Part shown: piece by piece, positions 1-59,495 of the stretch
Numbering within the stretch: the first letter of the stretch is position 1
How the letters are laid out: every line of letters starts with the position of its first letter
Virus record (IMG/VR): IMGVR_UViG_3300020454_000016
Coordinates: 1-59,495 of that record
Source of the DNA: a virus
Lineage: Duplodnaviria; Caudoviricetes
DNA length: 59,495 nt
Reading direction: 5' to 3' (one strand)
Made by a program: the position numbers and the translations under genes
Notes under the pieces: model-generated
What the model saw: only the letters and a program-made list of their open reading frames with translations
Databases searched by the model: none
Told to the model about the DNA's origin: nothing

Positions 1-84
1 GTTGATGGGTCTATCAATTTGAAACATACCGATATCACCACCCCATCTGATCATATCATTTAATTCATTCTTTGTGTATAACAT
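1..84 (-). CDS. N-terminal fragment of an early protein running off the window start (MLYTKNELNDMIRWGGDIGMFQIDRPIN...)
   Basis: ATG at 84-82 with AAGGA SD and a consensus promoter at 157-185; no stop before base 1. Confidence 0.6.
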   Translation of the reverse strand, partial: MLYTKNELNDMIRWGGDIGMFQIDRPIN

Positions 85-101
85 TCTGCTATTCCTTATT
101 T

Positions 102-125
102 CAAGTTTGCCACGTGGCAATGTTG
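102..125 (+). repeat. 24-bp quasi-palindrome copy 1 (CAAGTTTGCCACGTGGCAATGTTG)
   Basis: Exact sequence read; 14-bp perfect palindromic core at 107-120. Confidence 0.97.
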
Positions 126-156
126 GGTTAACTGTGTAAAAAACTAATTATTCTTT

Positions 157-185
157 AATATAGCATAGCCACACATTGATGTCAA
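157..185 (-). promoter_or_regulatory. sigma70-type promoter TTGACA-N17-TATATT
   Basis: Perfect -35, 17-bp spacer, TG-extended -10 on the minus strand. Confidence 0.8.
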
Positions 186-278
186 ACCGATTTGCTTAAA
201 TAACCACACTAAGTTGAAATGCCCCCACCCCCACCCCAAAACCTATCATCACTATTTTTGAGTGAGAAAAGTTGGCAT

Positions 279-312
279 AAAAAAAAAAGGCTACTGAAAT
301 TAATCAATAGCC
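279..312 (-). terminator. Intrinsic terminator after ORF 340-573
   Basis: GGCUAUUGA-UUAAUU-UCAGUAGCC followed by U10. Confidence 0.85.
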
Positions 313-339
313 AATTTAATTTTAAATTTATTTTTGTGG

Positions 340-573
340 TTAGATTTTTTCTAACATAGTCTCAATTATTTGTAATTTATTTGTGTAGTTATCCAATTGC
401 TTTTTATTGTAAATCATAGGTAAATTATTTTCATCTAGAATTTCATTTCTGAAATACTGACACTCTTGAATAACACTATCAATTGAAGCTTGCAAGTGTC
501 TCACTTTTTTTTCACTAGCCATTAATTTTTCAATTAAATTTGCTTCTACTATTTTATAATTTTTATCTAACAT
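340..573 (-). CDS. Hypothetical protein (77 aa, coiled-coil-like)
   Basis: ORF with GAGAG upstream and a terminator downstream; no recognisable motif. Confidence 0.6.
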   Translation of the reverse strand: MLDKNYKIVEANLIEKLMASEKKVRHLQASIDSVIQECQYFRNEILDENNLPMIYNKKQLDNYTNKLQIIETMLEKI

Positions 574-596
574 TTTTTAAACTCTCAATTTAAATT

Positions 597-635
597 AAAT
601 AAAATGTGGCAATGCTAACATTTCAACATTGCCAC
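597..635 (-). terminator. Terminator-like hairpin after ORF 650-1591, overlapping repeat copy 2
   Basis: GUGGCAAUGUUGA-AAUG-UUAGCAUUGCCAC (13 bp, two G-U pairs) followed by AUUUUAUUU. Confidence 0.65.
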
Positions 636-647
636 GTGGCAAACTTG
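624..647 (-). repeat. 24-bp quasi-palindrome copy 2
   Basis: CAACATTGCCACGTGGCAAACTTG, the exact reverse complement of copy 1. Confidence 0.97.
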
Positions 648-649
648 GA

Positions 650-1591
650 TTACTTTTTATTTTCAAAAGTGAAAGCCATATTCATAAGTAAGGCGTGAAC
701 GTCTACTTTTGAAGCTTCAGCCTTTTCACATACATGAGTAATTGCAGTATATATAGCATCTGTTACTGAGCAATTAGTGGCTTTTTTGGTATTTGCTAAG
801 AATACATCAAGTTGATTTTTAAATTGCTCGTCAACTTTTGTTTCATCTAACTTTTCAATTTTTGGTGTATTAGATTTTGAATTACCACCAACAGAAGCTT
901 TTGATGTTCTCGCTGATACATCATTAGTTTTCTTGTCTGTTGTAAGATTCAATTTTTTTGAAACACTACAATATGAAACATATTTATTAGTATTCTTATT
1001 GTAAAATGATCCTACAATATCACTTGTGTCTGTCTTTTCAATACCATTAAAAATTGTATCTGCACCAACAAATTTGTAATTACTATTTTTAATTACAGGA
1101 TCATTATTTATTTTTTCAGCATCAAATAAATTATTCCATATTAAAGCAACAACATGAAAAGAACGTGACCTTGTCATTGATGGTACTAGGTCATAAGCTT
1201 CTTGACCAACTAACTGAATCAAAGCTTCTTTCATTAATTCTGGCTTCATTTCTTTTGGCTTAGATTGTACATTATCAGAATTACATACAGTAATCTTTGA
1301 TCTAATTAAATGATAAGCGTGTGTAGACTGAGCATCAGCAAACTTACCTAAAGCAACTGAGCCATTATAAGCCCTATCAAAATTGTTTTTGCTATAACTA
1401 GCGTACATATTATTCAATATATTATCAGTCTCATTAGTTGAAAAGTATTGACCATCTTTATTGAAATAAGAAAAACATGTCTCTTTTATTGTTGCTGTCA
1501 AGTTAGATACTTTAACATTCTTTGCAACAGTTTTAGTAGAAGCTTTTTTATTAGTTGTTTTTTTAACTGTGTTTGTCATTTTTATTCTCAC
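650..1591 (-). CDS. Hypothetical early protein with Lys/Thr-rich N-terminus (likely start ATG 1579)
   Basis: 313-codon ORF in very AT-rich DNA; no family recognised. Confidence 0.8.
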   Translation of the reverse strand: MRIKMTNTVKKTTNKKASTKTVAKNVKVSNLTATIKETCFSYFNKDGQYFSTNETDNILNNMYASYSKNNFDRAYNGSVALGKFADAQSTHAYHLIRSKITVCNSDNVQSKPKEMKPELMKEALIQLVGQEAYDLVPSMTRSRSFHVVALIWNNLFDAEKINNDPVIKNSNYKFVGADTIFNGIEKTDTSDIVGSFYNKNTNKYVSYCSVSKKLNLTTDKKTNDVSARTSKASVGGNSKSNTPKIEKLDETKVDEQFKNQLDVFLANTKKATNCSVTDAIYTAITHVCEKAEASKVDVHALLMNMAFTFENKK

Positions 1592-1638
1592 TTTTTTGGC
1601 TCATTTTGTCAGAGGTATGTGCCTTAGACCTTAATATT

Positions 1639-1666
1639 AATATAAGTGTTTATTTAAATAATTCAA
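1639..1666 (-). promoter_or_regulatory. Possible sigma70 promoter TTGAAT-N16-TATATT
   Basis: Upstream of ORF 650-1591; AT-rich context lowers specificity. Confidence 0.4.
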
Positions 1667-1719
1667 GTGTTTCAAGTAAAATAATTTAAATAAAATGAAA
1701 TTAATTTATTGTATCATTT

Positions 1720-1743
1720 CAAGTTTGCCACGTGGCAATGTTG
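1720..1743 (+). repeat. 24-bp quasi-palindrome copy 3
   Basis: Identical to copy 1, with shared flanks ATTT...G. Confidence 0.97.
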
Positions 1744-2118
1744 GATAATGTTGTACACATTTTCAAGGGGTGTCCTTTTGTTTTCGTGGGGGTGTACTTT
1801 TTTGGTGGTGGTTTTTGGTGTAACAGATATAAAATCAGTTTATCAAAATATTTAAATGATTCATTTAATTGAATTTTCATTTTATATTCTCATTTAAAAA
1901 ATATGTTTTACTGCAAGCTTAAAATTGTTGCACCAAAAATGACCTCCTGCAATTTCGGGTTTTGGGGTAGGGCAGGCGACACACCCGGTTGGTACGTATG
2001 TGTTCACAGAACCCTACACAGATCAGGAAAAAGGGGTGTTAACCACTTATGTTGCACAAATACCACATTGTACTAGGGTCACAATATAAAAATAATGGTG
2101 TTTTCTTCATTTTAGGGG

Positions 2119-2148
2119 TTGACAACTTGAATTTAATGTGTAAAACTA
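2119..2148 (+). promoter_or_regulatory. Putative rightward promoter TTGACA-N10-AATGTGTAAAACTA (copy A)
   Basis: Perfect -35; the same downstream 14-mer recurs at identical spacing at 2252-2281. Confidence 0.55.
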
Positions 2149-2251
2149 CCCATTAAGGGTGTTACAATTAAAGATGATTTAAAAAAACTTTATTAATACA
2201 CCTATATGTACACTTAAATGCAATAAATGTACAATATATTGAAAATAATGC

Positions 2252-2281
2252 TTGACAATGAAAAAGAAATGTGTAAAACTA
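2252..2281 (+). promoter_or_regulatory. Putative rightward promoter (copy B)
   Basis: TTGACA-N10-AATGTGTAAAACTA, duplicate architecture of 2119-2148. Confidence 0.5.
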
Positions 2282-2533
2282 TATAACTATACCTCTGTAT
2301 TAGACAGATATTATAATGCCCTTATATCTAAAGGAAGCATTAGCAACATCAAAAACATGCATATACCTGTATCTGATGTATTCTATGTGCAAAAAGCAAT
2401 AGAAATGAACACAGGTGTTAAATATAGCCTAGATCATGTAGAAAGAGCTATGTATTTAGAGGGTCATCTGAGTGCATCAGATGTATTAGACCCTAGTGTA
2501 CCACGAGGATACTGTAGTTATGATAACACCTGA
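2258..2533 (+). CDS. Hypothetical phage protein
   Basis: First ORF of the + strand arm; start uncertain (TTG 2252 or ATG 2258). Confidence 0.7.
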   Translation: MKKKCVKLYNYTSVLDRYYNALISKGSISNIKNMHIPVSDVFYVQKAIEMNTGVKYSLDHVERAMYLEGHLSASDVLDPSVPRGYCSYDNT

Positions 2534-2762
2534 AAAGTTAGACTCATGGAGAATCGTGCCTAGAGCATTAATCCTGTCGTACATGGTCGTATTTTATCAA
2601 ACATGCAGTTGGTTTATGAATCTCGCAGAGCCAAACAATGCTCAAGCAGGTTTTGTATCTGTTGTAGTAGGAGCAGGTGCCGCTTGGTTTGGTTTATACG
2701 TAAATGGTGGAAAATCACGAGTTGAGGTTTCATCTAAAGTTGAGCAAAGGGAGAATATATAA
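2520..2762 (+). CDS. Small two-TM membrane protein (possible holin)
   Basis: Two hydrophobic segments (RALILSYMVVFY; AGFVSVVVGAGAAWFGLYV); ATG 2520 overlaps the previous gene end. Confidence 0.7.
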   Translation: MITPEKLDSWRIVPRALILSYMVVFYQTCSWFMNLAEPNNAQAGFVSVVVGAGAAWFGLYVNGGKSRVEVSSKVEQRENI

Positions 2763-2902
2763 TGTGGGGAAGAGTATTAGATTTTTTTAGTTCACGGGGT
2801 GAAGGTACTGCGTGGGATTTAGATTATGGTAAATTAATTATCATAGGTCTATGTATATATATTGCAATCGCTGTAAGTGGTTGTCATTCAATTGGAGGTT
2901 AG
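2762..2902 (+). CDS. 46-aa membrane peptide (not in ORF track)
   Basis: TAATG coupling, GGAG SD, hydrophobic C-terminal half ending in IAVSGCHSIGG. Confidence 0.65.
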   Translation: MWGRVLDFFSSRGEGTAWDLDYGKLIIIGLCIYIAIAVSGCHSIGG

Positions 2903-2934
2903 TGGCTACTTTTCGGTGTGCGAGTAGCCATTTT
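2902..2934 (+). terminator. Hairpin, possible intrinsic terminator
   Basis: GTGGCTACT...AGTAGCCAT followed by TTT. Confidence 0.45.
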
Positions 2935-2951
2935 AATTATAGGAGATACTA

Positions 2952-3035
2952 ATGATACATTTTTATCCTGTACCTTGTCCTCATTGTCCTACTAAACAGG
3001 AATGTAGGGATAATGGTAAGTGTGCGAAGGAGTAG
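2952..3035 (+). CDS. 27-aa Cys-rich microprotein (not in ORF track)
   Basis: AGGAG SD; MIHFYPVPCPHCPTKQECRDNGKCAKE. Confidence 0.6.
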   Translation: MIHFYPVPCPHCPTKQECRDNGKCAKE

Positions 3036-3038
3036 TTG

Positions 3039-3206
3039 ATGGCAGTAAATGCAGCAAAAAACTACACGCAACCTAAAAAGCGTAAAGCTATATTTAATAG
3101 AATTAAAGCAGGGAGTAAGGGTGGAAAACCTGGTCAATGGTCTGCCCGTAAAGCTCAAATGTTAGCCAAGCAATATAAAGCTTCTGGTGGTGGTTATAAA
3201 TCGTAA
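3039..3206 (+). CDS. 55-aa basic protein, DUF5872-like N-terminal half (not in ORF track)
   Basis: GGKPGQWSARKAQMLAKQYKASGGGY motif; AAGGAG SD. Confidence 0.8.
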   Translation: MAVNAAKNYTQPKKRKAIFNRIKAGSKGGKPGQWSARKAQMLAKQYKASGGGYKS

Positions 3207-3218
3207 AGGAGATACAGT

Positions 3219-3383
3219 ATGCCGCAAGGAAAAGGAACTTATGGATCAAAGGTGGGAAGACCACCAAAAAAGAAAACAGGAATGATGTATGGTGGAATGG
3301 CATCTAAGAAAAAAGATATGATGAAGATGGGTATGTCTAAAGGTGGTAGTCCGAAAAAAAAAATGACAAGAAAGGGTGCGTAA
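3219..3383 (+). CDS. 54-aa Lys/Met/Gly-rich protein (not in ORF track)
   Basis: AAGGAG SD; MPQGKGTYGSKVGRPPKKK...; AT-hook-like GRPPK. Confidence 0.8.
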   Translation: MPQGKGTYGSKVGRPPKKKTGMMYGGMASKKKDMMKMGMSKGGSPKKKMTRKGA

Positions 3384-3404
3384 CAATCGCAATTGTATCA
3401 ACTA

Positions 3405-3641
3405 ATGGCACTCGCAAAAAGTCAAAAAAGTCTTAAAGATTGGGGCAAGCAAAAGTGGAGAACATCTTCAGGTAAACCTTCAAAAGGTAAGCGAAGATAT
3501 CTCCCTGATGCTGCTTGGAAATCATTGAGTGCGTCAGAGAAGGCGGCTACTAATAAAGCTAAAGCTAAAGGCAATAGACAAGGTAAGCAATTTGTAAAGC
3601 AACCTAAAAAAATTGCGAAAAAAACGAGAGCATACAGATAA
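3405..3641 (+). CDS. Basic protein, DUF5872-like C-terminal half
   Basis: QKSLKDWGKQKWRT...RYLPDAAW...GKQFVKQP motif. Confidence 0.75.
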   Translation: MALAKSQKSLKDWGKQKWRTSSGKPSKGKRRYLPDAAWKSLSASEKAATNKAKAKGNRQGKQFVKQPKKIAKKTRAYR

Positions 3642-3922
3642 TGGCTACATCACCAGCATGGCAAAGAAAAGAAGGTAAATCTAAAAGTGGTGGACTCAAT
3701 GCAAAAGGAGTCGCATCTTATAGACGAGCTAATCCTGGATCTAAGTTAAAAACAGCAGTTACTACTAAACCTTCTAAATTAAAGAAGGGTTCTAAAGCTG
3801 CAAACAGACGAAAATCTTTTTGTTCTAGAATGAAAGGAATGAAATCAAAGTTGACCTCTGCAAAAACAGCTAGAGATCCTGATTCTAGAATTAATAAATC
3901 ATTGAGGAAATGGAATTGTTAG
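3641..3922 (+). CDS. Basic phage protein (DUF6321-like)
   Basis: GGLNAKG...NPGSKLK...RRKSFCSRM...LRKWNC pattern. Confidence 0.75.
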   Translation: MATSPAWQRKEGKSKSGGLNAKGVASYRRANPGSKLKTAVTTKPSKLKKGSKAANRRKSFCSRMKGMKSKLTSAKTARDPDSRINKSLRKWNC

Positions 3923-4284
3923 GTAGTATTACAACAATACTAAGTTCAGTTGGTGGACTCGCTACAAGTTACATAGATGGGAAGACGGCTGTGCAAAAAG
4001 CTGAAGCACAGATTCGTATGAAGGAAGCAACAGGCGAAATTGATTGGGAGCTTGCTGCTATACGTGCTACACAAAGCAGCTGGAAAGATGAATGGCTAAC
4101 AATTTTGTTCTCTCTCCCGCTGATTCTATGTTTCTGCGGTGATTGGGGGCGACAGATCGTGACTGATGGGTTTATTGCATTGCAGAATATGCCGGATTGG
4201 TATCAGATAAGTTTGGGGGCGATAGTAGCTGCATCGTTTGGGGTTCGATCTGTTAGTAAGTTTTTTGGAATGAAGAAGAGGTGA
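3910..4284 (+). CDS. Holin, 3TM GTA-holin-like
   Basis: SWKDEW motif, hydrophobic segments, next to the endolysin. Confidence 0.7.
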   Translation: MELLGSITTILSSVGGLATSYIDGKTAVQKAEAQIRMKEATGEIDWELAAIRATQSSWKDEWLTILFSLPLILCFCGDWGRQIVTDGFIALQNMPDWYQISLGAIVAASFGVRSVSKFFGMKKR

Positions 4285-4484
4285 TACACATTCGCTATGT
4301 GCAAAATTACATAGGCGATAAAAGGTATCCATTAGACAGTTTAAAGCATAAGAGTGATCACGTTAGAAGAAGAGAGATGAGAAATGAGTTATACATTAAG
4401 TACAAGAAGTTTAGAGAGATTGAACGGCGTAAACGAATCATTAGTGAATATCGTAAAAAACGCAATAAAGACGACAAAAGTTGA
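4281..4484 (+). CDS. Possible small basic protein overlapping the endolysin start
   Basis: GTGA overlap with the holin stop; fills the gap to 4384. Confidence 0.35.
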   Translation: MIHIRYVQNYIGDKRYPLDSLKHKSDHVRRREMRNELYIKYKKFREIERRKRIISEYRKKRNKDDKS

Positions 4485-4851
4485 TTTTGGAGTCACTTGC
4501 GGTTTGCGGACAAAAAGTGAGCAGGCTGAGTTAGTCAAAAAGGGTGCGTCACAAACAATGAACTCCCGTCATCTGCCACAAGAAGCAACAGGCATGAGCC
4601 ATGCAGTCGATTTAGTCGCTTATATTTCAGGACGAGTATCGTGGGAGTTGAATCTGTACGATGACATTGCTGATGCTATAAAAGATGCAGCCATTAAAGA
4701 AGGTAAATCTATTCGATGGGGAGCAGCGTGGCATAAGCCTTTGAACGAGTGGGATGGTACTGCTGGAGATTTGATGAATGAATATATAGATAAACGCCGG
4801 TCGCAAGGCAGACGGCCGTTCATAGATGCCCCACATTTTGAGTTAGTATAA
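4384..4851 (+). CDS. Endolysin, M15 family (L-Ala-D-Glu) peptidase
   Basis: GLRT..Q, SRH, AVD, IRWG and DAPHFEL motifs. Confidence 0.9.
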   Translation: MSYTLSTRSLERLNGVNESLVNIVKNAIKTTKVDFGVTCGLRTKSEQAELVKKGASQTMNSRHLPQEATGMSHAVDLVAYISGRVSWELNLYDDIADAIKDAAIKEGKSIRWGAAWHKPLNEWDGTAGDLMNEYIDKRRSQGRRPFIDAPHFELV

Positions 4852-5072
4852 TGGGTATGTGGCTTCCAATTATATTGATGTGTTCATCACCTTATGCACA
4901 GACTTGTACTGTTATAACAGGTTTAGAACTTGTTGCAACACAGAAACAATGTTTTGAAGAGTCGATAAAAAAAGCAAAGATAGCAATGGAGAGTCCTACT
5001 GTCTTTCAAGCAAAACCGATGTGTCAGATTATACCTAATAAAGTATTGCCAGAAAAAGGAAAAGATATATAA
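4851..5072 (+). CDS. Small Cys-containing protein with hydrophobic N-terminus
   Basis: TAATG coupling on both sides; four Cys. Confidence 0.7.
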   Translation: MGMWLPIILMCSSPYAQTCTVITGLELVATQKQCFEESIKKAKIAMESPTVFQAKPMCQIIPNKVLPEKGKDI

Positions 5073-5446
5073 TGCCAAGAGAGTTGACAGAAAAGCAAAG
5101 ATTGTTCTTAGATGTTTTGTTTGACAAAGCACAAGGCAGTATTGTGCAAGCTAAAAAATTAGCAGGTTATTCAGATGGTACATCATCTTCTGAAGTTGTT
5201 CGTAGTTTAAAAGATGAAATTAATGAAGCGACTAGAGAATACTTAGCCCGTGTAGCTCCTAAAGCTGCCTTTTCAATGGCTAATGTCTTAGATGATCCTA
5301 CAGAGTTAGGCATTAAAGAAAAGATAGTTGCAGCTAAAGATTTGTTAGATAGAACAGGACATGCTAAAACTGAAAAGATGGAAGTAAGTTCATCTACAGG
5401 TTTGTTTATATTGCCACCTAAAGATTCAGATGCCCCACAGACGTAA
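5072..5446 (+). CDS. terS: Terminase small subunit (putative)
   Basis: LTEKQRLFL...AKKLAGYS HTH pattern, AAKDLLDRTG, upstream of terL. Confidence 0.7.
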   Translation: MPRELTEKQRLFLDVLFDKAQGSIVQAKKLAGYSDGTSSSEVVRSLKDEINEATREYLARVAPKAAFSMANVLDDPTELGIKEKIVAAKDLLDRTGHAKTEKMEVSSSTGLFILPPKDSDAPQT

Positions 5447-5681
5447 CTATAAAAAAGAATATAAGCAATATCACGAAACACCTTTACAGAAAAAGAAAAG
5501 GGCATCTCGTAATAAAGCAAGAAGATCTTTTGAAAAAGCAGGTTTAGTATCTAAAGGTGATGGCAAACATGTAGATCATAAAGATATGAATCCATTAAAT
5601 AATTCAAAGAAAAATTTGCGAATCTTAGCTAAAAGAAGAAATGTAAGAATGCAACCTAAAACTAAGACTAGGAGAAAATGA
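5430..5681 (+). CDS. HNH endonuclease-like protein
   Basis: KGDGKHVDHKDMNPLNNSKKNLR. Confidence 0.75.
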   Translation: MPHRRNYKKEYKQYHETPLQKKKRASRNKARRSFEKAGLVSKGDGKHVDHKDMNPLNNSKKNLRILAKRRNVRMQPKTKTRRK

Positions 5682-6085
5682 AGACAGAAAGTATAGGATA
5701 TTGGGATTTACCACAGCCTGATATAAAAGGTTACACAGATCAATGGTTGCCTATTCCTAAAATGGCAAGAACGATACCATTTGGTTATGTAGAAGATCCT
5801 GATGATTCAACTATTCTTAGACCTATTAAAAATGAATTAGATGCACTTGAAAAAGCTAAAAGGTATTTAGGACAATATAGTTATAGAGAAATAGCTAATT
5901 GGTTGTCTAAGCAAACAGGACGATACATATCACACGTAGGATTGAGAAAACGAGTACAAGATGAACGAAGACGTAAGAAAACAGCTTCAGTTAAACGTCA
6001 GTATGCCAAAAGGTACGAAGAAATCATCAAAGCGGCAGAAAAAATTGAAACCGAAAGAGTCGGTGCAAGTAAAACCACAGATTGA
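5678..6085 (+). CDS. DNA-binding protein resembling the serine-recombinase DNA-binding domain
   Basis: IPFGY motif followed by SYREIANWLS helix; no catalytic domain. Confidence 0.6.
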   Translation: MKTESIGYWDLPQPDIKGYTDQWLPIPKMARTIPFGYVEDPDDSTILRPIKNELDALEKAKRYLGQYSYREIANWLSKQTGRYISHVGLRKRVQDERRRKKTASVKRQYAKRYEEIIKAAEKIETERVGASKTTD

Positions 6086-7520
6086 AGAAATCAAAGTTCC
6101 TGAAACAAAGTCTGATCCATATGAGGGCAGACAGGTTATATTTGAACCTAATCCTGGTCCACAGACAGAGTTTCTAGCATCTATTGAACGAGAAGTGTTA
6201 TATGGCGGTTCTGCAGGAGGGGGCAAGTCGTATGCAATGTTAGCGGATCCATTACGCTATATTATGCATCCTCAATTTTCAGGATTGTTAGTTAGACATA
6301 CAACTGAAGAATTAAGAGAACTTGTTTGGAAATCACAAGAACTGTATCCTAAAGTTATACCTAATATAAAATGGTCAGAACGAAAGATGCAATGGGTAGC
6401 TCCTTCAGGTGGCAGATTATGGTTTTCATATCTAGATAGAGAAGAAGACGTATTAAGATATCAAGGTTTAGCATTTAGTTGGATTGGATTTGATGAGCTT
6501 ACACAATGGTCTACACCTTTTGCATGGAACTATTTACGTTCACGTTTACGTACTGCTAGTCCTGACTTGCCTATCTTTATGAGAGCAACTACAAACCCCG
6601 GTGGTATAGGACATCAATGGGTTAAGAAAATGTTTATTGATCCTTCTCCATATAATAGATCATTTTGGGCAACAGATATAGAAACAGGTGAAAATCTTTC
6701 ATATCCTAAAGGACATAGTAAAGAAGGTCAACCATTATTTAAACGTAGATTTATACCAGCTAGATTATTTGACAATCCATATTTAGCTGAATCAGGTGAA
6801 TACGAAACAATGCTATTATCTTTACCTGAACATCAAAGAAAACAATTACTAGAAGGGGATTGGGATGTTAATGAAGGTGCCGCTTTTTCAGAGTTTAATA
6901 GAGATATTCATGTCGTTGATCCATTTTCTATTCCGAAAACTTGGAAGAGATTTAGGGCTTGTGACTATGGGTATGGAAGTTATAGTGGCATATTGTGGTT
7001 TGCTATAAGTCCTAGTGATCAGTTAGTAGTATACAGAGAATTATATGTAAAGAAAGTATTAGCTACAGATTTAGCTGATATGATATTAGATTTAGAACAA
7101 GAAGATGGTACTATTCTTTATGGTGTGTTGGACTCTAGCCTTTGGCATAAGCGTGGCGATCCTGGTCCATCTTTGGCTGAACAAATGATTATGCGTGGTT
7201 GTAGATGGCGACCATCAGATAGAAGTAAGGGAAGTCGAGTATCAGGTAAGAACGAGATACATAGACGTTTACAAGTAGATGATTTTACAGAAGAGCCTAG
7301 ACTAGTTTTTTTTAATACTTGTACGAATGTTATTGCACAGTTACCAGCATTACCACTTGATAAAAAGAATCCTGAAGACGTAGACACAAATGCAGAAGAT
7401 CACTTATACGATGCTTTGCGTTATGGTGTTATGACAAGACCTAGAAGTAACATTTTTGACTTTGATCCTTTAACACAAAATCAAGGTTTTCAAGTTGCAG
7501 ATACTAAATTTGGATATTAA
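5961..7520 (+). CDS. terL: Terminase large subunit (real start possibly GTG 6063)
   Basis: Walker A YGGSAGGGKS, Walker B IGFDELTQW, ATTNPGG, nuclease CDYG and DHLYDALRY. Confidence 0.95.
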   Translation: MNEDVRKQLQLNVSMPKGTKKSSKRQKKLKPKESVQVKPQIEEIKVPETKSDPYEGRQVIFEPNPGPQTEFLASIEREVLYGGSAGGGKSYAMLADPLRYIMHPQFSGLLVRHTTEELRELVWKSQELYPKVIPNIKWSERKMQWVAPSGGRLWFSYLDREEDVLRYQGLAFSWIGFDELTQWSTPFAWNYLRSRLRTASPDLPIFMRATTNPGGIGHQWVKKMFIDPSPYNRSFWATDIETGENLSYPKGHSKEGQPLFKRRFIPARLFDNPYLAESGEYETMLLSLPEHQRKQLLEGDWDVNEGAAFSEFNRDIHVVDPFSIPKTWKRFRACDYGYGSYSGILWFAISPSDQLVVYRELYVKKVLATDLADMILDLEQEDGTILYGVLDSSLWHKRGDPGPSLAEQMIMRGCRWRPSDRSKGSRVSGKNEIHRRLQVDDFTEEPRLVFFNTCTNVIAQLPALPLDKKNPEDVDTNAEDHLYDALRYGVMTRPRSNIFDFDPLTQNQGFQVADTKFGY

Positions 7521-7522
7521 AT

Positions 7523-9703
7523 ATGGCAGATAAAGATAATGAAATGATGTTTGAAACTGATGATGTCGCTGTAATCGACACCACAGGCGATCAATCTATC
7601 GAAGCTACTGATATAAATCAAGTTATAGCTTTTATTGAATCAAGATTTAAAAGAGCGGAAGATGCTAGATTAAATGACGAACAAAGATGGTTAAAAGCTT
7701 ATAAAAATTATAGAGGTGTATATGGTAGTGATGTTCAGTTTACTGAAACAGAAAAGTCTCGTGTTTTTGTAAAAGTAACTAAAACTAAAACATTAGCTGC
7801 ATATGGACAGATTATTGAGGTATTATTTGGTAACTCTAAATTTCCATTAAGTATCAATCCTACTATACTACCAGATGGTGTAGCTGAAGCTGTTCATTTA
7901 AATACAGATCCTAATGTTACATCTAGTATGGACACTATTAAAGAAACATTTGAAGAGAAAACTAATATACCTTATCTATTTGATTCTGAAGATACAAGAC
8001 TACAGCCAGGTGAAACTTTAGAAGATTTAGAAAAGAGATTGGGCCCGCTAGAAAAGAAACTAGAGCCTGTAGCTGAGAAAGTTGTAGAGGGTAGTGGTAA
8101 TACTCCTACAAGTGTTACATTTCATCCAGCAATGGTAGCTGCTAAAAAGATGGAAAAGAAAATATTTGATCAACTTGAGGAGTCAGGTGCAAATAAACAA
8201 CTAAGATCATTAGCTTTTGAAATGGCTTTATTTGGTACAGGCATTATGAAGGGCCCGCTTGCAAAAGATAAAGAGTATCCAAATTGGTCTGAAGAAGGTT
8301 CTTATGAGCCACTAGTAAAAACAGTACCTACAACTGAACATGTATCTATTTGGAACTTTTATCCTGATCCAGATGCGAATAGTATGGACGATGCTGAATA
8401 CATAGTTGAACGACATAAACTTTCTAGAACACAACTTAGGTCATTGAAGTCTCGTCCATATTTTGATGAAGATGCAATTGAGAATGCAATTGAGATGGGC
8501 GATTCCTACGCAAGAAAGTATTGGGAAGAAAGCATGGAAGATAATAGTGCTAACTATAGTCCTGATAGAATTGAAGTATTAGAGTTTTGGGGATACGTAG
8601 ATACAACTATATTAGAAGAAAATGGAATTACGATCCCTAAAGAATTAAAAGAGTTAGATCAAGTAAATGTAAATGCATGGATATGTAATAATCAAATACT
8701 AAGACTTGTGCTTAATCCATTTAAGCCTGTACGTATACCTTATTACTCTGTGCCATACGAACACAATCCTTATTCATTTTTTGGTATTGGCATTGCTGAG
8801 AATATGGATGATACGCAGACTTTAATGAATGGTTTTATGCGAATGGCAATTGATAATGCTGCATTGTCAGGTAATCTTATTATAGAAGTAGATGAAACCA
8901 ACTTAACACCAGGACAGGATTTGTCTGTATATCCAGGTAAAGTATTTAGAAGACAAGGCGGGGCACCTGGTCAAGCTATATTTGGTACGAAATTTCCAAA
9001 TGTTGCTGGTGAAAATATGCAACTGTTTGATAAAGCTAGGGTGCTTGCTGATGAAAGTTCAGGCTTTCCATCATTTGCTCATGGGCAGACAGGGATACAA
9101 GGTGTAGGTAGAACTGCATCAGGTATTAGTATGCTAATGTCAGCAGCTAATGGATCAATTAGAAGTGTTGTAAAAAATATTGATGACTTTTTAATTGCAC
9201 CATTAGGAAAAGCATTCTTTAGTTTTAATATGCAATTTGACTTTGATGAATCTATTAGAGGAGATCTTGAAGTTAAAGCACAAGGTACAGAAAGTCTTAT
9301 GGCTAATGAAGTACGTAGTCAAAGATTGATGCAATTCTTACAAGTTGCAAGTAATCCTGTACTAGCTCCATTTGCTAAGATGGATTATATTATACGTGAA
9401 ATAGCAAAGTCAATGGATTTAGATCCTGATAAAATTACAAATAACTTACAAGATGCAGCCATACAAGCAGATATATTAAAGAAATTTCAACAGGAGAACA
9501 TGCCACCATTACCTGAAGAGGGTGTGGCAGGTGCTACTCCTACTGATCCTACAGGGGTCGGTGGTGGTACAATAGGTACAGGACAAGCACCTACTCCGGG
9601 AGAACAAGGATTTTCAGGAAATGTACAAGGACAACAAGGAACACCACCTACAGAACCTCAAGGGGTTGGTCAACAACCGGGAGCAATGGGAACTGTTCAA
9701 TAA
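7523..9703 (+). CDS. Portal protein
   Basis: 726 aa after terL; FGTGIMK, WNFYPDP, FFGIGIAE and RTASG motifs typical of podoviral portals. Confidence 0.9.
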   Translation: MADKDNEMMFETDDVAVIDTTGDQSIEATDINQVIAFIESRFKRAEDARLNDEQRWLKAYKNYRGVYGSDVQFTETEKSRVFVKVTKTKTLAAYGQIIEVLFGNSKFPLSINPTILPDGVAEAVHLNTDPNVTSSMDTIKETFEEKTNIPYLFDSEDTRLQPGETLEDLEKRLGPLEKKLEPVAEKVVEGSGNTPTSVTFHPAMVAAKKMEKKIFDQLEESGANKQLRSLAFEMALFGTGIMKGPLAKDKEYPNWSEEGSYEPLVKTVPTTEHVSIWNFYPDPDANSMDDAEYIVERHKLSRTQLRSLKSRPYFDEDAIENAIEMGDSYARKYWEESMEDNSANYSPDRIEVLEFWGYVDTTILEENGITIPKELKELDQVNVNAWICNNQILRLVLNPFKPVRIPYYSVPYEHNPYSFFGIGIAENMDDTQTLMNGFMRMAIDNAALSGNLIIEVDETNLTPGQDLSVYPGKVFRRQGGAPGQAIFGTKFPNVAGENMQLFDKARVLADESSGFPSFAHGQTGIQGVGRTASGISMLMSAANGSIRSVVKNIDDFLIAPLGKAFFSFNMQFDFDESIRGDLEVKAQGTESLMANEVRSQRLMQFLQVASNPVLAPFAKMDYIIREIAKSMDLDPDKITNNLQDAAIQADILKKFQQENMPPLPEEGVAGATPTDPTGVGGGTIGTGQAPTPGEQGFSGNVQGQQGTPPTEPQGVGQQPGAMGTVQ

Positions 9704-9842
9704 TTATTTAGATTATTTAATTAGTAATCAACATAAAAATTTAGAGCAAGCTGATACAGACATTATTGTGTATAGAACGCAAGGTGCAATTTCATCTTTA
9801 AAAAGACTTAAACAGTTAAGGGAAGAAATATATGGGTCTTGA
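9621..9842 (+). CDS. Small hypothetical protein after the portal
   Basis: YRTQG...LKQLRE pattern; usual position after portal. Confidence 0.7.
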   Translation: MYKDNKEHHLQNLKGLVNNREQWELFNNYLDYLISNQHKNLEQADTDIIVYRTQGAISSLKRLKQLREEIYGS

Positions 9843-12504
9843 ATTAGTAAATACAAATTCACCATCAGGTATAATGGCGAAAAGAGATAGTGTTCAAGAT
9901 CTTCAAGATGAAGTTGTTGATAACACTATTATTGAAAAAGAACAACAGAAGAATTTGGATGCTCTTAATTATGAACAGAATATACCTAAATCTTTTACTG
10001 ATTATGCAGAAGAGCTAGATGCAAGTGAGCCTACTATTGCTACAGGTGTAGGGCAAGATCTTAAAAATAAAGAAAATGACTACAGAGATATAGCTAGAGT
10101 TAGAGGAGATATACCAGATAGAAAAGGAGCATTTGTAAATCCAAACGTAAGAATGGAACAAGTAAAAGAACGTATAGATGATGTAAAAGATCCAAAAGAA
10201 CAAGCACAAGATTTTGGTTATTTTAAAGATAATACAATAGAAAATTTAAACAACATTGCACTTAAAAAATATGGTGAAGAAAAAAACAAATATAGAATAG
10301 CACTTTATGATCAATTTATAGCACTCAATATGAGTCCTCATCTTGCGTGGCAAATGGTTACACAAAAAGAGAATTGGACACCAGGTGTAGGTGAAGCTCT
10401 AATGGCGGAAGATGCTAGACTTTCTTTTCAACAAGGAACAAAAGAAGGTGTCATAGCTGGACTTGTGCTATCAGGGGGTGTTGCATTAGGAACTGTTCCT
10501 GTTTTCGGAGATATAACTGCAAAAGCATTAAAGATGATTTCAAAAAGAATACAAAGAGGTGGTGTTGATGTAAAAGAAGCTAAACGTCTATTAAAAACTA
10601 TACCTTTTCATAAACTAGATAAAAAACATAGAATGGCATTAAGAGGTGAATTGGAAGATGTTATTATTTTTCATGGCTCACAAAGACAAGGAATTAGAAA
10701 ATTTGATATGAGTGCAGTAGGAAAATCTCCAAAAAAAGGGGGTACAGGACAAGGTGCTAATACTTTTGGGTTTGGATTATATTTTACAGACCTTATGGAT
10801 ATTGCAAATATATATAGAAAAATAGCTACAAGTGGTAGAAGATCAGCAGAATTTAAAAAAATGAAACTTGAAAATATTGGTGTTGATAATGATTTTAACT
10901 CAGTTGTTCAAAAAGTAGGAAGAGGAACAATATATAACACTAATTTAAAATTACATCCTTCAGAAGTTTTAAATTTTGAAGACTTTATGTTTGAACAAGG
11001 TGCTAATAAATTAAAACTAGTAAATAGAGAATTTGGAAATGTTGTTGATAGTTTACCATCTCTTGATAGTGGAGCATGGACGACTACAACTGATTTTAAA
11101 CCTCACGTTGTTAATCCAGGACAAAATAGTGCTTTTATAGATTCAGTAGGGCAGACAGATTTTGTTCAAAAACAGCATTATGATGATGGAATAAAAAATT
11201 TAGATTTTAAAAACAGTTTAATAACTTACAATTTTAATCCATTTAAAAATGAAATAGCTAATAACATAGATCAATTTAAGTTTTTATGGGAACAGCCACA
11301 AGACAGAATGTTTTGGAAAAGTTCATTTAATCATTATATTGAGAAATTAGTCTATACTATACCCGGAGAAGAACGACTTGTTGATAAATTATTTGAAGCA
11401 GGTATGCCAGATGAAATAGGGCAAGATTTATATGCTTGGTCTAAAGATTTATTAAATCCACAAGAAGCAGAACAACTTTATAAATCAATAATACCTTACA
11501 TTCCTAAAAATGATTTAGAAAAACTTATAGCCAATTTGCAGACTGATTGGGGGCAATATATTTCAGGTATTAAATCTATGGATCAATCTCCATTAATAAC
11601 AGGTAGAGGTAGAAGTCCTGAAGTTATGCAAGAGATTGATACAACTATACAAAGAATACGTAATTTAGATAATGCAAAATCATTTTTAAATACTTTAGAA
11701 GAAAAATATCCTGTAGGTATTAAAATTGCTCCTTCAATAAAAATAAATAGATCATTAAATCTAGGATATGATCCAAATTTAGTAAAAGGAACGATAATAA
11801 GTACTACTGAAGAAATAGAAGGCTATCGTCTTGATATGTTTTTTAATCAATTAAGAAAAAAAGATATTAATGATGATGGAATGTGGCACAATTCAGGAAA
11901 TTATAATAACAGTTCTGAAGGAAGTCCGAGTACACTTGTTAGAGTTTTTCCAGAATTACAACAAACTTTTAAAACAATAGAAGAAGCACAGCAAGTAGCG
12001 GGAATGATTTTAAACAAGATTAAAAATGGTGAAGTTAAAGGTGGCGATTTTAATGGTTATGTACAAGCTAAATATAACTTTTCTAAACCACAAGTTGCTG
12101 AATACTTGTCGGAAGAGGGTATACATGCAATGAAGTTTTTATCAGAGAAGAGTAGACCAGGAAAAAAGTATGCTTCCCTTGATCCAATATATAATTATGT
12201 TGTATGGAATGATGAATTAATTGAGAGTTCAAATATGTCAGATTCTATATTGGGTACATTTAAAAATCCAGATTTTAAAGAACATAAAATTCATAGAGGA
12301 TATATGGATATAGATGAACAAGAACTTTTCAAACCTAATTGGGAAAAGAAATTAGATTGGAGACTGTTAGAAGCTAAAGCAAAGTTATTAAATGTAAAAG
12401 AAAAAATAGGAAACTATAGAAAAAAGATATTAGGCTTTAACAAAGGGGGTCTTGTTGACGCTGATCGTGACACAATAGGTGTAAATTTTATAATGGGAAT
12501 ATAA
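9832..12504 (+). CDS. Large virion-associated protein with split ADP-ribosyltransferase-like (ART-PolyVal) domain
   Basis: FHGS...GTGQGANTFGFGLYFT and distal GIHAMK...NYVVWN; located between portal and scaffold. Confidence 0.65.
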   Translation: MGLELVNTNSPSGIMAKRDSVQDLQDEVVDNTIIEKEQQKNLDALNYEQNIPKSFTDYAEELDASEPTIATGVGQDLKNKENDYRDIARVRGDIPDRKGAFVNPNVRMEQVKERIDDVKDPKEQAQDFGYFKDNTIENLNNIALKKYGEEKNKYRIALYDQFIALNMSPHLAWQMVTQKENWTPGVGEALMAEDARLSFQQGTKEGVIAGLVLSGGVALGTVPVFGDITAKALKMISKRIQRGGVDVKEAKRLLKTIPFHKLDKKHRMALRGELEDVIIFHGSQRQGIRKFDMSAVGKSPKKGGTGQGANTFGFGLYFTDLMDIANIYRKIATSGRRSAEFKKMKLENIGVDNDFNSVVQKVGRGTIYNTNLKLHPSEVLNFEDFMFEQGANKLKLVNREFGNVVDSLPSLDSGAWTTTTDFKPHVVNPGQNSAFIDSVGQTDFVQKQHYDDGIKNLDFKNSLITYNFNPFKNEIANNIDQFKFLWEQPQDRMFWKSSFNHYIEKLVYTIPGEERLVDKLFEAGMPDEIGQDLYAWSKDLLNPQEAEQLYKSIIPYIPKNDLEKLIANLQTDWGQYISGIKSMDQSPLITGRGRSPEVMQEIDTTIQRIRNLDNAKSFLNTLEEKYPVGIKIAPSIKINRSLNLGYDPNLVKGTIISTTEEIEGYRLDMFFNQLRKKDINDDGMWHNSGNYNNSSEGSPSTLVRVFPELQQTFKTIEEAQQVAGMILNKIKNGEVKGGDFNGYVQAKYNFSKPQVAEYLSEEGIHAMKFLSEKSRPGKKYASLDPIYNYVVWNDELIESSNMSDSILGTFKNPDFKEHKIHRGYMDIDEQELFKPNWEKKLDWRLLEAKAKLLNVKEKIGNYRKKILGFNKGGLVDADRDTIGVNFIMGI

Positions 12505-12505
12505 C

Positions 12506-14335
12506 ATGGCTAAAGATACTCAAGATCAACAAATGGAATTAATGCTACAAGAGGGTGGCATGAAAGACGATGGTATGAATCGTGATCCTGTTAGTGGAAA
12601 TGATGTTCCACCAGGTTCTTTAGCTAGTGAAGTTAGAGATGATATACCAGCTCAATTAAGTGAAGGTGAGTATGTTATTCCAGCAGATGTTGTTCAATTT
12701 TTTGGATTAAAGTTTTTTGAAGATCTTATTGGAAAAGCAAAACGTGGTCTAGAGGACATGAACAATAGAGGAAGAATAGGTGGGCAACCTGTTCCTGATA
12801 CACAACAAGCATCTATGCCCATGCAACAAGCTCCTGAAGGTTTTCCATTTAACTTAGAAGAATTACAAACTACAGAACCCATGCAAGCAAACAAAGGTGG
12901 TTTAGTTAGAGGATTTGCACCAGGTGGAGCAACAGGAATATCTGGACAAGTGGTTACTCCTACTTTAGATAATACTGCTAGTGAAAAGTATTTTGGAAGC
13001 TCTGTAGCAGGAGCTAGATTAATAAGATTTGTTGCTGATGGATGTAAACAAAAAACTGTGCTTGCTCAAGCAGATAGAGTTCCTATTGCAAGCGGAGCAT
13101 ATGAAGGTGGTTATGTTGATATTACTAGTGATGCAGGTTTAGACTTAGTATCTAAATGTAATGAAATTAATTTAAATAATGCAGAAGAACAAAATGTAAT
13201 AGATAGAATAGGACAAGATGAGTATACAAATTGGAAAAATGGACAAACTAGAACAGGGGATGATGAACCTCAAGAAGAACAACAGCCTAGTACACCATCG
13301 GGTGATGATGATGGTGGTAAAGAAGTTGATCCAAAAGACTTTATTCAGAACTATGATATAATGCAATTGCAAGCATATGCTGATGACATTTCTGATTACT
13401 ATGGTGATACAGGAGAGGAAGATTCATTTTTTCAAAGATTAATAAAAGGAGTTACTAATCCAATTGTAAAATTAAATCATAAACATATTGTTGCAAGATC
13501 GTCAGAGATATTAATGAATGGTGGATATACAGATGCCAAAACAGGAGAATTTAGGCAAGTAAATACAGATAGAGATGAAAATGGAAATTATATAAATCCA
13601 GAAGCAATAGCTTTAAGTAGTATTTTAAGAGCTAATCCTGGTGGTATGAAAGAAGGTGAAAGATATAAAATTGGTGGAGTAATTTATGAGTACAAAGGTG
13701 GAAAGCATGTAATCTATGATCCTAAAAAGAAAATTACACCTACAATTACAAATAAAGGAGCTATAAGACCATCAGATGCGTCTGGTGATCCTTCTGAAGA
13801 AGGGGGAACAGGGGCTGGTGATTACATAGATTTATCATTTAATACATTAGACAATACATACAATATATCAAATCCAGGATTTATGACAGCATCTCTTGAT
13901 CCTACACAAGATCTTAAATCACAATACGATAATTATGTATTAGATAGTCAAGCAGGCACTACAGACATGACTACAAGAGCAGAGATGGAAAGAGGAACGC
14001 AAGGTAAAAGATCAGGTGGCGATGAACCTACAGGTGATTCAGGAAGTTATTTAGCAGATAATTTTGGTAGAGATAGAGATGATGACGATGATGATAATTT
14101 TCCTAGCACACCACCACCTTCATATGCTTCAGGAATAATGAATGAAAAAGATGATGGTGCATCTTTAGAAGTAGAAAAAAATCAATACAATGAAGCTGAA
14201 GCTAGTCTTTCAGATGCATATGGTGGTGGACAAGCTGCTGAGAAATTTAAGATGTTTAGTGAAGGTGGAATGCCTACTAAGAAAACAATAGTTAAAAAAA
14301 GAGCTAAAAGAAAAACAGCCACAAAGAAGAAGTAA
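12506..14335 (+). CDS. Virion or ejection protein with DDIPAQLSEGEYV N-terminal domain and acidic low-complexity body
   Basis: Motif, position and basic C-terminal tail. Confidence 0.7.
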   Translation: MAKDTQDQQMELMLQEGGMKDDGMNRDPVSGNDVPPGSLASEVRDDIPAQLSEGEYVIPADVVQFFGLKFFEDLIGKAKRGLEDMNNRGRIGGQPVPDTQQASMPMQQAPEGFPFNLEELQTTEPMQANKGGLVRGFAPGGATGISGQVVTPTLDNTASEKYFGSSVAGARLIRFVADGCKQKTVLAQADRVPIASGAYEGGYVDITSDAGLDLVSKCNEINLNNAEEQNVIDRIGQDEYTNWKNGQTRTGDDEPQEEQQPSTPSGDDDGGKEVDPKDFIQNYDIMQLQAYADDISDYYGDTGEEDSFFQRLIKGVTNPIVKLNHKHIVARSSEILMNGGYTDAKTGEFRQVNTDRDENGNYINPEAIALSSILRANPGGMKEGERYKIGGVIYEYKGGKHVIYDPKKKITPTITNKGAIRPSDASGDPSEEGGTGAGDYIDLSFNTLDNTYNISNPGFMTASLDPTQDLKSQYDNYVLDSQAGTTDMTTRAEMERGTQGKRSGGDEPTGDSGSYLADNFGRDRDDDDDDNFPSTPPPSYASGIMNEKDDGASLEVEKNQYNEAEASLSDAYGGGQAAEKFKMFSEGGMPTKKTIVKKRAKRKTATKKK

Positions 14336-14378
14336 CCAATATAGCTACTCTAATATATAGACCCTATAGGAGGAAATA

Positions 14379-15275
14379 ATGCCAGAATTAGCAGAAGTAG
14401 AAAAACCAAAAGTTGCAGGATATGTAAATCCTAGACCAAAAAATAAAAACAAGGAAAGGATTGAAGAAGCTGAAAAAGAATTGGAACAACTGTCTTCTCA
14501 AGCACAAGGAGATGGGATTTCAGAAACAACTGAAAAGGTCACGAGTTCAGAAGTTCCTGAAATTGACAGCAAAGATGAGAACCTTAGTAAAGAGGAACAG
14601 ACATTTAAAAAACGATATGGAGATCTACGAAGACATCTAGCTGACAAAGAGAAAAGTTGGACAGATAGAATCGAAAAACTTGAAAAACAATTAGATCTAG
14701 CAACTAAGAATGAATTAGTCTTACCTAAATCAGAAAATGAAATTGATGCATGGGCAAAAAAATATCCTGATGTTGCAGGTATTGTTGAAACTATTGCAAG
14801 CAAGAAAGCAAAAGAAGCATCACAAGATTTAGATAAAAGAGTCAAAGAGATAGAAGGAATGAGAGAATCAGCTAGAGTCGAAAAAGCAGAAGCTGAATTA
14901 CTAGCACTTCATCCTGACTTTGAAGAGATTAGAGAAAAAGATGAATTTCACGATTGGGCAGAAAATCAACCTAAGTGGATTCAAGATGCTCTATACGAAA
15001 ATTCAACAGATGCAAAAGCAGCATCTAGAGTAATTGATTTGTATAAAGCAGATAAAGGAATATCAACAAAATCAAATGTTGATTTGTCAGCAGCTAAGGC
15101 TGTTACACCAAGAAGAGGAAGATCGACACCTCAAGCCGATGCAACTGCATCCTACCTTAAAGAGTCGGTAGTAAACAAAATGTCTACACAAGAGTATGAA
15201 AAGAACCAAGATAAAATCATGGAAGCTATTCGTACAGGAAAGTTTGTGTATGACATATCAGGTGGTGCAAGATAA
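14379..15275 (+). CDS. Capsid scaffolding protein (putative)
   Basis: Charged and helical, FKKRYGDLRRH and HPDF motifs, directly before the MCP. Confidence 0.8.
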   Translation: MPELAEVEKPKVAGYVNPRPKNKNKERIEEAEKELEQLSSQAQGDGISETTEKVTSSEVPEIDSKDENLSKEEQTFKKRYGDLRRHLADKEKSWTDRIEKLEKQLDLATKNELVLPKSENEIDAWAKKYPDVAGIVETIASKKAKEASQDLDKRVKEIEGMRESARVEKAEAELLALHPDFEEIREKDEFHDWAENQPKWIQDALYENSTDAKAASRVIDLYKADKGISTKSNVDLSAAKAVTPRRGRSTPQADATASYLKESVVNKMSTQEYEKNQDKIMEAIRTGKFVYDISGGAR

Positions 15276-15397
15276 CCACTTAATAGTAATACAAAAGCGA
15301 ACCACTCATACAATTAAGCCAATACATGTATTCACCTTAAAAGTATGACCTCTCTTTGAGTGTTAGTATTCTAGAGCCAAATATAAGGAGATGTGAT

Positions 15398-16468
15398 ATG
15401 GCTTTTCCAAAAGAAGCTGGTCATGGTAACTTACCTAATGGTAACTTTTCCAGCATTATTTACTCCAAACAAGTACAGCTTGCGTTTCGTAAGTCTACTG
15501 TAGTTGGAGATATCACTAATTCTGATTATTTCGGGGAAATTGCTAATCAAGGGGATACAGTAAAGATTATCAAAGAACCAGAAATTTCGGTTAGTGAATA
15601 TAAGCGTGGCACACAAGTGTCAGCACAAGACTTAGACGATGAGGACTTCAGCCTTGTTATCGACAAAGCAAACTACTATGCTTTCAAGATGGATGATATT
15701 GAAGAAGCTCATAGTCATGTAAACTTTATGCAACTTGCAACAGACAGAGCTGCATATAGATTATCTGATAACTATGACCAAGAAGTATTGGCATATTTGT
15801 CAGGGTATTCTCAGCCATCCAAACATGCTGTTGGTAATGCTGTAAATACAAATGTTAATGGCACAAAGGCTGTTTCAACTGCAGGTTCAGATGAACTTCT
15901 TACTTCTATGAAGTTAAGAAAAGATTCATTTAGTGCAATCACCACAGGTGGTGCAGCTGATCATTCTATTCCATTAGCAAATGTCTTGCCAGGTCAAGCA
16001 AGTGCAATTACCACAACTGTGACACCTATGCAAGTCATTAATAGAATGTCAAGGGTCTTGAATCAACAACAAGTTGATAGTCAAGGTCGTTGGCTAGTCG
16101 TTGATCCAATTTTTATGGAGCTACTACAGGATGAAAATTCAAAGCTAATTAATGCTGATTATTCTGAAGCAGGTCTTAAAAATGGACTTACTATAAGCAA
16201 TCTAGGTGGATTCAGAGTACACGTTTCAAGCAACTTACCAGCAAAAGGTACAGGAGCAGGTACATCGGGTACAGGAAACCAAGACAACCATTATGGTGTG
16301 ATTGTTGCAGGACATGATTCTGCTGTTGCTACTGCTGAACAAATCAGCAAAACAGAAACTTATCGTGATCCTGACTCATTTGCAGACATTGTAAGAGGTA
16401 TGCACCTCTACGGCCGTAAGATATTACGTCCTGAAGCAATTGTTACTGCTAAATACAACGTAGCGTAA
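15398..16468 (+). CDS. Major capsid protein
   Basis: AAGGAG SD and ATG 15398; GEIANQGDTVKI, DDIE and RGMHLYG patterns; follows the scaffold. Confidence 0.92.
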   Translation: MAFPKEAGHGNLPNGNFSSIIYSKQVQLAFRKSTVVGDITNSDYFGEIANQGDTVKIIKEPEISVSEYKRGTQVSAQDLDDEDFSLVIDKANYYAFKMDDIEEAHSHVNFMQLATDRAAYRLSDNYDQEVLAYLSGYSQPSKHAVGNAVNTNVNGTKAVSTAGSDELLTSMKLRKDSFSAITTGGAADHSIPLANVLPGQASAITTTVTPMQVINRMSRVLNQQQVDSQGRWLVVDPIFMELLQDENSKLINADYSEAGLKNGLTISNLGGFRVHVSSNLPAKGTGAGTSGTGNQDNHYGVIVAGHDSAVATAEQISKTETYRDPDSFADIVRGMHLYGRKILRPEAIVTAKYNVA

Positions 16469-16479
16469 GGGGGTAGATC

Positions 16480-16983
16480 ATGGCTAATTTAGCAACCGCA
16501 GATCATGCTGCACAAGGCAACTCTGCAAGGGGTCGTTCTCCTTATTTAGTGCAAAATACTATCGACATTGCTGCTGCAATTGTTCTTAAAGGTAGTGACT
16601 TTGCCGCTAACGATACGATGGAAGTGCTTAATATTCCTGCGGGAACTGCTATTCTTTCTGCAGGCATGGAAATCATGGAACAACTTGATGGTACTTGTAC
16701 TCTTGATATGGGATTTACAGGTGGATCACCCGGTGCTGTAGACCTTTATGTTGATGGTCTTGATGTTGTTGGTGGTTCAGTAGGTGCTTTCGGAACAACG
16801 CCAGCCACAGAAGCTGCGCAAGTTCAGATAATATCTACAGCCGATACAATTGATGTTAAGTTTGCAACTGAAACTGATGTTACATCAGGCAAACTCCGTT
16901 TTTGGGCTATCCTTATGGATGTATCAGACATGGGCGAACATGACATGATTGCTGATGAAGTTGATCGAGACTTGTTAGCATAA
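16480..16983 (+). CDS. Minor capsid or decoration protein (putative)
   Basis: Between the MCP and a terminator; beta-rich. Confidence 0.65.
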   Translation: MANLATADHAAQGNSARGRSPYLVQNTIDIAAAIVLKGSDFAANDTMEVLNIPAGTAILSAGMEIMEQLDGTCTLDMGFTGGSPGAVDLYVDGLDVVGGSVGAFGTTPATEAAQVQIISTADTIDVKFATETDVTSGKLRFWAILMDVSDMGEHDMIADEVDRDLLA

Positions 16984-16990
16984 TGCACTT

Positions 16991-17023
16991 GAGAGGGGGC
17001 GAGGAAACTTGCCCTCTTTCTTT
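16991..17023 (+). terminator. Intrinsic terminator after the capsid genes
   Basis: GAGAGGGGGCGAG-GAAA-CTTGCCCTCTTTC-TTT. Confidence 0.8.
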
Positions 17024-17042
17024 AAATTAACAGGAGATTAGA

Positions 17043-17489
17043 ATGGGAATTACAACTGCACTATGTAATACTTTTAAACAAGAGTTATTGCAAGGCTTAC
17101 ATGCATTTGGAACTGATACATTTAAACTAGCCTTAATAAAGTCTGGTGAATCTGGTACGTATGGACCAGCTACTACAAACTATTCTGATGTCACAGGTAA
17201 TAGTGATGAGATAGGAGATACAGGTAGTTATTCAGCAGGTGGTTCACCACTAGCAAATGTTGCAGTAACAGGTGGATCAGGTGCATCAACCGCCTTTGTT
17301 GATTTTGATAATGTACAATTTACAAGTGCTACTATAGACGCAAATGGAGCAATTATTTATAATTCATCTGACAGTAATAAAGCTGTTGCAATTATAGATT
17401 TTGGTTCAACGCAATCATCAGATGCAGGTACATTTACAGTTACTATGCCAGCACCAGGAACAGGTACAGCTATTATAAGGATTGCTTAA
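17043..17489 (+). CDS. Virion structural protein
   Basis: FKQELL...DTFKLAL...GAIIYN...DFG pattern common in marine phage structural genes. Confidence 0.75.
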   Translation: MGITTALCNTFKQELLQGLHAFGTDTFKLALIKSGESGTYGPATTNYSDVTGNSDEIGDTGSYSAGGSPLANVAVTGGSGASTAFVDFDNVQFTSATIDANGAIIYNSSDSNKAVAIIDFGSTQSSDAGTFTVTMPAPGTGTAIIRIA

Positions 17490-18151
17490 TGGGTTTAGCT
17501 TTTGCAAATAGAGTAAAAGTTAATATTACTTCTACAGGAACAACAAATCCACTTGTATTAGGAACTGCTTTTACAGGCTTTCAAACTTTTGCTGAAGCAG
17601 GCATTACAGATGGACAGAAGGTAAAGTATGTTATTGAAGATGGTGCTAACTTTGAAATAGGCACAGGACAATATACTGCTAGTGGAACTACTTTATCAAG
17701 AGTAGTAGAGCAAAGTAAAGAGAGTAATAGCGTAGGAACAAGTATAATTACTATGTCTGCTGATGCTACATTGTCAGTAACAGCAACAGGTAGCAACATA
17801 GAAAATGCTATTGTTAAGAACATAGTATTAAATCAATTTGAGAGTTTAGAAACCTTTACAGGTACAGATAGGTGGTATGCACCTAAAAATTTAAATATAC
17901 AAAAAATTACTGCACGATTAGGAACTGTTGCAGATGGTACAGTAACAGTAGCAGTACGGGCAAGGGATGTAACAGCAAGCTCAACAGCAACCACAACAAT
18001 TAATATTTCTGCAGGTCAATCAAAAACAACATCAAATGTATCTATAGATTTAGATGTTGATGATTTTTTAACTGTGGATATTACTGCGGTAGGTTCAGCT
18101 TCAGCACCTGGATCAAATCTAAATGTAATCTTTGAGTATACGGAGGATTAA
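17489..18151 (+). CDS. Virion structural protein (fibre-like)
   Basis: ANRVK...FEIGTG...TLSR N-domain plus a beta-rich C-domain. Confidence 0.7.
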   Translation: MGLAFANRVKVNITSTGTTNPLVLGTAFTGFQTFAEAGITDGQKVKYVIEDGANFEIGTGQYTASGTTLSRVVEQSKESNSVGTSIITMSADATLSVTATGSNIENAIVKNIVLNQFESLETFTGTDRWYAPKNLNIQKITARLGTVADGTVTVAVRARDVTASSTATTTINISAGQSKTTSNVSIDLDVDDFLTVDITAVGSASAPGSNLNVIFEYTED

Positions 18152-18466
18152 ATGGCACTTACAGAAGAAGAACAAAATACCATAAAACTACATTTTAAAA
18201 CTGAAAAAAATACTGTTAAAGTATATGAAATAGTAAAAAATTCAGATGTTGATGATTTAAAAGAAATAACTGAAATACCTATTGAAAAGTATTTTCCTGT
18301 TGTTCATAAAGATAAACCTGATAATGCTATAACTTGGGCATCTTTAGAATACTTACCAAAAAGCAATAAGTTATTAGTTGTATTTACATTATTAGATAAA
18401 GAAGAAAGTGTATTTTTAGTTGATCCTAATAAGCACGTAACAGATGTAACTCCGGGAGATTGGTAA
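18152..18466 (+). CDS. Hypothetical protein
   Basis: ORF with GGAGG SD, coupled to neighbours. Confidence 0.7.
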   Translation: MALTEEEQNTIKLHFKTEKNTVKVYEIVKNSDVDDLKEITEIPIEKYFPVVHKDKPDNAITWASLEYLPKSNKLLVVFTLLDKEESVFLVDPNKHVTDVTPGDW

Positions 18467-19659
18467 TGTATTGTAGATTTGTCGCAGTAGATAGTTTGTC
18501 AAATAGTTCAACTAATTTAGGAAATATGATGCTGGATGTTAGAAAAGTCCTAGATGGCACATATACTGCTGTATCGAGTTTAGATGCAACTTATTGGGAT
18601 AAACAAACTAGTTTTATAATTGGTGGTGGTACAGGTGGATTAGGTGCTATAAAAGCAGCAGATGGAACTACATCAATATATCAAAACATTGCTTCTGCTG
18701 ATACCTCTAATCAAAGTATTGTTATGGACAAATATCACCATGATTATAAATCAGGCTTTCAACCAAAAAGACATTTAAAATTTTCAGGATTAAATTCTGG
18801 ATTTATGAGAACTGTAGTTAATTCTAGTAATACAACCTCAACTTATGAAGCATTTGGTTTATCTTTTACAAGTGGTTATAATAATAGCACTAGTTCTAAT
18901 TTTCAGGCAAGAGTAAATTCCGATAAAATAAAAACTATAGATGTTTTTGCTAGTAAGTATTGGATTATTTTTGTTGTTAATTATGATTCAAGTACTACAG
19001 GATATATGGGCAATGTAGTATGGGCATTTTTAGATTTTGAATCAGATAAACAGCAAGAATATTCTTACACACATAGTGCATGGGCAGGTGGTCAATCTAC
19101 ATATCCGGGCTTTAGTTGGGTAGTAAAGAATAACAAAAGAGATGCAGTTGATATAGATCTTTATGATACTTTTGCACAAAGTATGGTAGGCTATTCAACT
19201 CAAAGTAATCAAAATGCAGGTGTTCAGTATCAAGGTAGATTAGATTTTAATACATGGGGAACATATTCAAGATCACCTTATTTTACAGATAATGCTAAAG
19301 GTATTTGCACTTTGCCTTTATATCCACAAACATTATTTAAAGTAATGCAGTCAGACAGTACAGTATTAAATAATCCATTATATCAAGTTATGGCTTATTC
19401 ATATGGTTTTACTGATTCCGATTTCGATGATACAGGGTATTATAATCCAGGAGTAATGGCAAAAGTTCCATTCTTGTATAGAACAGCAGATTCTGCGGAT
19501 TATCACGGATCTCCTGTTACTGTAGGAAGTGACACTTACAGAGTAATAAGGTGGCATAAATCTGGCTATAATGCAGGCTATGATTACGATACACATGATG
19601 ATAATGAAGCAGGTGGTCTAGCTTGTTATGTAGTACCACAAACAATAGGAGGAGTTTAA
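18460..19659 (+). CDS. Hypothetical structural protein (S/T/G/Y-rich; likely start ATG 18466)
   Basis: Long ORF in the structural operon. Confidence 0.75.
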   Translation: MVMYCRFVAVDSLSNSSTNLGNMMLDVRKVLDGTYTAVSSLDATYWDKQTSFIIGGGTGGLGAIKAADGTTSIYQNIASADTSNQSIVMDKYHHDYKSGFQPKRHLKFSGLNSGFMRTVVNSSNTTSTYEAFGLSFTSGYNNSTSSNFQARVNSDKIKTIDVFASKYWIIFVVNYDSSTTGYMGNVVWAFLDFESDKQQEYSYTHSAWAGGQSTYPGFSWVVKNNKRDAVDIDLYDTFAQSMVGYSTQSNQNAGVQYQGRLDFNTWGTYSRSPYFTDNAKGICTLPLYPQTLFKVMQSDSTVLNNPLYQVMAYSYGFTDSDFDDTGYYNPGVMAKVPFLYRTADSADYHGSPVTVGSDTYRVIRWHKSGYNAGYDYDTHDDNEAGGLACYVVPQTIGGV

Positions 19660-20901
19660 ATGTTAACAAGATTTAGTTGCAATAGCACTAATTATGGGCA
19701 GTTAGGTTTTATAAATGCAATTCTTGCTACAGCTACAGCAAGTGCAAATAGTACACCATCTACACCAGCAGGTTGTAATAGTTTTGAAGTACTAGGAAAT
19801 ACTGTTGCAGGGGGTTGGACAAGAATAGATCCTGCAGTTGGTGCTGAAAATGGAGCAACTACTTTAACTCTTTGTGCTAATTCACCAAAAGCTTTTACTG
19901 ATGGAACTAAAAAAGCTATACGATTTCTTTTTGGTTCTGGCACAGGTTCAAATTATCTGTATACTGCTAATGTTGAACCTTATGTAGGTAGAGCAAGTTC
20001 CTCAAATGCATGGTTAGATGGTACTGCTCAAGGATATACAGGCTATACTAGATTTTCAACTAATGTTGGTAGTTTTTCAGCAAACCGGCGTTTGTGGTAT
20101 ACTGCCGCAGCAATGGGTGGTGGTGCAAATGCTGAACAAGCAGGAGATCTCATGTGTGCAGCTACATCAGAGTATTTATATGTGTTTTGGGGCCCGACAT
20201 ATGAAAATGGTGTTGGTTACGATAGGAATGGGGGATGGTATACTTGTTTTGGAGTCTGCGATCATACACAAGGTAACAATTGGGAGTATGCTCCTAACTC
20301 TCTACATTGCCCGTGGTATGGCGTTGATATTAGTCAAAAAAATAGTACAGCGTGGTCAGGTACTAATGATTCGTATGATACAAGAGATGGGCAATATACA
20401 AATGGAATGGTTGGTTATCATAGGCATGTTGACTTTACTCAAAGTGGCAATGCAACTTTACGTTCTGTAAATAGTAGTGGCGATACTTATGGTGGAGCAT
20501 TTACTAATCAAGAGTATTCTTCAAATGGTTGGGTATCTATGTGGTATAAATCATTCGATCATACAAGTTATGGTATATCTACCACTTTCCACGATGCAAC
20601 TAGTGATTTTTATACTCCAGATGCTAATATGAAACATCATTTTCCTGGTATGCGAGATTATGATAATAGTGGTAATCCTGTTCAATCTATTAATTCTATA
20701 ATAGTAGGACAACCATCAGCAGGAAGACCTTATAGAGAACTCAAGGGTATAAAACAAATAGGATGGGCAACAGAAGCTATGCAAGGTCAGAATGCTCTTC
20801 CTTATCATATGTCAGATATACAAAGTAATGATAATACTCCTAAAAACTATAGGTGTTTTTTAGCAGGTGGTAAAATGTTATATGCATTTGAAAAGGTCTA
20901 G
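19660..20901 (+). CDS. Hypothetical structural protein (G/S/T/Y-rich)
   Basis: Long ORF with GGAGGAG SD. Confidence 0.75.
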   Translation: MLTRFSCNSTNYGQLGFINAILATATASANSTPSTPAGCNSFEVLGNTVAGGWTRIDPAVGAENGATTLTLCANSPKAFTDGTKKAIRFLFGSGTGSNYLYTANVEPYVGRASSSNAWLDGTAQGYTGYTRFSTNVGSFSANRRLWYTAAAMGGGANAEQAGDLMCAATSEYLYVFWGPTYENGVGYDRNGGWYTCFGVCDHTQGNNWEYAPNSLHCPWYGVDISQKNSTAWSGTNDSYDTRDGQYTNGMVGYHRHVDFTQSGNATLRSVNSSGDTYGGAFTNQEYSSNGWVSMWYKSFDHTSYGISTTFHDATSDFYTPDANMKHHFPGMRDYDNSGNPVQSINSIIVGQPSAGRPYRELKGIKQIGWATEAMQGQNALPYHMSDIQSNDNTPKNYRCFLAGGKMLYAFEKV

Positions 20902-20904
20902 AAA

Positions 20905-21156
20905 ATGACAGCATATAATTCTGGTGCTTTTAATTTCCCTTCAAGAATAGCAACACAACAATCACCTTATCATCTTTTAAATAATCCAACTGTTCCATTA
21001 AGTTTTATTACTTCTGTAGGACAAGGTATTAGAACAACTTTTACAACTGCATTATCTAGAACAGGCAAATCAATTAATTCTTATTATAGAACACCTCTTG
21101 CTGCTTTACCTGAAGTAGCAGGATCACGAAAACAAAGTTGGGGAACTTTTGGATAG
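20905..21156 (+). CDS. Hypothetical protein
   Basis: Fills the gap between abutting genes. Confidence 0.6.
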   Translation: MTAYNSGAFNFPSRIATQQSPYHLLNNPTVPLSFITSVGQGIRTTFTTALSRTGKSINSYYRTPLAALPEVAGSRKQSWGTFG

Positions 21157-21978
21157 ATGCTAGGACATTCACCTCTCGCTACACAACCTTATGGTGCAGG
21201 TCATCAGCATTTAAATGCAACTGTTAATCTATCTGCATTTAGTCCTTTAGCATTATCTTTAGGCACAACAGGAATAGAGATATCTACAAGTGTAGATGCT
21301 CCATCTTTATTAGCTACATTATCTCTAGGAACAGTATTATTTGAAGGTGATGCAAATGTAGTACTAACTAATGCAGTAGCTACATACGACACGAATACAT
21401 ACGATCATGCATCTTCTACATACTCTCAAGCATCGTTTATACCAACAGGGCAACTGCAATTAGGTTTAATTAGTACTTCAGGAACTGCAAGTTTAACTCT
21501 TCCTAGTTTTGCATTAAGTCTATCAGATGGTTTAGATGCAATAACAACAGTAGGAACTGCTAATGTTACACTTACAACAAATGTAGCAAGTTTAAGTTTA
21601 GGCACAGTATCTGTAGAAGGTACAGCTAATCTTGTTTTACCATCACTTGAGTTAACAACAAGTTTTAATAAGCCTAGTATAATTGGTACAGCTAATGTTT
21701 CAATAGGTAGTTTTGCGTTACAATTAACATCTTCATTAGATGATATAATTATTACTACCATTAATCAAAATGACTATGCAAAAGATAGGACAGTATTTGT
21801 GTCTTATAGAGGACATAATATTAATAGTTCAAATAATGTATCAAGTCAGCTACGAACTATAGTAGTACCTACAAGACAACATATTGTTAAAGCAACAAAT
21901 ATTGTTGATGATCAAAATAGAACTATTATTATTCCACCTAGAAGTCATATAGTTAGAACAACAAAAATAGCAGCGTAA
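21157..21978 (+). CDS. Structural protein with G[TD]ANV/LSLG repeats
   Basis: Repeating SLGTV.VEGTAN units. Confidence 0.7.
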   Translation: MLGHSPLATQPYGAGHQHLNATVNLSAFSPLALSLGTTGIEISTSVDAPSLLATLSLGTVLFEGDANVVLTNAVATYDTNTYDHASSTYSQASFIPTGQLQLGLISTSGTASLTLPSFALSLSDGLDAITTVGTANVTLTTNVASLSLGTVSVEGTANLVLPSLELTTSFNKPSIIGTANVSIGSFALQLTSSLDDIIITTINQNDYAKDRTVFVSYRGHNINSSNNVSSQLRTIVVPTRQHIVKATNIVDDQNRTIIIPPRSHIVRTTKIAA

Positions 21979-21988
21979 AGGATATAAA

Positions 21989-22345
21989 ATGTCATTTAAA
22001 TTTCCATCAAAAGATCCTGATGAAACATTAGACTATAGTATGGATTGGTCTAGATTCTTAGGCTATGATCATGCGACTAATTCAGGGTCAACCATCGTAG
22101 CAAATTTATGGTTCATTGATAATGAGAATGGTGTAAAAACACAAATTAGTACTACAGAAAATACAACAGTAAATGGAATTACTACAATTTTTGGTGGCAT
22201 ATTAAGAGATAGTACAAATACTGTATGTACAATACGATTAAGTAGTGGAACAAATAATGTTACTTATAAGATAACTAGTCAGATAACAGATAGCACAGGA
22301 CTAGTATCTGAACGTGTAGCAAAATTACGTATTAAGGAAAACTAA
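21989..22345 (+). CDS. Tail/fibre adaptor protein (putative)
   Basis: KDPDETLDYSMDW motif. Confidence 0.7.
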   Translation: MSFKFPSKDPDETLDYSMDWSRFLGYDHATNSGSTIVANLWFIDNENGVKTQISTTENTTVNGITTIFGGILRDSTNTVCTIRLSSGTNNVTYKITSQITDSTGLVSERVAKLRIKEN

Positions 22346-22346
22346 T

Positions 22347-23069
22347 ATGGCATATAATTATTTAGATTTAGTTAATGAGATCAATAGAAGATTAAATGAA
22401 GTAGAGCTTTCTACTACTAACTTTTTATCAGCTAAAGGTTTTTATGAAACAGCAAAGGATGCTCTTAATTCTTCTATTCGACATATTAATCACGAAGAGT
22501 TTAGCTGGCCGTGGAATCATAGAGAACAAGAAGAAGTGCTTTCAGCAGGCATAGTTAGATATCCATACCCTGAAGATGCTAAACTTATAAACATGGATAG
22601 TTTTCGTATCAAGAAAAATACAACACTTAATGTAGAAACTAAAAAGTTAAAGGCATTAGATTATCAAGAATATCTAGAAACATATGTAGATCACGAATAC
22701 AATACTAGCACAGGCATTAGAACTGTACCTAGACATATAGTTAGAACACCTAGTCAAGAATTTGTATTTATACCTAGTCCTGATAAAGCATATGAAGTTG
22801 TTTATGAATATTATCAGAATCCTGTTGTGCTAGAACAAGCTAGTGATGTACCAACAGTACCTCAAGAGTTTAGGCATGTTATTGTAGATGGTGCAATGTT
22901 TTATGCTTATCAATTTAGAGGAGATACGCAATCAGCACAAATATCACAACAGAAGTTTGAACAAGGTATTAAGTACATGAGAAGTCTTTATATCAATAGA
23001 TATGACTATTTAAGATCTTCTATGATTGTACATACGAGTGGGGTCAATAACGTATTGAGGGTGTCATAA
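22347..23069 (+). CDS. Head-tail adaptor (tail tubular protein A-like)
   Basis: YLDLVN...LNEV, WPW, PSPDKAY and HVIVDGA motifs. Confidence 0.75.
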   Translation: MAYNYLDLVNEINRRLNEVELSTTNFLSAKGFYETAKDALNSSIRHINHEEFSWPWNHREQEEVLSAGIVRYPYPEDAKLINMDSFRIKKNTTLNVETKKLKALDYQEYLETYVDHEYNTSTGIRTVPRHIVRTPSQEFVFIPSPDKAYEVVYEYYQNPVVLEQASDVPTVPQEFRHVIVDGAMFYAYQFRGDTQSAQISQQKFEQGIKYMRSLYINRYDYLRSSMIVHTSGVNNVLRVS

Positions 23070-24686
23070 ATGGCGACTGATTGGCAAACATTTCCTGTAG
23101 AGTTTAAAGGTGGTTTAATATCAAATTTAAGTCCTTTGCAACATGGTACAAATGCAATAGGTAGTGCTACAATTTTACAGAACTTTGAACCCTCTTTATC
23201 AGGTGGCTACAGAAAAATAAAAGGTTATAATAAATTTAATTCATCTCTAATACCTATAAAAGATGCATCAGGTAGCGTGATAGGTAGTCCTAATGATAAT
23301 CAAAAACGTATTCAGTTAGTTGCATGTGTAAGCAATGGATATACAGCTTTAGTTGCAAGAAATGATAAATATTATGTTGTTGATAGTAGTAACATAACTC
23401 AAGCTCATGCGGATAATGCAACGAATGTAGCACAAAGAAGTACTACATCAGGTAGCAAGATACGATTTGTTAATTACAATTTTGGTGCAGGTGAAAAGAC
23501 TATTATAGTAGATGGCATTAATTCAATTGCATATTATGATGGATCACAATCTGTAGGTAGTCGTGTAACATTTTCTGATCAAACAAATGCAGCTTTTTCA
23601 GGAACTATAGGTACGAAGTTTGCAGTAGCATTTAAGAATCATATAATTTTAGCTAAAACAAACAAAGTGATTATAGGCTCTATTGGTGTTGATAATGATT
23701 TTAATAATGCAGGTGCTGGTGTAATAGAGATAAATGTAAAGGATACAGTAACAGGTTTAATTGTATTTAGAGAACAGATTATTGTGTTTACGAAAAATAC
23801 AGTACAAAAAATAACAGGAACAAGTGTTTCAGATTTTAAGCTTTCAGCTATTACAGATGATATTGGTTGTATTAGAGAAGATACAATTCAAGAAGTTGGT
23901 GGTGACGTTTTATTCGTAGCACCAGATGGTATTAGATCATTAGCAGCTACAGATAAGATTGGTGATTTTGGATTAGATGTTGCATCAAAGCCAATAAAGA
24001 AAAATGTAGATAGTTTATTAGGCACTAGTTTTGACTCTTTAATCTTGCGTGAAAAAGGACAATATAGATTATTTGCATATAATCAAGGATATACTTCAGG
24101 TGAATCAGAAGGTCTACTAGCTACTAAATTTATAGATCAAGGTGGTACAGGTTTAAATTGGGCAACACTACGAGGTATAAAATCATTTACATCTGATTCT
24201 AGATATTATGGTGCTTTTAATGCGGTTGGAGAATTGACATTATTTGCAAATGAAGATGGCTATATTTATCAATTAGAAATTACAAATGGTTTTGATGGCA
24301 CTAGTATTAAAGGTATTTATGAATCACCATATATGCCTTTACAAGATCCAACTATAAGAAAAACATTTTATAAGTGTGGTCTATATTTAGATCCAGAAGG
24401 TGCGATAACAGCACAATTGCAAATTAAGTATGATCAAGAAGGATCAGGTGTTGTACAGCCAAATGCTATAGATGTAGTAACTACAGGTGTTGGTTCTGTT
24501 TTATATAACTCATCTTCATCAACATATGATTCAGATACATATAGTACAGAACTTAATAAATTATACAATAATAACATTATAGGTTCAGGTAAAACAATTG
24601 CAATACGAATAGAAGAAGAATCGACTAACCCACCATTTAGACTAGATACTGCTGTTTTAGAATACAGTACAGAAACAAGACAATAG
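23070..24686 (+). CDS. Tail nozzle (tail tubular protein B-like)
   Basis: GGL start, GGYRKI, DIGC...TIQEVGGD..F.APDG. Confidence 0.75.
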   Translation: MATDWQTFPVEFKGGLISNLSPLQHGTNAIGSATILQNFEPSLSGGYRKIKGYNKFNSSLIPIKDASGSVIGSPNDNQKRIQLVACVSNGYTALVARNDKYYVVDSSNITQAHADNATNVAQRSTTSGSKIRFVNYNFGAGEKTIIVDGINSIAYYDGSQSVGSRVTFSDQTNAAFSGTIGTKFAVAFKNHIILAKTNKVIIGSIGVDNDFNNAGAGVIEINVKDTVTGLIVFREQIIVFTKNTVQKITGTSVSDFKLSAITDDIGCIREDTIQEVGGDVLFVAPDGIRSLAATDKIGDFGLDVASKPIKKNVDSLLGTSFDSLILREKGQYRLFAYNQGYTSGESEGLLATKFIDQGGTGLNWATLRGIKSFTSDSRYYGAFNAVGELTLFANEDGYIYQLEITNGFDGTSIKGIYESPYMPLQDPTIRKTFYKCGLYLDPEGAITAQLQIKYDQEGSGVVQPNAIDVVTTGVGSVLYNSSSSTYDSDTYSTELNKLYNNNIIGSGKTIAIRIEEESTNPPFRLDTAVLEYSTETRQ

Positions 24687-24701
24687 AAAGGAACATAGAT
24701 A

Positions 24702-25958
24702 ATGGGAAATACATATCAGGTTAGAACAGTCACGCAGAACGGAGTGGGATTGCCTACATCTGGTGGCATTATCAAAGAAGAGCATATTAATGATGAGTTT
24801 ACAACCCTGATAGCATCATTCAATGCTACAACAGGGCATTCTCATAATGGTACAGATAGTGCTAGAGTTTCAGTTATAGGACCGGCAGGACAATACAGTA
24901 CAGATGCAAATGCTTTTTTTGCTACTAGTTCAGCATCAGTAGGACTAGGTAAAACAGGAAATGTGTGGAAAGATTTACACATTGATAATGTAGTTATTGA
25001 TGGTAGCACTATATCAACTATAGGAACTAATACAGATTTAACTATAACTCCTGTAGGTACAGGTAGTGTTATTATTGCAGAAGGCGATTTAAAAATTGGT
25101 TCTACTGCTGTTTCATCAACTGCAGCTGAATTAAATATTTTAAGTGGTAAAAGTTTTCTTGATGAAGATAACATGGCATCTGATAGTGCAACAGGTATTG
25201 CATCACAGCAATCTATAAAAGCTTATGTAGACTCACAAGTTACTGCACAAGACTTAGATGGTACTGCTGATTCAGGAACATTTGCTGTAGATCTAGATAG
25301 TCAAGCATTAGCAGTAACAGGTGGTACAGGTATAGATACATCTGCTACAGGGCAAGCAGTTACAGTTGCAATAGATAATACAGTAGCAACATTAGCAGGT
25401 ACACAATCACTTACAAATAAAACATTAACAAGTCCTATTGTAGGTGGAACAGTAACATCTGCATCAGGTAACATAGTAATTCAACCTGCTAGTTATAAAT
25501 TAGAAATACAAGGTGGTGGTAGTACAGAAGGGCAGATACAATTAAATTGTCATGCTAATAGTCACGGACAAACTATTACAGCACAACCTCATAGTGAGGG
25601 CATAACAAATACTATGCTATTGCCTAAAGGTGGTAGCAGTACTTTAGTTAGTGAAATAGCAACACAGACACTTACTAATAAAACATTAACAAGTCCTAAA
25701 ATTAATGAAGATGTTGTAATGTCTTCTACTGCTACTGAACTAAATATTTTAGATGGTGCAACTGTTTCTACTACTGAATTAAATTTAATTGATGGTAATA
25801 CAGCTAGAGGTACAGATGCATTAGCAGATGGAGATGGAATATTAATAAATGATAATGGCACTATGAAGATGACAAATGTTCAAACTGTTAGAACATATAT
25901 GGAAACAAATGCAGCCACAACAGGAAAAGCCATTGCGATGGCTATAGTATTTGGTTAA
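24702..25958 (+). CDS. Tail fibre protein
   Basis: TGHSHNG anchor, duplicated LTNKTLTSP and ELNILDG repeats, KAIAMAIVFG C-terminus. Confidence 0.8.
   Translation: MGNTYQVRTVTQNGVGLPTSGGIIKEEHINDEFTTLIASFNATTGHSHNGTDSARVSVIGPAGQYSTDANAFFATSSASVGLGKTGNVWKDLHIDNVVIDGSTISTIGTNTDLTITPVGTGSVIIAEGDLKIGSTAVSSTAAELNILSGKSFLDEDNMASDSATGIASQQSIKAYVDSQVTAQDLDGTADSGTFAVDLDSQALAVTGGTGIDTSATGQAVTVAIDNTVATLAGTQSLTNKTLTSPIVGGTVTSASGNIVIQPASYKLEIQGGGSTEGQIQLNCHANSHGQTITAQPHSEGITNTMLLPKGGSSTLVSEIATQTLTNKTLTSPKINEDVVMSSTATELNILDGATVSTTELNLIDGNTARGTDALADGDGILINDNGTMKMTNVQTVRTYMETNAATTGKAIAMAIVFG
25408..25698 (+). repeat. 30-bp intragenic direct repeat (25408-25437 and 25669-25698)
   Basis: CACTTACWAATAAAACATTAACAAGTCCTA, one mismatch; encodes LTNKTLTSP. 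Confidence 0.85.
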
Positions 25959-25969
25959 AGGGGGAAAAT

Positions 25970-26371
25970 ATGACTAATCCAAATGTAGTACAAGTAGCAT
26001 CAATACATGGATCTTCTATAGGATCTAATATGTCAGGATCTGCACAAACATTTTTTACTGTAGCAAGTGGAAAATTGGTAAAAATTAATAGCATTACATG
26101 TGCAAACGTACATGCGGCAAATGCAGGAACATTAGATTTATTTGTAGATAAAGTAGAAAGAAATACAACACAAGAGGGAAGTGAATTTGCATCTAACGAA
26201 ACTGTAGATGGAAACTTTTATATTTGTAAAAATATATCAATAGCTCAAGGTTCTACCTTAGTAATTCTTGAAACACCTATCTATTTAATGGAAGGTGATG
26301 CATTTGAAGGTCTTGCAAGTGCAGCAAGTACTTTAGATTTATATATTTCATACGAAGTTATTTCACAATAG
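25970..26371 (+). CDS. Small tail-fibre-associated protein
   Basis: NPNVV...KINSI..ANV...YLMEGD...ISYEVI pattern. Confidence 0.7.
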   Translation: MTNPNVVQVASIHGSSIGSNMSGSAQTFFTVASGKLVKINSITCANVHAANAGTLDLFVDKVERNTTQEGSEFASNETVDGNFYICKNISIAQGSTLVILETPIYLMEGDAFEGLASAASTLDLYISYEVISQ

Positions 26372-26380
26372 GAGAATAAT

Positions 26381-27979
26381 TTGAGAGTTATAGGTGCAAA
26401 AACAGTAGATGGTTCTGTTACAGCAACAGCTAGTGGTACTATAGTAAATAACAAGCCTGTTATATTAAATGCTAATGGTACTGTAAGTGCTATTAGTGGA
26501 ACAATTAATACTACACAAGTTATAAATACATTGACTGATCCTTTTGGATCAAATCCTTCAGGGGATATTAAATCAGTTTGTTTTAGTCCTGATACAAATC
26601 AAATTGTTGTAGCAACTTGTGTGAGTAGTGCAAGTAATGAAGGAAGAGTATTAGTTGGCACAGTTGATCCTTCTAATAATGCAGTAACATGGGGTAGTAA
26701 CTATACTGTTTTTTCTAGTACTGCTGATAGTAAAACTAAAATACATTGTATGTATAATGAAGTACTTGATCATGTTGAGATTCTGTGGAGAGAAAATAGT
26801 ACTACAAAACTTGTTAAAGGAACATTATCAGGTACAGGTACAGCTGCCTCTGTAGCAAATGTAACATCACCTTATCAGTTAGAAGGCAATTCTCCAGATC
26901 ATATAACAGCATCTATAGATCAATCTACAGGTGTTGGTCTACTTATGTGGTATGATGGTGGTAATCAAGAGTCTAGGATAAAAGCATGGAGATGGAATGG
27001 AAGTGCGTTTGTAAATTCAGGACAAAATGTAGTTCCATATTCACATCAAGGTGGAACAGGTGCAGAAGCTAGATATCCTTCATCTGTATATTGTGCCAAT
27101 ACAGCAGGTAGTAATCCATTAATAGTTTTTACTTATGCTGATGATGACAATGGACAGAAAGGAGTACTCTTAGGGTGTTCAACAGCTTGGAATGGATCAG
27201 CAGCTAGTGTTACAGTAGGTACTGCTCGTTCTTTTCTAGGTCAGGTTACAGAATGGCATAGTGTGTCTTACTCTCCATCAAGAAATAGGATTATTAATGT
27301 TGTTGCTAGTTCTGGCATAAATAGTGGTCAAGGTGGTATGATGGTGTATGAGTTTACTCCACCTACATCAGGTGCTAATGCTCTTAATGGTAATTATTTT
27401 TCTCAGTATGGATCACAAAATATATTACATGGTGTTTATTCAAGTACATTTCCTGTTAGTGTATATGACGAAGAATCAAATAAAAATATTGTAGTATATT
27501 GCGATCCGTTAGATGGTGGTAAAACAAAAATGCTTATAGGTACAAGAGAGTTTACAGCATCAGGTACTCAATACGCTTATGCAAGTAGATATGATCTTTC
27601 AGTTGTAACAGGAAATCAAGGACAGGCTTTTTGTTTTGTATATGATTCTAATGCAGAAAGATCTGTTCTTTTATATAGCGATACAACATCAGCTAGAATG
27701 AAAGGGTTTATTATAAGACCTGAATTTGGAGAAACAACTAATGCAACTATTAAAGGTTGTATAGGATTTGCTGATGGTGGATACTCAAATGGACAAACAG
27801 TAACTGTTAAAGTTGCTAACTCAATAATAGGGGGTCAAAGCCTTACACCCGGAAAGTTTTATTATGTAAGAGAAGATGGAACATTAAGCACAGTTTCAGG
27901 CAATCCTGTTATAGAAGCAGGTATAGCAGTATCAACAACAGAATTGTTAATTACAAGTAATGAAGAGAGGATAAATTAA
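26381..27979 (+). CDS. Tail or receptor-binding protein, MRVIG paralogue 1
   Basis: TTG start with GGAG SD; ends shared with paralogues 2 and 3; beta-repeat centre. Confidence 0.75.
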   Translation: MRVIGAKTVDGSVTATASGTIVNNKPVILNANGTVSAISGTINTTQVINTLTDPFGSNPSGDIKSVCFSPDTNQIVVATCVSSASNEGRVLVGTVDPSNNAVTWGSNYTVFSSTADSKTKIHCMYNEVLDHVEILWRENSTTKLVKGTLSGTGTAASVANVTSPYQLEGNSPDHITASIDQSTGVGLLMWYDGGNQESRIKAWRWNGSAFVNSGQNVVPYSHQGGTGAEARYPSSVYCANTAGSNPLIVFTYADDDNGQKGVLLGCSTAWNGSAASVTVGTARSFLGQVTEWHSVSYSPSRNRIINVVASSGINSGQGGMMVYEFTPPTSGANALNGNYFSQYGSQNILHGVYSSTFPVSVYDEESNKNIVVYCDPLDGGKTKMLIGTREFTASGTQYAYASRYDLSVVTGNQGQAFCFVYDSNAERSVLLYSDTTSARMKGFIIRPEFGETTNATIKGCIGFADGGYSNGQTVTVKVANSIIGGQSLTPGKFYYVREDGTLSTVSGNPVIEAGIAVSTTELLITSNEERIN

Positions 27980-28239
27980 TGCAAGTAATAGTAGAAAGAG
28001 CAACTCAAATATCAAAGTTTTCATATGAAGATTCAGAATTAATTAGTGCAGGAGATACAAGTATTAGAGTAGGAGATCCTACCTCATTAGTAATTTGGGA
28101 CTTAAATTCAAATAATACAAATATTTATAAGAATGTAAAAGATGTTCCTTCCGATTGGGTGGGGGAAAAATATCTTTATGACGGATCTAAATGGTCAGCT
28201 AATCCTAATTGGGTAGATCCATCAAAAAAGGATGAGTAG
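27979..28239 (+). CDS. Small tail-associated protein
   Basis: PSDWVGEKYLYDGSKW motif, coupled ORF. Confidence 0.7.
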   Translation: MQVIVERATQISKFSYEDSELISAGDTSIRVGDPTSLVIWDLNSNNTNIYKNVKDVPSDWVGEKYLYDGSKWSANPNWVDPSKKDE

Positions 28240-28242
28240 TAT

Positions 28243-29853
28243 ATGAGAGTTATTGGTAACGATACAAGTATTCCAAGACAGACAGTAAAAGTAGCAAGTG
28301 GTACTGTTACTAGTGGTTCTCCTGTTATTGTAAATGCAGATGGAACAGTTAGTAGTGTAACAACATCTGCTGTATCTCAATCTAATGGTAGTCAAGTAGA
28401 ATTAATAAATGATGGCAACAGTGGTTCAAATGGACGTAGAATTTGTTATAATCCACATTATAAAGTATCTTTAGCTGTTTATAGAAAAGAAAGTGATAAC
28501 TTTATATATGGTTGTAGAATTATAGTTATAAATGGCACAACAATCTCTAACGGAACTGAACATGTTCTATATTCTGGTCATCAAGTAAGAGAGGATACAA
28601 TTGATCTTATTTATGATGGATACTCTAAGTGTTGGATTTTAGGTTGGACAAAATCTACTTCTAGTCACGATTATAGATATGTAAGAGCAATAAAATATAA
28701 TGAAGCAACTGCTGATTTATTTATTAATACAGGCATAGGTAATTATAATAGTGATTCATCTCATATGTATAGAATAGCAAGTAATAATGCAGGTCAAATT
28801 GTTTCTGTATATGAAAAAACAGCTAATGGACATGGATTCGCACAAGCAATAGGAATAAATCCAGATGGATCATTTAGTGGTGCAGGTACTGCTGTAACTT
28901 TTCAAGGTGGTAATCCTACTGAAGGTGTTGCACTAGTATATGAACCAAATTGTAATAGGTTTGTAGTTTTTTATAATCAATTTAGTTCAGGTGCAAAGCG
29001 TTGTAAAGTATTTAGAGTGAGTGGTAGTACAGTAACAATGGCTGATCACGAAAGTAGTGAGTTTCATGGTAGTGCAGGTTCTACAGGTCTACATAATTGT
29101 CAAGCTGTTTATGACTCTATTCGTAAATGCATTGTTTTTACTTTTATAGCTGGTAATACGGCATATTCAGCAGTTGTTGAAGTAATACGAAAAACAAGTC
29201 AATCTGATGATACATGGGGATCTCCTGTTTTAGACTCATTTACTAGTAATGCAGCTAATACTTGGGCAAATACTTTAGTAGGTACTCATGCAACATGTTT
29301 TGATAAATCTACAGGAAAAGTTGTAGTGATATACCCATTTGGTGGATCAGGTTCAGGAGGAGGACTAAACTATCAAATGATGTATAAAGAAGGTGTTGTT
29401 ACTAATCTTGATGCTACATCAGATCAAGAATCTATACAGATGACATGGGATGATGATGGAAATACACATTCAGGAGTTGTGTATAATTATCAAAACAATG
29501 TTATTCCTGATCTTACTTATGATGAAGAAAATAAATGTATAGTTATGATATATGGTGGTAATTTTCAACAAAATGCAACTAATCATCCTGTTAATGTTAA
29601 AGCATATATTTTTGCTTCTACACAGACAAATCTAACGTCAGGTAATTATATAGGTATTGCTAAGAACTCTGCATCTAATGGGCAGAATGTTACAGTTAGC
29701 ACACAAGGTTCGATTGCTACTAATTTATCAGGACTTACAATAGGTAAAGAACACTACATACAAAATAATGGAACACTAAGTACAACTGTCGCTGATCCTA
29801 GTGTTATAGCAGGTACAGCTTTATCTACAACATCATTACTCGTAAAAGGATAA
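28243..29853 (+). CDS. Tail or receptor-binding protein, MRVIG paralogue 2
   Basis: Same N- and C-terminal modules as paralogue 1. Confidence 0.75.
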   Translation: MRVIGNDTSIPRQTVKVASGTVTSGSPVIVNADGTVSSVTTSAVSQSNGSQVELINDGNSGSNGRRICYNPHYKVSLAVYRKESDNFIYGCRIIVINGTTISNGTEHVLYSGHQVREDTIDLIYDGYSKCWILGWTKSTSSHDYRYVRAIKYNEATADLFINTGIGNYNSDSSHMYRIASNNAGQIVSVYEKTANGHGFAQAIGINPDGSFSGAGTAVTFQGGNPTEGVALVYEPNCNRFVVFYNQFSSGAKRCKVFRVSGSTVTMADHESSEFHGSAGSTGLHNCQAVYDSIRKCIVFTFIAGNTAYSAVVEVIRKTSQSDDTWGSPVLDSFTSNAANTWANTLVGTHATCFDKSTGKVVVIYPFGGSGSGGGLNYQMMYKEGVVTNLDATSDQESIQMTWDDDGNTHSGVVYNYQNNVIPDLTYDEENKCIVMIYGGNFQQNATNHPVNVKAYIFASTQTNLTSGNYIGIAKNSASNGQNVTVSTQGSIATNLSGLTIGKEHYIQNNGTLSTTVADPSVIAGTALSTTSLLVKG

Positions 29854-29856
29854 TCA

Positions 29857-32622
29857 ATGAGAGTTATAGGCAAAACAGAAGAAGTAGGAAAACATACAGC
29901 AACTGTTTCAGGTACATTGCCTGATGGTAAAGGTGTTATGTTAAATCGAGATGGTCAACTAGTAAAAGTTACAAATAGTTCAGTTAGACAATCTCCTCAA
30001 GGTGCAATAGACTTTAATTCTACTCAAGTAGACAAAAATATAAGATCTTGTGTAGCAAATGGTCACGTTGTTATTATGTATAGAGATAATGAAAGTAGTA
30101 GTAATTATTATGGAAAAGTTATTGTTGGAAGTATAAATGCAGAAAGTGGTTTAATTACGTTTGGTGCTGAAGCTATTTTTTATCAAGCTGTATCAACAGG
30201 GTATTATGGTATAGATTACGATAGTAATTCAGACAGAATACTTCTTAGTTATACACACTCTTCTGCTTCAGGACAACATGCGTATCTAAGAGTAGGCGAG
30301 ATTAACTATACAAATAAGACTGTTCAGTTTGGTACAGAATTACAACTATCCTATACTACGTCATTTTATACTGATGTTACATTCTGTTCTAATGTAAATA
30401 AATTTTTAGTTTTATATAGAACGAGTAATGACTTGGCAGTAGCTGCAACTATTGATCCTGATAATAATAGTGTAAGTATAGGTACAACTCTTACGTGGGA
30501 TACTAATGGACACAACTATATGAAAGGAACATTTGATTCAAACGCAAACAAGGTTCTTGTTGTTTTTAAGGATGAAGGTGATGGTGGTAAAGGAGCAGTA
30601 AGATCATTTCAAATAAATGTAGGTAGTCCTGACACAGTTTCTAATCCTGTAAATCAAGTACAATTTTATAGTTCTGGGATAGAAAATCCTGATATTCATT
30701 TTGATCCATCTACTAACTGTTGTCTTATTACATGGACTCAAAGTTCTACAAATTATGGATGGGCAACAGTTTGTAAATTAGCAGTAAATGGTACACCTTC
30801 TTTTCCAGAAAATGCTTCAAGCCAAATAAGAACGTGGATATTTAGAAGTTATAGTGGTGCCGGACCAAATTCAATAACTTTAAATACTTCAACAAACATT
30901 TTTATGGTTGCTCACGAAAAGCAATCTAATAACAATGGAATGCAAACTCCTATTTCTATTTTAGTAGCAGATTCAGGTGATGTGAGTACTATAGGTTTAG
31001 TACAATATAATTCTACTGATCAAGTATCGTTTGCCAACATAGCATCGTATCAAGATGTAGTTTATGAACCTGTATCGGACAGAGTAGTTTTTAATTACGC
31101 TGATAATTCTACTCCTAATAGAGGAAAAAGTATGGTCTATGCGATGGGTCAACAAAAAATACTAAATGAAACTCCTGTTTTTATAGGTGATATGGGTGTT
31201 GGTTTTAAACCAAAAGTTTGTTGGGCAGGGTCAAATAAAATTTTAGTAGCTTGGTATAATCAAAGTGATAATAAAATAAAATGTAGAATTGGCACAGTTA
31301 CTGACACAGGTGTTACATATGGCAATTCAGCAGATATTCATTCAGGTCAAAGTCCTACTACAGCAAGTCGATTTTTAGATATGGTCTACGATAGTGGCAA
31401 TGGTAAGATTGTTATTTTTTATAGTCATGGATCGAATAGCTATTTGATGGCAATAATAGGTACAATAAGTGGCACAACTACAACTTGGACAGGCAATGTG
31501 GTTGTTGTATCTGAAGACATTTCTAATATGGGTTGTGCTTACTATGATTCAACAAATAAAAAAGTAGGTTACTTTTATAAATCTGCAACTAATAATAAAC
31601 TTTATGCAAAACAAGGAACAATAGATCCTACAACTCTTGATGGTGGAAACACATCTTGGTTATTCAATAATTTTGGTTCAGCACATCAAGTAGATGATAA
31701 AACTAATAGTGAATATCAAAGTGTTTGTTATAATAAAACAGACGATACTATACTTTTTAATTGGGTTGAGTATGGAAGTTCAAGCGACAGATATGCTAAA
31801 TTAAGAATAGGTAGAAGCTATAGCTATGGAAATGCTAATCAAACTAACATGAATGGTATAAGATTAAAAAATGAACACCAAAATGGTAGAATAAATTGGG
31901 ATGTTAATGATATGAGAGATACTATGTGTATGCATGTCCCTTCTAAGAATGTTGTTATTATGGCTTATAGAGATCAAGCAACTAGTAATCACTTTAACTA
32001 TACAACAGGTAAAATGGAAGGTTTAGGATGGAATGATGAATCAGTTGGTTCAACAGGAACTGTATATTCAACAGCAGTTGAACCCTATAAAATGGACATG
32101 GTATGGGATGAATCCTTTGATAAAGGTATATTTATATATGGATCATCTTCTGAAACTTTTATTAAAACTTTTACCATGAGTAATGCAGGTGCATTAACAA
32201 TGAGTGAGGATCTTGCAATACCTTTTGGTGAGGTATCTTCTGCAAGTGGTCTTTATAAATGGAGTTTAGCTAGTGCAGATTGTGCGTATATACCTACAAT
32301 TGAAAGGACAGTTATTGTGTCTAGATTAGATGATAATGGTAACAATGCTGCTAATGATAGGTTACATAGCTATGTGTTTAGGGCAGATGGATCTAACTTA
32401 CAAAATTTAAACAGTACATTTATAGGCATTTCATCTAGCAATAAAGTAGATATTAAAGGAAGTATTAATACAAGTGCTAAATCACAATATGGAAATGCAT
32501 TTACAGTAGGCAGTAGGTATTACATTACAACTGAAGGTGAGCTTGTGGATAATCAAGGAGCTACTACTAGTGTATTTGCAGGTACAGCCTTATCTTCTAC
32601 AGAACTATTGGTTAAAAGCTAA
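29857..32622 (+). CDS. Tail or receptor-binding protein, MRVIG paralogue 3 (double-length centre)
   Basis: Same terminal modules; central YDS..KI-type repeats. Confidence 0.75.
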   Translation: MRVIGKTEEVGKHTATVSGTLPDGKGVMLNRDGQLVKVTNSSVRQSPQGAIDFNSTQVDKNIRSCVANGHVVIMYRDNESSSNYYGKVIVGSINAESGLITFGAEAIFYQAVSTGYYGIDYDSNSDRILLSYTHSSASGQHAYLRVGEINYTNKTVQFGTELQLSYTTSFYTDVTFCSNVNKFLVLYRTSNDLAVAATIDPDNNSVSIGTTLTWDTNGHNYMKGTFDSNANKVLVVFKDEGDGGKGAVRSFQINVGSPDTVSNPVNQVQFYSSGIENPDIHFDPSTNCCLITWTQSSTNYGWATVCKLAVNGTPSFPENASSQIRTWIFRSYSGAGPNSITLNTSTNIFMVAHEKQSNNNGMQTPISILVADSGDVSTIGLVQYNSTDQVSFANIASYQDVVYEPVSDRVVFNYADNSTPNRGKSMVYAMGQQKILNETPVFIGDMGVGFKPKVCWAGSNKILVAWYNQSDNKIKCRIGTVTDTGVTYGNSADIHSGQSPTTASRFLDMVYDSGNGKIVIFYSHGSNSYLMAIIGTISGTTTTWTGNVVVVSEDISNMGCAYYDSTNKKVGYFYKSATNNKLYAKQGTIDPTTLDGGNTSWLFNNFGSAHQVDDKTNSEYQSVCYNKTDDTILFNWVEYGSSSDRYAKLRIGRSYSYGNANQTNMNGIRLKNEHQNGRINWDVNDMRDTMCMHVPSKNVVIMAYRDQATSNHFNYTTGKMEGLGWNDESVGSTGTVYSTAVEPYKMDMVWDESFDKGIFIYGSSSETFIKTFTMSNAGALTMSEDLAIPFGEVSSASGLYKWSLASADCAYIPTIERTVIVSRLDDNGNNAANDRLHSYVFRADGSNLQNLNSTFIGISSSNKVDIKGSINTSAKSQYGNAFTVGSRYYITTEGELVDNQGATTSVFAGTALSSTELLVKS

Positions 32623-33098
32623 TGTTCGATCCTATTACAATCGGTGCTTGCTTAACCACAGCAAGTACAGCGTTTGCAGGATTAAAGAAAGCCTTTCAAG
32701 CAGGTCGTGATATAGAATCTATGACAGGCGATTTATCAAGATGGATGGGTGCTGTGTCAGATATAGAACAAAAAGAAAAGTCAGCTAAGAATCCACCTAT
32801 CTTTCGTAAGGTATTTGGATCAGTAGAACAAGAAGCATTAGAAGCCTTTGCAGCTAAGAAGAAACTAGAAGAGCAAAGATATGAGCTTAAAACTTTCATT
32901 CAATTCTCGCATGGACACAAAGCTTGGGATGAATTGATTGCAATGGAAGGTAAGATCAGAAAAGCTAGACAAGAGCAACTGTATCGTCAACAAGAAATAA
33001 AAGAACGCATTATAGAAGGTGTTTTTATATTTTTATTAGTATGCACAGTTATAGGTTTTGGTTGGCTTGTTTGGCATCTTAAATCAATACAGGAGTAA
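32622..33098 (+). CDS. Hypothetical protein with C-terminal TM helix
   Basis: DPIT...GRDIESM..DLSRW; hydrophobic C-terminus. Confidence 0.75.
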   Translation: MFDPITIGACLTTASTAFAGLKKAFQAGRDIESMTGDLSRWMGAVSDIEQKEKSAKNPPIFRKVFGSVEQEALEAFAAKKKLEEQRYELKTFIQFSHGHKAWDELIAMEGKIRKARQEQLYRQQEIKERIIEGVFIFLLVCTVIGFGWLVWHLKSIQE

Positions 33099-33101
33099 CT
33101 T

Positions 33102-33332
33102 ATGGAAATTAGTATGTGGATGTTTTGGAACATTATTTTAACTTTAGTAATAGCTCCTGCTGTGTGGGCATTTAGAGGACTCATACAGGAAGTCAAACGA
33201 ATTGATATACTATTAAATAAGACAAGAGAAGAATACGTAACACGTAAAGAAATGCGTGATGATCTTGGTCAAGTAATGGATGCATTACATAGACTAGAAG
33301 ATAAATTAGATAAAGTATTAAGTAAGGATTAA
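33102..33332 (+). CDS. Small membrane-anchored coiled-coil protein
   Basis: N-terminal TM, RIDILLNKTREE. Confidence 0.75.
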   Translation: MEISMWMFWNIILTLVIAPAVWAFRGLIQEVKRIDILLNKTREEYVTRKEMRDDLGQVMDALHRLEDKLDKVLSKD

Positions 33333-33337
33333 CAAAC

Positions 33338-35515
33338 ATGTCACAATTTGCAGGATTTACAAATGATCAAATGTTCAAGTTAGCACAAATGAAAGGCTAC
33401 ACGGGCAATAACAACACAGATGCCGTAAATAATTTTATCATGGGAAATGATAAGGCTAAAAGTTATGTCATGGATATGTACAATCAAGCTACAACATTAG
33501 TCGGTAGGCAGAAACGAGGTTTTGCACCAGGTGGTATGCCATTATCTGAAATGAGTAAGTATATTAGTGGAAGTACAGGTGACTATAAAGACTTATCCAC
33601 ATTTGACAGTTACTATGTTTCTCCTGATGCTGGTTTTACAATAGAAGATTGGAAAGAACAAGCTAGGAAAGAAGGATTTGGTGCTAACACACAAAAGTCA
33701 GCAGATCAGAATAAAGCAGCAGGCTCAACAGTTGCCGGTGCTACTACTTTTACTCCTGATCCTCCTGAACTATCCTCAGTAAATACAACAACATCAGATG
33801 ATGTAGATACAGGTACAGGTACTACAGATCCTAATGCAGATCCTAATGCAGATCCTGATACTACAGATCCTACTGTTAAAACTTTGCCAAAAACAAACTA
33901 TTCTGGACTAGGAACAAAAACTCCTGTAAATGTAATAGATGCAAAAACAACAGGAACTGAAATTGCTTCTGATGCAGGTCAAATATCAGGAGATCCTAGC
34001 AAGCCTAACATAGGTGATATTGATACTACTGACAAAGTTAAAACAGATCAAGATATTTCAGCACAACAAGTAACAGATGTAACCAAAACTAAGACAGATG
34101 TAAATAAAATAGCAGATGATCTTTCAGAAGCAAAAGGTACAATAGACGAAGATAATAAAGTTACAGCCCAAACAATGACAAAAGATGAGCTAGGTCAGTT
34201 AGATTTAGATGAAGCTCAAATTGAAAATGCACAAACTGTAAAATCACCAACCAAAAGAACATTACAAGACAATGAAACAGTTCAGTCTGCTTATGATAAA
34301 GATAAAGCAGATGAAGTTATAAAAGAAACAGAAGAAGCTTTTGTAACAGCAGATCCTAGTACAAAAGCACTAGTACAAGGTCAACTTGATAACTTGATGG
34401 ATGATTTCAAAGATGGTGCAACTCCAACATGGGCAGCAGGAGCTATGCGTACTGCGTTAGCCGCTATGAATGCAAGAGGATTGAATGCATCATCACTAGC
34501 AGGTCAAGCCATTGTACAAGCGGCAATGGAGTCTGCGATACCTATTGCACAAGCAGATGCTGGAACTGTTGCTAAATTTGAAATGCAGAATTTAAATAAT
34601 AGACAACAAGCTACTGTATTAGCAGCTGAACAAAGAGCAACCTTTTTAGGCATAGAGTTTGATCAAGAGTTTCAAGCAAGAGTAAAGAATGCATCAACTA
34701 TATCTGAAATAGCTAGACAAAACTATGATGCTGATGTGCAAATAGCATTAGAGAATGCCCGTATGGCTAATACTGTTGATCTTGCTAATTTAGATGCGGA
34801 AAATGCAAAAGTTCTTTCTGATGCAGCAGCTCTAACTAAAATGGATATAACTAATTTAACTAACAAACAACAATCAGAAGTTGCTAATGCTAATGCTTTC
34901 TTACAAATGGATCTTAAAAACTTAGACAACGAACAACAGACTACAATTTTTAAAGCAGAAGCAAAAATGCAAGCATTGTTTAAAGATCAAACTGCTGATA
35001 ATGCAGCTAAACAATTTAATGCTGAACAGAAAAATCAAGTAGATATGTTTATAGAAGGCTTAGTTGGACAGATGCAAAGATTTAATTCAGAACAATCAAA
35101 TGCAATGAAGACAGTTCAGTTTCAAGAAGATGCCGCTAATGAAAAGTTTTTTGCATCTTTGAAGGAACAACGGGCACAGTTCAATGCTACAAATTCACTA
35201 GTAGTATCACAAGCAAACGCTAAGTGGTATCAAGATGTAACAACAGCAAATAATGCTGCTGTCAATCAAGCCAATATGAATGATGCAAATAATGCAACAG
35301 CATTAACAAAAATGCAATTGGAACAAGAATTTCAAGCAGATAGAGATTTAATGAATTGGGCATTCACGGCTGACGATAACGACAAACAGAGAGCAGCATC
35401 TGTTATGATTGCAAAGATGGATGCAGACGCACAGCAGGCAGAAGCTAGAGGTGGACTTTTTCAATCGTTGATTACAGGATTTGTATCAGCAATGAATCCC
35501 CTCGACCCAACTTAA
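33338..35515 (+). CDS. Internal virion protein (A/Q/N-rich, helical)
   Basis: 725 aa, QFNA-type repeats, start of the ejectosome-like block. Confidence 0.75.
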   Translation: MSQFAGFTNDQMFKLAQMKGYTGNNNTDAVNNFIMGNDKAKSYVMDMYNQATTLVGRQKRGFAPGGMPLSEMSKYISGSTGDYKDLSTFDSYYVSPDAGFTIEDWKEQARKEGFGANTQKSADQNKAAGSTVAGATTFTPDPPELSSVNTTTSDDVDTGTGTTDPNADPNADPDTTDPTVKTLPKTNYSGLGTKTPVNVIDAKTTGTEIASDAGQISGDPSKPNIGDIDTTDKVKTDQDISAQQVTDVTKTKTDVNKIADDLSEAKGTIDEDNKVTAQTMTKDELGQLDLDEAQIENAQTVKSPTKRTLQDNETVQSAYDKDKADEVIKETEEAFVTADPSTKALVQGQLDNLMDDFKDGATPTWAAGAMRTALAAMNARGLNASSLAGQAIVQAAMESAIPIAQADAGTVAKFEMQNLNNRQQATVLAAEQRATFLGIEFDQEFQARVKNASTISEIARQNYDADVQIALENARMANTVDLANLDAENAKVLSDAAALTKMDITNLTNKQQSEVANANAFLQMDLKNLDNEQQTTIFKAEAKMQALFKDQTADNAAKQFNAEQKNQVDMFIEGLVGQMQRFNSEQSNAMKTVQFQEDAANEKFFASLKEQRAQFNATNSLVVSQANAKWYQDVTTANNAAVNQANMNDANNATALTKMQLEQEFQADRDLMNWAFTADDNDKQRAASVMIAKMDADAQQAEARGGLFQSLITGFVSAMNPLDPT
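33820..33873 (+). repeat. Short tandem repeat (12-bp unit CAGATCCTAATG) encoding DPNADPNADPDTTDP
   Basis: Read directly. Confidence 0.8.
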
Positions 35516-35535
35516 TCTATAGGAGCTTAAAGTAA

Positions 35536-36561
35536 ATGAAAAGTATTAAAAAGTTAAATGATAAAATTCAATATGCAGAGTTATATCGAAAATTTAAAGC
35601 CTATTCAAATAAAAGACGAGCATTTAGTCAAGGTGGATTGGCAATAGGAGGACTTGAAATGGAAGATAATCCAGACGATTATACTTTTGCTCAAGAGTTT
35701 TATTCAAATCAACCACAAATAGAACAGATGACACAGAAAGATAATTTTCTTAATAAAACATTAGAGGAAACTAGAGCAAAGCTAAAAGCTAGAACTTATG
35801 CAGACAATAGGAATGCTACAAATATGGATTCTTTATCTGAAATATTTAATGTGTTTAATGAGAATGCAGAGAATGTATCAATGAGTGATGCACCTAATGT
35901 ATCACTTAGTGATGTAGAAGGAGCTACTCAGTTTGTAAACACGAGTGGTGAAACAACTAATTATGAAGTTGATGGTACTAACACCAATATACCTCAAGCT
36001 ATGATTGCTATGAGAAAAGAAGGAATGGGAAAGTACGATACTCTATTTAATAACCAAAACAACATTAAGAAAAGCAAGTATTATGGAAAAGACGTTACTA
36101 AGATGACACTAGGAGAAGTAGCAGATTTTGCTATAAAAGGTGGCGAGTACAATAAACATAATAATAAAACATATGGTGCTAATACTACAGCTACAGGATA
36201 CTATCAAATGTTAGGTGGTACAATTGAAGATATACTTAATAGAGGTGGTAAAAAATTAGGTATCACAAAAAACAGTTTATACAATAAAGAAACTCAAGAC
36301 AAGATGTATATTTGGTACATGAGTGACAGTATAAGTAGAAAAACTACTCTTGATGGTATGAAGCAAAGTGTAATGGCTAGATGGGAAGCTTTTAGAAATA
36401 ATGATTTAACTGAAAAAAGAAAAGATTCAAAAGGAGAGACTTACAATTACTATTTTCCTAAAGATGATGGCATATTGACAGGAGTTATTTTTGAGCATCT
36501 TAGAGCTTTTCATCCAAGTCATAAAATATTGAAAAGTCTTGGAAGTAAGAGGAGTAACTAA
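35536..36561 (+). CDS. Internal virion protein with lysozyme/lytic transglycosylase-like domain
   Basis: MTLGEV...TATGYYQM..T...YNKETQD resembles lambda-lysozyme-like motifs. Confidence 0.7.
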   Translation: MKSIKKLNDKIQYAELYRKFKAYSNKRRAFSQGGLAIGGLEMEDNPDDYTFAQEFYSNQPQIEQMTQKDNFLNKTLEETRAKLKARTYADNRNATNMDSLSEIFNVFNENAENVSMSDAPNVSLSDVEGATQFVNTSGETTNYEVDGTNTNIPQAMIAMRKEGMGKYDTLFNNQNNIKKSKYYGKDVTKMTLGEVADFAIKGGEYNKHNNKTYGANTTATGYYQMLGGTIEDILNRGGKKLGITKNSLYNKETQDKMYIWYMSDSISRKTTLDGMKQSVMARWEAFRNNDLTEKRKDSKGETYNYYFPKDDGILTGVIFEHLRAFHPSHKILKSLGSKRSN

Positions 36562-37178
36562 TGGCAAATTTTTATGATAGACCCTCACCGGGTGAATCAC
36601 TTTTATCTGAACCAAAAAGCAGACCATATGAAAGACCTGCTAAACATTCAAGGTTAGAAGAGGTTATACAATTTTATATGGAAAAAATTACGAATGAGGA
36701 GTTTATAGATAATATATGTAGGATGTTAGAATTAGAAACACCTGTAGAGTTAATTGTTGAATCTATAACACTTTTCTTTGTTATGAATGGTGATCACAGT
36801 ATGGACAACAGAATACTTATTAGTCCTGTATTACACGAGTACATCAGAATGTTAGGTAAACAAGCAGGTATAAATGTTGTTGATGGTCTTAACGATGCTG
36901 AAGATACAGAGCTAACAACTAATAAGTTCAAAGCTGAGAAGTTAAGAGAAGAGATCGACAGATTAAGAGATACAGAAGAAGATGATGGTGGTGTTGATTT
37001 GATGGAACAGACAGCAGAATTGTTGGAAGGTCAAGAAGAAGAAACAGATGATATCATGGAAGCAGATATGCCTATGGAAGAGCCACCGATGACAGATGAA
37101 TTACCAGAACAGATGCCTAGTACTGAAATGATGCCAAATATGGATCAAGGGCAAGGAATAATGGCAAGGAGAGAATAA
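36561..37178 (+). CDS. Hypothetical virion protein with acidic C-terminus
   Basis: PGESL..EPK.RPYERP pattern; ends in GIMARR. Confidence 0.75.
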   Translation: MANFYDRPSPGESLLSEPKSRPYERPAKHSRLEEVIQFYMEKITNEEFIDNICRMLELETPVELIVESITLFFVMNGDHSMDNRILISPVLHEYIRMLGKQAGINVVDGLNDAEDTELTTNKFKAEKLREEIDRLRDTEEDDGGVDLMEQTAELLEGQEEETDDIMEADMPMEEPPMTDELPEQMPSTEMMPNMDQGQGIMARRE

Positions 37179-38719
37179 TGAGTTTAGCAGATCCTAAGAT
37201 TAAAAAAGACAGTTTTTTTGATAACATTAAAAATGTTGGAAAGCGTATGACGTTTGCAGATAAAGCATTTATGTTTTTAACAGCAGCTAATTATGCAATG
37301 AATCCTAGAGGTGCAAAAGGTATACGTGACGTTATACAACACAACCAAGATGAATCTAGAAAATTAGCCACAGCAAATGCTAGAGCCGCTTTAAGTAGGG
37401 TCAATAGTAGTGTTCTTCCAGCAATAAGACAAAATGAAACTTGGATGAAGGACACAGCTAACTACGTAACTAATGAGCTTCAAGGTGTTGATCCTGTATT
37501 TATTAGTGCATTAATCAAAGCTAATAAATTAGATGAGTTCAAAGCTATGACTCAAAAAATAAATGATGCTCGTGCATTAAAAGGTCAGCCAAAATTAACT
37601 AAACAAGATTATGAATTAATGATGCCATCTTTTAGAAAACAACTTAGTGCTTATACAAATATAGATGGATTTGAAAATACTCCTGAATCAGTTAGCAAAG
37701 CACTTAGAAAATACTATGCAGGCTATGATAAATTATTAAAGAACGCTAAGACACCAAATCAATTAAATGCAGGTGTTTTTGCATCATCTTATGGTAGTCC
37801 TCTTGCAGGTATGCAGTTAGCAAATGATTATTTAAGAGGTGCAGGTCAAACACAGATAGGTGATGAAACTGTTACCTATGATCGACTATCAGAATTGCCT
37901 ATAGGGTCTATCGGATTTGATCAAGATCAATTAGAGCCTGTTGAAGGTGGACTAGACTACAGTAAAGGTATGCCTAGCATGTTAGGAGAAAAAATAACAG
38001 ATGTGCTAAATGACAGATTAAATGATTTTGTTGGTATTGTTGAAACAAATGCTAAAGCTACATTAAGTAATACTATAAATGGAAGAGTTGTAAGTTCTTT
38101 TGCAAATATATACGATCCAGAAGCAGATGATTTTGGTAGAATGTGGTCAGGCGATCCTGATGAATTAAGAGAATCCAAAAAGGGTCTGGTTCAAAAACTT
38201 AGAAGGGCAAAAGAACAACTTGCTAGTGCTACTACTGAAGCAAGAAAAAATCAATTAAATGCTGAAATAGTTATCTTAGAACAGCAAGTAGAAAAACACA
38301 GACAAATGGTAAACATGTCAGTTGGTGGCAGAGGAATATATCAACTTCTACATAGAGAAGCCTATGTAAAAACATATTTATCAGGGCAAGCTGGAGATCC
38401 TCAAGATTTTATATCTGCTTTAGGAGAGAAGATGAAGGAGATGAAAATTTTTGCAGATCAAAATCCTAGAGTTTCAGGACAAAAGAGAACTTTGACAGGC
38501 TATATGGCTATGTTTGGAATAGATCAAAATTATGTATTTGCAGATAGGCACTCATTAAAAATATTTATTGATTTAATGGGAGGAACTGATGGTGGAACAC
38601 TAAGTAGTGGAACTGTTTTACAGTATAGAACTTATGATGGTACAACAGAAGAAATCAGAGTAGAAGATGTACTCAGAAGACCAGAATTTATGGGGCAAGC
38701 AAAATGGGATTTAGATTAA
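37178..38719 (+). CDS. Internal virion protein (putative)
   Basis: Long helical ORF in the ejectosome position. Confidence 0.65.
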   Translation: MSLADPKIKKDSFFDNIKNVGKRMTFADKAFMFLTAANYAMNPRGAKGIRDVIQHNQDESRKLATANARAALSRVNSSVLPAIRQNETWMKDTANYVTNELQGVDPVFISALIKANKLDEFKAMTQKINDARALKGQPKLTKQDYELMMPSFRKQLSAYTNIDGFENTPESVSKALRKYYAGYDKLLKNAKTPNQLNAGVFASSYGSPLAGMQLANDYLRGAGQTQIGDETVTYDRLSELPIGSIGFDQDQLEPVEGGLDYSKGMPSMLGEKITDVLNDRLNDFVGIVETNAKATLSNTINGRVVSSFANIYDPEADDFGRMWSGDPDELRESKKGLVQKLRRAKEQLASATTEARKNQLNAEIVILEQQVEKHRQMVNMSVGGRGIYQLLHREAYVKTYLSGQAGDPQDFISALGEKMKEMKIFADQNPRVSGQKRTLTGYMAMFGIDQNYVFADRHSLKIFIDLMGGTDGGTLSSGTVLQYRTYDGTTEEIRVEDVLRRPEFMGQAKWDLD

Positions 38720-38720
38720 T

Positions 38721-41700
38721 ATGAGAAACTTTTTTAATTATGAAGAAACAAATACACCAAATGTTTCAGATGAGATGATCTATTCTACTGAACCTATACT
38801 ACAATTAGAACAACCTGAAGATGGATCATTGTTTTCTACTGAACCTATTGATCAGAATTATATTAATTCAATTGAAACACTTGATGATGATACATTAGCA
38901 TCTGATCAACGATTAAATTCTCAACTAAGATCTTATTTAAAATTAGTTGGATATGGGGCAGTAGCTGATGAATGGGATAATGAAGAAGTTGTTAAAAAGT
39001 GGGTAACTCAAATGCGAAATATCGACTCTACAGATACAGGTATATTTGGAGAATCATTAGCTGTGCGAAGAGAGACACCTGAAAACCTACATCATTATAA
39101 AACAGCCTACGATATGTGGGATAAGTATCCTAGTATATTTCAACGATTAAAAGGAAAACATGGATCTACTATGGATGGTGTTATGGGAGCTATGGAGCAT
39201 GTTGGTAATATAATAAATCCTATAGAGAGTCCATCTAATTACATTCCCGGTGTTGTTGTTGGTAAGTTTTTAGGAAAGTATGGTGGTTCAAAAGTAATCA
39301 AAAATGTAGCTAAAGATAAACTTGTAAACACAGCAGTAGCATCTCAAAGTAAAAATATGATGCTAAAACAAATAGGCTATACTTCAATGGCAGATGCTGC
39401 TGTGGCACTAGGATTAGATGCTGTATATCAAGACTTCCAAAAGAAAGTTGGTAGGCAAGATGGCTACAATACAGTAGATGGATTTATATCACTTTTTGAG
39501 GGATTAATAGGTGGTGGAGTAGACTTAGCTTTGCATTTGCCACCAAAAGTATTAAGAAAAAGAAAATTTACAGTTGGTGGAAAAGAGTTTGATGGTTTCC
39601 TAACTAAGAAAGTAAAAACAGATGCACAAAAAGCAACGATACTTGAGAAGATAAGTTTAAAGAATGAAGAGCTAATAGACTTTTGGTCTAAAAAAACAAA
39701 AGGTGGTAGACAGTTATTAGAAGAGGACAGTCAATATGCTGATTTAGATTTTATTAAACTTTATATGTTTGGTAACAAGGATATGGGTGTCAAAGGCATG
39801 GTTGAAACTATGACAGAAGATTTAGATCTAGTTTACTTTAAAGACTTAAAAAAAGCGAGTAAAAATAAACAATTCATGGCTGCTTTTATAAAGTTAATGG
39901 ATGAATCAACTGCACCACAAATTAAAGCTGCATTTACTAAAAAGATGCGTAAAGTAGGATTTAAAGGCGAGAGTCCTTTTGCTAACAAACTAGCACAACC
40001 TACATCATGGGATGGCTTTATGAAATCACTTGCATTTACAATGTCTGATGCAGGTAAAAAATTAAATGTAGGTAGTCAAGTACAACGCATGGTGTTAAAC
40101 GATGCCAAGAGTGTAAAGTACTCTGTTGATGGTAGCAAATTAATGGAACAACTAAAAAAGATACACCCTCGCCCGTGGCACTACTTACAAGCCGCATGGA
40201 AACGAGGTGTTGTATCTACATACTCTACATCATCTTTGAACTTTAGTGGTTGGTTAGCGGCTACAGGATTAAATGCTGCTGCTGATACAGGATTAATGTT
40301 ATTACACACAGCTTTAATTCCACCTAAACTAATGGGCAATACTATTAAGCACACTTTTGATAAAGTCAATTATGGTGAAAGTAAAGTCAACATACTAGGG
40401 GATTCAATTAAAGAAGCAAAAGACATTTTTAATAATCAGATATTTAGAATAGCTAATCTGTTAGATCCTACTGCTAATAAAGAAGCTTTTTTAAAAATGT
40501 TAGAGATAGACACAGAAGGTGCAAAAGCATTAAGACATGCAATCATAGGTGGTGTTGATGTTAGAAATGTAGAGGATTTAGCAAAACAGTTTGGCTATGT
40601 AAAAGAAGTTGATGGTAAGATTGTTGGTTCGCCGCCAGCATGGATGCGAGTAAATGAAGACTACTATCTTAAATACGCACAGAAGTTAATGCTAGTTAAT
40701 ACAATAGATACATTTACAAAATCACAAGCTTATATAGGAAATTTAGATAGATATCTAAGAAACAAATATGATATGGGATTCATGGAGTTTACTAGACAGT
40801 CTGACGTAGACCTTAGAAAACAAATCAGTTCTCAAGAGTTTTTTGAAATGACAGCAGAGGTAACTGATAGAACACTTGAAGATATCTTTACTAAAAGTTA
40901 TCAGAAAGCAGGACTACCTGTTGGAATGCAAGAGATAGCTACTGCACTTGAAAAAGTAGGTGATATACCAGGTTTAGGTACACTTCTACCTTTTGGTAAA
41001 TTTATGAATAATACTTTAGCTTTATTGTATGATGGTCTAGGTGGTGGTAGCGTTAATTGGATGGCAAAAGTTGCTAAGTATGGAATGAATGCTAGATCAA
41101 TGAACATACCTGAAGGATCAGATATATTTGGTAGCTTACAAGATCAACGAAGAGTAGCAAAAGGTTTTGCAGCAGGTGGTCCCGCTCTTTTAGCAATCTC
41201 TGCATTAGGCTCAGATGAAGAAGGTGAAGGTAGTTGGTGGGATTCTACTGTAAGAGGTGCTATGCGATTATCAGCAATCGGTCAATGTGTTATACGAGAT
41301 CAAGAAAAGATAGAACAAGGACTTGCATGGGATCAAGAAATAATTGATGGTAAATTAGTATCAATTAGATATATGTTTCCATTGTCCAACTGTGCTATTT
41401 TAGGAAGAGCATATAATATAAAGAAAGGATTTAACATAAACCAAGAAACAGGTGAGAGAAGTACAGTTACTTCTTATACACCTGAATTTAAATCTGATCT
41501 TGCTGATCAATTTGTATTAGGGCAAATAACTAGAAATGCAAAATCTGTTATGAATCTTAGGGCAGTAATTGAAGATGCCTTAGATTTTCAAAATAAATCA
41601 TGGGAAGAGATTATAACTAAAACAGTAACAACTATTCCACAAAACTTAGCTACAGGATATACTAGACCTTATGGTGATGCATTTCAAAAACTATCTACAT

Positions 41701-42431
41701 ATTACTTAGGAGAAGATGATGTTAAATTAAAAGTTCCTAATAAAGCATCTTATCAAGCTATGGTATTTGGACTTACTAGGTATACAAGTAATTTAATAAG
41801 AAGTCTTACAGGTGAAAAAGAAATACTAGGTGCAGTTGAAAATAGAACCCCTTTTAGGGCAGATAAAACATATACATCAGGTGGTTGGTATGATCTGTTA
41901 GGTCTAAAGGGGCAAGGTAGAATGACCTACATGGAACAACTACTTAATAAAACAAATCTACAAGGATGGAAGCAACAAAGTAAATACCGAAGTTCTTTTA
42001 GAGATGCAGATGTGTATATGAATAGATTAGTTGCACCTCGTTTAGAGCATTCTGCTTATGCACTTTTACATGACAATGAATGGAATAAAGCATCTCAAGA
42101 TGATAAAACAAAAATGGTTCAAAATATGATATCTGATACAATGACTAGTGTATTAAACGAAACTATAAATGGTTCAGTCTTAACTAATCAAGATTTCTCA
42201 TTTGAAAAAGAAGGATTAGGAACAGAAGCATTTGCACAAAGATTAAGATTAGTAATGGAGATAGCTAAATTAAACAAAAGAGATTTTACTGAAACTATTC
42301 AAAACTTTAATAAAAGCTATGATAAAGACTTAGATGTAAAGATAAAGTTAAAAGATTTAGAGGAATTATCAACTATGGATTTAATGGAGCTAATTAATAT
42401 ATCAAAGAATATAAAAGATAAACGTCCTTAA
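38721..42431 (+). CDS. Large internal virion protein (putative)
   Basis: 1236 aa, last gene of the structural arm, PFGKFMNN motif. Confidence 0.7.
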   Translation: MRNFFNYEETNTPNVSDEMIYSTEPILQLEQPEDGSLFSTEPIDQNYINSIETLDDDTLASDQRLNSQLRSYLKLVGYGAVADEWDNEEVVKKWVTQMRNIDSTDTGIFGESLAVRRETPENLHHYKTAYDMWDKYPSIFQRLKGKHGSTMDGVMGAMEHVGNIINPIESPSNYIPGVVVGKFLGKYGGSKVIKNVAKDKLVNTAVASQSKNMMLKQIGYTSMADAAVALGLDAVYQDFQKKVGRQDGYNTVDGFISLFEGLIGGGVDLALHLPPKVLRKRKFTVGGKEFDGFLTKKVKTDAQKATILEKISLKNEELIDFWSKKTKGGRQLLEEDSQYADLDFIKLYMFGNKDMGVKGMVETMTEDLDLVYFKDLKKASKNKQFMAAFIKLMDESTAPQIKAAFTKKMRKVGFKGESPFANKLAQPTSWDGFMKSLAFTMSDAGKKLNVGSQVQRMVLNDAKSVKYSVDGSKLMEQLKKIHPRPWHYLQAAWKRGVVSTYSTSSLNFSGWLAATGLNAAADTGLMLLHTALIPPKLMGNTIKHTFDKVNYGESKVNILGDSIKEAKDIFNNQIFRIANLLDPTANKEAFLKMLEIDTEGAKALRHAIIGGVDVRNVEDLAKQFGYVKEVDGKIVGSPPAWMRVNEDYYLKYAQKLMLVNTIDTFTKSQAYIGNLDRYLRNKYDMGFMEFTRQSDVDLRKQISSQEFFEMTAEVTDRTLEDIFTKSYQKAGLPVGMQEIATALEKVGDIPGLGTLLPFGKFMNNTLALLYDGLGGGSVNWMAKVAKYGMNARSMNIPEGSDIFGSLQDQRRVAKGFAAGGPALLAISALGSDEEGEGSWWDSTVRGAMRLSAIGQCVIRDQEKIEQGLAWDQEIIDGKLVSIRYMFPLSNCAILGRAYNIKKGFNINQETGERSTVTSYTPEFKSDLADQFVLGQITRNAKSVMNLRAVIEDALDFQNKSWEEIITKTVTTIPQNLATGYTRPYGDAFQKLSTYYLGEDDVKLKVPNKASYQAMVFGLTRYTSNLIRSLTGEKEILGAVENRTPFRADKTYTSGGWYDLLGLKGQGRMTYMEQLLNKTNLQGWKQQSKYRSSFRDADVYMNRLVAPRLEHSAYALLHDNEWNKASQDDKTKMVQNMISDTMTSVLNETINGSVLTNQDFSFEKEGLGTEAFAQRLRLVMEIAKLNKRDFTETIQNFNKSYDKDLDVKIKLKDLEELSTMDLMELINISKNIKDKRP

Positions 42432-42432
42432 T

Positions 42433-42465
42433 AAAAAAAGGGGGCAGTAAATTAATACCACCCCC
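42433..42465 (-). terminator. Intrinsic terminator ending the minus-strand arm
   Basis: GGGGGUGGUA-UUAAUU-UACUGCCCCC-U7. Confidence 0.88.
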
Positions 42466-42519
42466 ACAGAGTTGACCACACAGCTACGATTGATTACAAT
42501 AAGGAAAGCAACCAATCTA
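42433..42519 (-). ncRNA. Candidate small RNA of about 85 nt with an anti-SD loop
   Basis: Own promoter at 42526-42554, 10-bp 5' hairpin with loop UUUCCUUAUU, terminator. Confidence 0.55.
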
Positions 42520-42654
42520 ATTATTAATATATATTAACTTTTCTAATTTGTCAAGTTCTTTTTTAATATTTTTTACAAGTAATTTTATTTCTTCAACCTT
42601 AACATTAATCTTTCGTTCCTTAATGAAATCTTCTGCTTCCTTTTCTATGTTCAT
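42517..42654 (-). CDS. 45-aa coiled-coil peptide (not in ORF track)
   Basis: MNIEKEAEDFIKERK...; AAGG upstream. Confidence 0.5.
   Translation of the reverse strand: MNIEKEAEDFIKERKINVKVEEIKLLVKNIKKELDKLEKLIYINN
42526..42554 (-). promoter_or_regulatory. sigma70-type promoter TTGACA-N17-TATATT
   Basis: Same -35, spacer length and -10 as the promoter at 157-185. Confidence 0.75.
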
Positions 42655-42796
42655 GTTTCTGTACCTTTTTTAACTGCTCAAAGTAAGCTTTATTAAATCC
42701 TCGTTCCCACTCTTTATTTCTGTAAGTATTCATATTATAAGGATTTGTTAAATTGCCTTTCCAAAATGCTTTGTAACCTTTATCAACTATGTTCAT
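42620..42796 (-). CDS. 58-aa protein with Rmf/CrpP-like pattern (not in ORF track)
   Basis: GYKAFWKG...NPY......EWERGF; AAGGAG SD; ATGA overlap with the upstream gene. Confidence 0.65.
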   Translation of the reverse strand: MNIVDKGYKAFWKGNLTNPYNMNTYRNKEWERGFNKAYFEQLKKVQKHEHRKGSRRFH

Positions 42797-43209
42797 TCCT
42801 TGAACTCCTTTAAGTAATTGTATGCTCTTTGTATCGTATCTAGATTGTCGCCTAGCATACCTAGTGCTGTATTACAGCAATGGCATAACCAACCTCTAAA
42901 GACCTTTTTTTCGTGATCGTGATCTAAAACAAATGAACCCATTCGGCTTGATCTATGTAAAGATATTTGTTGTTTATTTTTTTGACAGATTGGGCAAACA
43001 TGTTCAGATGTTAATGGGGGAGCAGTTTTTTTTAGCTCTTGTACTGTACGTCTACTTTCTCCTCTACATTGTTTACATTGTGGTCTTCTCCATGTGGTAG
43101 ATCCAGAAAACCATTCAAATGCTTCTTGTGGTAAGTATTTGTTACATTTAATGCAAGTTTTACCATCTGTTACATCCGTAGGCAACTCTTCAAAGAGATC
43201 ATATTGCAT
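42793..43209 (-). CDS. Endonuclease VII-like protein
   Basis: CxxC pairs, LDHDH...RGWLCHCCNTALG. Confidence 0.85.
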   Translation of the reverse strand: MQYDLFEELPTDVTDGKTCIKCNKYLPQEAFEWFSGSTTWRRPQCKQCRGESRRTVQELKKTAPPLTSEHVCPICQKNKQQISLHRSSRMGSFVLDHDHEKKVFRGWLCHCCNTALGMLGDNLDTIQRAYNYLKEFKE

Positions 43210-45114
43210 TTAAGCACCGATATCTACAACTTCACATGAATCTCCACTACAAGCAAATGTCTGACTAGAAGAGGTGGTATCCTCTTTCTCAAAGTCCTTT
43301 AACAAGCTCCAATCTATTCTAGATGGGGCTTTTTTTATTGCTTCTTCATATTCTTTTTTAGTACATTCACTATATGGTGCTTGTTGATATACGTGATCAT
43401 CTTTAGGGAAGAAAGATACACCTGACATTTCATCAAAGTGTTTGTAAACAAATGCACCAACTTCTGCCCATTCGTGATCTCTAACATAGACAGAGCAACT
43501 AGGCTTATGCTCACACCAATATCTTTGATATGTTAGCCATAACTCTAGCTGATCTATTGCAGATACATTAGATACATTTGCAGATGTACGAGGTGATTTA
43601 AATGGAAAACTAAATACAGTATTCTCATTTGGTTTGCTTACACATGGCTCACTAGGAACACCTTGTTCTTTCATAAACTGTGTAAGTGGATCGTGATTAC
43701 TACCTCTTACAGTTCTTATGTAGTACTCTGCATATCTAGGATGTATTCCACTAGCTGAATCACAAAGTTGAGATACTGTACCACTAGGCTTAACACAAGT
43801 AATTGCAGTTGATTGTGGTATACCAAACTTATCAGCATAAACTTTATTTGTATCAATAGCTACTTGCTTTAGATCTGTTAATATATGTTTCAAATCATAT
43901 GTAGAACTAGTCAATCCATTATCCATAATACCTGTAAGACTAACACCTAACAATCTTTCTTCTTCTGTATTATCTGTCCACACTTTTCTCAAATATGGGA
44001 ACTTAGTCAATGTCGCCTGTGCAGTACCTAGAATCGTTGCTAATCGCACCTTTCTCGCTAGGTCATCAGAGGTATCCTTATCACGAACTACCACCTCAGT
44101 AAGGTTACAGAACTGATATGGACGTAGTATGATCTCAGAGCATGGGTTACATCCAAAATCTATGTCTGATGTGCGTCTTCCATTCTTCTCAGCTTGCTTT
44201 TGTGCGGCAACTCTATTGAATATACCACGTTCACCTGACTTAGACTCAACAAGTGAAGTCCACTCTCGTAAGAATGTAGCACCATCAGGCTTGTCTGTGT
44301 AGACAACACTATTATTAGCCATACTCATGTGTGGTGCAGTTTCATAAAACTTGCCTGACTTAGCATGACGCATTCTTATATCAGACAAATTAGACAAACT
44401 AATCATGGCTGACCGGCGTACTCCACCTGATACAACTACATCACCAACTTTACACATTAAACTGTGACACTCATACGAATTAAGCTTTCGTCCTTTAGCA
44501 TTCTCAAATGTATTGATAGCAAATTGAAACAGTTGCACTAAAGGTCCGGGTCCAGATGCAGTACCACCAAATGTCTTCAATCTAGATCCCGCAGGACGTA
44601 TCTTTGATACATCGTATATAGGTATTTCACCTGCGTATAAAAGTGAAATCAATACTCGTAATGCTTTTGCCCAACCTTCTTTGCTATCCTTAACTTTAAT
44701 ACATGTGTCTGACTTATATAATTTATTAGGAACATCAGGTAACTTCTCTACATACTGTCTTTCCACACTAAAGCCAACACCTGTACCACACAGCAATATG
44801 TACATAGCTTCATCAAATGATTTAGGATCATCAACAGGCAAGTAAGCACAGTTGTATCCCGCAGTATTGTCACGATCAAGTGCAACACCCGCAGTCATTA
44901 ATGCTCTCATAGATGGCATTACCTGTAGGCTATGTATCGCTTCCCACAGATATCCTTTAGTAGCATTATCAATATTAATTTTGCTACATAAGTAATCCAT
45001 GTACCTTGATACTGTTTCTGTCCACGTTTCTCTTCTGTTTTCTTCAGCAATCCATCTTGCATAGCGAGAAACAGCTATGAAGTTTTGGTAATCAGTTGGT
45101 AGTGCGTTTGTCAT
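43210..45114 (-). CDS. nrdJ: Ribonucleotide reductase, class II (adenosylcobalamin-dependent)
   Basis: MPSMR, YNC, GGVRRSA, NPCSEI, CNL, TCVKPSGT, C-terminal CSGDSC; no small-subunit gene. Confidence 0.9.
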   Translation of the reverse strand: MTNALPTDYQNFIAVSRYARWIAEENRRETWTETVSRYMDYLCSKINIDNATKGYLWEAIHSLQVMPSMRALMTAGVALDRDNTAGYNCAYLPVDDPKSFDEAMYILLCGTGVGFSVERQYVEKLPDVPNKLYKSDTCIKVKDSKEGWAKALRVLISLLYAGEIPIYDVSKIRPAGSRLKTFGGTASGPGPLVQLFQFAINTFENAKGRKLNSYECHSLMCKVGDVVVSGGVRRSAMISLSNLSDIRMRHAKSGKFYETAPHMSMANNSVVYTDKPDGATFLREWTSLVESKSGERGIFNRVAAQKQAEKNGRRTSDIDFGCNPCSEIILRPYQFCNLTEVVVRDKDTSDDLARKVRLATILGTAQATLTKFPYLRKVWTDNTEEERLLGVSLTGIMDNGLTSSTYDLKHILTDLKQVAIDTNKVYADKFGIPQSTAITCVKPSGTVSQLCDSASGIHPRYAEYYIRTVRGSNHDPLTQFMKEQGVPSEPCVSKPNENTVFSFPFKSPRTSANVSNVSAIDQLELWLTYQRYWCEHKPSCSVYVRDHEWAEVGAFVYKHFDEMSGVSFFPKDDHVYQQAPYSECTKKEYEEAIKKAPSRIDWSLLKDFEKEDTTSSSQTFACSGDSCEVVDIGA

Positions 45115-45265
45115 GTGTCACCTTTATACTTTTAATTTCAATTCCATCAACATCAAAGATTAAATCTTCAATGGTGCTTTGTATAGCATCCTCTATGTCA
45201 TCATCAATAGGAAGTATATTCTCTTCCTCATCAATGTCAAGCATTAAGAATACTTTAACTTTCAT
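45092..45265 (-). CDS. 57-aa acidic protein (not in ORF track)
   Basis: MKVKVFLMLDIDEEEN...; GAGG SD; fills the gap between DUF3310 and nrdJ. Confidence 0.65.
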   Translation of the reverse strand: MKVKVFLMLDIDEEENILPIDDDIEDAIQSTIEDLIFDVDGIEIKSIKVTHDKRTTN

Positions 45266-45539
45266 CTACTTCCTCAATCATTTTTTGTAGATAAAATAAT
45301 GCTTTCTGTAAATCTTCTCTTCCATTCTTATATCTATATCTCCACAAATATTTTAATATGTTTCCTTGTAAATAATATTGATACCCCTCACCTGTTGCGG
45401 CTCGTATCGCATCTAAACATTCTATACCATGTTGATTGTAATGAGGTGGATTATTTACCATGTCTTCTAAATTAGGTGTAAATGCATCCTCTGTATACTT
45501 ACCATCAAACTCTTCTATAGCCATTATACTTGCCCCCAA
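45255..45539 (-). CDS. DUF3310-family protein
   Basis: VNNPPHY..IECLDAI..GNILKYLWR..KNGREDLQKA. Confidence 0.85.
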   Translation of the reverse strand: MGASIMAIEEFDGKYTEDAFTPNLEDMVNNPPHYNQHGIECLDAIRAATGEGYQYYLQGNILKYLWRYRYKNGREDLQKALFYLQKMIEEVDES

Positions 45540-45877
45540 TCAATTGTTATTACATTACCTTTTTTAGAAACTACTTTTGGATTACTCTTTACTTTATGTT
45601 CAAGTGCATCATGTTTATCCATCTCCTCATGGACTTGAGCTTCATGTTCTTCTTTGTTTTTAGCATGAACTTTAGCTAAGAAATTTTTATCTTCAGTCAT
45701 CATTGTAATACATGTTCTAAGTAAACTCATCATTTTAAGAACATTGTCTATGGCTTCTTTGCCATACATGTTATCTTCAGAATAAAATAATTTAATATCT
45801 ACATTGCCATCCCACGTACCATCCTTTTCTGTGCATCTAATAATAAGGGCAAAATCATTTTCGTTTATCACGTACAT
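45524..45877 (-). CDS. Hypothetical protein
   Basis: Coupled ORF ending in GNVITIDW. Confidence 0.7.
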   Translation of the reverse strand: MYVINENDFALIIRCTEKDGTWDGNVDIKLFYSEDNMYGKEAIDNVLKMMSLLRTCITMMTEDKNFLAKVHAKNKEEHEAQVHEEMDKHDALEHKVKSNPKVVSKKGNVITIDWGQV

Positions 45878-46262
45878 TATTTTTTTCCTTTAACCATTTA
45901 AGAGGTATAATCCTCGTTGCATATTTAAGATTGTTTTTATCACACCACATACCATAGGTAGTCTTGCTTCCTTTATATAGTTTATTTCTTTCGTTTGTAA
46001 AGACAAATCGAATATCTAATTCTGGATGTTGCTTTTGTACCTCAATATGTTTTCTACGATCCTCACTAGTAAACAGTCCTTTTGTTTCAATAATAATACC
46101 ATTATCTAAAACAAAGTCAGGAGTGTATACTCTAAAACGTACATCTGTCCATTTGATCTTGAACTCTTCATAGCGAACACAAGACTCATGCTCTTGTATA
46201 AACTCTGCTACTTTTTCTTCTAGACCACTACGATACTTACGTTTATTGTGTCTTCTTCTCAT
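45855..46262 (-). CDS. Endonuclease I (T7 gp3-like resolvase)
   Basis: YRSGLE, YTPDF, IETKG, DIRFVF. Confidence 0.92.
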   Translation of the reverse strand: MRRRHNKRKYRSGLEEKVAEFIQEHESCVRYEEFKIKWTDVRFRVYTPDFVLDNGIIIETKGLFTSEDRRKHIEVQKQHPELDIRFVFTNERNKLYKGSKTTYGMWCDKNNLKYATRIIPLKWLKEKNNVRDKRK

Positions 46263-47107
46263 GCTAATGCTACGTATTCTTTCATGGGGGGTTCTTTAGC
46301 TCCTTGATATGTTTTAGATGGTAACTCCTCTAGTGTTTCCCAACAATCATATTTGTATTTGCAGAAGTGACACTCTTCAGGTAATAACATATTTCCTGTT
46401 TCTTTATTTCTATATGTTTCAACTGTAGGTTCATAACAGCGTTCAAATGGTTCATCATTGTTTATATAAGACACAGTAGACTTTACGTCCTTCATAACAT
46501 CTTCTACATCCATCTGTTCAGCAGATATATATTTAAATTCGCCATTGCTTTTATTAACAACCCACCATCCACCAACATCAACATTAGCTCCCTTTGCATA
46601 GATAGCTAATTGTGGTATGTAACCAAATGCATCTTTCTCAGATAGGCTACCATAACTGTCAAACTTATTTTTATATGACCAAGCAGATGCTGACTTAACA
46701 TCATCAACTTTTCCATTAAGTATAAGATCGTACTCACCTGTTATGTTCTCACCTTCTATGTCTATGTCAATCTTGCCATTGTCTTTGAACTCGACTTTCA
46801 TGGCTCTAAGAATGCCTTTGAATACAGACTCAACAACATCACCTAAAAACATATTGATGACGAAGTTAGAGGGCAGATCAGATCCTTCGCTAGGCTTGTT
46901 CTTATCAAACCATAGTTGGCACTTAGGTCTGCCCAAGTTAGATGGTCTTAGTCTAAACTCTTGTCGTGTTTCCCCTGCAAACTGTCGGTGCAAGGCATCT
47001 CGTATATCATTAACAATAGTTTCGATAGTGTCGGAGTCCATCTTAGTTTTGTTATTAACAATATCTTTAAGATAGGCTTGAGCCAACAGTTCAACAGGAT
47101 GGTTCAT
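46259..47107 (-). CDS. PD-(D/E)xK exonuclease (Cas4/RecB-like)
   Basis: RPSNLGRPKCQ, GEYD..DDVKS, QLAIY, CHFCKYK..CW. Confidence 0.8.
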   Translation of the reverse strand: MNHPVELLAQAYLKDIVNNKTKMDSDTIETIVNDIRDALHRQFAGETRQEFRLRPSNLGRPKCQLWFDKNKPSEGSDLPSNFVINMFLGDVVESVFKGILRAMKVEFKDNGKIDIDIEGENITGEYDLILNGKVDDVKSASAWSYKNKFDSYGSLSEKDAFGYIPQLAIYAKGANVDVGGWWVVNKSNGEFKYISAEQMDVEDVMKDVKSTVSYINNDEPFERCYEPTVETYRNKETGNMLLPEECHFCKYKYDCWETLEELPSKTYQGAKEPPMKEYVALA

Positions 47108-48024
47108 TAGGCTACCTCAATTTCAGGTAAATCATTGCCCACAATCTGATCAATAATCTCTGCTTCTTCTTCTGACATATGATTACCTCTCTTCTCATCA
47201 AAGCTAGTAGTAACATAATTATTGTAATTAGTTATCCAATCTAAAAATGATTGTAGCATTTCAGCATCTTCCTTGTTAACATCAATTGATTCCCCACGTA
47301 GTTTAGCAATAACTGTATAATATTTACCACCTGTTTGTAGTTCCTGTACTTCAGTACTAAAATCAATTAAATGTTGTATAGGTAAATGCTTACGTTTAGC
47401 TAATGATGAAAAAGGTTCACCTGATGTTTTAAAGCTAGTCCGATTGTCTACTTCAAATATAACAGGAATATTGGTATCAAAGTTACTGATCTTCTTACCA
47501 CTTTCATCAACAGGATTAGTAAGTGTAGCTAAACCAAATATAACACGCACACGTTTGATTGTACGTATAAGCTTTTGCATATCCTCACTAAGTGCTTTGA
47601 AGTCTTTGATGTATCCTGCGGGTTTACCACAATTGTAACCACCATGCGTATCTTTGAGGTCTTGATTCAAAGAGTCAGCCATGATTGTTTTCACAAAGTA
47701 GCCCGGATTATCTACATCAGTACCCTGTACATATTTCTTGTACATGTACCTCTGCATGAATGGTCGCATCGTTAATTTGCTACCATAAACAATCTTATCG
47801 TCAGGCATTTGTATAGAGTACGAACCACCTTTGACAACAACAGTTTCTGTTTCCTCGCCATCAATAGTTTTCATACCCATAATTGGTGCATGAATAATCT
47901 TTACTCTAGCTAGTGTAGATGTTTTACTTTCAGATGAATCATCATCATCAGCTACACCCATTATCTTTGCCATTTCGACATTGTATTTGTTCATATTATC
48001 TTGTGTTACTATGTTAGTAGTCAT
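47107..48024 (-). CDS. Putative ssDNA-binding or recombination protein
   Basis: Position between polymerase and exonuclease; acidic C-terminus. Confidence 0.55.
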   Translation of the reverse strand: MTTNIVTQDNMNKYNVEMAKIMGVADDDDSSESKTSTLARVKIIHAPIMGMKTIDGEETETVVVKGGSYSIQMPDDKIVYGSKLTMRPFMQRYMYKKYVQGTDVDNPGYFVKTIMADSLNQDLKDTHGGYNCGKPAGYIKDFKALSEDMQKLIRTIKRVRVIFGLATLTNPVDESGKKISNFDTNIPVIFEVDNRTSFKTSGEPFSSLAKRKHLPIQHLIDFSTEVQELQTGGKYYTVIAKLRGESIDVNKEDAEMLQSFLDWITNYNNYVTTSFDEKRGNHMSEEEAEIIDQIVGNDLPEIEVA

Positions 48025-48066
48025 TATATCCTCACTTTCGACTTTTATAGAATCTATAGTTATACA

Positions 48067-50109
48067 CTAAATTTCTTTCGTGTCAAGCCAATTCTTTCCT
48101 ATTTTTGATTCTAATAATAATGGTACATTAAAATCAATATTATAGTATTGGTGGATGATGTCGTGCAGATTTTGATTTAGGTGTGCTACTGCCGCTATCA
48201 CTTCATCCACCTCGTTAGGATGTACATCAACAACGATTGAATCGTGTACTGTGTTTACTAAACAACTCTGTAGATTTCCTAACAATTTCTCAAATTCCAA
48301 TAAGACTATCGGAACAATACAACCTGTTGCAAAACCTTGAACAGGATAATTCTTAATCATAGTAAAAAAACTTACGCTACCATTTCTTCTCCTTTCAACT
48401 AATGGAAACTCATATTGTCTACCTGATGGTATTGTAACTCGCTTTGTTGCAACTACTTCATCAGCTAACTTTTTATGCCATTGAGCAATTCCTTTATACT
48501 TTTCATTAAAGTGCGTATAGTACTCTGCTTCTGCTTTCGTTCTGCCATACCCACTTGCCCCGTAAAGCGGAGCAAACGTATGCATCTTAGCTACTTGACG
48601 ACTCGTAGGTTGTCCCGCATCAGATATAATCTTAGCAGTATAACTATGCACATCGAAACCTGTTCTAACCTCTTCCATAGCCACCTTGTCCTGTGACAAA
48701 TATGCCGCCACTCTAAACTCCAATTGAGCAAAATCAGCTTCTAGTATCTGTCCATTTTCAAAACGTGACACAAATACTTTCTTAACAGGAAATGTACCAC
48801 CTCGCGGCATGTTTTGCATGTTAGGACTTCTACCACTAAATCTTCCTGTAGATGTAATGTGTTGCGTTAATCCCACATGTAAGAAACCATCTTCTTTTGT
48901 AAATGTCTTGATGCCTTGCACAAAAGACGACAAGTACGAATCTAGAGCAGACAGACGTTTTACATTAGCTATGAACTTAGCTTGTGGAATTAAGTTATTC
49001 GCTGTTGCTTGATTCTGTAGTATATCAAGATCACCTTTTGCAGTAGAGAAACCATTAGCACTTATCCATGATTTACTTGTAGGTTTGAATCGTAAGCCTG
49101 CGATAGATTGAGATGGTATCAATAGAAAGCCTTCACCTAGACACTTCTTACATATATTTGGTTTTTTGAATAATGTACCATCTTTTTTAATCTTATGTAT
49201 CTTCTTATTACCATTGCATTCATCACATTTAATCGCTTTAGTTTTGTACATAGGCACAGTATTCTGTTCGACACACCGATTAAAATCTCTTTTATCCCTA
49301 ACTTGTTGAAACAATTCTTCGCCCCATATCTTTTTATCAATAACTTTTCGACTGTATATTACTTGCGATAATTGTTCTGGACTATTAAGATTAATCGGTG
49401 TATCTCCCATTAATATGTTCATTTGATCTGATAATTCAAGTACTATGTCTGTTTTTTCTTGTTCAAACTCATTTCGTACCTTTTCTAATTCCATCTCATC
49501 AACCTTCATGCCTTTCATGTACATGCGAGTTAACGTCTTACACACCTTGTTTTTTATGTCCAACACTTTGTGCAAAGATTGATTTTCTTGATCTTGATAT
49601 CTTTTAAACAATGCCCAATAAAGACAGCGAGTAACTCTTATATCATCTTTCAAATAGCTACTTAATTCAGCATGGGGTATATCTCTAGTCGTGAAACCTT
49701 TCTTGAAATACTCTTTTAATATATCTGACTTAGTATGTGGCAATTCATATCGTTCTGCACATTTCTCAAGCGACAAGCCTTTCTTAACTCCTCTACATAA
49801 GACATACTCAGCTAACATTGTATCATAAATGTCGCAATCAAATTTAAACCCACATCCCCACAACCATTGCAAATCATGTTGGGCATTGTGCATAATCAAT
49901 AATGACGCATCCTCAAGTAAACGCTGTAATTTGTCAGCACTATCTGGTTGTATCTCAGCATGATCAAAAGTAAATACAGTTGGTTCACCACTACCATTTG
50001 CATCACCAATACCCACCATTGTTAAAGTATTTGTTGGCTCGTATGGATCAAGGTGTAGCTTGCCATCTCTTGTGATTACTGTGTTTTCTACATCAACTAC
50101 TAATTTCAT
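48067..50109 (-). CDS. polA: Family A DNA polymerase with DnaJ-like zinc-finger insertion
   Basis: Exo DVE and HNAQHD; TGRFS, DFAQLE, AKMHTFAPLYG, NYPVQG, VHDS; insert CDECNG...CKKCLGEG. Confidence 0.95.
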   Translation of the reverse strand: MKLVVDVENTVITRDGKLHLDPYEPTNTLTMVGIGDANGSGEPTVFTFDHAEIQPDSADKLQRLLEDASLLIMHNAQHDLQWLWGCGFKFDCDIYDTMLAEYVLCRGVKKGLSLEKCAERYELPHTKSDILKEYFKKGFTTRDIPHAELSSYLKDDIRVTRCLYWALFKRYQDQENQSLHKVLDIKNKVCKTLTRMYMKGMKVDEMELEKVRNEFEQEKTDIVLELSDQMNILMGDTPINLNSPEQLSQVIYSRKVIDKKIWGEELFQQVRDKRDFNRCVEQNTVPMYKTKAIKCDECNGNKKIHKIKKDGTLFKKPNICKKCLGEGFLLIPSQSIAGLRFKPTSKSWISANGFSTAKGDLDILQNQATANNLIPQAKFIANVKRLSALDSYLSSFVQGIKTFTKEDGFLHVGLTQHITSTGRFSGRSPNMQNMPRGGTFPVKKVFVSRFENGQILEADFAQLEFRVAAYLSQDKVAMEEVRTGFDVHSYTAKIISDAGQPTSRQVAKMHTFAPLYGASGYGRTKAEAEYYTHFNEKYKGIAQWHKKLADEVVATKRVTIPSGRQYEFPLVERRRNGSVSFFTMIKNYPVQGFATGCIVPIVLLEFEKLLGNLQSCLVNTVHDSIVVDVHPNEVDEVIAAVAHLNQNLHDIIHQYYNIDFNVPLLLESKIGKNWLDTKEI

Positions 50110-50116
50110 TTTGTCC

Positions 50117-51337
50117 TCAAGGTATATAAAATGATTTCTCTTTATCTAAACGACAAGTAACTGTACCATGCCATCCATTCAACTTATTCTTAGACACAAC
50201 AATATGTCTTATATCTGTTTCTTCCTCGCCTTCAAGCATGGGGTCTTTAGATAAGAGCAACATCAAATCTGTTTCTGCCGCCTTTCCTGTCTTAGACCCT
50301 TCAAGCATAGATTGATTAGGTGTGACTCTGCCCTCTGCTTCAGCAGACAATTGACTCATCCATATAATTGCACAACCATGCAACTTAGCTATGTTCCTAG
50401 CATGAATTGCCGCATCTTTCAAGTACACATCAGACTTATCACTTGTACGCATAGCAAACTTGTCACCCATATCTAACACAACAATGTCAGGCTTAGTTGC
50501 TTTGATTGTCAACTCAACGTAGTCCATGTACAAACCTGTACAATCTTTGATGGTCAGCCTATCTGTTACTTTCTTATATAACATCCCTGCTTTAGCCGGA
50601 TTGTTCTTGATTGCTTTCATGTCCATTCCTGTTGTTGCAGTTAAGTATCGTGAACCGACACGATGATATGCTTCTTCATTAGTTAATATAATGCATCTTG
50701 CTCCTTGTTCAACAAAGCCACCAGGACCTGCTATTATTGATGCCTGAAACGATGTTTTACCTGTGTTAGGTCTTGCACCAATCATAACCAAATGCCCATC
50801 GCTGATGCCCTCTATTCTTTGTTTGAGAGTAGGTAGATTGAACTTCCACTTAGCTTCAAGATCATTAAGACGCAAAAGTGTTTCAATGCTTATGTCTTCC
50901 CAATCAATTTCAATATTAGGTAAAAAGTCATCATTGTGTTTATGTATTATCTTACGTAAAGGTTCTAACGAATTGGTCTTACCATTAACATAATCAAATC
51001 CTATGTTTGCAATCTCCTCGCCTAACATCTGCCTAAATAAACTAGATAGCACATCACTAGCTATTTCTTTGTCCATAGCTTTCTGCTTACTTAACTTAAA
51101 AAACAGATTAGTATACACTTCTCTGTTGGCAGTTGTCATTGTTGGATTGTTAGCCATAAATAAAGCTTGTAACTCATCTACAGTTAAATCCTTTTCGTAC
51201 TTCTTCATTGAATAGTCCAAGACTTGTTTAATCTTGACTACATCTTTAGAAAATATTTTATCAGGTGACTTAGCACCTTTGTGTTCATCATAGAACTTTT
51301 TATCCATGAGTGATCTTATTAAAGCCAACTCTGTCAT
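50117..51337 (-). CDS. Replicative helicase (DnaB/SF4)
   Basis: GARPNTGKT, VVLD, SQL, KNK..G. Confidence 0.9.
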   Translation of the reverse strand: MTELALIRSLMDKKFYDEHKGAKSPDKIFSKDVVKIKQVLDYSMKKYEKDLTVDELQALFMANNPTMTTANREVYTNLFFKLSKQKAMDKEIASDVLSSLFRQMLGEEIANIGFDYVNGKTNSLEPLRKIIHKHNDDFLPNIEIDWEDISIETLLRLNDLEAKWKFNLPTLKQRIEGISDGHLVMIGARPNTGKTSFQASIIAGPGGFVEQGARCIILTNEEAYHRVGSRYLTATTGMDMKAIKNNPAKAGMLYKKVTDRLTIKDCTGLYMDYVELTIKATKPDIVVLDMGDKFAMRTSDKSDVYLKDAAIHARNIAKLHGCAIIWMSQLSAEAEGRVTPNQSMLEGSKTGKAAETDLMLLLSKDPMLEGEEETDIRHIVVSKNKLNGWHGTVTCRLDKEKSFYIP

Positions 51338-52131
51338 GCTAACACCTCTTTCAATCCTTCTATGTCCTCTACTCTCTTATATTTTATGTCATCTGTCAAG
51401 GGGTAGGCAGTTACTTCAGAAACATAATTCTTTAATTCCTTTGTGTAAGCAACTGTCTTACTCCTTGCGTCAGGGTCTAGGGCAACTACACAATGCTCAT
51501 ACTTAGATAGGAAATCAATGTGTCGATGATTGAGATTAGTACCCAATATGGCAACACCATCAACATCAGGAAAACAATCATAGACTACTAGAGATGACAC
51601 AACGTCCTCAACTATGATTGCTTTCTTTCTTCCTTTCCACGTATGTTGCACATAGTAGTCTGCCCTACCACTATAACGTAGCCATTTCGGATGCCCCCCA
51701 ACCAAGCTACGTCCTATAGCATCTATTAATGTACCATTCTCATTTCTAAGAGGAAAAACAAGACGATCATCTTTTACATCGTACATAATATATGATGCTG
51801 ATAAGTTTTTATGCAACCCCCACCTAGACATGAAAGCCTTGATGATAGGTTTGCTTATGTCATGTGTTACGTGTGGTGGCATTTGAAACTCCTCAACATT
51901 GCCACGTGGCAAACTTGGACTTTTATTCATAAGATTGTATATGTCTTCACGATTTAATCCCACAGAAACTTTTCCTTTTGACCCACACGATACTCTATAG
52001 CAGTTGAATACAATAATGCCATCCACCTTAGATGCAGTAAATGTATTCTTGCCTTTACACAAAGGGCAATCTCCTCTGTAGCTATCGCCCTCACTAATAT
52101 GTAAATCATTTATATATGTATTTATAAACAT
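51334..52131 (-). CDS. DNA primase (zinc finger plus TOPRIM)
   Basis: CPLC...CYRVSC; IVED; ALDPDA. Confidence 0.88.
   Translation of the reverse strand: MFINTYINDLHISEGDSYRGDCPLCKGKNTFTASKVDGIIVFNCYRVSCGSKGKVSVGLNREDIYNLMNKSPSLPRGNVEEFQMPPHVTHDISKPIIKAFMSRWGLHKNLSASYIMYDVKDDRLVFPLRNENGTLIDAIGRSLVGGHPKWLRYSGRADYYVQHTWKGRKKAIIVEDVVSSLVVYDCFPDVDGVAILGTNLNHRHIDFLSKYEHCVVALDPDARSKTVAYTKELKNYVSEVTAYPLTDDIKYKRVEDIEGLKEVLA
51894..51917 (-). repeat. 24-bp quasi-palindrome copy 4, inside the primase gene
   Basis: Exact match; encodes PSLPRGNV in the linker region. Confidence 0.97.
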
Positions 52132-52177
52132 CTAGATGCTCCACTTATAATGTATGTGAACTGCAAACTTCATTTTG

Positions 52178-53305
52178 TCAAGACCCACCACTAAAAATAT
52201 TTAAAGATTGTGTCTTTGATAACGCACTTTTTGCTGATTTTAGTGTGTGTTTTACGTAAGGTGTCACCGATTGTATATTTTGATGCCCACTTACTGCCAT
52301 GATCTGTGTTATATCTACACCATTCTCCACCATCTCTGTGATTTTAGTTCTTCTCATGTCCATGATTTTTAAATCAGGAGATAGACCACACTTTTCTTTA
52401 ATCTCATTTGCTTTTGTGGAGATTTGTGTCTTGTCATATGGTCTGTATTTAGTTTTGTATGGCGATACATTAGGTGCAACATACTCTTGCCACCCCCAAT
52501 TCTCATGTTGTTTCTTTAACATACGCACCAAATCATCAGAAATAGGTAGAAACACCTCTGATCTACGTTTAGATTGTTCAAGTGTTAGAACTTGGTCATC
52601 AAAATTTATACATGACCACTTCAACTCACGCATATCACCCACTCGTTGCCCCCACTCGTAAGCCATGTGTGTAATCAAACCAATATTTGACCAATTCCAC
52701 TTGCTATAAGCAGTTTCTAGGAACAATCTTACTTCTTTTTGTGTCCAAACAACCTTCCTAGCCAACTCTTTTTGTTTTTCTATGCCTAAACTAGGATTAG
52801 CCACGATGATATCGTACTCAAGTGCGACATTTAGTACCTTACGCAATACAGAATGCGTGATGTTAGCAGTTCTTGACCCTCTCTCTAGCCACTTCTCGTA
52901 TGCTGACTTGATATCTGACCGACATAGCTTGCCCAACTTAATATTTTGTAGTGTTCTACCCCCTTTTATCTTAGTCATCAAGCCTTTGTGCATAAGATTG
53001 CGATAATCTCTCTTAGTTTGCTCACGTAACTTGTTGAAACTGTGTGTAGTTTGGTAAAATCTAAATAAAGCATAAAGTGTGCTTTTGTCAGTTGGTATTT
53101 TCTGTGCAATAACAAACTTTTGCCACTCATTTAGCTTTTTATTCTGTTCTTCTATCTTATTATACGATGCATAGCGATTTGCTTCGCATCTCATAGGATG
53201 TACGATGCCCACCACTACTGCCCTCATAGGTGGATTGTACTCCCACCACGTAGTTCCATCAGAATCACGAACTACTCGTACATGTTTTGGTATTTTTTTA
53301 TTCAT
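52178..53305 (-). CDS. int: Tyrosine recombinase/integrase
   Basis: GQRVGD (R), QSK (K), DMRRT (R), SGH (H), TPY (Y). Confidence 0.9.
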   Translation of the reverse strand: MNKKIPKHVRVVRDSDGTTWWEYNPPMRAVVVGIVHPMRCEANRYASYNKIEEQNKKLNEWQKFVIAQKIPTDKSTLYALFRFYQTTHSFNKLREQTKRDYRNLMHKGLMTKIKGGRTLQNIKLGKLCRSDIKSAYEKWLERGSRTANITHSVLRKVLNVALEYDIIVANPSLGIEKQKELARKVVWTQKEVRLFLETAYSKWNWSNIGLITHMAYEWGQRVGDMRELKWSCINFDDQVLTLEQSKRRSEVFLPISDDLVRMLKKQHENWGWQEYVAPNVSPYKTKYRPYDKTQISTKANEIKEKCGLSPDLKIMDMRRTKITEMVENGVDITQIMAVSGHQNIQSVTPYVKHTLKSAKSALSKTQSLNIFSGGS

Positions 53306-53321
53306 ATGATATCTCCTAATT

Positions 53322-53345
53322 CAACATTGCCACGTGGCAAACTTG
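53322..53345 (-). repeat. 24-bp quasi-palindrome copy 5, upstream of the integrase SD
   Basis: Exact match, 4 nt before AGGAG. Confidence 0.97.
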
Positions 53346-53349
53346 GTAT

Positions 53350-53553
53350 TTAAAATGGTGGCTCTTCACCCCTGTGGGATGGTAGCCAAACGTCATATTC
53401 AATGCGTGGTGTTTCTTCTCTAGTAAGAATAATTGTTTCACGCACACCAATCTCATCTAAGAATGACTTTATATTGTATGGTAAATCATCATTGCCATCT
53501 TTCACAAGTAACGACATCTCTATCTCCCCATTTATCATACATATTTCTAACAT
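53350..53553 (-). CDS. Small hypothetical protein ending in GEEPPF
   Basis: ORF in the coupled early cluster; start uncertain. Confidence 0.6.
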   Translation of the reverse strand: MLEICMINGEIEMSLLVKDGNDDLPYNIKSFLDEIGVRETIILTREETPRIEYDVWLPSHRGEEPPF

Positions 53554-53743
53554 CTTCTAATGCATATGTCAATATTTCTTCAGCACAAAATGAATCAATT
53601 GCATAATTAGAAATAAACAAAAGAACCATTCTAACTACATCTTCATGTGTAGCATGTACAGGTATAATATCGCTTATTTCTTCCATCATTTTAACGAGAA
53701 CACGAGGATCTCTCACATTCCTATATCTCTGTGTCATAATCAT
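53489..53743 (-). CDS. Hypothetical protein
   Basis: GAGGAG SD. Confidence 0.65.
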   Translation of the reverse strand: MIMTQRYRNVRDPRVLVKMMEEISDIIPVHATHEDVVRMVLLFISNYAIDSFCAEEILTYALEDVRNMYDKWGDRDVVTCERWQ

Positions 53744-53879
53744 AACTCCTCACATTAATGTTTACACGTTTGTGTGGTTTCTTCTTCCCTTTTTTAGGTG
53801 GCACAATTTGTGGTGGCTTACGATCAGTTAACATAGCCTTTGCGATAGGATTGACACGCACTATTTTTAATTTTTTCAT
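53721..53879 (-). CDS. Small basic protein (NPIAKA motif)
   Basis: GGAG SD before ATG 53879. Confidence 0.65.
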   Translation of the reverse strand: MKKLKIVRVNPIAKAMLTDRKPPQIVPPKKGKKKPHKRVNINVRSYDYDTEI

Positions 53880-54006
53880 CGTTCTCTCCACAGATTGTAA
53901 CTCGTGGGTAGTGCCACATACTGACAAATCGTTTTTCAATATGTAGCTCCCACAAATAAGCAAGCACTATAATAAATAGTAAACTCTTCCACCTATTATA
54001 CATCAC
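53824..54006 (-). CDS. Small membrane peptide
   Basis: GTGA overlap with the upstream gene; hydrophobic N-terminus. Confidence 0.5.
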   Translation of the reverse strand: MMYNRWKSLLFIIVLAYLWELHIEKRFVSMWHYPRVTICGENDEKIKNSACQSYRKGYVN

Positions 54007-54224
54007 AAAAACATTTTATCTCTATGCATGTCAGATTTATGATCTAGTATTTCATTTTCAGTTAAGGTTGACACAATAGCTGAAACAATTTCAGGATGCC
54101 TTTGCATTATTTCCACACTATCAGGAACTAATACATCATTATCATACTTATCTTTATAATGCTTTTGTATTGTTTTTATTGCTTCATTTAAAAAATCTTC
54201 TATATGCATACGTCTAGTCATCAC
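54003..54224 (-). CDS. Hypothetical protein
   Basis: Coupled ORF. Confidence 0.6.
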   Translation of the reverse strand: MMTRRMHIEDFLNEAIKTIQKHYKDKYDNDVLVPDSVEIMQRHPEIVSAIVSTLTENEILDHKSDMHRDKMFL

Positions 54225-54519
54225 AAAAATTCCTTCCTATTTTACAGTTTGCAGTTTGCTTACATACCTTCTCGTGTTTGGCATTCTCCCAACAATCACC
54301 ATCAGGTAGGTGCATTTTCCAAAACATATCCCACGTACCCATTGATAAGAATATCAAAGTCATGGGAATGATTAGCACAGACATAATGATCCACATATAT
54401 GCTATGCCAAACCCTTCATTGTGATATGGTTTCATTTTAATCCTATTCTTTCTTTGTTCTGCTTTTGCATAATGCTCTCGCCATTGCTCAGGAACAAAAC
54501 TGTATTGATCTGTATTCAT
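54214..54519 (-). CDS. Hypothetical membrane protein with Cys-rich C-terminus
   Basis: One TM segment, four Cys. Confidence 0.65.
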   Translation of the reverse strand: MNTDQYSFVPEQWREHYAKAEQRKNRIKMKPYHNEGFGIAYMWIIMSVLIIPMTLIFLSMGTWDMFWKMHLPDGDCWENAKHEKVCKQTANCKIGRNFCDD

Positions 54520-54707
54520 TCGTACATTCTCCCATATTTATATGCCATTTGATTTCTATTCTTCATTAAAACATCTGTGACAAAGTTCGCCACCTTCTCG
54601 ACCTCATTCAAAGTCAGACCTTGTAGTGTAACTTTGAATGCATCTTCATTAGGTGTATTCCTCTGTCGCATCAACTCACTACTGCACTTTATCTTTTCTA
54701 CTTTCAT
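54516..54707 (-). CDS. Hypothetical protein
   Basis: GAGG SD, coupled ORF. Confidence 0.6.
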   Translation of the reverse strand: MKVEKIKCSSELMRQRNTPNEDAFKVTLQGLTLNEVEKVANFVTDVLMKNRNQMAYKYGRMYE

Positions 54708-55878
54708 TATATACCTCTAACCATTTAGGATCATAAGACTTCTTGTTCTCGCCTATGTACTCATGTGAATAACATATGCGTTTCTTTTCTAGTGGAAAGT
54801 GATGCCAACTCTTACTGTTGCCACTCTTTGATCTGTCCACCAAGTTTGTAGCAGTTGGTCGCCATAATGGTGACTTCTGCCTATACTCGCCCATGCGTAT
54901 GTGACTAGTCTTAGAGAAATATCGTAAGCCTTGTTCAATATGCATGTCAGCAATCGTATCAGATAATCGTGTACCTAAACCAATACCTTGAAAGTCAGGT
55001 AGACATACTGTCCTACACTCTCGCCACTTCAAACGAATGTCGCCCTCATATAAACCGGGGGTACGACCGGGTAGACAGATAGATGATGCGAATGCTACAA
55101 GTTCATCTCCCCACTTAGCTATCCATGAACGAGTAGCATGTGGTAGCTTGTGATTTAGATAGTGATGGTTCTTAAACATTTCCCATTTGTCTCGCTGACA
55201 TCTGTAAATACTAAGTTCAATTGTGGGTCTGATCCATCGCCTTTGTGACCCCCTCGACACAAGCTGTTTTGTGTCTGTGTTATATACCCAATCTGGCTCA
55301 AGCCATTCAATAATGTCATCATGGCACGATGCAAATACGATGTGCGATAGTCCTTGCTTACGTATGTACTTAGCCACACTAGAACTGCATGACTTAGCCA
55401 CATTACGATTGACTACGGATGTGAACTCATCAATTACTGAACCATAAGCTAGTTTACGAGCCAAATCTGCCCTGAACCCCTCACCATTTGATACGACATG
55501 TCTAGGTTTAGCCCATGTAGGCACACTATTCAAGCCAACTGCACTCAATCTCTCAATGGCATCATCTACACTACCGAAATGACTAGCAATTGATTTATCA
55601 TCTATCCACATAGGTTTGTACTCTTCACCAAACTGTTTCAAGATTGATGACTTACCTGACCCACTTGATCCTACGATCAAACCTATGTTGAACTCTAATG
55701 GATTGCCATTATCATAGGTCATTATCTGATCATGTAAGTTAGGCACTTCAAATGAAGTTGTATAAGTATCTCCCTCGTGATCATGGAATAGATCAAAGAG
55801 TTTGTATATCTTTTTGTCTACATCTGTAGCTTGTATGCTACTCGTTAGTATCTCACTCATAGTCTTTCTCCTGTGCAT
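54679..55878 (-). CDS. ABC-type ATPase fused to a GNAT (Mom-like) domain
   Basis: GSSGSGKS, VSNGE signature, IDEFTS, SCH; then HHYL and RTVCLPDFQGIGLG acetyl-CoA loop. Confidence 0.8.
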   Translation of the reverse strand: MHRRKTMSEILTSSIQATDVDKKIYKLFDLFHDHEGDTYTTSFEVPNLHDQIMTYDNGNPLEFNIGLIVGSSGSGKSSILKQFGEEYKPMWIDDKSIASHFGSVDDAIERLSAVGLNSVPTWAKPRHVVSNGEGFRADLARKLAYGSVIDEFTSVVNRNVAKSCSSSVAKYIRKQGLSHIVFASCHDDIIEWLEPDWVYNTDTKQLVSRGSQRRWIRPTIELSIYRCQRDKWEMFKNHHYLNHKLPHATRSWIAKWGDELVAFASSICLPGRTPGLYEGDIRLKWRECRTVCLPDFQGIGLGTRLSDTIADMHIEQGLRYFSKTSHIRMGEYRQKSPLWRPTATNLVDRSKSGNSKSWHHFPLEKKRICYSHEYIGENKKSYDPKWLEVYNESRKDKVQ

Positions 55879-56041
55879 AATCCCAAACTCGTATAAATTT
55901 TTCTAGCCACAATAACTGTGTTGCATTGAACCTACCCTCTTCGTGAAAGTATCTCTCTTCAAAAGCACAACTCAAAGGCTGAACTCCTTGCTCATCACCC
56001 CACTTGTTATATAGGGTAGTTAACTTATCTAATGTTATCAT
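55853..56041 (-). CDS. Hypothetical protein
   Basis: GGAG SD, coupled ORF. Confidence 0.65.
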   Translation of the reverse strand: MITLDKLTTLYNKWGDEQGVQPLSCAFEERYFHEEGRFNATQLLWLEKFIRVWDYAQEKDYE

Positions 56042-56265
56042 CGTGATTGCTCCCTTGAAAACACTTCAACTTCTTCTAACCAAAAATCGTCTGAGTTATA
56101 AGGTTCTTGACCTTCATTAACTTCTCTCACTTTGTTTTCTCGTTTTAGCCATTCCCCAAAATTATTTGTGACTACATCAATCCATCTCCAAAAATTTCCA
56201 TCATCGTTTGTGTAGTAAACTGCGTAATATGAAGTATCATTTTTATGCCAATCTTTACCATTCAT
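56038..56265 (-). CDS. Hypothetical protein
   Basis: GAGGAG SD, coupled ORF. Confidence 0.65.
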   Translation of the reverse strand: MNGKDWHKNDTSYYAVYYTNDDGNFWRWIDVVTNNFGEWLKRENKVREVNEGQEPYNSDDFWLEEVEVFSREQSR

Positions 56266-56444
56266 AGTGATTGCTCCTCAAGTTTATGTTCCAACAACTT
56301 ATCTATAACATTATCTAGCTGATTAATCAATAGGTTATTACCCATACTAGCTACTTGTTCAATAAGATTTTCTGTGGTTGTCGCCATAATTTCATCTAGT
56401 ATTTGCTCCTTTAGAGCATCATTGTGTACATTACTCATTGTCAA
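56262..56444 (-). CDS. Hypothetical protein
   Basis: AAGGAG SD, coupled ORF. Confidence 0.6.
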   Translation of the reverse strand: MTMSNVHNDALKEQILDEIMATTTENLIEQVASMGNNLLINQLDNVIDKLLEHKLEEQSL

Positions 56445-56715
56445 TCTCCTTCGCTAACCAACCACCTAAACGTCTGTGTAATTTACCATTAATTATCATT
56501 TCTTGAAACCATCTTATATCTTTTTTGATCTCTGTCGCAGTTCTATTCAAGATTACATCATTCGCATACTCTTCACCCATGTATTCATTTAATCCTCTTT
56601 TACCTAAAGGATGAGTCATACAAATATCATTAGCTAATTTATCTTGCTCAATGCTATTCATGTTTGCGAATGTTTTTTCTTCTCCACCAACTGTAAATTT
56701 TCTTTCTTTATTCAT
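56431..56715 (-). CDS. Hypothetical protein
   Basis: GGAGG SD, coupled ORF. Confidence 0.65.
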   Translation of the reverse strand: MNKERKFTVGGEEKTFANMNSIEQDKLANDICMTHPLGKRGLNEYMGEEYANDVILNRTATEIKKDIRWFQEMIINGKLHRRLGGWLAKEIDNE

Positions 56716-56867
56716 TAATCATCCTCCAAATAAATCATAATTTTTGCTACTCTTGTAATCAAAGCTTTCCTACAATCCACCAACTCCTCATCATTTAGTT
56801 CTCTAAGAGAACAATGTAACTCTTCAGCTTCATCCCATGCATCTTGTATGTCCTCTCTATCAATCAT
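56715..56867 (-). CDS. 50-aa acidic protein (not in ORF track)
   Basis: MIDREDIQDAWDEAEE...; GAGG SD; TAATG coupling. Confidence 0.6.
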   Translation of the reverse strand: MIDREDIQDAWDEAEELHCSLRELNDEELVDCRKALITRVAKIMIYLEDD

Positions 56868-57009
56868 CTCTGTCCTCTCTCATATCTAAATATAAAATTC
56901 TACTTGTTTGCTTGTAGTAACCATGCTCTGCACAATAAGGCATCTTGTCCATGATTACTACTGCGTTAGTTGAAGTGCAACCCTTATGATTGCACTCAAC
57001 ATGTGTCAT
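56860..57009 (-). CDS. 49-aa putative zinc-finger peptide (not in ORF track)
   Basis: CNHKGC...YCAEH pattern; fills the gap after DUF932. Confidence 0.55.
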   Translation of the reverse strand: MTHVECNHKGCTSTNAVVIMDKMPYCAEHGYYKQTSRILYLDMREDRDD

Positions 57010-57028
57010 CTTCTGATTCAAGTACTCA

Positions 57029-57874
57029 CTATACATTAGTCAGAGCCTTGAACTGTGATGAAGATACCCACTTAGACACTTCTTCCTCTCGTTTCCACAT
57101 GGTCACAGCCTTTGTGTCCTTGCCTGTGTTTCTCTCTTTGAAACCATTACGTTCATCTGCGTATGTGCTGTAATTGGTGAACGCACTATACAGAGAATAA
57201 AGGTTACGCCCTCTCTTTTGCACCTCTGCATTGTATAGATTGTACATTCTATCTGCCTTGCGTTCAGACTTAATCAAGCTTTCAATTAAAGGTTTAGTAT
57301 CGTGTGGCAATGATGTGTTCGCCCAATCTTGTAACTTCGTAGTGTGTCGCTTGAAATCAAAATCCATGTTCTCAATGTCACGTAAGAAATCATGCATACG
57401 AAAGCCACTTGTGTTCTTCTTACGCACCTTGTCATGTTCACCCGTAATCTGCCCATTCGTACAGAAACTATCTATTGCACCAAAATAAACTTGATTGGAA
57501 CACAAACCATCCACACCATGCAAAGCAACAACACGTAAACTTACATCTTGTGCCATCTTATCTGTCGTGATGGTAGTCTTAGTCGTAGGAAAGGCAAGGT
57601 CTAGCATCATAAATGCATTGTTCCTAGCAGTTGATATCTTCATATCCATATTTTTAACATCATCATCTGACAACTTGTCAAACAATGGTTGAGCAAAACT
57701 GTTAGTGAACTCTTGATGTGACCCACAATTAAAGTTGCTACCCACAATGCCTAGCACCTCATCTGTCACACTATTAACTGCATACTTTTTGTCATGCATA
57801 CGTGACGTTTCATAGTGTGTATTAAACTGTAAATAGTCAGGTAAATCAATAATATTTGTAAAATCTAAAGCCAT
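57029..57874 (-). CDS. DUF932-family protein
   Basis: VLGIVG...SHQE, HGVDG, FCTNG motifs. Confidence 0.75.
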   Translation of the reverse strand: MALDFTNIIDLPDYLQFNTHYETSRMHDKKYAVNSVTDEVLGIVGSNFNCGSHQEFTNSFAQPLFDKLSDDDVKNMDMKISTARNNAFMMLDLAFPTTKTTITTDKMAQDVSLRVVALHGVDGLCSNQVYFGAIDSFCTNGQITGEHDKVRKKNTSGFRMHDFLRDIENMDFDFKRHTTKLQDWANTSLPHDTKPLIESLIKSERKADRMYNLYNAEVQKRGRNLYSLYSAFTNYSTYADERNGFKERNTGKDTKAVTMWKREEEVSKWVSSSQFKALTNV

Positions 57875-57912
57875 AATTCTATCTCCTCTTTATGACGTTG
57901 CTCATGTAACTA

Positions 57913-57941
57913 GTTATATCAAAATTACTCGTAGTTGTCAA
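57913..57941 (-). promoter_or_regulatory. sigma70-type promoter TTGACA-N17-TATAAC
   Basis: Consensus spacing, TG extension, upstream of DUF932. Confidence 0.75.
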
Positions 57942-58446
57942 CACCGATCTCCTTTCTTGGAATGTACTGACAGTTATAGTTAAGCCAAATGTGTGCTTCC
58001 TCTATCTTATCAAAAATAGGTGGCAAGTACCATGTTGCCCCATCCCAATTGATACGAGCCAAACTCCACGATGGTTTATACTTTTTAACTTGCTCCATTT
58101 TAAGACTAGACATAGACCACTCCATTGATGTGTAGCCAATCATCTTACAATAGATATGCATCTGTGCAGTATTAACTAAATCATCAATCATTTTGTCATT
58201 GATGTACGGATACTTTTCTACATCAAACAGATAGTCCATTGCATACAGTAGATTTTGTTTTGCATCTTGAATATCCCAAGATGTAGCATATCGCATTTCA
58301 TCTACTAACTTGTGACCTAATGGCTGACGATTGATTTTGTGATCGACACGTTGCAAGACCATGAAGACATCTACCTTATTGTTCTTGCGTTGATGTGCGA
58401 GGGTAGACTTCACACACCTATGAATGCGTTCTAAATGAGTAGTCAT
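57925..58446 (-). CDS. Hypothetical early protein
   Basis: 173-codon coupled ORF. Confidence 0.75.
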   Translation of the reverse strand: MTTHLERIHRCVKSTLAHQRKNNKVDVFMVLQRVDHKINRQPLGHKLVDEMRYATSWDIQDAKQNLLYAMDYLFDVEKYPYINDKMIDDLVNTAQMHIYCKMIGYTSMEWSMSSLKMEQVKKYKPSWSLARINWDGATWYLPPIFDKIEEAHIWLNYNCQYIPRKEIGVDNYE

Positions 58447-58886
58447 TATGCTACCTTCCTTTTCTTGCCTTCTTTAATTAAGGTTTGTTGCTCCAACTCT
58501 TTCATAGCAGTTGCTAACTTTCTGAAATTATGAGAGGTGAAATTTTCTGGCTCTTTATTCAAGAACTTCCACCTAGAGATTGCTCGCATCTTTTCTACAC
58601 AAGTTCTACGTGCTTGCTCCTTCTTTGATAGAGTAGGATGAGCTTGATTTGCAATCAACAGATCAATGATATAGTCAACTTGCCAATATCTTTTCTGCAA
58701 CTTTTTAGCAATCTCCTTTTTGTTCAAGCCTTCCTTGAGAAGAAGAGATATTTTGTGCATTGATATTGAGTAATCCTCTTCCCCCGCTTTTCTCTTACGT
58801 GTCCAATCATACGCACCCGTATCTCTGATCTTTTTAGTTACTGCAATTTCATCTTCAGTTAGTATATTTTTAATTGTGAATGGCAT
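58446..58886 (-). CDS. Helix-turn-helix DNA-binding protein (putative regulator)
   Basis: LLKEGLNKKEIAKKLQKRYWQVDYII HTH pattern; AAGGAGG SD. Confidence 0.65.
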   Translation of the reverse strand: MPFTIKNILTEDEIAVTKKIRDTGAYDWTRKRKAGEEDYSISMHKISLLLKEGLNKKEIAKKLQKRYWQVDYIIDLLIANQAHPTLSKKEQARRTCVEKMRAISRWKFLNKEPENFTSHNFRKLATAMKELEQQTLIKEGKKRKVA

Positions 58887-58902
58887 GATGCCCTCCTTAT
58901 TT

Positions 58903-58926
58903 TAAGTTTGCCACGTGGCAATGTTG
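58903..58926 (+). repeat. 24-bp quasi-palindrome copy 6 (23/24 match)
   Basis: TAAGTTTGCCACGTGGCAATGTTG between the promoter and SD of the HTH gene. Confidence 0.97.
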
Positions 58927-58961
58927 AAATTATAAATGGTCATACTCGTTAACACACTATT

Positions 58962-58990
58962 AATATAGCACATCTGTTTATGTAAGTAAA
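58962..58990 (-). promoter_or_regulatory. sigma70-type promoter TTTACT-N17-TATATT
   Basis: 17-bp spacer; same TGCTATATTAA as the promoter at 157-185. Confidence 0.65.
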
Positions 58991-59004
58991 GCCCCGCCCC
59001 CTTT

Positions 59005-59166
59005 CTATCTTTTGGTATAACTTTTATACATAGCTTTAGCTTCTTTCCTTAAATCAGATACTGATATTTTTTTGTTCATTAATCTATACATACAATCTGT
59101 AATCCAATCTTGAGGATCATGTCCTATAAAATGCTTTACCACTTTTTTTGAAATTTTCTTTTTCAT
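59005..59166 (-). CDS. Small basic hypothetical protein
   Basis: GAGGAG SD before ATG 59166. Confidence 0.65.
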   Translation of the reverse strand: MKKKISKKVVKHFIGHDPQDWITDCMYRLMNKKISVSDLRKEAKAMYKSYTKR

Positions 59167-59167
59167 G

Positions 59168-59425
59168 TTAACTCCTCTTTCTGTATCTTCTAACCAAAAA
59201 TCGTTCTGTTGCCCATTTCCATGCATCATCATCTTCTGCTTCATGTATCGCTATGTAAAACGGATTGACCGATACGTTAGGCATAGTCTGTTCATAGTAA
59301 GATTCAGCAGTTTCTAAATCTGGAAAAGTGATTGTCCTACCATCATCATCATAAACGATTTGTTCAGATGTGATCCACCCATCCTCATCCTGACCTAATA
59401 TTTTATTGATTGTATAATATATCAT
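59168..59425 (-). CDS. Hypothetical acidic protein
   Basis: GGAG SD before ATG 59425. Confidence 0.65.
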   Translation of the reverse strand: MIYYTINKILGQDEDGWITSEQIVYDDDGRTITFPDLETAESYYEQTMPNVSVNPFYIAIHEAEDDDAWKWATERFLVRRYRKRS

Positions 59426-59426
59426 T

Positions 59427-59495
59427 TTAATGCTCCGATAAATGTACGATTGATTGACGATTGATAACAGTAGATGAAAAGCACCCACCCTTACA
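59427..59495 (-). CDS. C-terminal fragment of a gene entering from the window end (...CKGGCFSSTVINRQSIVHLSEH)
   Basis: Open frame whose TAA abuts the ATG at 59425. Confidence 0.45.
   Translation of the reverse strand, partial: CKGGCFSSTVINRQSIVHLSEH

What the first reader, a model, noticed from the sequence alone, without database searches (positions are those of the whole stretch)
102..58926. Six-copy 24-bp quasi-palindrome network confined to the early/integrase region
Seen: CAAGT-TTGCCACGTGGCAA-TGTTG occurs at 102-125(+), 624-647(-), 1720-1743(+), 51894-51917(-), 53322-53345(-) and 58903-58926(+, one mismatch). I saw none in the 50 kb between 1.8 and 51.8 kb, so on a circular map all copies fall within about 9-10 kb. 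Every copy keeps the same asymmetry (one AAGT arm, one AACA arm) and never becomes a perfect palindrome. Four copies sit 0-5 nt upstream of an SD: the gene at 84, the HTH gene, the integrase and an internal primase ATG. Two lie between a sigma70 promoter and the gene. Known: operators normally drift between copies, and a CACGTG-centred palindrome clustered in one region and tolerated inside a CDS recalls ParB parS sites (TGTTTCACGTGAAACA), although the arms differ. Inference: a dedicated phage control system, either a lysis/lysogeny operator set, a centromere-like or looping array, or an RNA processing hairpin.
Basis: partly seen in the sequence, partly recalled or inferred. Interest (0 to 1): 0.9.

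Follow-up and report, generated by a model that had tools for sequence, protein, structure and literature searches.

The report
Early-arm palindromic operator-like site network
A marine HMO-2011-type phage carries six near-identical copies of a 24-base near-palindrome in its early gene arm, most likely the binding sites of a still unidentified phage regulator, and relatives including phage HMO-2011 itself carry their own versions of such sites.

Summary
Six copies (5 exact, 1 with one change) of CAAGTTTGCCACGTGGCAATGTTG lie at the stated coordinates, with 0 expected by chance and none elsewhere in the record.

The window is a near-complete HMO-2011-type podophage. All copies lie in the first ~9.4 kb of the minus-strand early/replication arm.

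Relatives add the main evidence:
- Same-motif relatives keep both arms unchanged while flanks fall to 71-85% identity. Only the central CpG changes.
- One relative has the primase copy flipped, two have the control-region copy duplicated 43 nt apart, and one has an extra in-frame copy in another gene.
- A sister lineage (G001) carries ATGTCAYRTGACAT at the same kinds of places.
- HMO-2011 has five exact copies of AGTCCG-ACAG-CGGACT confined to its early arm.

Orientation independence, dyad symmetry, a weak RNA hairpin and compensatory arm changes favour a double-stranded DNA site set, an operator/roadblock network, over an RNA element or parS.

The binder is not identified. The adjacent 146-aa protein has an HTH-like fold, but its putative recognition helix does not co-vary with the motif.

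Verdict: a new variant of a known kind, of moderate interest.

The parts
102..125 (.). Copy 1. It reads CAACATTGCC..AACTTG on the transcribed (minus) strand. It lies between a sigma70-like promoter and the SD of the GP88-family gene that starts at 84.
   Evidence: The homologous copy is present in L121 and L147.
157..185 (-). Sigma70-like promoter TTGACA-17-TATATT with extended -10 TG. By inference copy 1 lies at about +25 to +48.
   Evidence: 11 of 12 consensus positions. The transcription start is not mapped.
289..312 (-). Intrinsic-terminator-like hairpin with a T10 run, after the 77-aa gene (340-573).
624..647 (.). Copy 2. It starts 2 nt after the stop of the 313-aa gene and reads CAAGTTTGCC..TGTTG on the transcribed strand.
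   Evidence: It is conserved 24 of 24 in L169.
606..635 (-). Terminator-like 13-pair hairpin plus U-rich tail. It is built from the right half of copy 2 and an extra half-site (CATTGCCAC), and it excludes the motif hairpin.
   Evidence: -25.4 kcal/mol, z -4.3, 0 of 200 shuffles fold as well.
1720..1743 (.). Copy 3, in the divergent region between the early (minus) and structural (plus) arms, 129 nt upstream of the 313-aa gene start. It is single here and duplicated 43 nt apart in L149 and L169.
51894..51917 (.). Copy 4, in frame inside the primase ORF (read as S-L-P-R-G-N-V) and directly followed by GAGGAG-N6-ATG. It is flipped in relative L105.
53322..53345 (.). Copy 5, in the 44-nt spacer between the 67-aa gene (stop at 53350) and the integrase start (53305), 4 nt before the SD. 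The 29 nt that carry it are absent in L011 and L014.
58903..58926 (.). Copy 6 (first base T), between a sigma70-like promoter and the SD of the 146-aa gene.
58962..58990 (-). Sigma70-like promoter TTTACT-17-TATATT with TG. By inference copy 6 lies at about +29 to +52.
   Evidence: 9 of 12 consensus positions.
58446..58886 (-). 146-aa protein with an HTH-like three-helix core. It is a candidate binder and is unproven.
   Evidence: residues 38-78, block pLDDT 77-88. Z 5.0-6.2 to HTH DNA-binding domains; 0.86 to an HTH_23 cluster. HTH_7 at E 0.035, below cut-off. Against.
650..1591 (-). 313-aa first gene of the early arm, bracketed by copies 3 and 2. Its function is unknown. It diverges strongly in the lineage with the other palindrome.
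   Evidence: no family; 33-35% identity to G001 and 76-93% in same-motif relatives; model unusable, pLDDT 43.
52178..53305 (-). Tyrosine integrase, directly downstream of copy 5.
   Evidence: PF00589, E 7.7e-24. PHROG 1.
51334..52131 (-). DNA primase, which holds copy 4.
   Evidence: PHROG 47, E 6e-26.
57297..57320 (-). Degenerate relative of the motif (only TTGCCAC is kept) in the DUF932-like gene. L147 has a full in-frame copy at this place and L014 a decayed one.
   Evidence: The coordinates are approximate.

Best explanation
The 24-mer is a double-stranded DNA recognition site for a sequence-specific protein. That protein is probably phage-encoded and binds with two-fold symmetry to the core TTGCCA-YR-TGGCAA plus 5 further bases on each side. 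Together the six sites form an operator/roadblock network over the early arm.

Where the sites lie:
- the divergent control region (copy 3; tandem 42-43 bp apart in relatives);
- about +25 to +50 downstream of two early sigma70-type promoters (copies 1 and 6);
- two gene junctions (copies 2 and 5, the latter just before the integrase);
- the primase ORF (copy 4).

When the sites are occupied, host RNA polymerase is held at or shortly after the early promoters and blocked again further down. This silences the early, integrase and replication genes. The purpose is either maintenance of lysogeny and immunity (the phage has an integrase) or shut-off of early genes during lytic growth.

What is shown: the sites, their non-random placement, selection on both arms, a free centre, orientation independence, gain, loss, flip and duplication of sites, and equivalent lineage-specific palindromes in relatives including HMO-2011.

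What is inferred: that a protein binds, that binding represses, and which protein it is. The HTH-like 146-aa product downstream of copy 6 is the leading but weak candidate.
For: (1) Non-random sites. Six copies against 0 expected, none in the 40-kb structural arm.

(2) Selection on the arms. In 14 homologous-site comparisons with relatives, the 24-mer shows 13 differences in 336 positions. Nine are transitions at the central CpG and four come from inversion of one copy. There is no point change in either arm. The +/-100-nt flanks show 242 differences in 2685 positions. At site 3 (L169, L149), sites 4 and 5 (L105) and site 6 (L147), flank identity is 71-84%.

(3) Either orientation is used.
- On the one transcribed strand three copies read CAACA... 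and three read CAAGT....
- L105 has the primase copy inverted, with the protein changed accordingly.
- HMO-2011 has 4 copies reading ACAG and 1 reading CTGT.

(4) Compensatory change of both arms between lineages. The window has TGCCA/TGGCA and G001 has TGTCA/TGACA, at the same kinds of places: before the integrase SD, after the early promoter of the 146-aa gene homologue, after the first early gene, and as a tandem pair in the divergent region. G001 has five copies with a 2-nt centre and one with a 3-nt centre. In L012 the pattern gave 3 matches against 0.01 expected.

(5) Tandem copies lie 43 nt apart (L149, L169) and 42 nt apart (G001), about four helical turns. This is typical of cooperative operator pairs.

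(6) HMO-2011 has five exact AGTCCG-N4-CGGACT within about 3.3 kb of its early arm. The reversed-pattern control gave 0. Two copies follow a repeated promoter-like box and precede an SD.

(7) The RNA hairpin alone is weak: 5 bp plus a 4-nt loop, with fold z-scores of +0.05 to -1.5 for the six stretches other than copy 2. At copy 2 a competing terminator hairpin wins.

(8) An HTH-like protein is encoded directly downstream of copy 6.
Against: No binder is shown.
- No early ORF matches a DNA-binding family. Forty window ORFs were scanned, with relaxed re-scans. HTH_3 and HTH_23 are absent from six frames.
- The putative recognition helix of the 146-aa protein differs between the window and L147, which share the motif, as much as between the window and G001, which do not.

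Sites at +25 to +50 and just before SDs also fit a 5'-UTR RNA element.

In L013 and L014 a related 23-mer has a G-T position that would still pair in sense RNA but breaks the DNA dyad.

A plain symmetric dimer does not explain the strictly conserved asymmetric positions (GT on one arm, TG on the other).

The three promoter-side copies share one orientation and the three others the opposite one. By my arithmetic this has a chance of about 1 in 32. It hints at a polarity that the simple model ignores.

Promoter calls are consensus matches at background frequency.

A comparable network was not detected in HTVC033P (whole genome). It was also not detected in six integrase-bearing IMG/VR relatives (pol +/-10 kb only), nor in the first 11 kb of CRP-2 and the first 6.5 kb of CRP-3.
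Confidence: 0.5

Rival explanations
1. RNA element. The motif acts in the early transcripts as a small hairpin just 5' of the ribosome-binding site. It would be a translational operator for a phage RNA-binding protein, a processing or stabilising hairpin, or a nut-like antitermination signal after early promoters.
For: Four copies end 0-4 nt before an SD.

Copies 1 and 6 lie in inferred 5' UTRs.

Four of the five HMO-2011 copies are followed by an SD-like sequence and an ATG.

Copy 2 overlaps an alternative terminator hairpin, which could form an attenuator-like switch.

Arm changes between lineages keep base pairing.

The L013/L014 variant TTGCCATATGGTAA keeps a G-U pair on the sense strand.
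Against: Both orientations occur on the same transcribed strand. They give different internal loops (G-G/U-U against C-C/A-A) and, in HMO-2011, different loops (ACAG against CUGU).

The primase copy is flipped in L105.

The hairpin is weak, with z about -1, and does not form at copies 2 and 4 in the minimum-energy folds.

In G001 the copy after the promoter of the 146-aa gene homologue lies about 35 nt from the SD rather than next to it.

No Rfam family matches.

The stem is far shorter than an RNase III substrate (established knowledge, not tested here).
Confidence: 0.17
2. Selfish or recombinational repeat. The 24-mer is a small palindromic element that spreads by copy-paste or gene conversion, or a 'linker' that promotes module exchange. 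It would have no regulatory role of its own.
For: A presence/absence polymorphism of 29 nt at site 5 is bounded by AAT on both sides.

One copy is flipped, one is duplicated in tandem, and one is newly written into the DUF932-like gene of L147 as a patch seeded on TTGCCAC.

All copies are identical, including the non-palindromic positions.
Against: Arms are conserved 24 of 24 where flanks are 71-84% identical. That is selection, not recency.

The same kinds of positions are occupied by different palindromes in G001 and HMO-2011.

All copies are confined to the early arm.

No transposase-like family appeared in the 40 ORFs scanned. A Y1/RAYT profile was not searched specifically.

Identity breakpoints with L103 and L147 fall near 59003-59011, not at the motif.
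Confidence: 0.1
3. Centromere-like or DNA-organising sites. A ParB/KorB-type or other clamp-loading protein, from host or phage, loads at the copies to partition, condense or loop the phage DNA.
For: The palindrome is centred on CACGTG, as in parS (the consensus is recalled and comes from no call).

The copies are clustered, and one is tolerated inside a gene.

Weak structural rows for the 146-aa protein include KorB and Spo0J HTH domains, among many other HTH proteins.
Against: No ParB_N domain is found in six frames of the window.

The CACGTG centre is the variable part among relatives (CG, CA, TG, and TA in L014).

The arms differ from parS.

Close relatives, probably on similar hosts, use a different palindrome (G001). 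This argues against a host ParB.

An integrating phage needs no partition system (general knowledge).
Confidence: 0.06
4. Replication-related sites, such as origin iterons or loading sites for the primase-helicase, placed in the replication arm.
For: Copies lie in and next to the primase and integrase genes. G001 has one directly before the polymerase gene. A related 23-mer sits in both the pol and primase genes of L011 and L014.
Against: Most copies lie among early genes of unknown function far from the replication genes. They are spread over 9 kb rather than clustered. There is no AT-rich unwinding element next to them. Nothing links them to strand or fork direction.
Confidence: 0.04

Closest known systems
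Cluster A mycobacteriophage repressor with operator and 'stoperator' sites (L5 gp71, TipsytheTRex). Passages of PMC9283540 were read.
   Same: Both have many near-identical copies of one short site, at promoters and in short intergenic spaces, that stop host RNA polymerase at initiation and during elongation. Both are temperate phages without their own RNA polymerase. The HMO-2011-type early arm also holds L5-type genes (GP88 and gp82 families).
   Different: L5 sites are 13 bp, asymmetric, bound by a monomer, number more than 20 across the genome, and have an orientation tied to transcription. Here the site is a 24-bp near-palindrome in 6 copies, in both orientations, confined to the early arm. 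No repressor homologue was recognised.
Lambda/P22/434-type CI-Cro operators
   Same: Dyad-symmetric sites for a dimeric HTH protein. Tandem copies in a divergent control region in relatives. The centre tolerates change.
   Different: Classical operators overlap the -35/-10 of two promoters in one region and differ from each other. Here identical sites lie downstream of promoters, between genes and inside a gene over 9 kb. No HTH_3 protein was found.
phiC31 repressor and its conserved inverted repeats. Recalled from the literature; search retrieved no paper on it.
   Same: A 17-bp highly conserved inverted repeat present many times in the early region of a temperate phage.
   Different: The host group and the sequence are different. 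The comparison rests on recall only.
IncP plasmid KorB operators and ParB-parS (recalled)
   Same: An identical palindrome at promoter-proximal, distal and intragenic places. The CACGTG centre resembles parS.
   Different: No ParB_N domain. The centre is not conserved in relatives. There is no partition context.
T7 early RNase III sites and lambda nut boxB (RNA-level analogues, recalled)
   Same: Repeated structured elements between early genes or shortly after early promoters.
   Different: Those act in one orientation and, for RNase III, need long stems. Here both orientations occur and the stem is 5 bp plus 3 bp.

Membership tests
ParB-parS partition/condensation system | A ParB (ParB_N plus HTH) protein encoded with the sites | tested here: not met
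   PF02195 found nothing in six frames of the window at E <= 1. The control search matched 11 of 14 known genomes. A host ParB could not be tested because the host is unknown.
ParB-parS partition/condensation system | A 16-bp parS-type palindrome with conserved arms and CACGTG centre | tested here: not met
That centre varies (CG, CA, TG) among relatives while the different arms are fixed. The parS consensus itself is recalled.
Cluster A mycobacteriophage stoperator system | Sites in promoters and short intergenic spaces | tested here: met
   Five of six copies are non-coding. Two follow promoter-like sites and two sit in gene junctions.
Cluster A mycobacteriophage stoperator system | Asymmetric 13-bp site with orientation tied to the direction of transcription | tested here: not met
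   The site is a 24-bp near-palindrome. Copies split 3 and 3 in orientation on one transcribed strand, and one is flipped in L105. The feature is as described in PMC9283540.
Cluster A mycobacteriophage stoperator system | A two-domain (HTH plus stoperator domain) repressor homologue | tested here: inconclusive
   No family hit for any early ORF. No dedicated profile of that repressor was searched.
Lambda-type CI/Cro operator set | An HTH_3 (Xre/CI/Cro) protein | tested here: not met
   PF01381 found nothing in six frames.
Lambda-type CI/Cro operator set | Operators overlapping the promoter hexamers | tested here: not met
   Copies 1 and 6 start about 32-36 nt downstream of the -10 hexamers. 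Transcription starts are not mapped.
RNase III processing site (T7 type) | A long, roughly two-turn double-stranded RNA stem in a fixed orientation | tested here: not met
   The stem is 5 bp, then a 2x2 internal loop, then 3 bp. Both orientations are used.
Intrinsic terminator | A GC-rich hairpin followed by a U run | tested here: not met
   Only copy 2 takes part in such a structure, and through a different hairpin. The scan also listed the core at 53327-53340 on the + strand, which is antisense to the genes.
REP/MITE-like mobile palindromic repeat | A dedicated transposase (e.g. RAYT) and target-site duplications | tested here: inconclusive
   No transposase family appeared in the 40 ORFs scanned, but no specific profile was searched. 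The 29-nt indel at site 5 is flanked by AAT on both sides. That could be a duplication or microhomology.

The most novel reading that the evidence does not exclude
Part of the HMO-2011-type group, among the most abundant marine phage groups, shares an ancestral early-arm silencing network. Its palindromic sites are rewritten in concert when specificity changes (TGCCA to TGTCA to AGTCCG). The sites can be imposed in frame on replication-gene coding sequence, flipped and duplicated. Their strictly kept asymmetric positions imply a non-symmetric, previously undescribed binder, such as a two-headed monomer or a hetero-oligomer with no detectable family. The site variants would then define immunity groups among co-occurring ocean phages. 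The recurrent loss of the central CpG would reflect escape from a CACGTG-directed restriction or methylation system.
Probability: 0.25. Interest if true: 0.68.

Novelty: new variant of a known kind. Interest (0 to 1): 0.5.

Why it matters
[quoted passage not shown] In that paper the words promoter, palindrome and repressor do not occur. So there is no description there of how these phages control early genes or lysogeny.

A defined site set gives a concrete, testable handle on that control. It is present in the cultured type phage HMO-2011 as well as in uncultured relatives. It points to which DNA to use as bait, which promoters to test, and how to sort relatives into probable immunity groups.

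The site set also shows how regulatory sites turn over in a natural phage population: by gain, loss, inversion, duplication and in-frame writing into genes.

Tried and rejected
Exact search for the 23-mer in viral contigs found nothing, because the close relatives carry CA or TG at the centre. A degenerate pattern then found them.

A strand-specific G->A rule was suggested by L006/L086, where all three copies read CACATG on the sense strand. It was rejected after L147 and L105 showed both CA and TG on the sense strand.

Binder identification did not succeed.
- Pfam and PHROG scans of the early ORFs gave no DNA-binding family.
- The 146-aa family has only 4 homologues in the 5.8-billion set and 5 representatives in the 1.84-billion set. 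So co-variation could be judged on three sequences only.
- The search for related loci with its alignment returned 2 loci.
- Its profile matched nothing significant in PDB sequences. Foldseek against PDB gave no match at E <= 0.001.
- HMO-2011 gp02 and gp03 are not homologous to it.
- The homodimer job gave 'no answer' and is not used as evidence.
- The 313-aa protein had no PDB match, no informative Atlas neighbour and an unusable model, pLDDT 43.
- I suspected from its sequence that the 53-aa ORF 59005-59166 is ribbon-helix-helix-like. No tool supported this. L147, which has the same motif, has a different gene in that slot. I dropped the idea.

The link to lysogeny could not be established. 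HTVC033P, with no integrase annotated, has no comparable network. The crude k-mer/palindrome scan also found none in six integrase-bearing IMG/VR loci (pol +/-10 kb), in the first 11 kb of CRP-2 or in the first 6.5 kb of CRP-3.

RNA evidence is lacking. No RNA holder was listed for the stretch. Laying contigs of four runs gave no usable starts or ends. One contig joint, 53346->58898, has only 29 letters on one side and is taken as a repeat artefact.

No tRNA and no Rfam family were found in the window.

The TTGCCA core was examined as a -35 element. No consistent -10 follows it across copies, so this was rejected.

Literature. The HMO-2011-type paper was searched for six terms. Searches for 'HMO-2011' with 'palindrom' and with 'operator' returned 8 and 3 papers. 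None was relevant by title or abstract start, and they were not read.

Full report
**What is there.** The pattern CAAGTTTGCCACGTGGCAATGTTG occurs six times at up to 3 mismatches: five exact copies and one with its first base changed. None of 100 dinucleotide-preserving shuffles produced a match. The 14-bp perfect palindrome at its centre, searched with up to 2 mismatches, is found at the same six places and nowhere else in the 59,495 bases. Every copy has the same two non-palindromic dinucleotides: GT at positions 4-5 and TG at positions 20-21.

**Genome context.** The window is a whole IMG/VR virus record, rated 100% complete and 'linear'. Its DNA polymerase is 57.6% identical to that of Puniceispirillum phage HMO-2011 and 56-57% identical to those of several roseophages of that type.

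GC skew and ORF layout show two arms:
- a plus-strand structural arm, about 1.9-42.4 kb;
- a minus-strand early/replication arm, 42.6-59.5 kb continuing into 1-1.6 kb.

Relatives L121 and L147 carry about 565 nt between window positions 1 and 59495. So the record is broken inside a GP88-family gene and lacks about 0.56 kb. With the ends joined, all six copies fall in about 9.4 kb at the start of the early arm.

**Position of each copy**.
- Copy 3 (1720-1743) lies in the divergent region, 129 nt upstream of the first early gene, which encodes 313 aa with no family match.
- Copy 2 (624-647) starts 2 nt after that gene's stop.
- Copy 1 (102-125) lies between a strong sigma70-like promoter (TTGACA-17-TATATT, with TG) and the SD of the GP88-family gene.
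- Copy 6 (58903-58926) is placed in the same way, after TTTACT-17-TATATT and before the 146-aa gene.
- Copy 5 (53322-53345) fills the short spacer before the integrase SD.
- Copy 4 (51894-51917) is in frame inside the primase ORF.

The promoter calls are consensus matches only. The scans found no more such sites than shuffles give.

On the transcribed strand, copies 1, 3 and 6 read CAACA..CTTG, and copies 2, 4 and 5 read CAAGT..GTTG.

**Relatives with the same motif.** Scans of IMG/VR and of metagenome contigs with a degenerate pattern, together with loci fetched through the polymerase, gave ten contigs that align to the window. They hold 19 copies.

I made 14 homologous-site comparisons.
- The 24-mer shows 13 differences in 336 positions. 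Nine are transitions at the central CpG (CG to CA or TG). Four are the asymmetric positions of the primase copy in L105, which is simply inverted.
- Not one point change falls in either arm.
- The +/-100-nt flanks show 242 differences in 2685 positions. Flank identity is only 71-84% at site 3 (L169, L149), sites 4 and 5 (L105) and site 6 (L147).

So all 22 arm positions, including the asymmetric ones, are under purifying selection and the centre is not.

The centre changes even in relatives whose flanks are 98-99.5% identical: 6 of 8 such comparisons, where L005 and L086 may be one population. At first all three copies of L086 seemed to carry the change on the same strand. L147 and L105 show both CA and TG on the sense strand, so there is no strand rule.

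**Site turnover.** The set of sites is dynamic.
- L149 and L169 have copy 3 duplicated head to tail 43 nt apart.
- L011 and L014 lack the 29 nt that carry copy 5, and the gap is bounded by AAT on both sides.
- L105 has copy 4 inverted, changing the primase peptide from SLPRGNV to TLPCGKL.
- L147 has an additional full copy inside the DUF932-like gene, read in the same frame (SLPRGNV). At that place L014 has a decayed copy and the window keeps only TTGCCAC.

In the primase, more distant relatives encode ELPQGKS or ELPYGKS, so the site was written onto a pre-existing similar sequence in a variable linker.

**Relatives with other palindromes.**
- G001 is a 44.4-kb record with a polymerase 91% identical to the window's. 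It has ATGTCAYRTGACAT five times and once with a 3-nt centre. In L012 the pattern gave 3 matches against 0.01 expected. Its copies lie directly before the integrase SD, directly before the polymerase SD, after a promoter-like site before the homologue of the 146-aa gene, after the homologue of the 313-aa gene, and as a tandem pair 42 nt apart in the divergent region. Relative to the window both arms have changed together (TGCCA/TGGCA to TGTCA/TGACA).
- Phage HMO-2011 has five exact copies of AGTCCG-ACAG-CGGACT at 53878, 54807, 60, 1261 and 1926 of its 55,282-bp circle. That is within about 3.3 kb at the start of its early arm. One further match with two mismatches lies elsewhere, and the reversed-pattern control gave none. 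Four copies read ACAG and one reads CTGT. Two follow a repeated promoter-like box, and four of the five are followed by an SD-like sequence and an ATG. Synteny supports equivalence: its gp01 is the GP88-family gene and is bracketed by copies as in the window.
- L064/L068 have ACATTAATGT three times within 150 bp.
- My crude scans found no comparable set in the complete HTVC033P genome. They also found none in six further integrase-bearing IMG/VR loci (only pol +/-10 kb available), nor in the first 11 kb of CRP-2 and the first 6.5 kb of CRP-3.

The feature is therefore recurrent in the group but not shown to be universal. A link to the integrase is not established.

**DNA or RNA.** Four points argue for double-stranded DNA as the functional form.
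- Both orientations are used on one transcribed strand, in the window and in HMO-2011, and one site flips between close relatives.
- Identical sequence rather than mere pairing is conserved.
- The RNA hairpin is small: 5 bp, a 4-nt loop and 3 outer pairs across a 2x2 mismatch. The stretches other than copy 2 have fold z-scores of +0.05 to -1.5.
- At copy 2 the minimum-energy fold is instead a 13-pair terminator-like hairpin, formed by the right half of the motif and an extra half-site (-25.4 kcal/mol, z -4.3). At copy 4 the motif hairpin is also not in the minimum-energy fold.

Three points favour RNA and cannot be dismissed.
- The copies lie close to SDs.
- Copies 1 and 6 lie in inferred 5' UTRs.
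- The L013/L014 variant has a G-T position that would still pair in the sense RNA.

The copy 2 arrangement could also work as an attenuator if something stabilised the motif hairpin.

**Who binds.** No early ORF matches a DNA-binding family. ParB_N, HTH_3 and HTH_23 profiles find nothing in six frames.

The 146-aa protein encoded just after copy 6 is the leading candidate.
- Its model has modest overall confidence (pLDDT 63.6) but a three-helix core at residues 38-78 with block pLDDT of 77-88.
- In the search that does not lean on Foldseek, this core aligns to HTH DNA-binding domains at Z 5.0-6.2: LsrR, SorC, DeoR with operator, Tn3 resolvase and KorB. Z below 8 is not decisive.
- Foldseek gave no significant match.
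- The Atlas gave a 0.86 neighbour of HTH_23 type.
- Pfam gave HTH_7 at E 0.035, below its cut-off.

The family is tiny, with 5 representatives in 1.84 billion proteins. In the three-way alignment the putative recognition helix differs between the window and L147, which share the motif, as much as between the window and G001, which do not. That gives no support for it as the specificity determinant.

The 313-aa protein is 76-93% identical in same-motif relatives and 33-35% identical in G001. That fits co-variation, but it equally fits a fast-evolving host-takeover gene, and its model is unusable. The homodimer job gave no verdict.

**Most likely mechanism.** I read the motif as a site for a two-fold symmetric, or nearly symmetric, DNA-binding complex. 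It would form an operator/roadblock set over the early arm. There is one site, or a cooperative pair, in the divergent control region. There are sites shortly downstream of two early promoters, and further blocks before the integrase and in the primase.

This resembles the operator-plus-stoperator logic of Cluster A mycobacteriophages, whose repressor halts initiation at promoters and elongation at many intergenic sites (passages of PMC9283540). It differs from that system in site symmetry, orientation rule and number of sites. It is not a member by any tested feature other than placement.

The unexplained parts are the strictly conserved asymmetric dinucleotides and the 3:3 orientation split that follows promoter proximity in the window lineage. 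Both suggest a binder that is not a simple symmetric dimer. I put this reading at about 0.5, the RNA element at about 0.17, a selfish or recombinational repeat at about 0.1, parS-like sites at about 0.06 and replication sites at about 0.04.

**The mutable centre.** CACGTG occurs six times in the window, all inside the motif, and nowhere else. Several other 6-bp palindromes are absent against 5-10 expected: AACGTT, ATCGAT, CCATGG and CCTAGG. This points to restriction avoidance. The repeated loss of the central CpG in very close relatives may therefore be escape from a CACGTG-specific restriction or methylation system, or deamination of a methylated cytosine, at a position the binder does not read. 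This is inference only.

**Novelty and verdict.** The HMO-2011-type comparative paper does not use the words promoter, palindrome or repressor. Two further searches gave nothing relevant by title. Supplements were not seen.

The phenomenon belongs to a known kind: phage operator networks with near-identical multi-copy sites. It has unusual features: a 24-bp fully constrained near-palindrome with fixed asymmetry, in-frame copies in replication genes, inversion and duplication of sites, and concerted change of both arms between sister lineages. The binder has no recognisable family.

I rate it a new variant of a known kind, of moderate interest. It is directly testable because the cultured type phage HMO-2011 has its own version.

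Noticed in passing
window 1-84 and 59430-59495: The record is broken inside a GP88-family (PF17338) gene. Relatives L121 and L147 have about 565 nt between window positions 1 and 59495. So the 'complete' linear record lacks about 0.56 kb. The gene that starts at 84 is about 238 aa in L147.
   Followed up: partly
whole window: CACGTG occurs only inside the six motif copies (6 of 6). AACGTT, ATCGAT, CCATGG and CCTAGG are absent against 5-10 expected. This looks like restriction-site avoidance. In relatives the central CpG of the motif turns into CA or TG far more often than the flanks change.
   Followed up: partly
L011 and L014 (also L013): the pol and primase genes. Window equivalents are near 49727-49749 and 51894-51917.: Within each of these genomes a 23-nt stretch is identical in the polymerase and primase coding sequences: GAGTTGCCACAGGGCAAGTCAGA in L011 and GAGTTGCCATATGGTAAGTCAGA in L014. 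It differs between the genomes, so the two copies evolve in concert. It encodes ELP[QY]GKS in both proteins. It could be a shared peptide motif, gene conversion, or these phages' own version of the site.
   Followed up: partly
window 51883-51893: Copy 4 is followed at once by GAGGAG-N6-ATG inside the primase ORF, after the zinc-finger part. This might give a shorter primase isoform, as in T7 gene 4A/4B (recalled). The ATG is CTG or TTG in L011, L013 and L014.
   Followed up: no
window 54679-55878 (-): A 399-aa protein with a P-loop and a GNAT acetyltransferase domain (PF00583, E 1.5e-4) is 91-96% identical in relatives whose neighbouring genes are far more diverged.
   Followed up: no
window 1744-2250: About 0.5 kb after copy 3 is G/T-rich and holds only one short ORF (57 aa). 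It has a small hairpin plus T run at 1764-1780 (+). The hairpin region is conserved in L149, L169 and G001. There is no Rfam or tRNA match.
   Followed up: no
HMO-2011 record NC_021864.1: 95-256, 1287-1448, 54845-55018: Small ORFs directly downstream of motif copies, each preceded by an SD-like sequence, are not in the record's annotation. One matches DUF7230 at E 3.8e-5, below its cut-off.
   Followed up: no
window 53346 / 58898: One DNA contig of run X17 joins these two places, next to copies 5 and 6, with only 29 letters on the shorter side. It is probably a repeat-induced artefact. A real 5.5-kb deletion variant is not excluded.
   Followed up: no
L147:1350-1601 and L012:1904-2185: The gene slot just upstream of the promoter of the 146-aa gene is variable. 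L147 and G001 share a conserved 83-93-aa gene (MRQ.K.RIHVNQH...). The window and L103 instead have a basic 53-aa ORF (59005-59166).
   Followed up: partly

Follow-up and report, generated by a model that had tools for sequence, protein, structure and literature searches.

A conserved structured RNA element at the gene-arm junction of an HMO-2011-type marine phage as a candidate small RNA

We describe a structured element located on the minus strand at the junction of the two convergent gene arms of an HMO-2011-type marine podophage, between a promoter-like site that begins at position 42554 and a terminator that ends at 42433. The pattern of its conservation indicates that the element is functional and that it acts as an RNA of the minus strand. 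As for the kind of RNA, we see about an even chance that it is a clade-specific phage sRNA of the 3'-UTR-derived, own-promoter kind, representing a new family, in which the invariant linker between the two hairpins would be the seed.

Architecture and genomic setting of the element

The 59,495 bases analysed here (the window) make up a complete virus record, with a G+C content of about 30–39%. According to the ORF map, its plus-strand gene arm ends at 42431 and its minus-strand arm at 42517. The minus arm encodes a B12-dependent ribonucleotide reductase (RNR), which shows 62–69% identity to the RNRs of Roseobacter phages (CRP-1, -2, -13, -207, -235, -345 and -603) and Puniceispirillum phage HMO-2011. 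Two further products of this arm were identified by Pfam, one as a DnaB-like helicase and the other as an Endo VII-like nuclease. The window phage is an HMO-2011-type marine podophage; this group is described as including low-G+C subgroups whose hosts are unknown or predicted (PMC9438474).

The minus-strand module that leads to the junction consists of the RNR gene, the Endo VII-like nuclease gene, a conserved 58-aa ORF without a Pfam family (42620–42796), an ORF of 40–45 aa and then the RNA element. Upstream of the RNR gene lies a promoter-like site, TTGACA-16-TATACT (45213–45240, minus strand), in which 4 of 25 columns vary in the bin and which is likely the promoter of the module closed by the element's terminator. 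The conserved block has sharp edges on both sides and runs from the RNR promoter region (~45495) through the terminator (42433); outside it, the upstream genes (45524–46262) and the 3' end of the convergent gene are 60–95% variable. The RNR block suggests a module that is exchanged among these phages.

Read on the minus strand, the element opens with hairpin 1, whose 5' arm, GAUUGGUUGC (42508–42517), begins at the predicted transcript start (~42518/42517) and is followed by a loop of 10 nt, UUUCCUUAUU (42498–42507), and by the 3' arm identified by folding, GUAAUCAAUC (42488–42497). A single-stranded linker of 22 nt, CGUAGCUGUGUGGUCAACUCUG(U) (42466–42487), which is unpaired in the centroid folds, leads to a G+C-rich terminator hairpin of 10 bp (42440–42465) and a U7 tract (42433–42439), at which the RNA would end, 2 nt off the stop codon of the convergent plus-strand gene (42431). 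This succession of a G+C-rich hairpin and a U tract, on the strand that is transcribed, is what characterizes an intrinsic terminator. Hairpin 1 comprises 10 bp, including two G-U pairs on the minus strand. For the 86-nt minus-strand RNA, the predicted folding energy is -29 kcal/mol (z = -4.2 to -4.4), which none of 200 shuffled sequences attains; the minimum-free-energy fold of the plus strand lacks hairpin 1. A U tract adjoins the terminator hairpin on the minus strand only, the plus strand reading ACAGAG after the hairpin. The element is single-copy in the window, as determined by a covariance-model search.

An initial annotation of this DNA had noted a TTGACA-N17-TATATT promoter about 85 nt before a strong terminator, a stem whose two G-U pairs favour this strand and the lack of any plausible ORF in between. 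All of these features were found again: the two hexamers and the terminator are where they were reported, with the terminator ~86 nt downstream, the stem is present on the minus strand, where alone the stem substitutions keep pairing, and the only frame between start and terminator is one that starts with TTG and is broken by 1-nt indels in relatives. The description of the RNA as stand-alone is inexact, because the promoter lies within a 45-aa ORF and the RNA forms the 3' end of the RNR module. Thus, given the intragenic promoter and the U tract confined to the minus strand, we regard the element as the 3' end of a minus-arm module and not as an isolated gene.

The TTG-started frame (42515 to 42402) could be read as encoding a small hydrophobic peptide of 37 aa, since it is open in the window and in two relatives (L005 and L006) with the common stretch VINRSCVVNS, but this stretch is common because the nucleotides are invariant. 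Moreover, the frame is not preceded by a Shine-Dalgarno (SD) sequence, crosses the terminator and extends beyond the RNA end, varies in length (37, 70 and 31 aa) and is broken by 1-nt indels in the loop (in L017) and in the terminator arm, which makes such a peptide extremely unlikely. Coding readings on either strand were rejected on account of the frame-breaking indels.

For the large structural operon of the plus strand, which ends in this region (42429–42470), the shared hairpin has no U tract behind it. Late transcription may therefore continue past the hairpin, crossing the element in antisense and entering the replication arm.

Occurrence and sequence constraint among relatives

The Endo VII-like protein used as a query identified 5 IMG/VR loci, and the 58-aa ORF identified 8 IMG/VR contigs, which were recovered independently of the linker and contained the element in all eight cases. 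A linker 21-mer returned those 8 IMG/VR contigs again together with 9 metagenome contigs, and a pattern describing hairpin 1 only returned them along with two unrelated hairpins. In the genome collection, the linker 21-mer matched a single record, a MAG contig with the matching phage gene order. This contig (L025, PAZU01000016.1) is binned in an archaeal MAG and carries the RNR gene, the Endo VII-like gene, the 58-aa ORF, a 40-aa ORF and the element in order; it is probably a mis-binned phage contig. After the removal of duplicates, 10 distinct versions of the element were available, that of the window included. Three sequences (L017, L018 and L025) came solely via the linker pattern and are biased towards an intact linker, while the IMG/VR sequences are free of this bias. 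The element is present in every relative found.

A host origin of the element and an attachment site were considered and rejected: in the genome collection, the linker 21-mer occurs in the phage-like MAG contig and in no other bacterial-genome record, and the window contains no tRNA genes. The suggestion that the RNA is expressed in a lysogen is without support, because Pfam identified no integrase domain in the sole candidate ORF tested (653–1591) and the 21-mer has no bacterial copy beyond that contig.

Sequence constraint was assessed in an alignment of 11 distinct sequences extending from the 3' part of the RNR gene through the convergent gene. Since the whole RNR module is conserved, synonymous sites inside the block served as the yardstick. 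Third codon positions are variable at 61 of 125 columns in the RNR gene, 84 of 138 in the Endo VII-like gene and 27 of 58 in the 58-aa ORF, and past the U tract the 3' end of the convergent gene varies at 125 of 131 columns. The corresponding values within the element are 2 of 10 columns for each arm of hairpin 1, 2 of 22 for the linker (both adjoining the terminator), 3 of 26 for the terminator hairpin and 9 of 10 for the loop. A run of 27 nt (42494–42468) that spans the 3' arm and the linker, with 20 nt (42487–42468) in the linker itself, is invariant, compared with 47–61% variable third codon positions in the neighbouring genes. The 3' arm and the linker are thus constrained far more than nearby synonymous sites, and the loop evolves freely.

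Pairing is retained across the 10 distinct variants: all 200 base-pair cells hold a standard pair, compared with 34–68.5% after a shift of the 3' partners by 1–3 columns. A share of 100% was obtained in 6 of 500 column shuffles. Seven pairs of hairpin 1 are constant and three vary one-sidedly, always via a G-U wobble (at two positions from G-U to A-U, and also from G-U to G-C and from U-A to U-G). The two variable columns of the 5' arm show G-to-A substitutions that turn G-U into A-U pairs, and the two of the 3' arm vary only in L017, in which the changes G-U to G-C and U-A to U-G also keep the pairing. Such switches maintain pairing only in the minus-strand RNA and therefore fit the minus strand alone. 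In the terminator, one compensatory change from a G-C to an A-U pair is present in 3 of the 10 variants and probably represents a single event. Most sequences come from one narrow clade, and their effective number is 1.15; because the variants are such close relatives and offer one double change, the covariation evidence is consistent but thin. The expectation that both stem and loop would be conserved in relatives is thus borne out for the stem and fails for the loop.

The same data bear on the possibility that the element is a DNA-level site at the arm junction, which might bind a protein, form part of an origin or provide a cis signal of another type. Invariance at the nucleotide level at a structural landmark of the genome would agree with a site of this type, as would the number of AATCAATCGT-like 10-mers in the window (9 versus 4.9 expected; 5 of 100 shuffles reach 9). 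However, the stem changes obey RNA wobble rules on one strand, the block lies exactly between the promoter-like site and the terminator, there is no repeat array at the block, and a plus-strand promoter candidate, TTGACC-17-TACAAT, was rejected because its -10 is lost in relatives (TACGAA or TCGCAA). We consider a DNA-level site very unlikely.

As a separate observation, AATCAATCGT is the sequence of the 3' arm of the putative sRNA, and 8 of the 9 similar 10-mers are on the minus strand, mostly in the replication arm, including 59446–59466 (two in tandem), 58327–58336 and 55405–55414. On the plus strand, TTGACCACA resembles a DnaA box at 7 of 9 positions, which would also agree with a DNA-level site.

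Candidate seeds, promoter and possible functions

If the element is an sRNA, a key question is which of its segments would recognize a target. The initial annotation had placed this function in the C/U-rich loop, which would silence early genes by pairing with the SD sequence AAUAAGGA(A/G) behind copies 1 and 6 of a palindrome. This palindrome of 14 nt, TTGCCACGTGGCAA, occurs in six exact copies (107–120, 629–642, 1725–1738, 51899–51912, 53327–53340 and 58908–58921) compared with 0.16 expected. In two cases, the copy is flanked by a TATATT-type promoter on one side and a ribosome-binding site on the other, and the copies likely form an operator set for a regulator. The palindrome was absent from the records of the three relatives checked; the early region is missing from a 77%-complete relative, and the early gene has one IMG/VR relative, which is 97% identical.

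The sequences AATAAGGAA and AATAAGGAG follow the palindrome copies at 107–120 and 58908–58921, directly before ATG codons, and the loop could form 9–10 pairs with the ribosome-binding sites of the minus-strand genes that start at 58886 and ~83. Among 92 initiation regions, the 58886 site is the best match of the loop (-16.8 kcal/mol, reached by 2.5% of shuffled loops), and the motif CCUU is kept, with a 1-nt shift, in 6 of the 10 variants. However, this energy counts stem-closing bases that are not free to pair, and the top-five statistic (8.5%) is not significant. AATAAGGAR follows only two of the six palindrome copies, and its four occurrences in the window, one of which is the complement of the sRNA gene itself, are at chance level (2.2 expected; 21 of 100 shuffles reach 4), so the proposed complementarity is possible in the window, but at a frequency that chance would provide. 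The loop is also the least constrained segment of the element: six loop types (UUUCCUUAUU, AAUACCUUUC, UAUACCUUUC, UUAAUUCCUUU, AAUACUUUUC and AAUAUAUUUC) were found among the 10 variants, and CCUU is missing in four of them (ACUUUU and AUAUUU loops). Because of the stem-closing bases in the query, the top-five statistic and the free drift of the loop, we find it quite unlikely that an anti-SD loop is the working part of the RNA.

The invariant 3' arm and linker point instead to a seed other than the loop. Since a seed should be the most conserved part of an sRNA, the linker would be the expected one, and the hypervariable loop would be an unlikely seed. Within the phage, no exact complement of at least 11 nt to the linker was found, and duplex predictions against the 92 phage translation-initiation regions gave no significant target for it (the best energy was reached by 10.5% of shuffled linkers, and the top-five statistic was 7%). 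One lead is the site at which the DnaB-like helicase gene starts (12 contiguous pairs at -18.0 kcal/mol), where AUGACAGAGUUGGC (51322–51337, minus strand) is complementary to the invariant linker over 10–12 pairs at +4 to +15. This site is invariant in all five variants that have the gene, and nearby synonymous sites vary; it is a lead only, as shuffled linkers do as well in 7–10% of trials.

Another important question is whether the RNA could be transcribed from its own promoter. The promoter-like site lies inside the last gene of the replication arm, an ORF of 45 aa (40 aa in relatives; 42517–42654, minus strand), whose TAG stop codon (42519–42517) overlaps the first base of hairpin 1. The ORF, for which Pfam gave no family, looks real, to judge by its sequence: it is intact in all nine distinct variants examined, the substitutions are conservative, and the variable sites number 16, 7 and 19 at the three codon positions, the second varying least. 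The -35 hexamer TTGACA (as CTTGAC-A; 42549–42554, minus strand) lies within Leu-Asp-Lys codons of this ORF and is followed after 17 nt by the -10 hexamer TATATT (42526–42531), the pair matching the consensus at 11 of 12 positions. Matches of at least 11/12 number 6 in the window compared with 3.55 ± 1.87 in 100 Markov simulations, and such a match alone is not beyond chance. CTTGAC is invariant in all 10 distinct variants and is spelled by rare codons (CTT accounts for 18% of Leu and GAC for 17% of Asp codons in this phage), while the other Leu codons (29, 36 and 40) and Asp 21 of the small ORF drift synonymously. From this retention of rare codons next to drifting ones, we conclude that the -35 hexamer is under selection at the nucleotide level.

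The -10 hexamer is less uniform. In relatives, it reads TAGTTT, TAGGAT, TAATTT, TAATGT, TAATAT or TAGAGT at the identical 17-nt spacing, and the form TAnnnT (T1, A2, T6) is present in 10 of 10 variants. At least 4 of the 6 positions of TATAAT are matched in only four variants, i.e., in the window lineage (TATATT), L006 (TAGGAT) and L014 (TAATAT); in the other six, the match is 3/6, and the T-A doubles as the stop codon of the ORF. In the window lineage, one insertion of 3 nt in frame and another of 1 nt near the ORF end together extended the ORF from 40 to 45 codons and gave rise to the better -10, TATATT. The -10 context TATATTAA is common to the element and two likely early promoters (185–157 and near 58990). 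An internal promoter is therefore likely in the window on these sequence grounds, and its strength in the relatives is uncertain; with a weak -10 in six of the 10 variants, independent transcription may be weak or limited to the lineage of the window.

On the reading of the element as a 3'-UTR-derived sRNA, a sigma-70-type promoter in the last codons of the upstream ORF would fire and start the RNA at the base of hairpin 1 (~42518), and the RNR-module terminator would end it at ~42433. Alternatively, the RNA could be released from a read-through operon transcript, and the same terminal RNA would result from its own start or from processing of the operon transcript. The discrete RNA that would accumulate in this way is predicted to act in trans, with the invariant 27 nt as the seed for an equally invariant phage or host RNA, or else as a protein-binding site.

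The main rival explanation is that the element is purely the cis-acting 3' end of the RNR-module mRNA, i.e., a protective or processing hairpin ahead of an intrinsic terminator, with no trans-acting RNA and with the promoter-like site as a by-product of coding. Several results would agree with this: hairpin 1 begins right where the last ORF stops, most variants have a weak -10, chance alone would be expected to place a promoter match of such quality in the window, the search within the phage gave no significant target, and the other cultured HMO-2011-type phages checked have junctions of 27–47 nt, with room for a terminator only. However, a purely cis-acting end would leave unexplained why 27 nt, 20 of them unpaired, are invariant among synonymous sites of which 47–61% vary, and why the rare codons of the -35 hexamer are retained. 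We therefore treat it as a real but less than probable alternative to the sRNA.

The presence of the phage in RNA libraries was also surveyed. Seven RNA-labelled runs had small word shares, and the contigs of four of them were compared. Metatranscriptome contigs with 100% identity cover 41154–41320, 42119–42280, 42635–42824, 44192–44352 and 45383–45500, i.e., parts of both arms; none covers 42433–42554, and contigs of this type cannot show RNA ends. The phage or a near-identical one is thus present in the RNA libraries of one marine study, with DNA carry-over being possible.

A more far-reaching but unlikely interpretation is that the element is a clade-wide riboregulator in uncultured, low-G+C HMO-2011-type phages, whose 27-nt segment would pair with an invariant RNA (a core host transcript and the start region of the DnaB-like helicase gene being candidate partners), or, as a short promoter-driven RNA where the replication module ends, a primer or origin transcript of replication. 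If this were true, this abundant phage group would have its first described non-coding RNA with a function. Phages of the HMO-2011 type belong to the most abundant groups of marine phages. Promoters, terminators, sRNAs and non-coding elements go unmentioned in the main text of the chief comparative paper on them (PMC9438474). A non-coding element that is constrained beyond its neighbouring genes offers a concrete entry point to post-transcriptional regulation in phages that infect marine bacteria which are uncultured or grow slowly, and an invariant seed could help to identify the host by complementarity. These data also indicate that target searches are best guided by the conserved part of a candidate sRNA and not by its most suggestive loop.

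Comparison with known systems

A 5' hairpin, a conserved unpaired stretch and a U-tailed terminator form the layout of base-pairing sRNAs. Within known families, the element has no place: searches with Rfam at gathering thresholds gave 0 matches in the whole window, and those at E <= 10 gave six chance-level matches in 42380–42600 (10–17.5 bits versus gathering thresholds of 55–99), none of them to an alphaproteobacterial sRNA family. With a covariance model built from the 10 variants, the window's own copy scored 111 bits and the next match 17.5 bits (E = 0.087); the 17.5-bit match at the HMO-2011 junction was rejected as a resemblance of the terminator only, on the other strand.

The closest counterpart in organization is the Salmonella sRNA DapZ, whose promoter is located just upstream of the dapB stop codon (PMC9438474). 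E. coli MicL is of the same kind. DapZ and the element share the use of the Rho-independent terminator of the upstream gene, a length of ~80 nt and a conserved unpaired segment (PMC9438474). The features that define 3'-UTR-derived sRNAs recur here as follows: an internal promoter is present at the sequence level (an 11/12 match with an invariant -35), the shared terminator has a 10-bp G+C-rich stem and U7 with one compensatory pair, and the 27-nt invariant run corresponds to the conserved unpaired seed. The two RNAs differ in that they have no homology of sequence or structure (the DapZ model scores 17.5 bits versus a gathering threshold of 56; E = 0.75) and in that the putative RNA described here is phage-encoded.

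Similarity in layout also extends to AbcR1, in which a pyrimidine-rich first hairpin loop is followed by an unpaired region and then a terminator, and in which single-stranded anti-SD motifs (UCCC, conserved) are located in loop 1 and the linker (PMC4152367). In contrast to AbcR1, the element has two hairpins and not three, a hypervariable loop, in which UCCC occurs in no variant, and a conserved linker, GUAGCUGUGUGGUCAACUCUG, that is not C/U-rich. The cuckoo or CcsR-type sRNAs occur in several tandem copies with CCUCCUCCC-like loops; the element has a single copy in the window and no CCUCCUCCC-like motif. OOP of phage lambda is a short antisense RNA with its own promoter and terminator that overlaps the 3' end of the cII coding sequence. 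Like OOP, the element would be a short phage RNA directed towards a convergent gene, with a promoter-like site and an intrinsic terminator. In contrast to OOP, it has no overlap with the coding sequence: the RNA would end at ~42433, 2 nt beyond the convergent stop codon, which ends at 42431, and could therefore pair only with a read-through 3' UTR.

The junction itself can be compared among HMO-2011-type phages. It measures 27–47 nt in five cultured relatives, 157 nt (with a terminator) in HMO-2011 and 125 nt in Roseobacter phage CRP-235. The covariance model identified no homologue in the cultured HMO-2011-type phages searched, so the element is specific to the clade of the window. At the junction of CRP-235 (MZ892989, 6253–6360), we found an unannotated unit with a TTGACC-18-TATAAT promoter-like site (11/12) and a predicted RNA of ~75 nt that consists of a 5' hairpin, a short linker and a terminator (z = -4.25). 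This unit occupies the same place as the element described here, where the last gene of the replication arm meets the large structural gene that converges on it; it differs in that its promoter is intergenic and that no homology between the two is detectable (no covariance-model match in CRP-235). Judging from these two sequences, putative small transcription units have appeared at the arm junction on at least two occasions.
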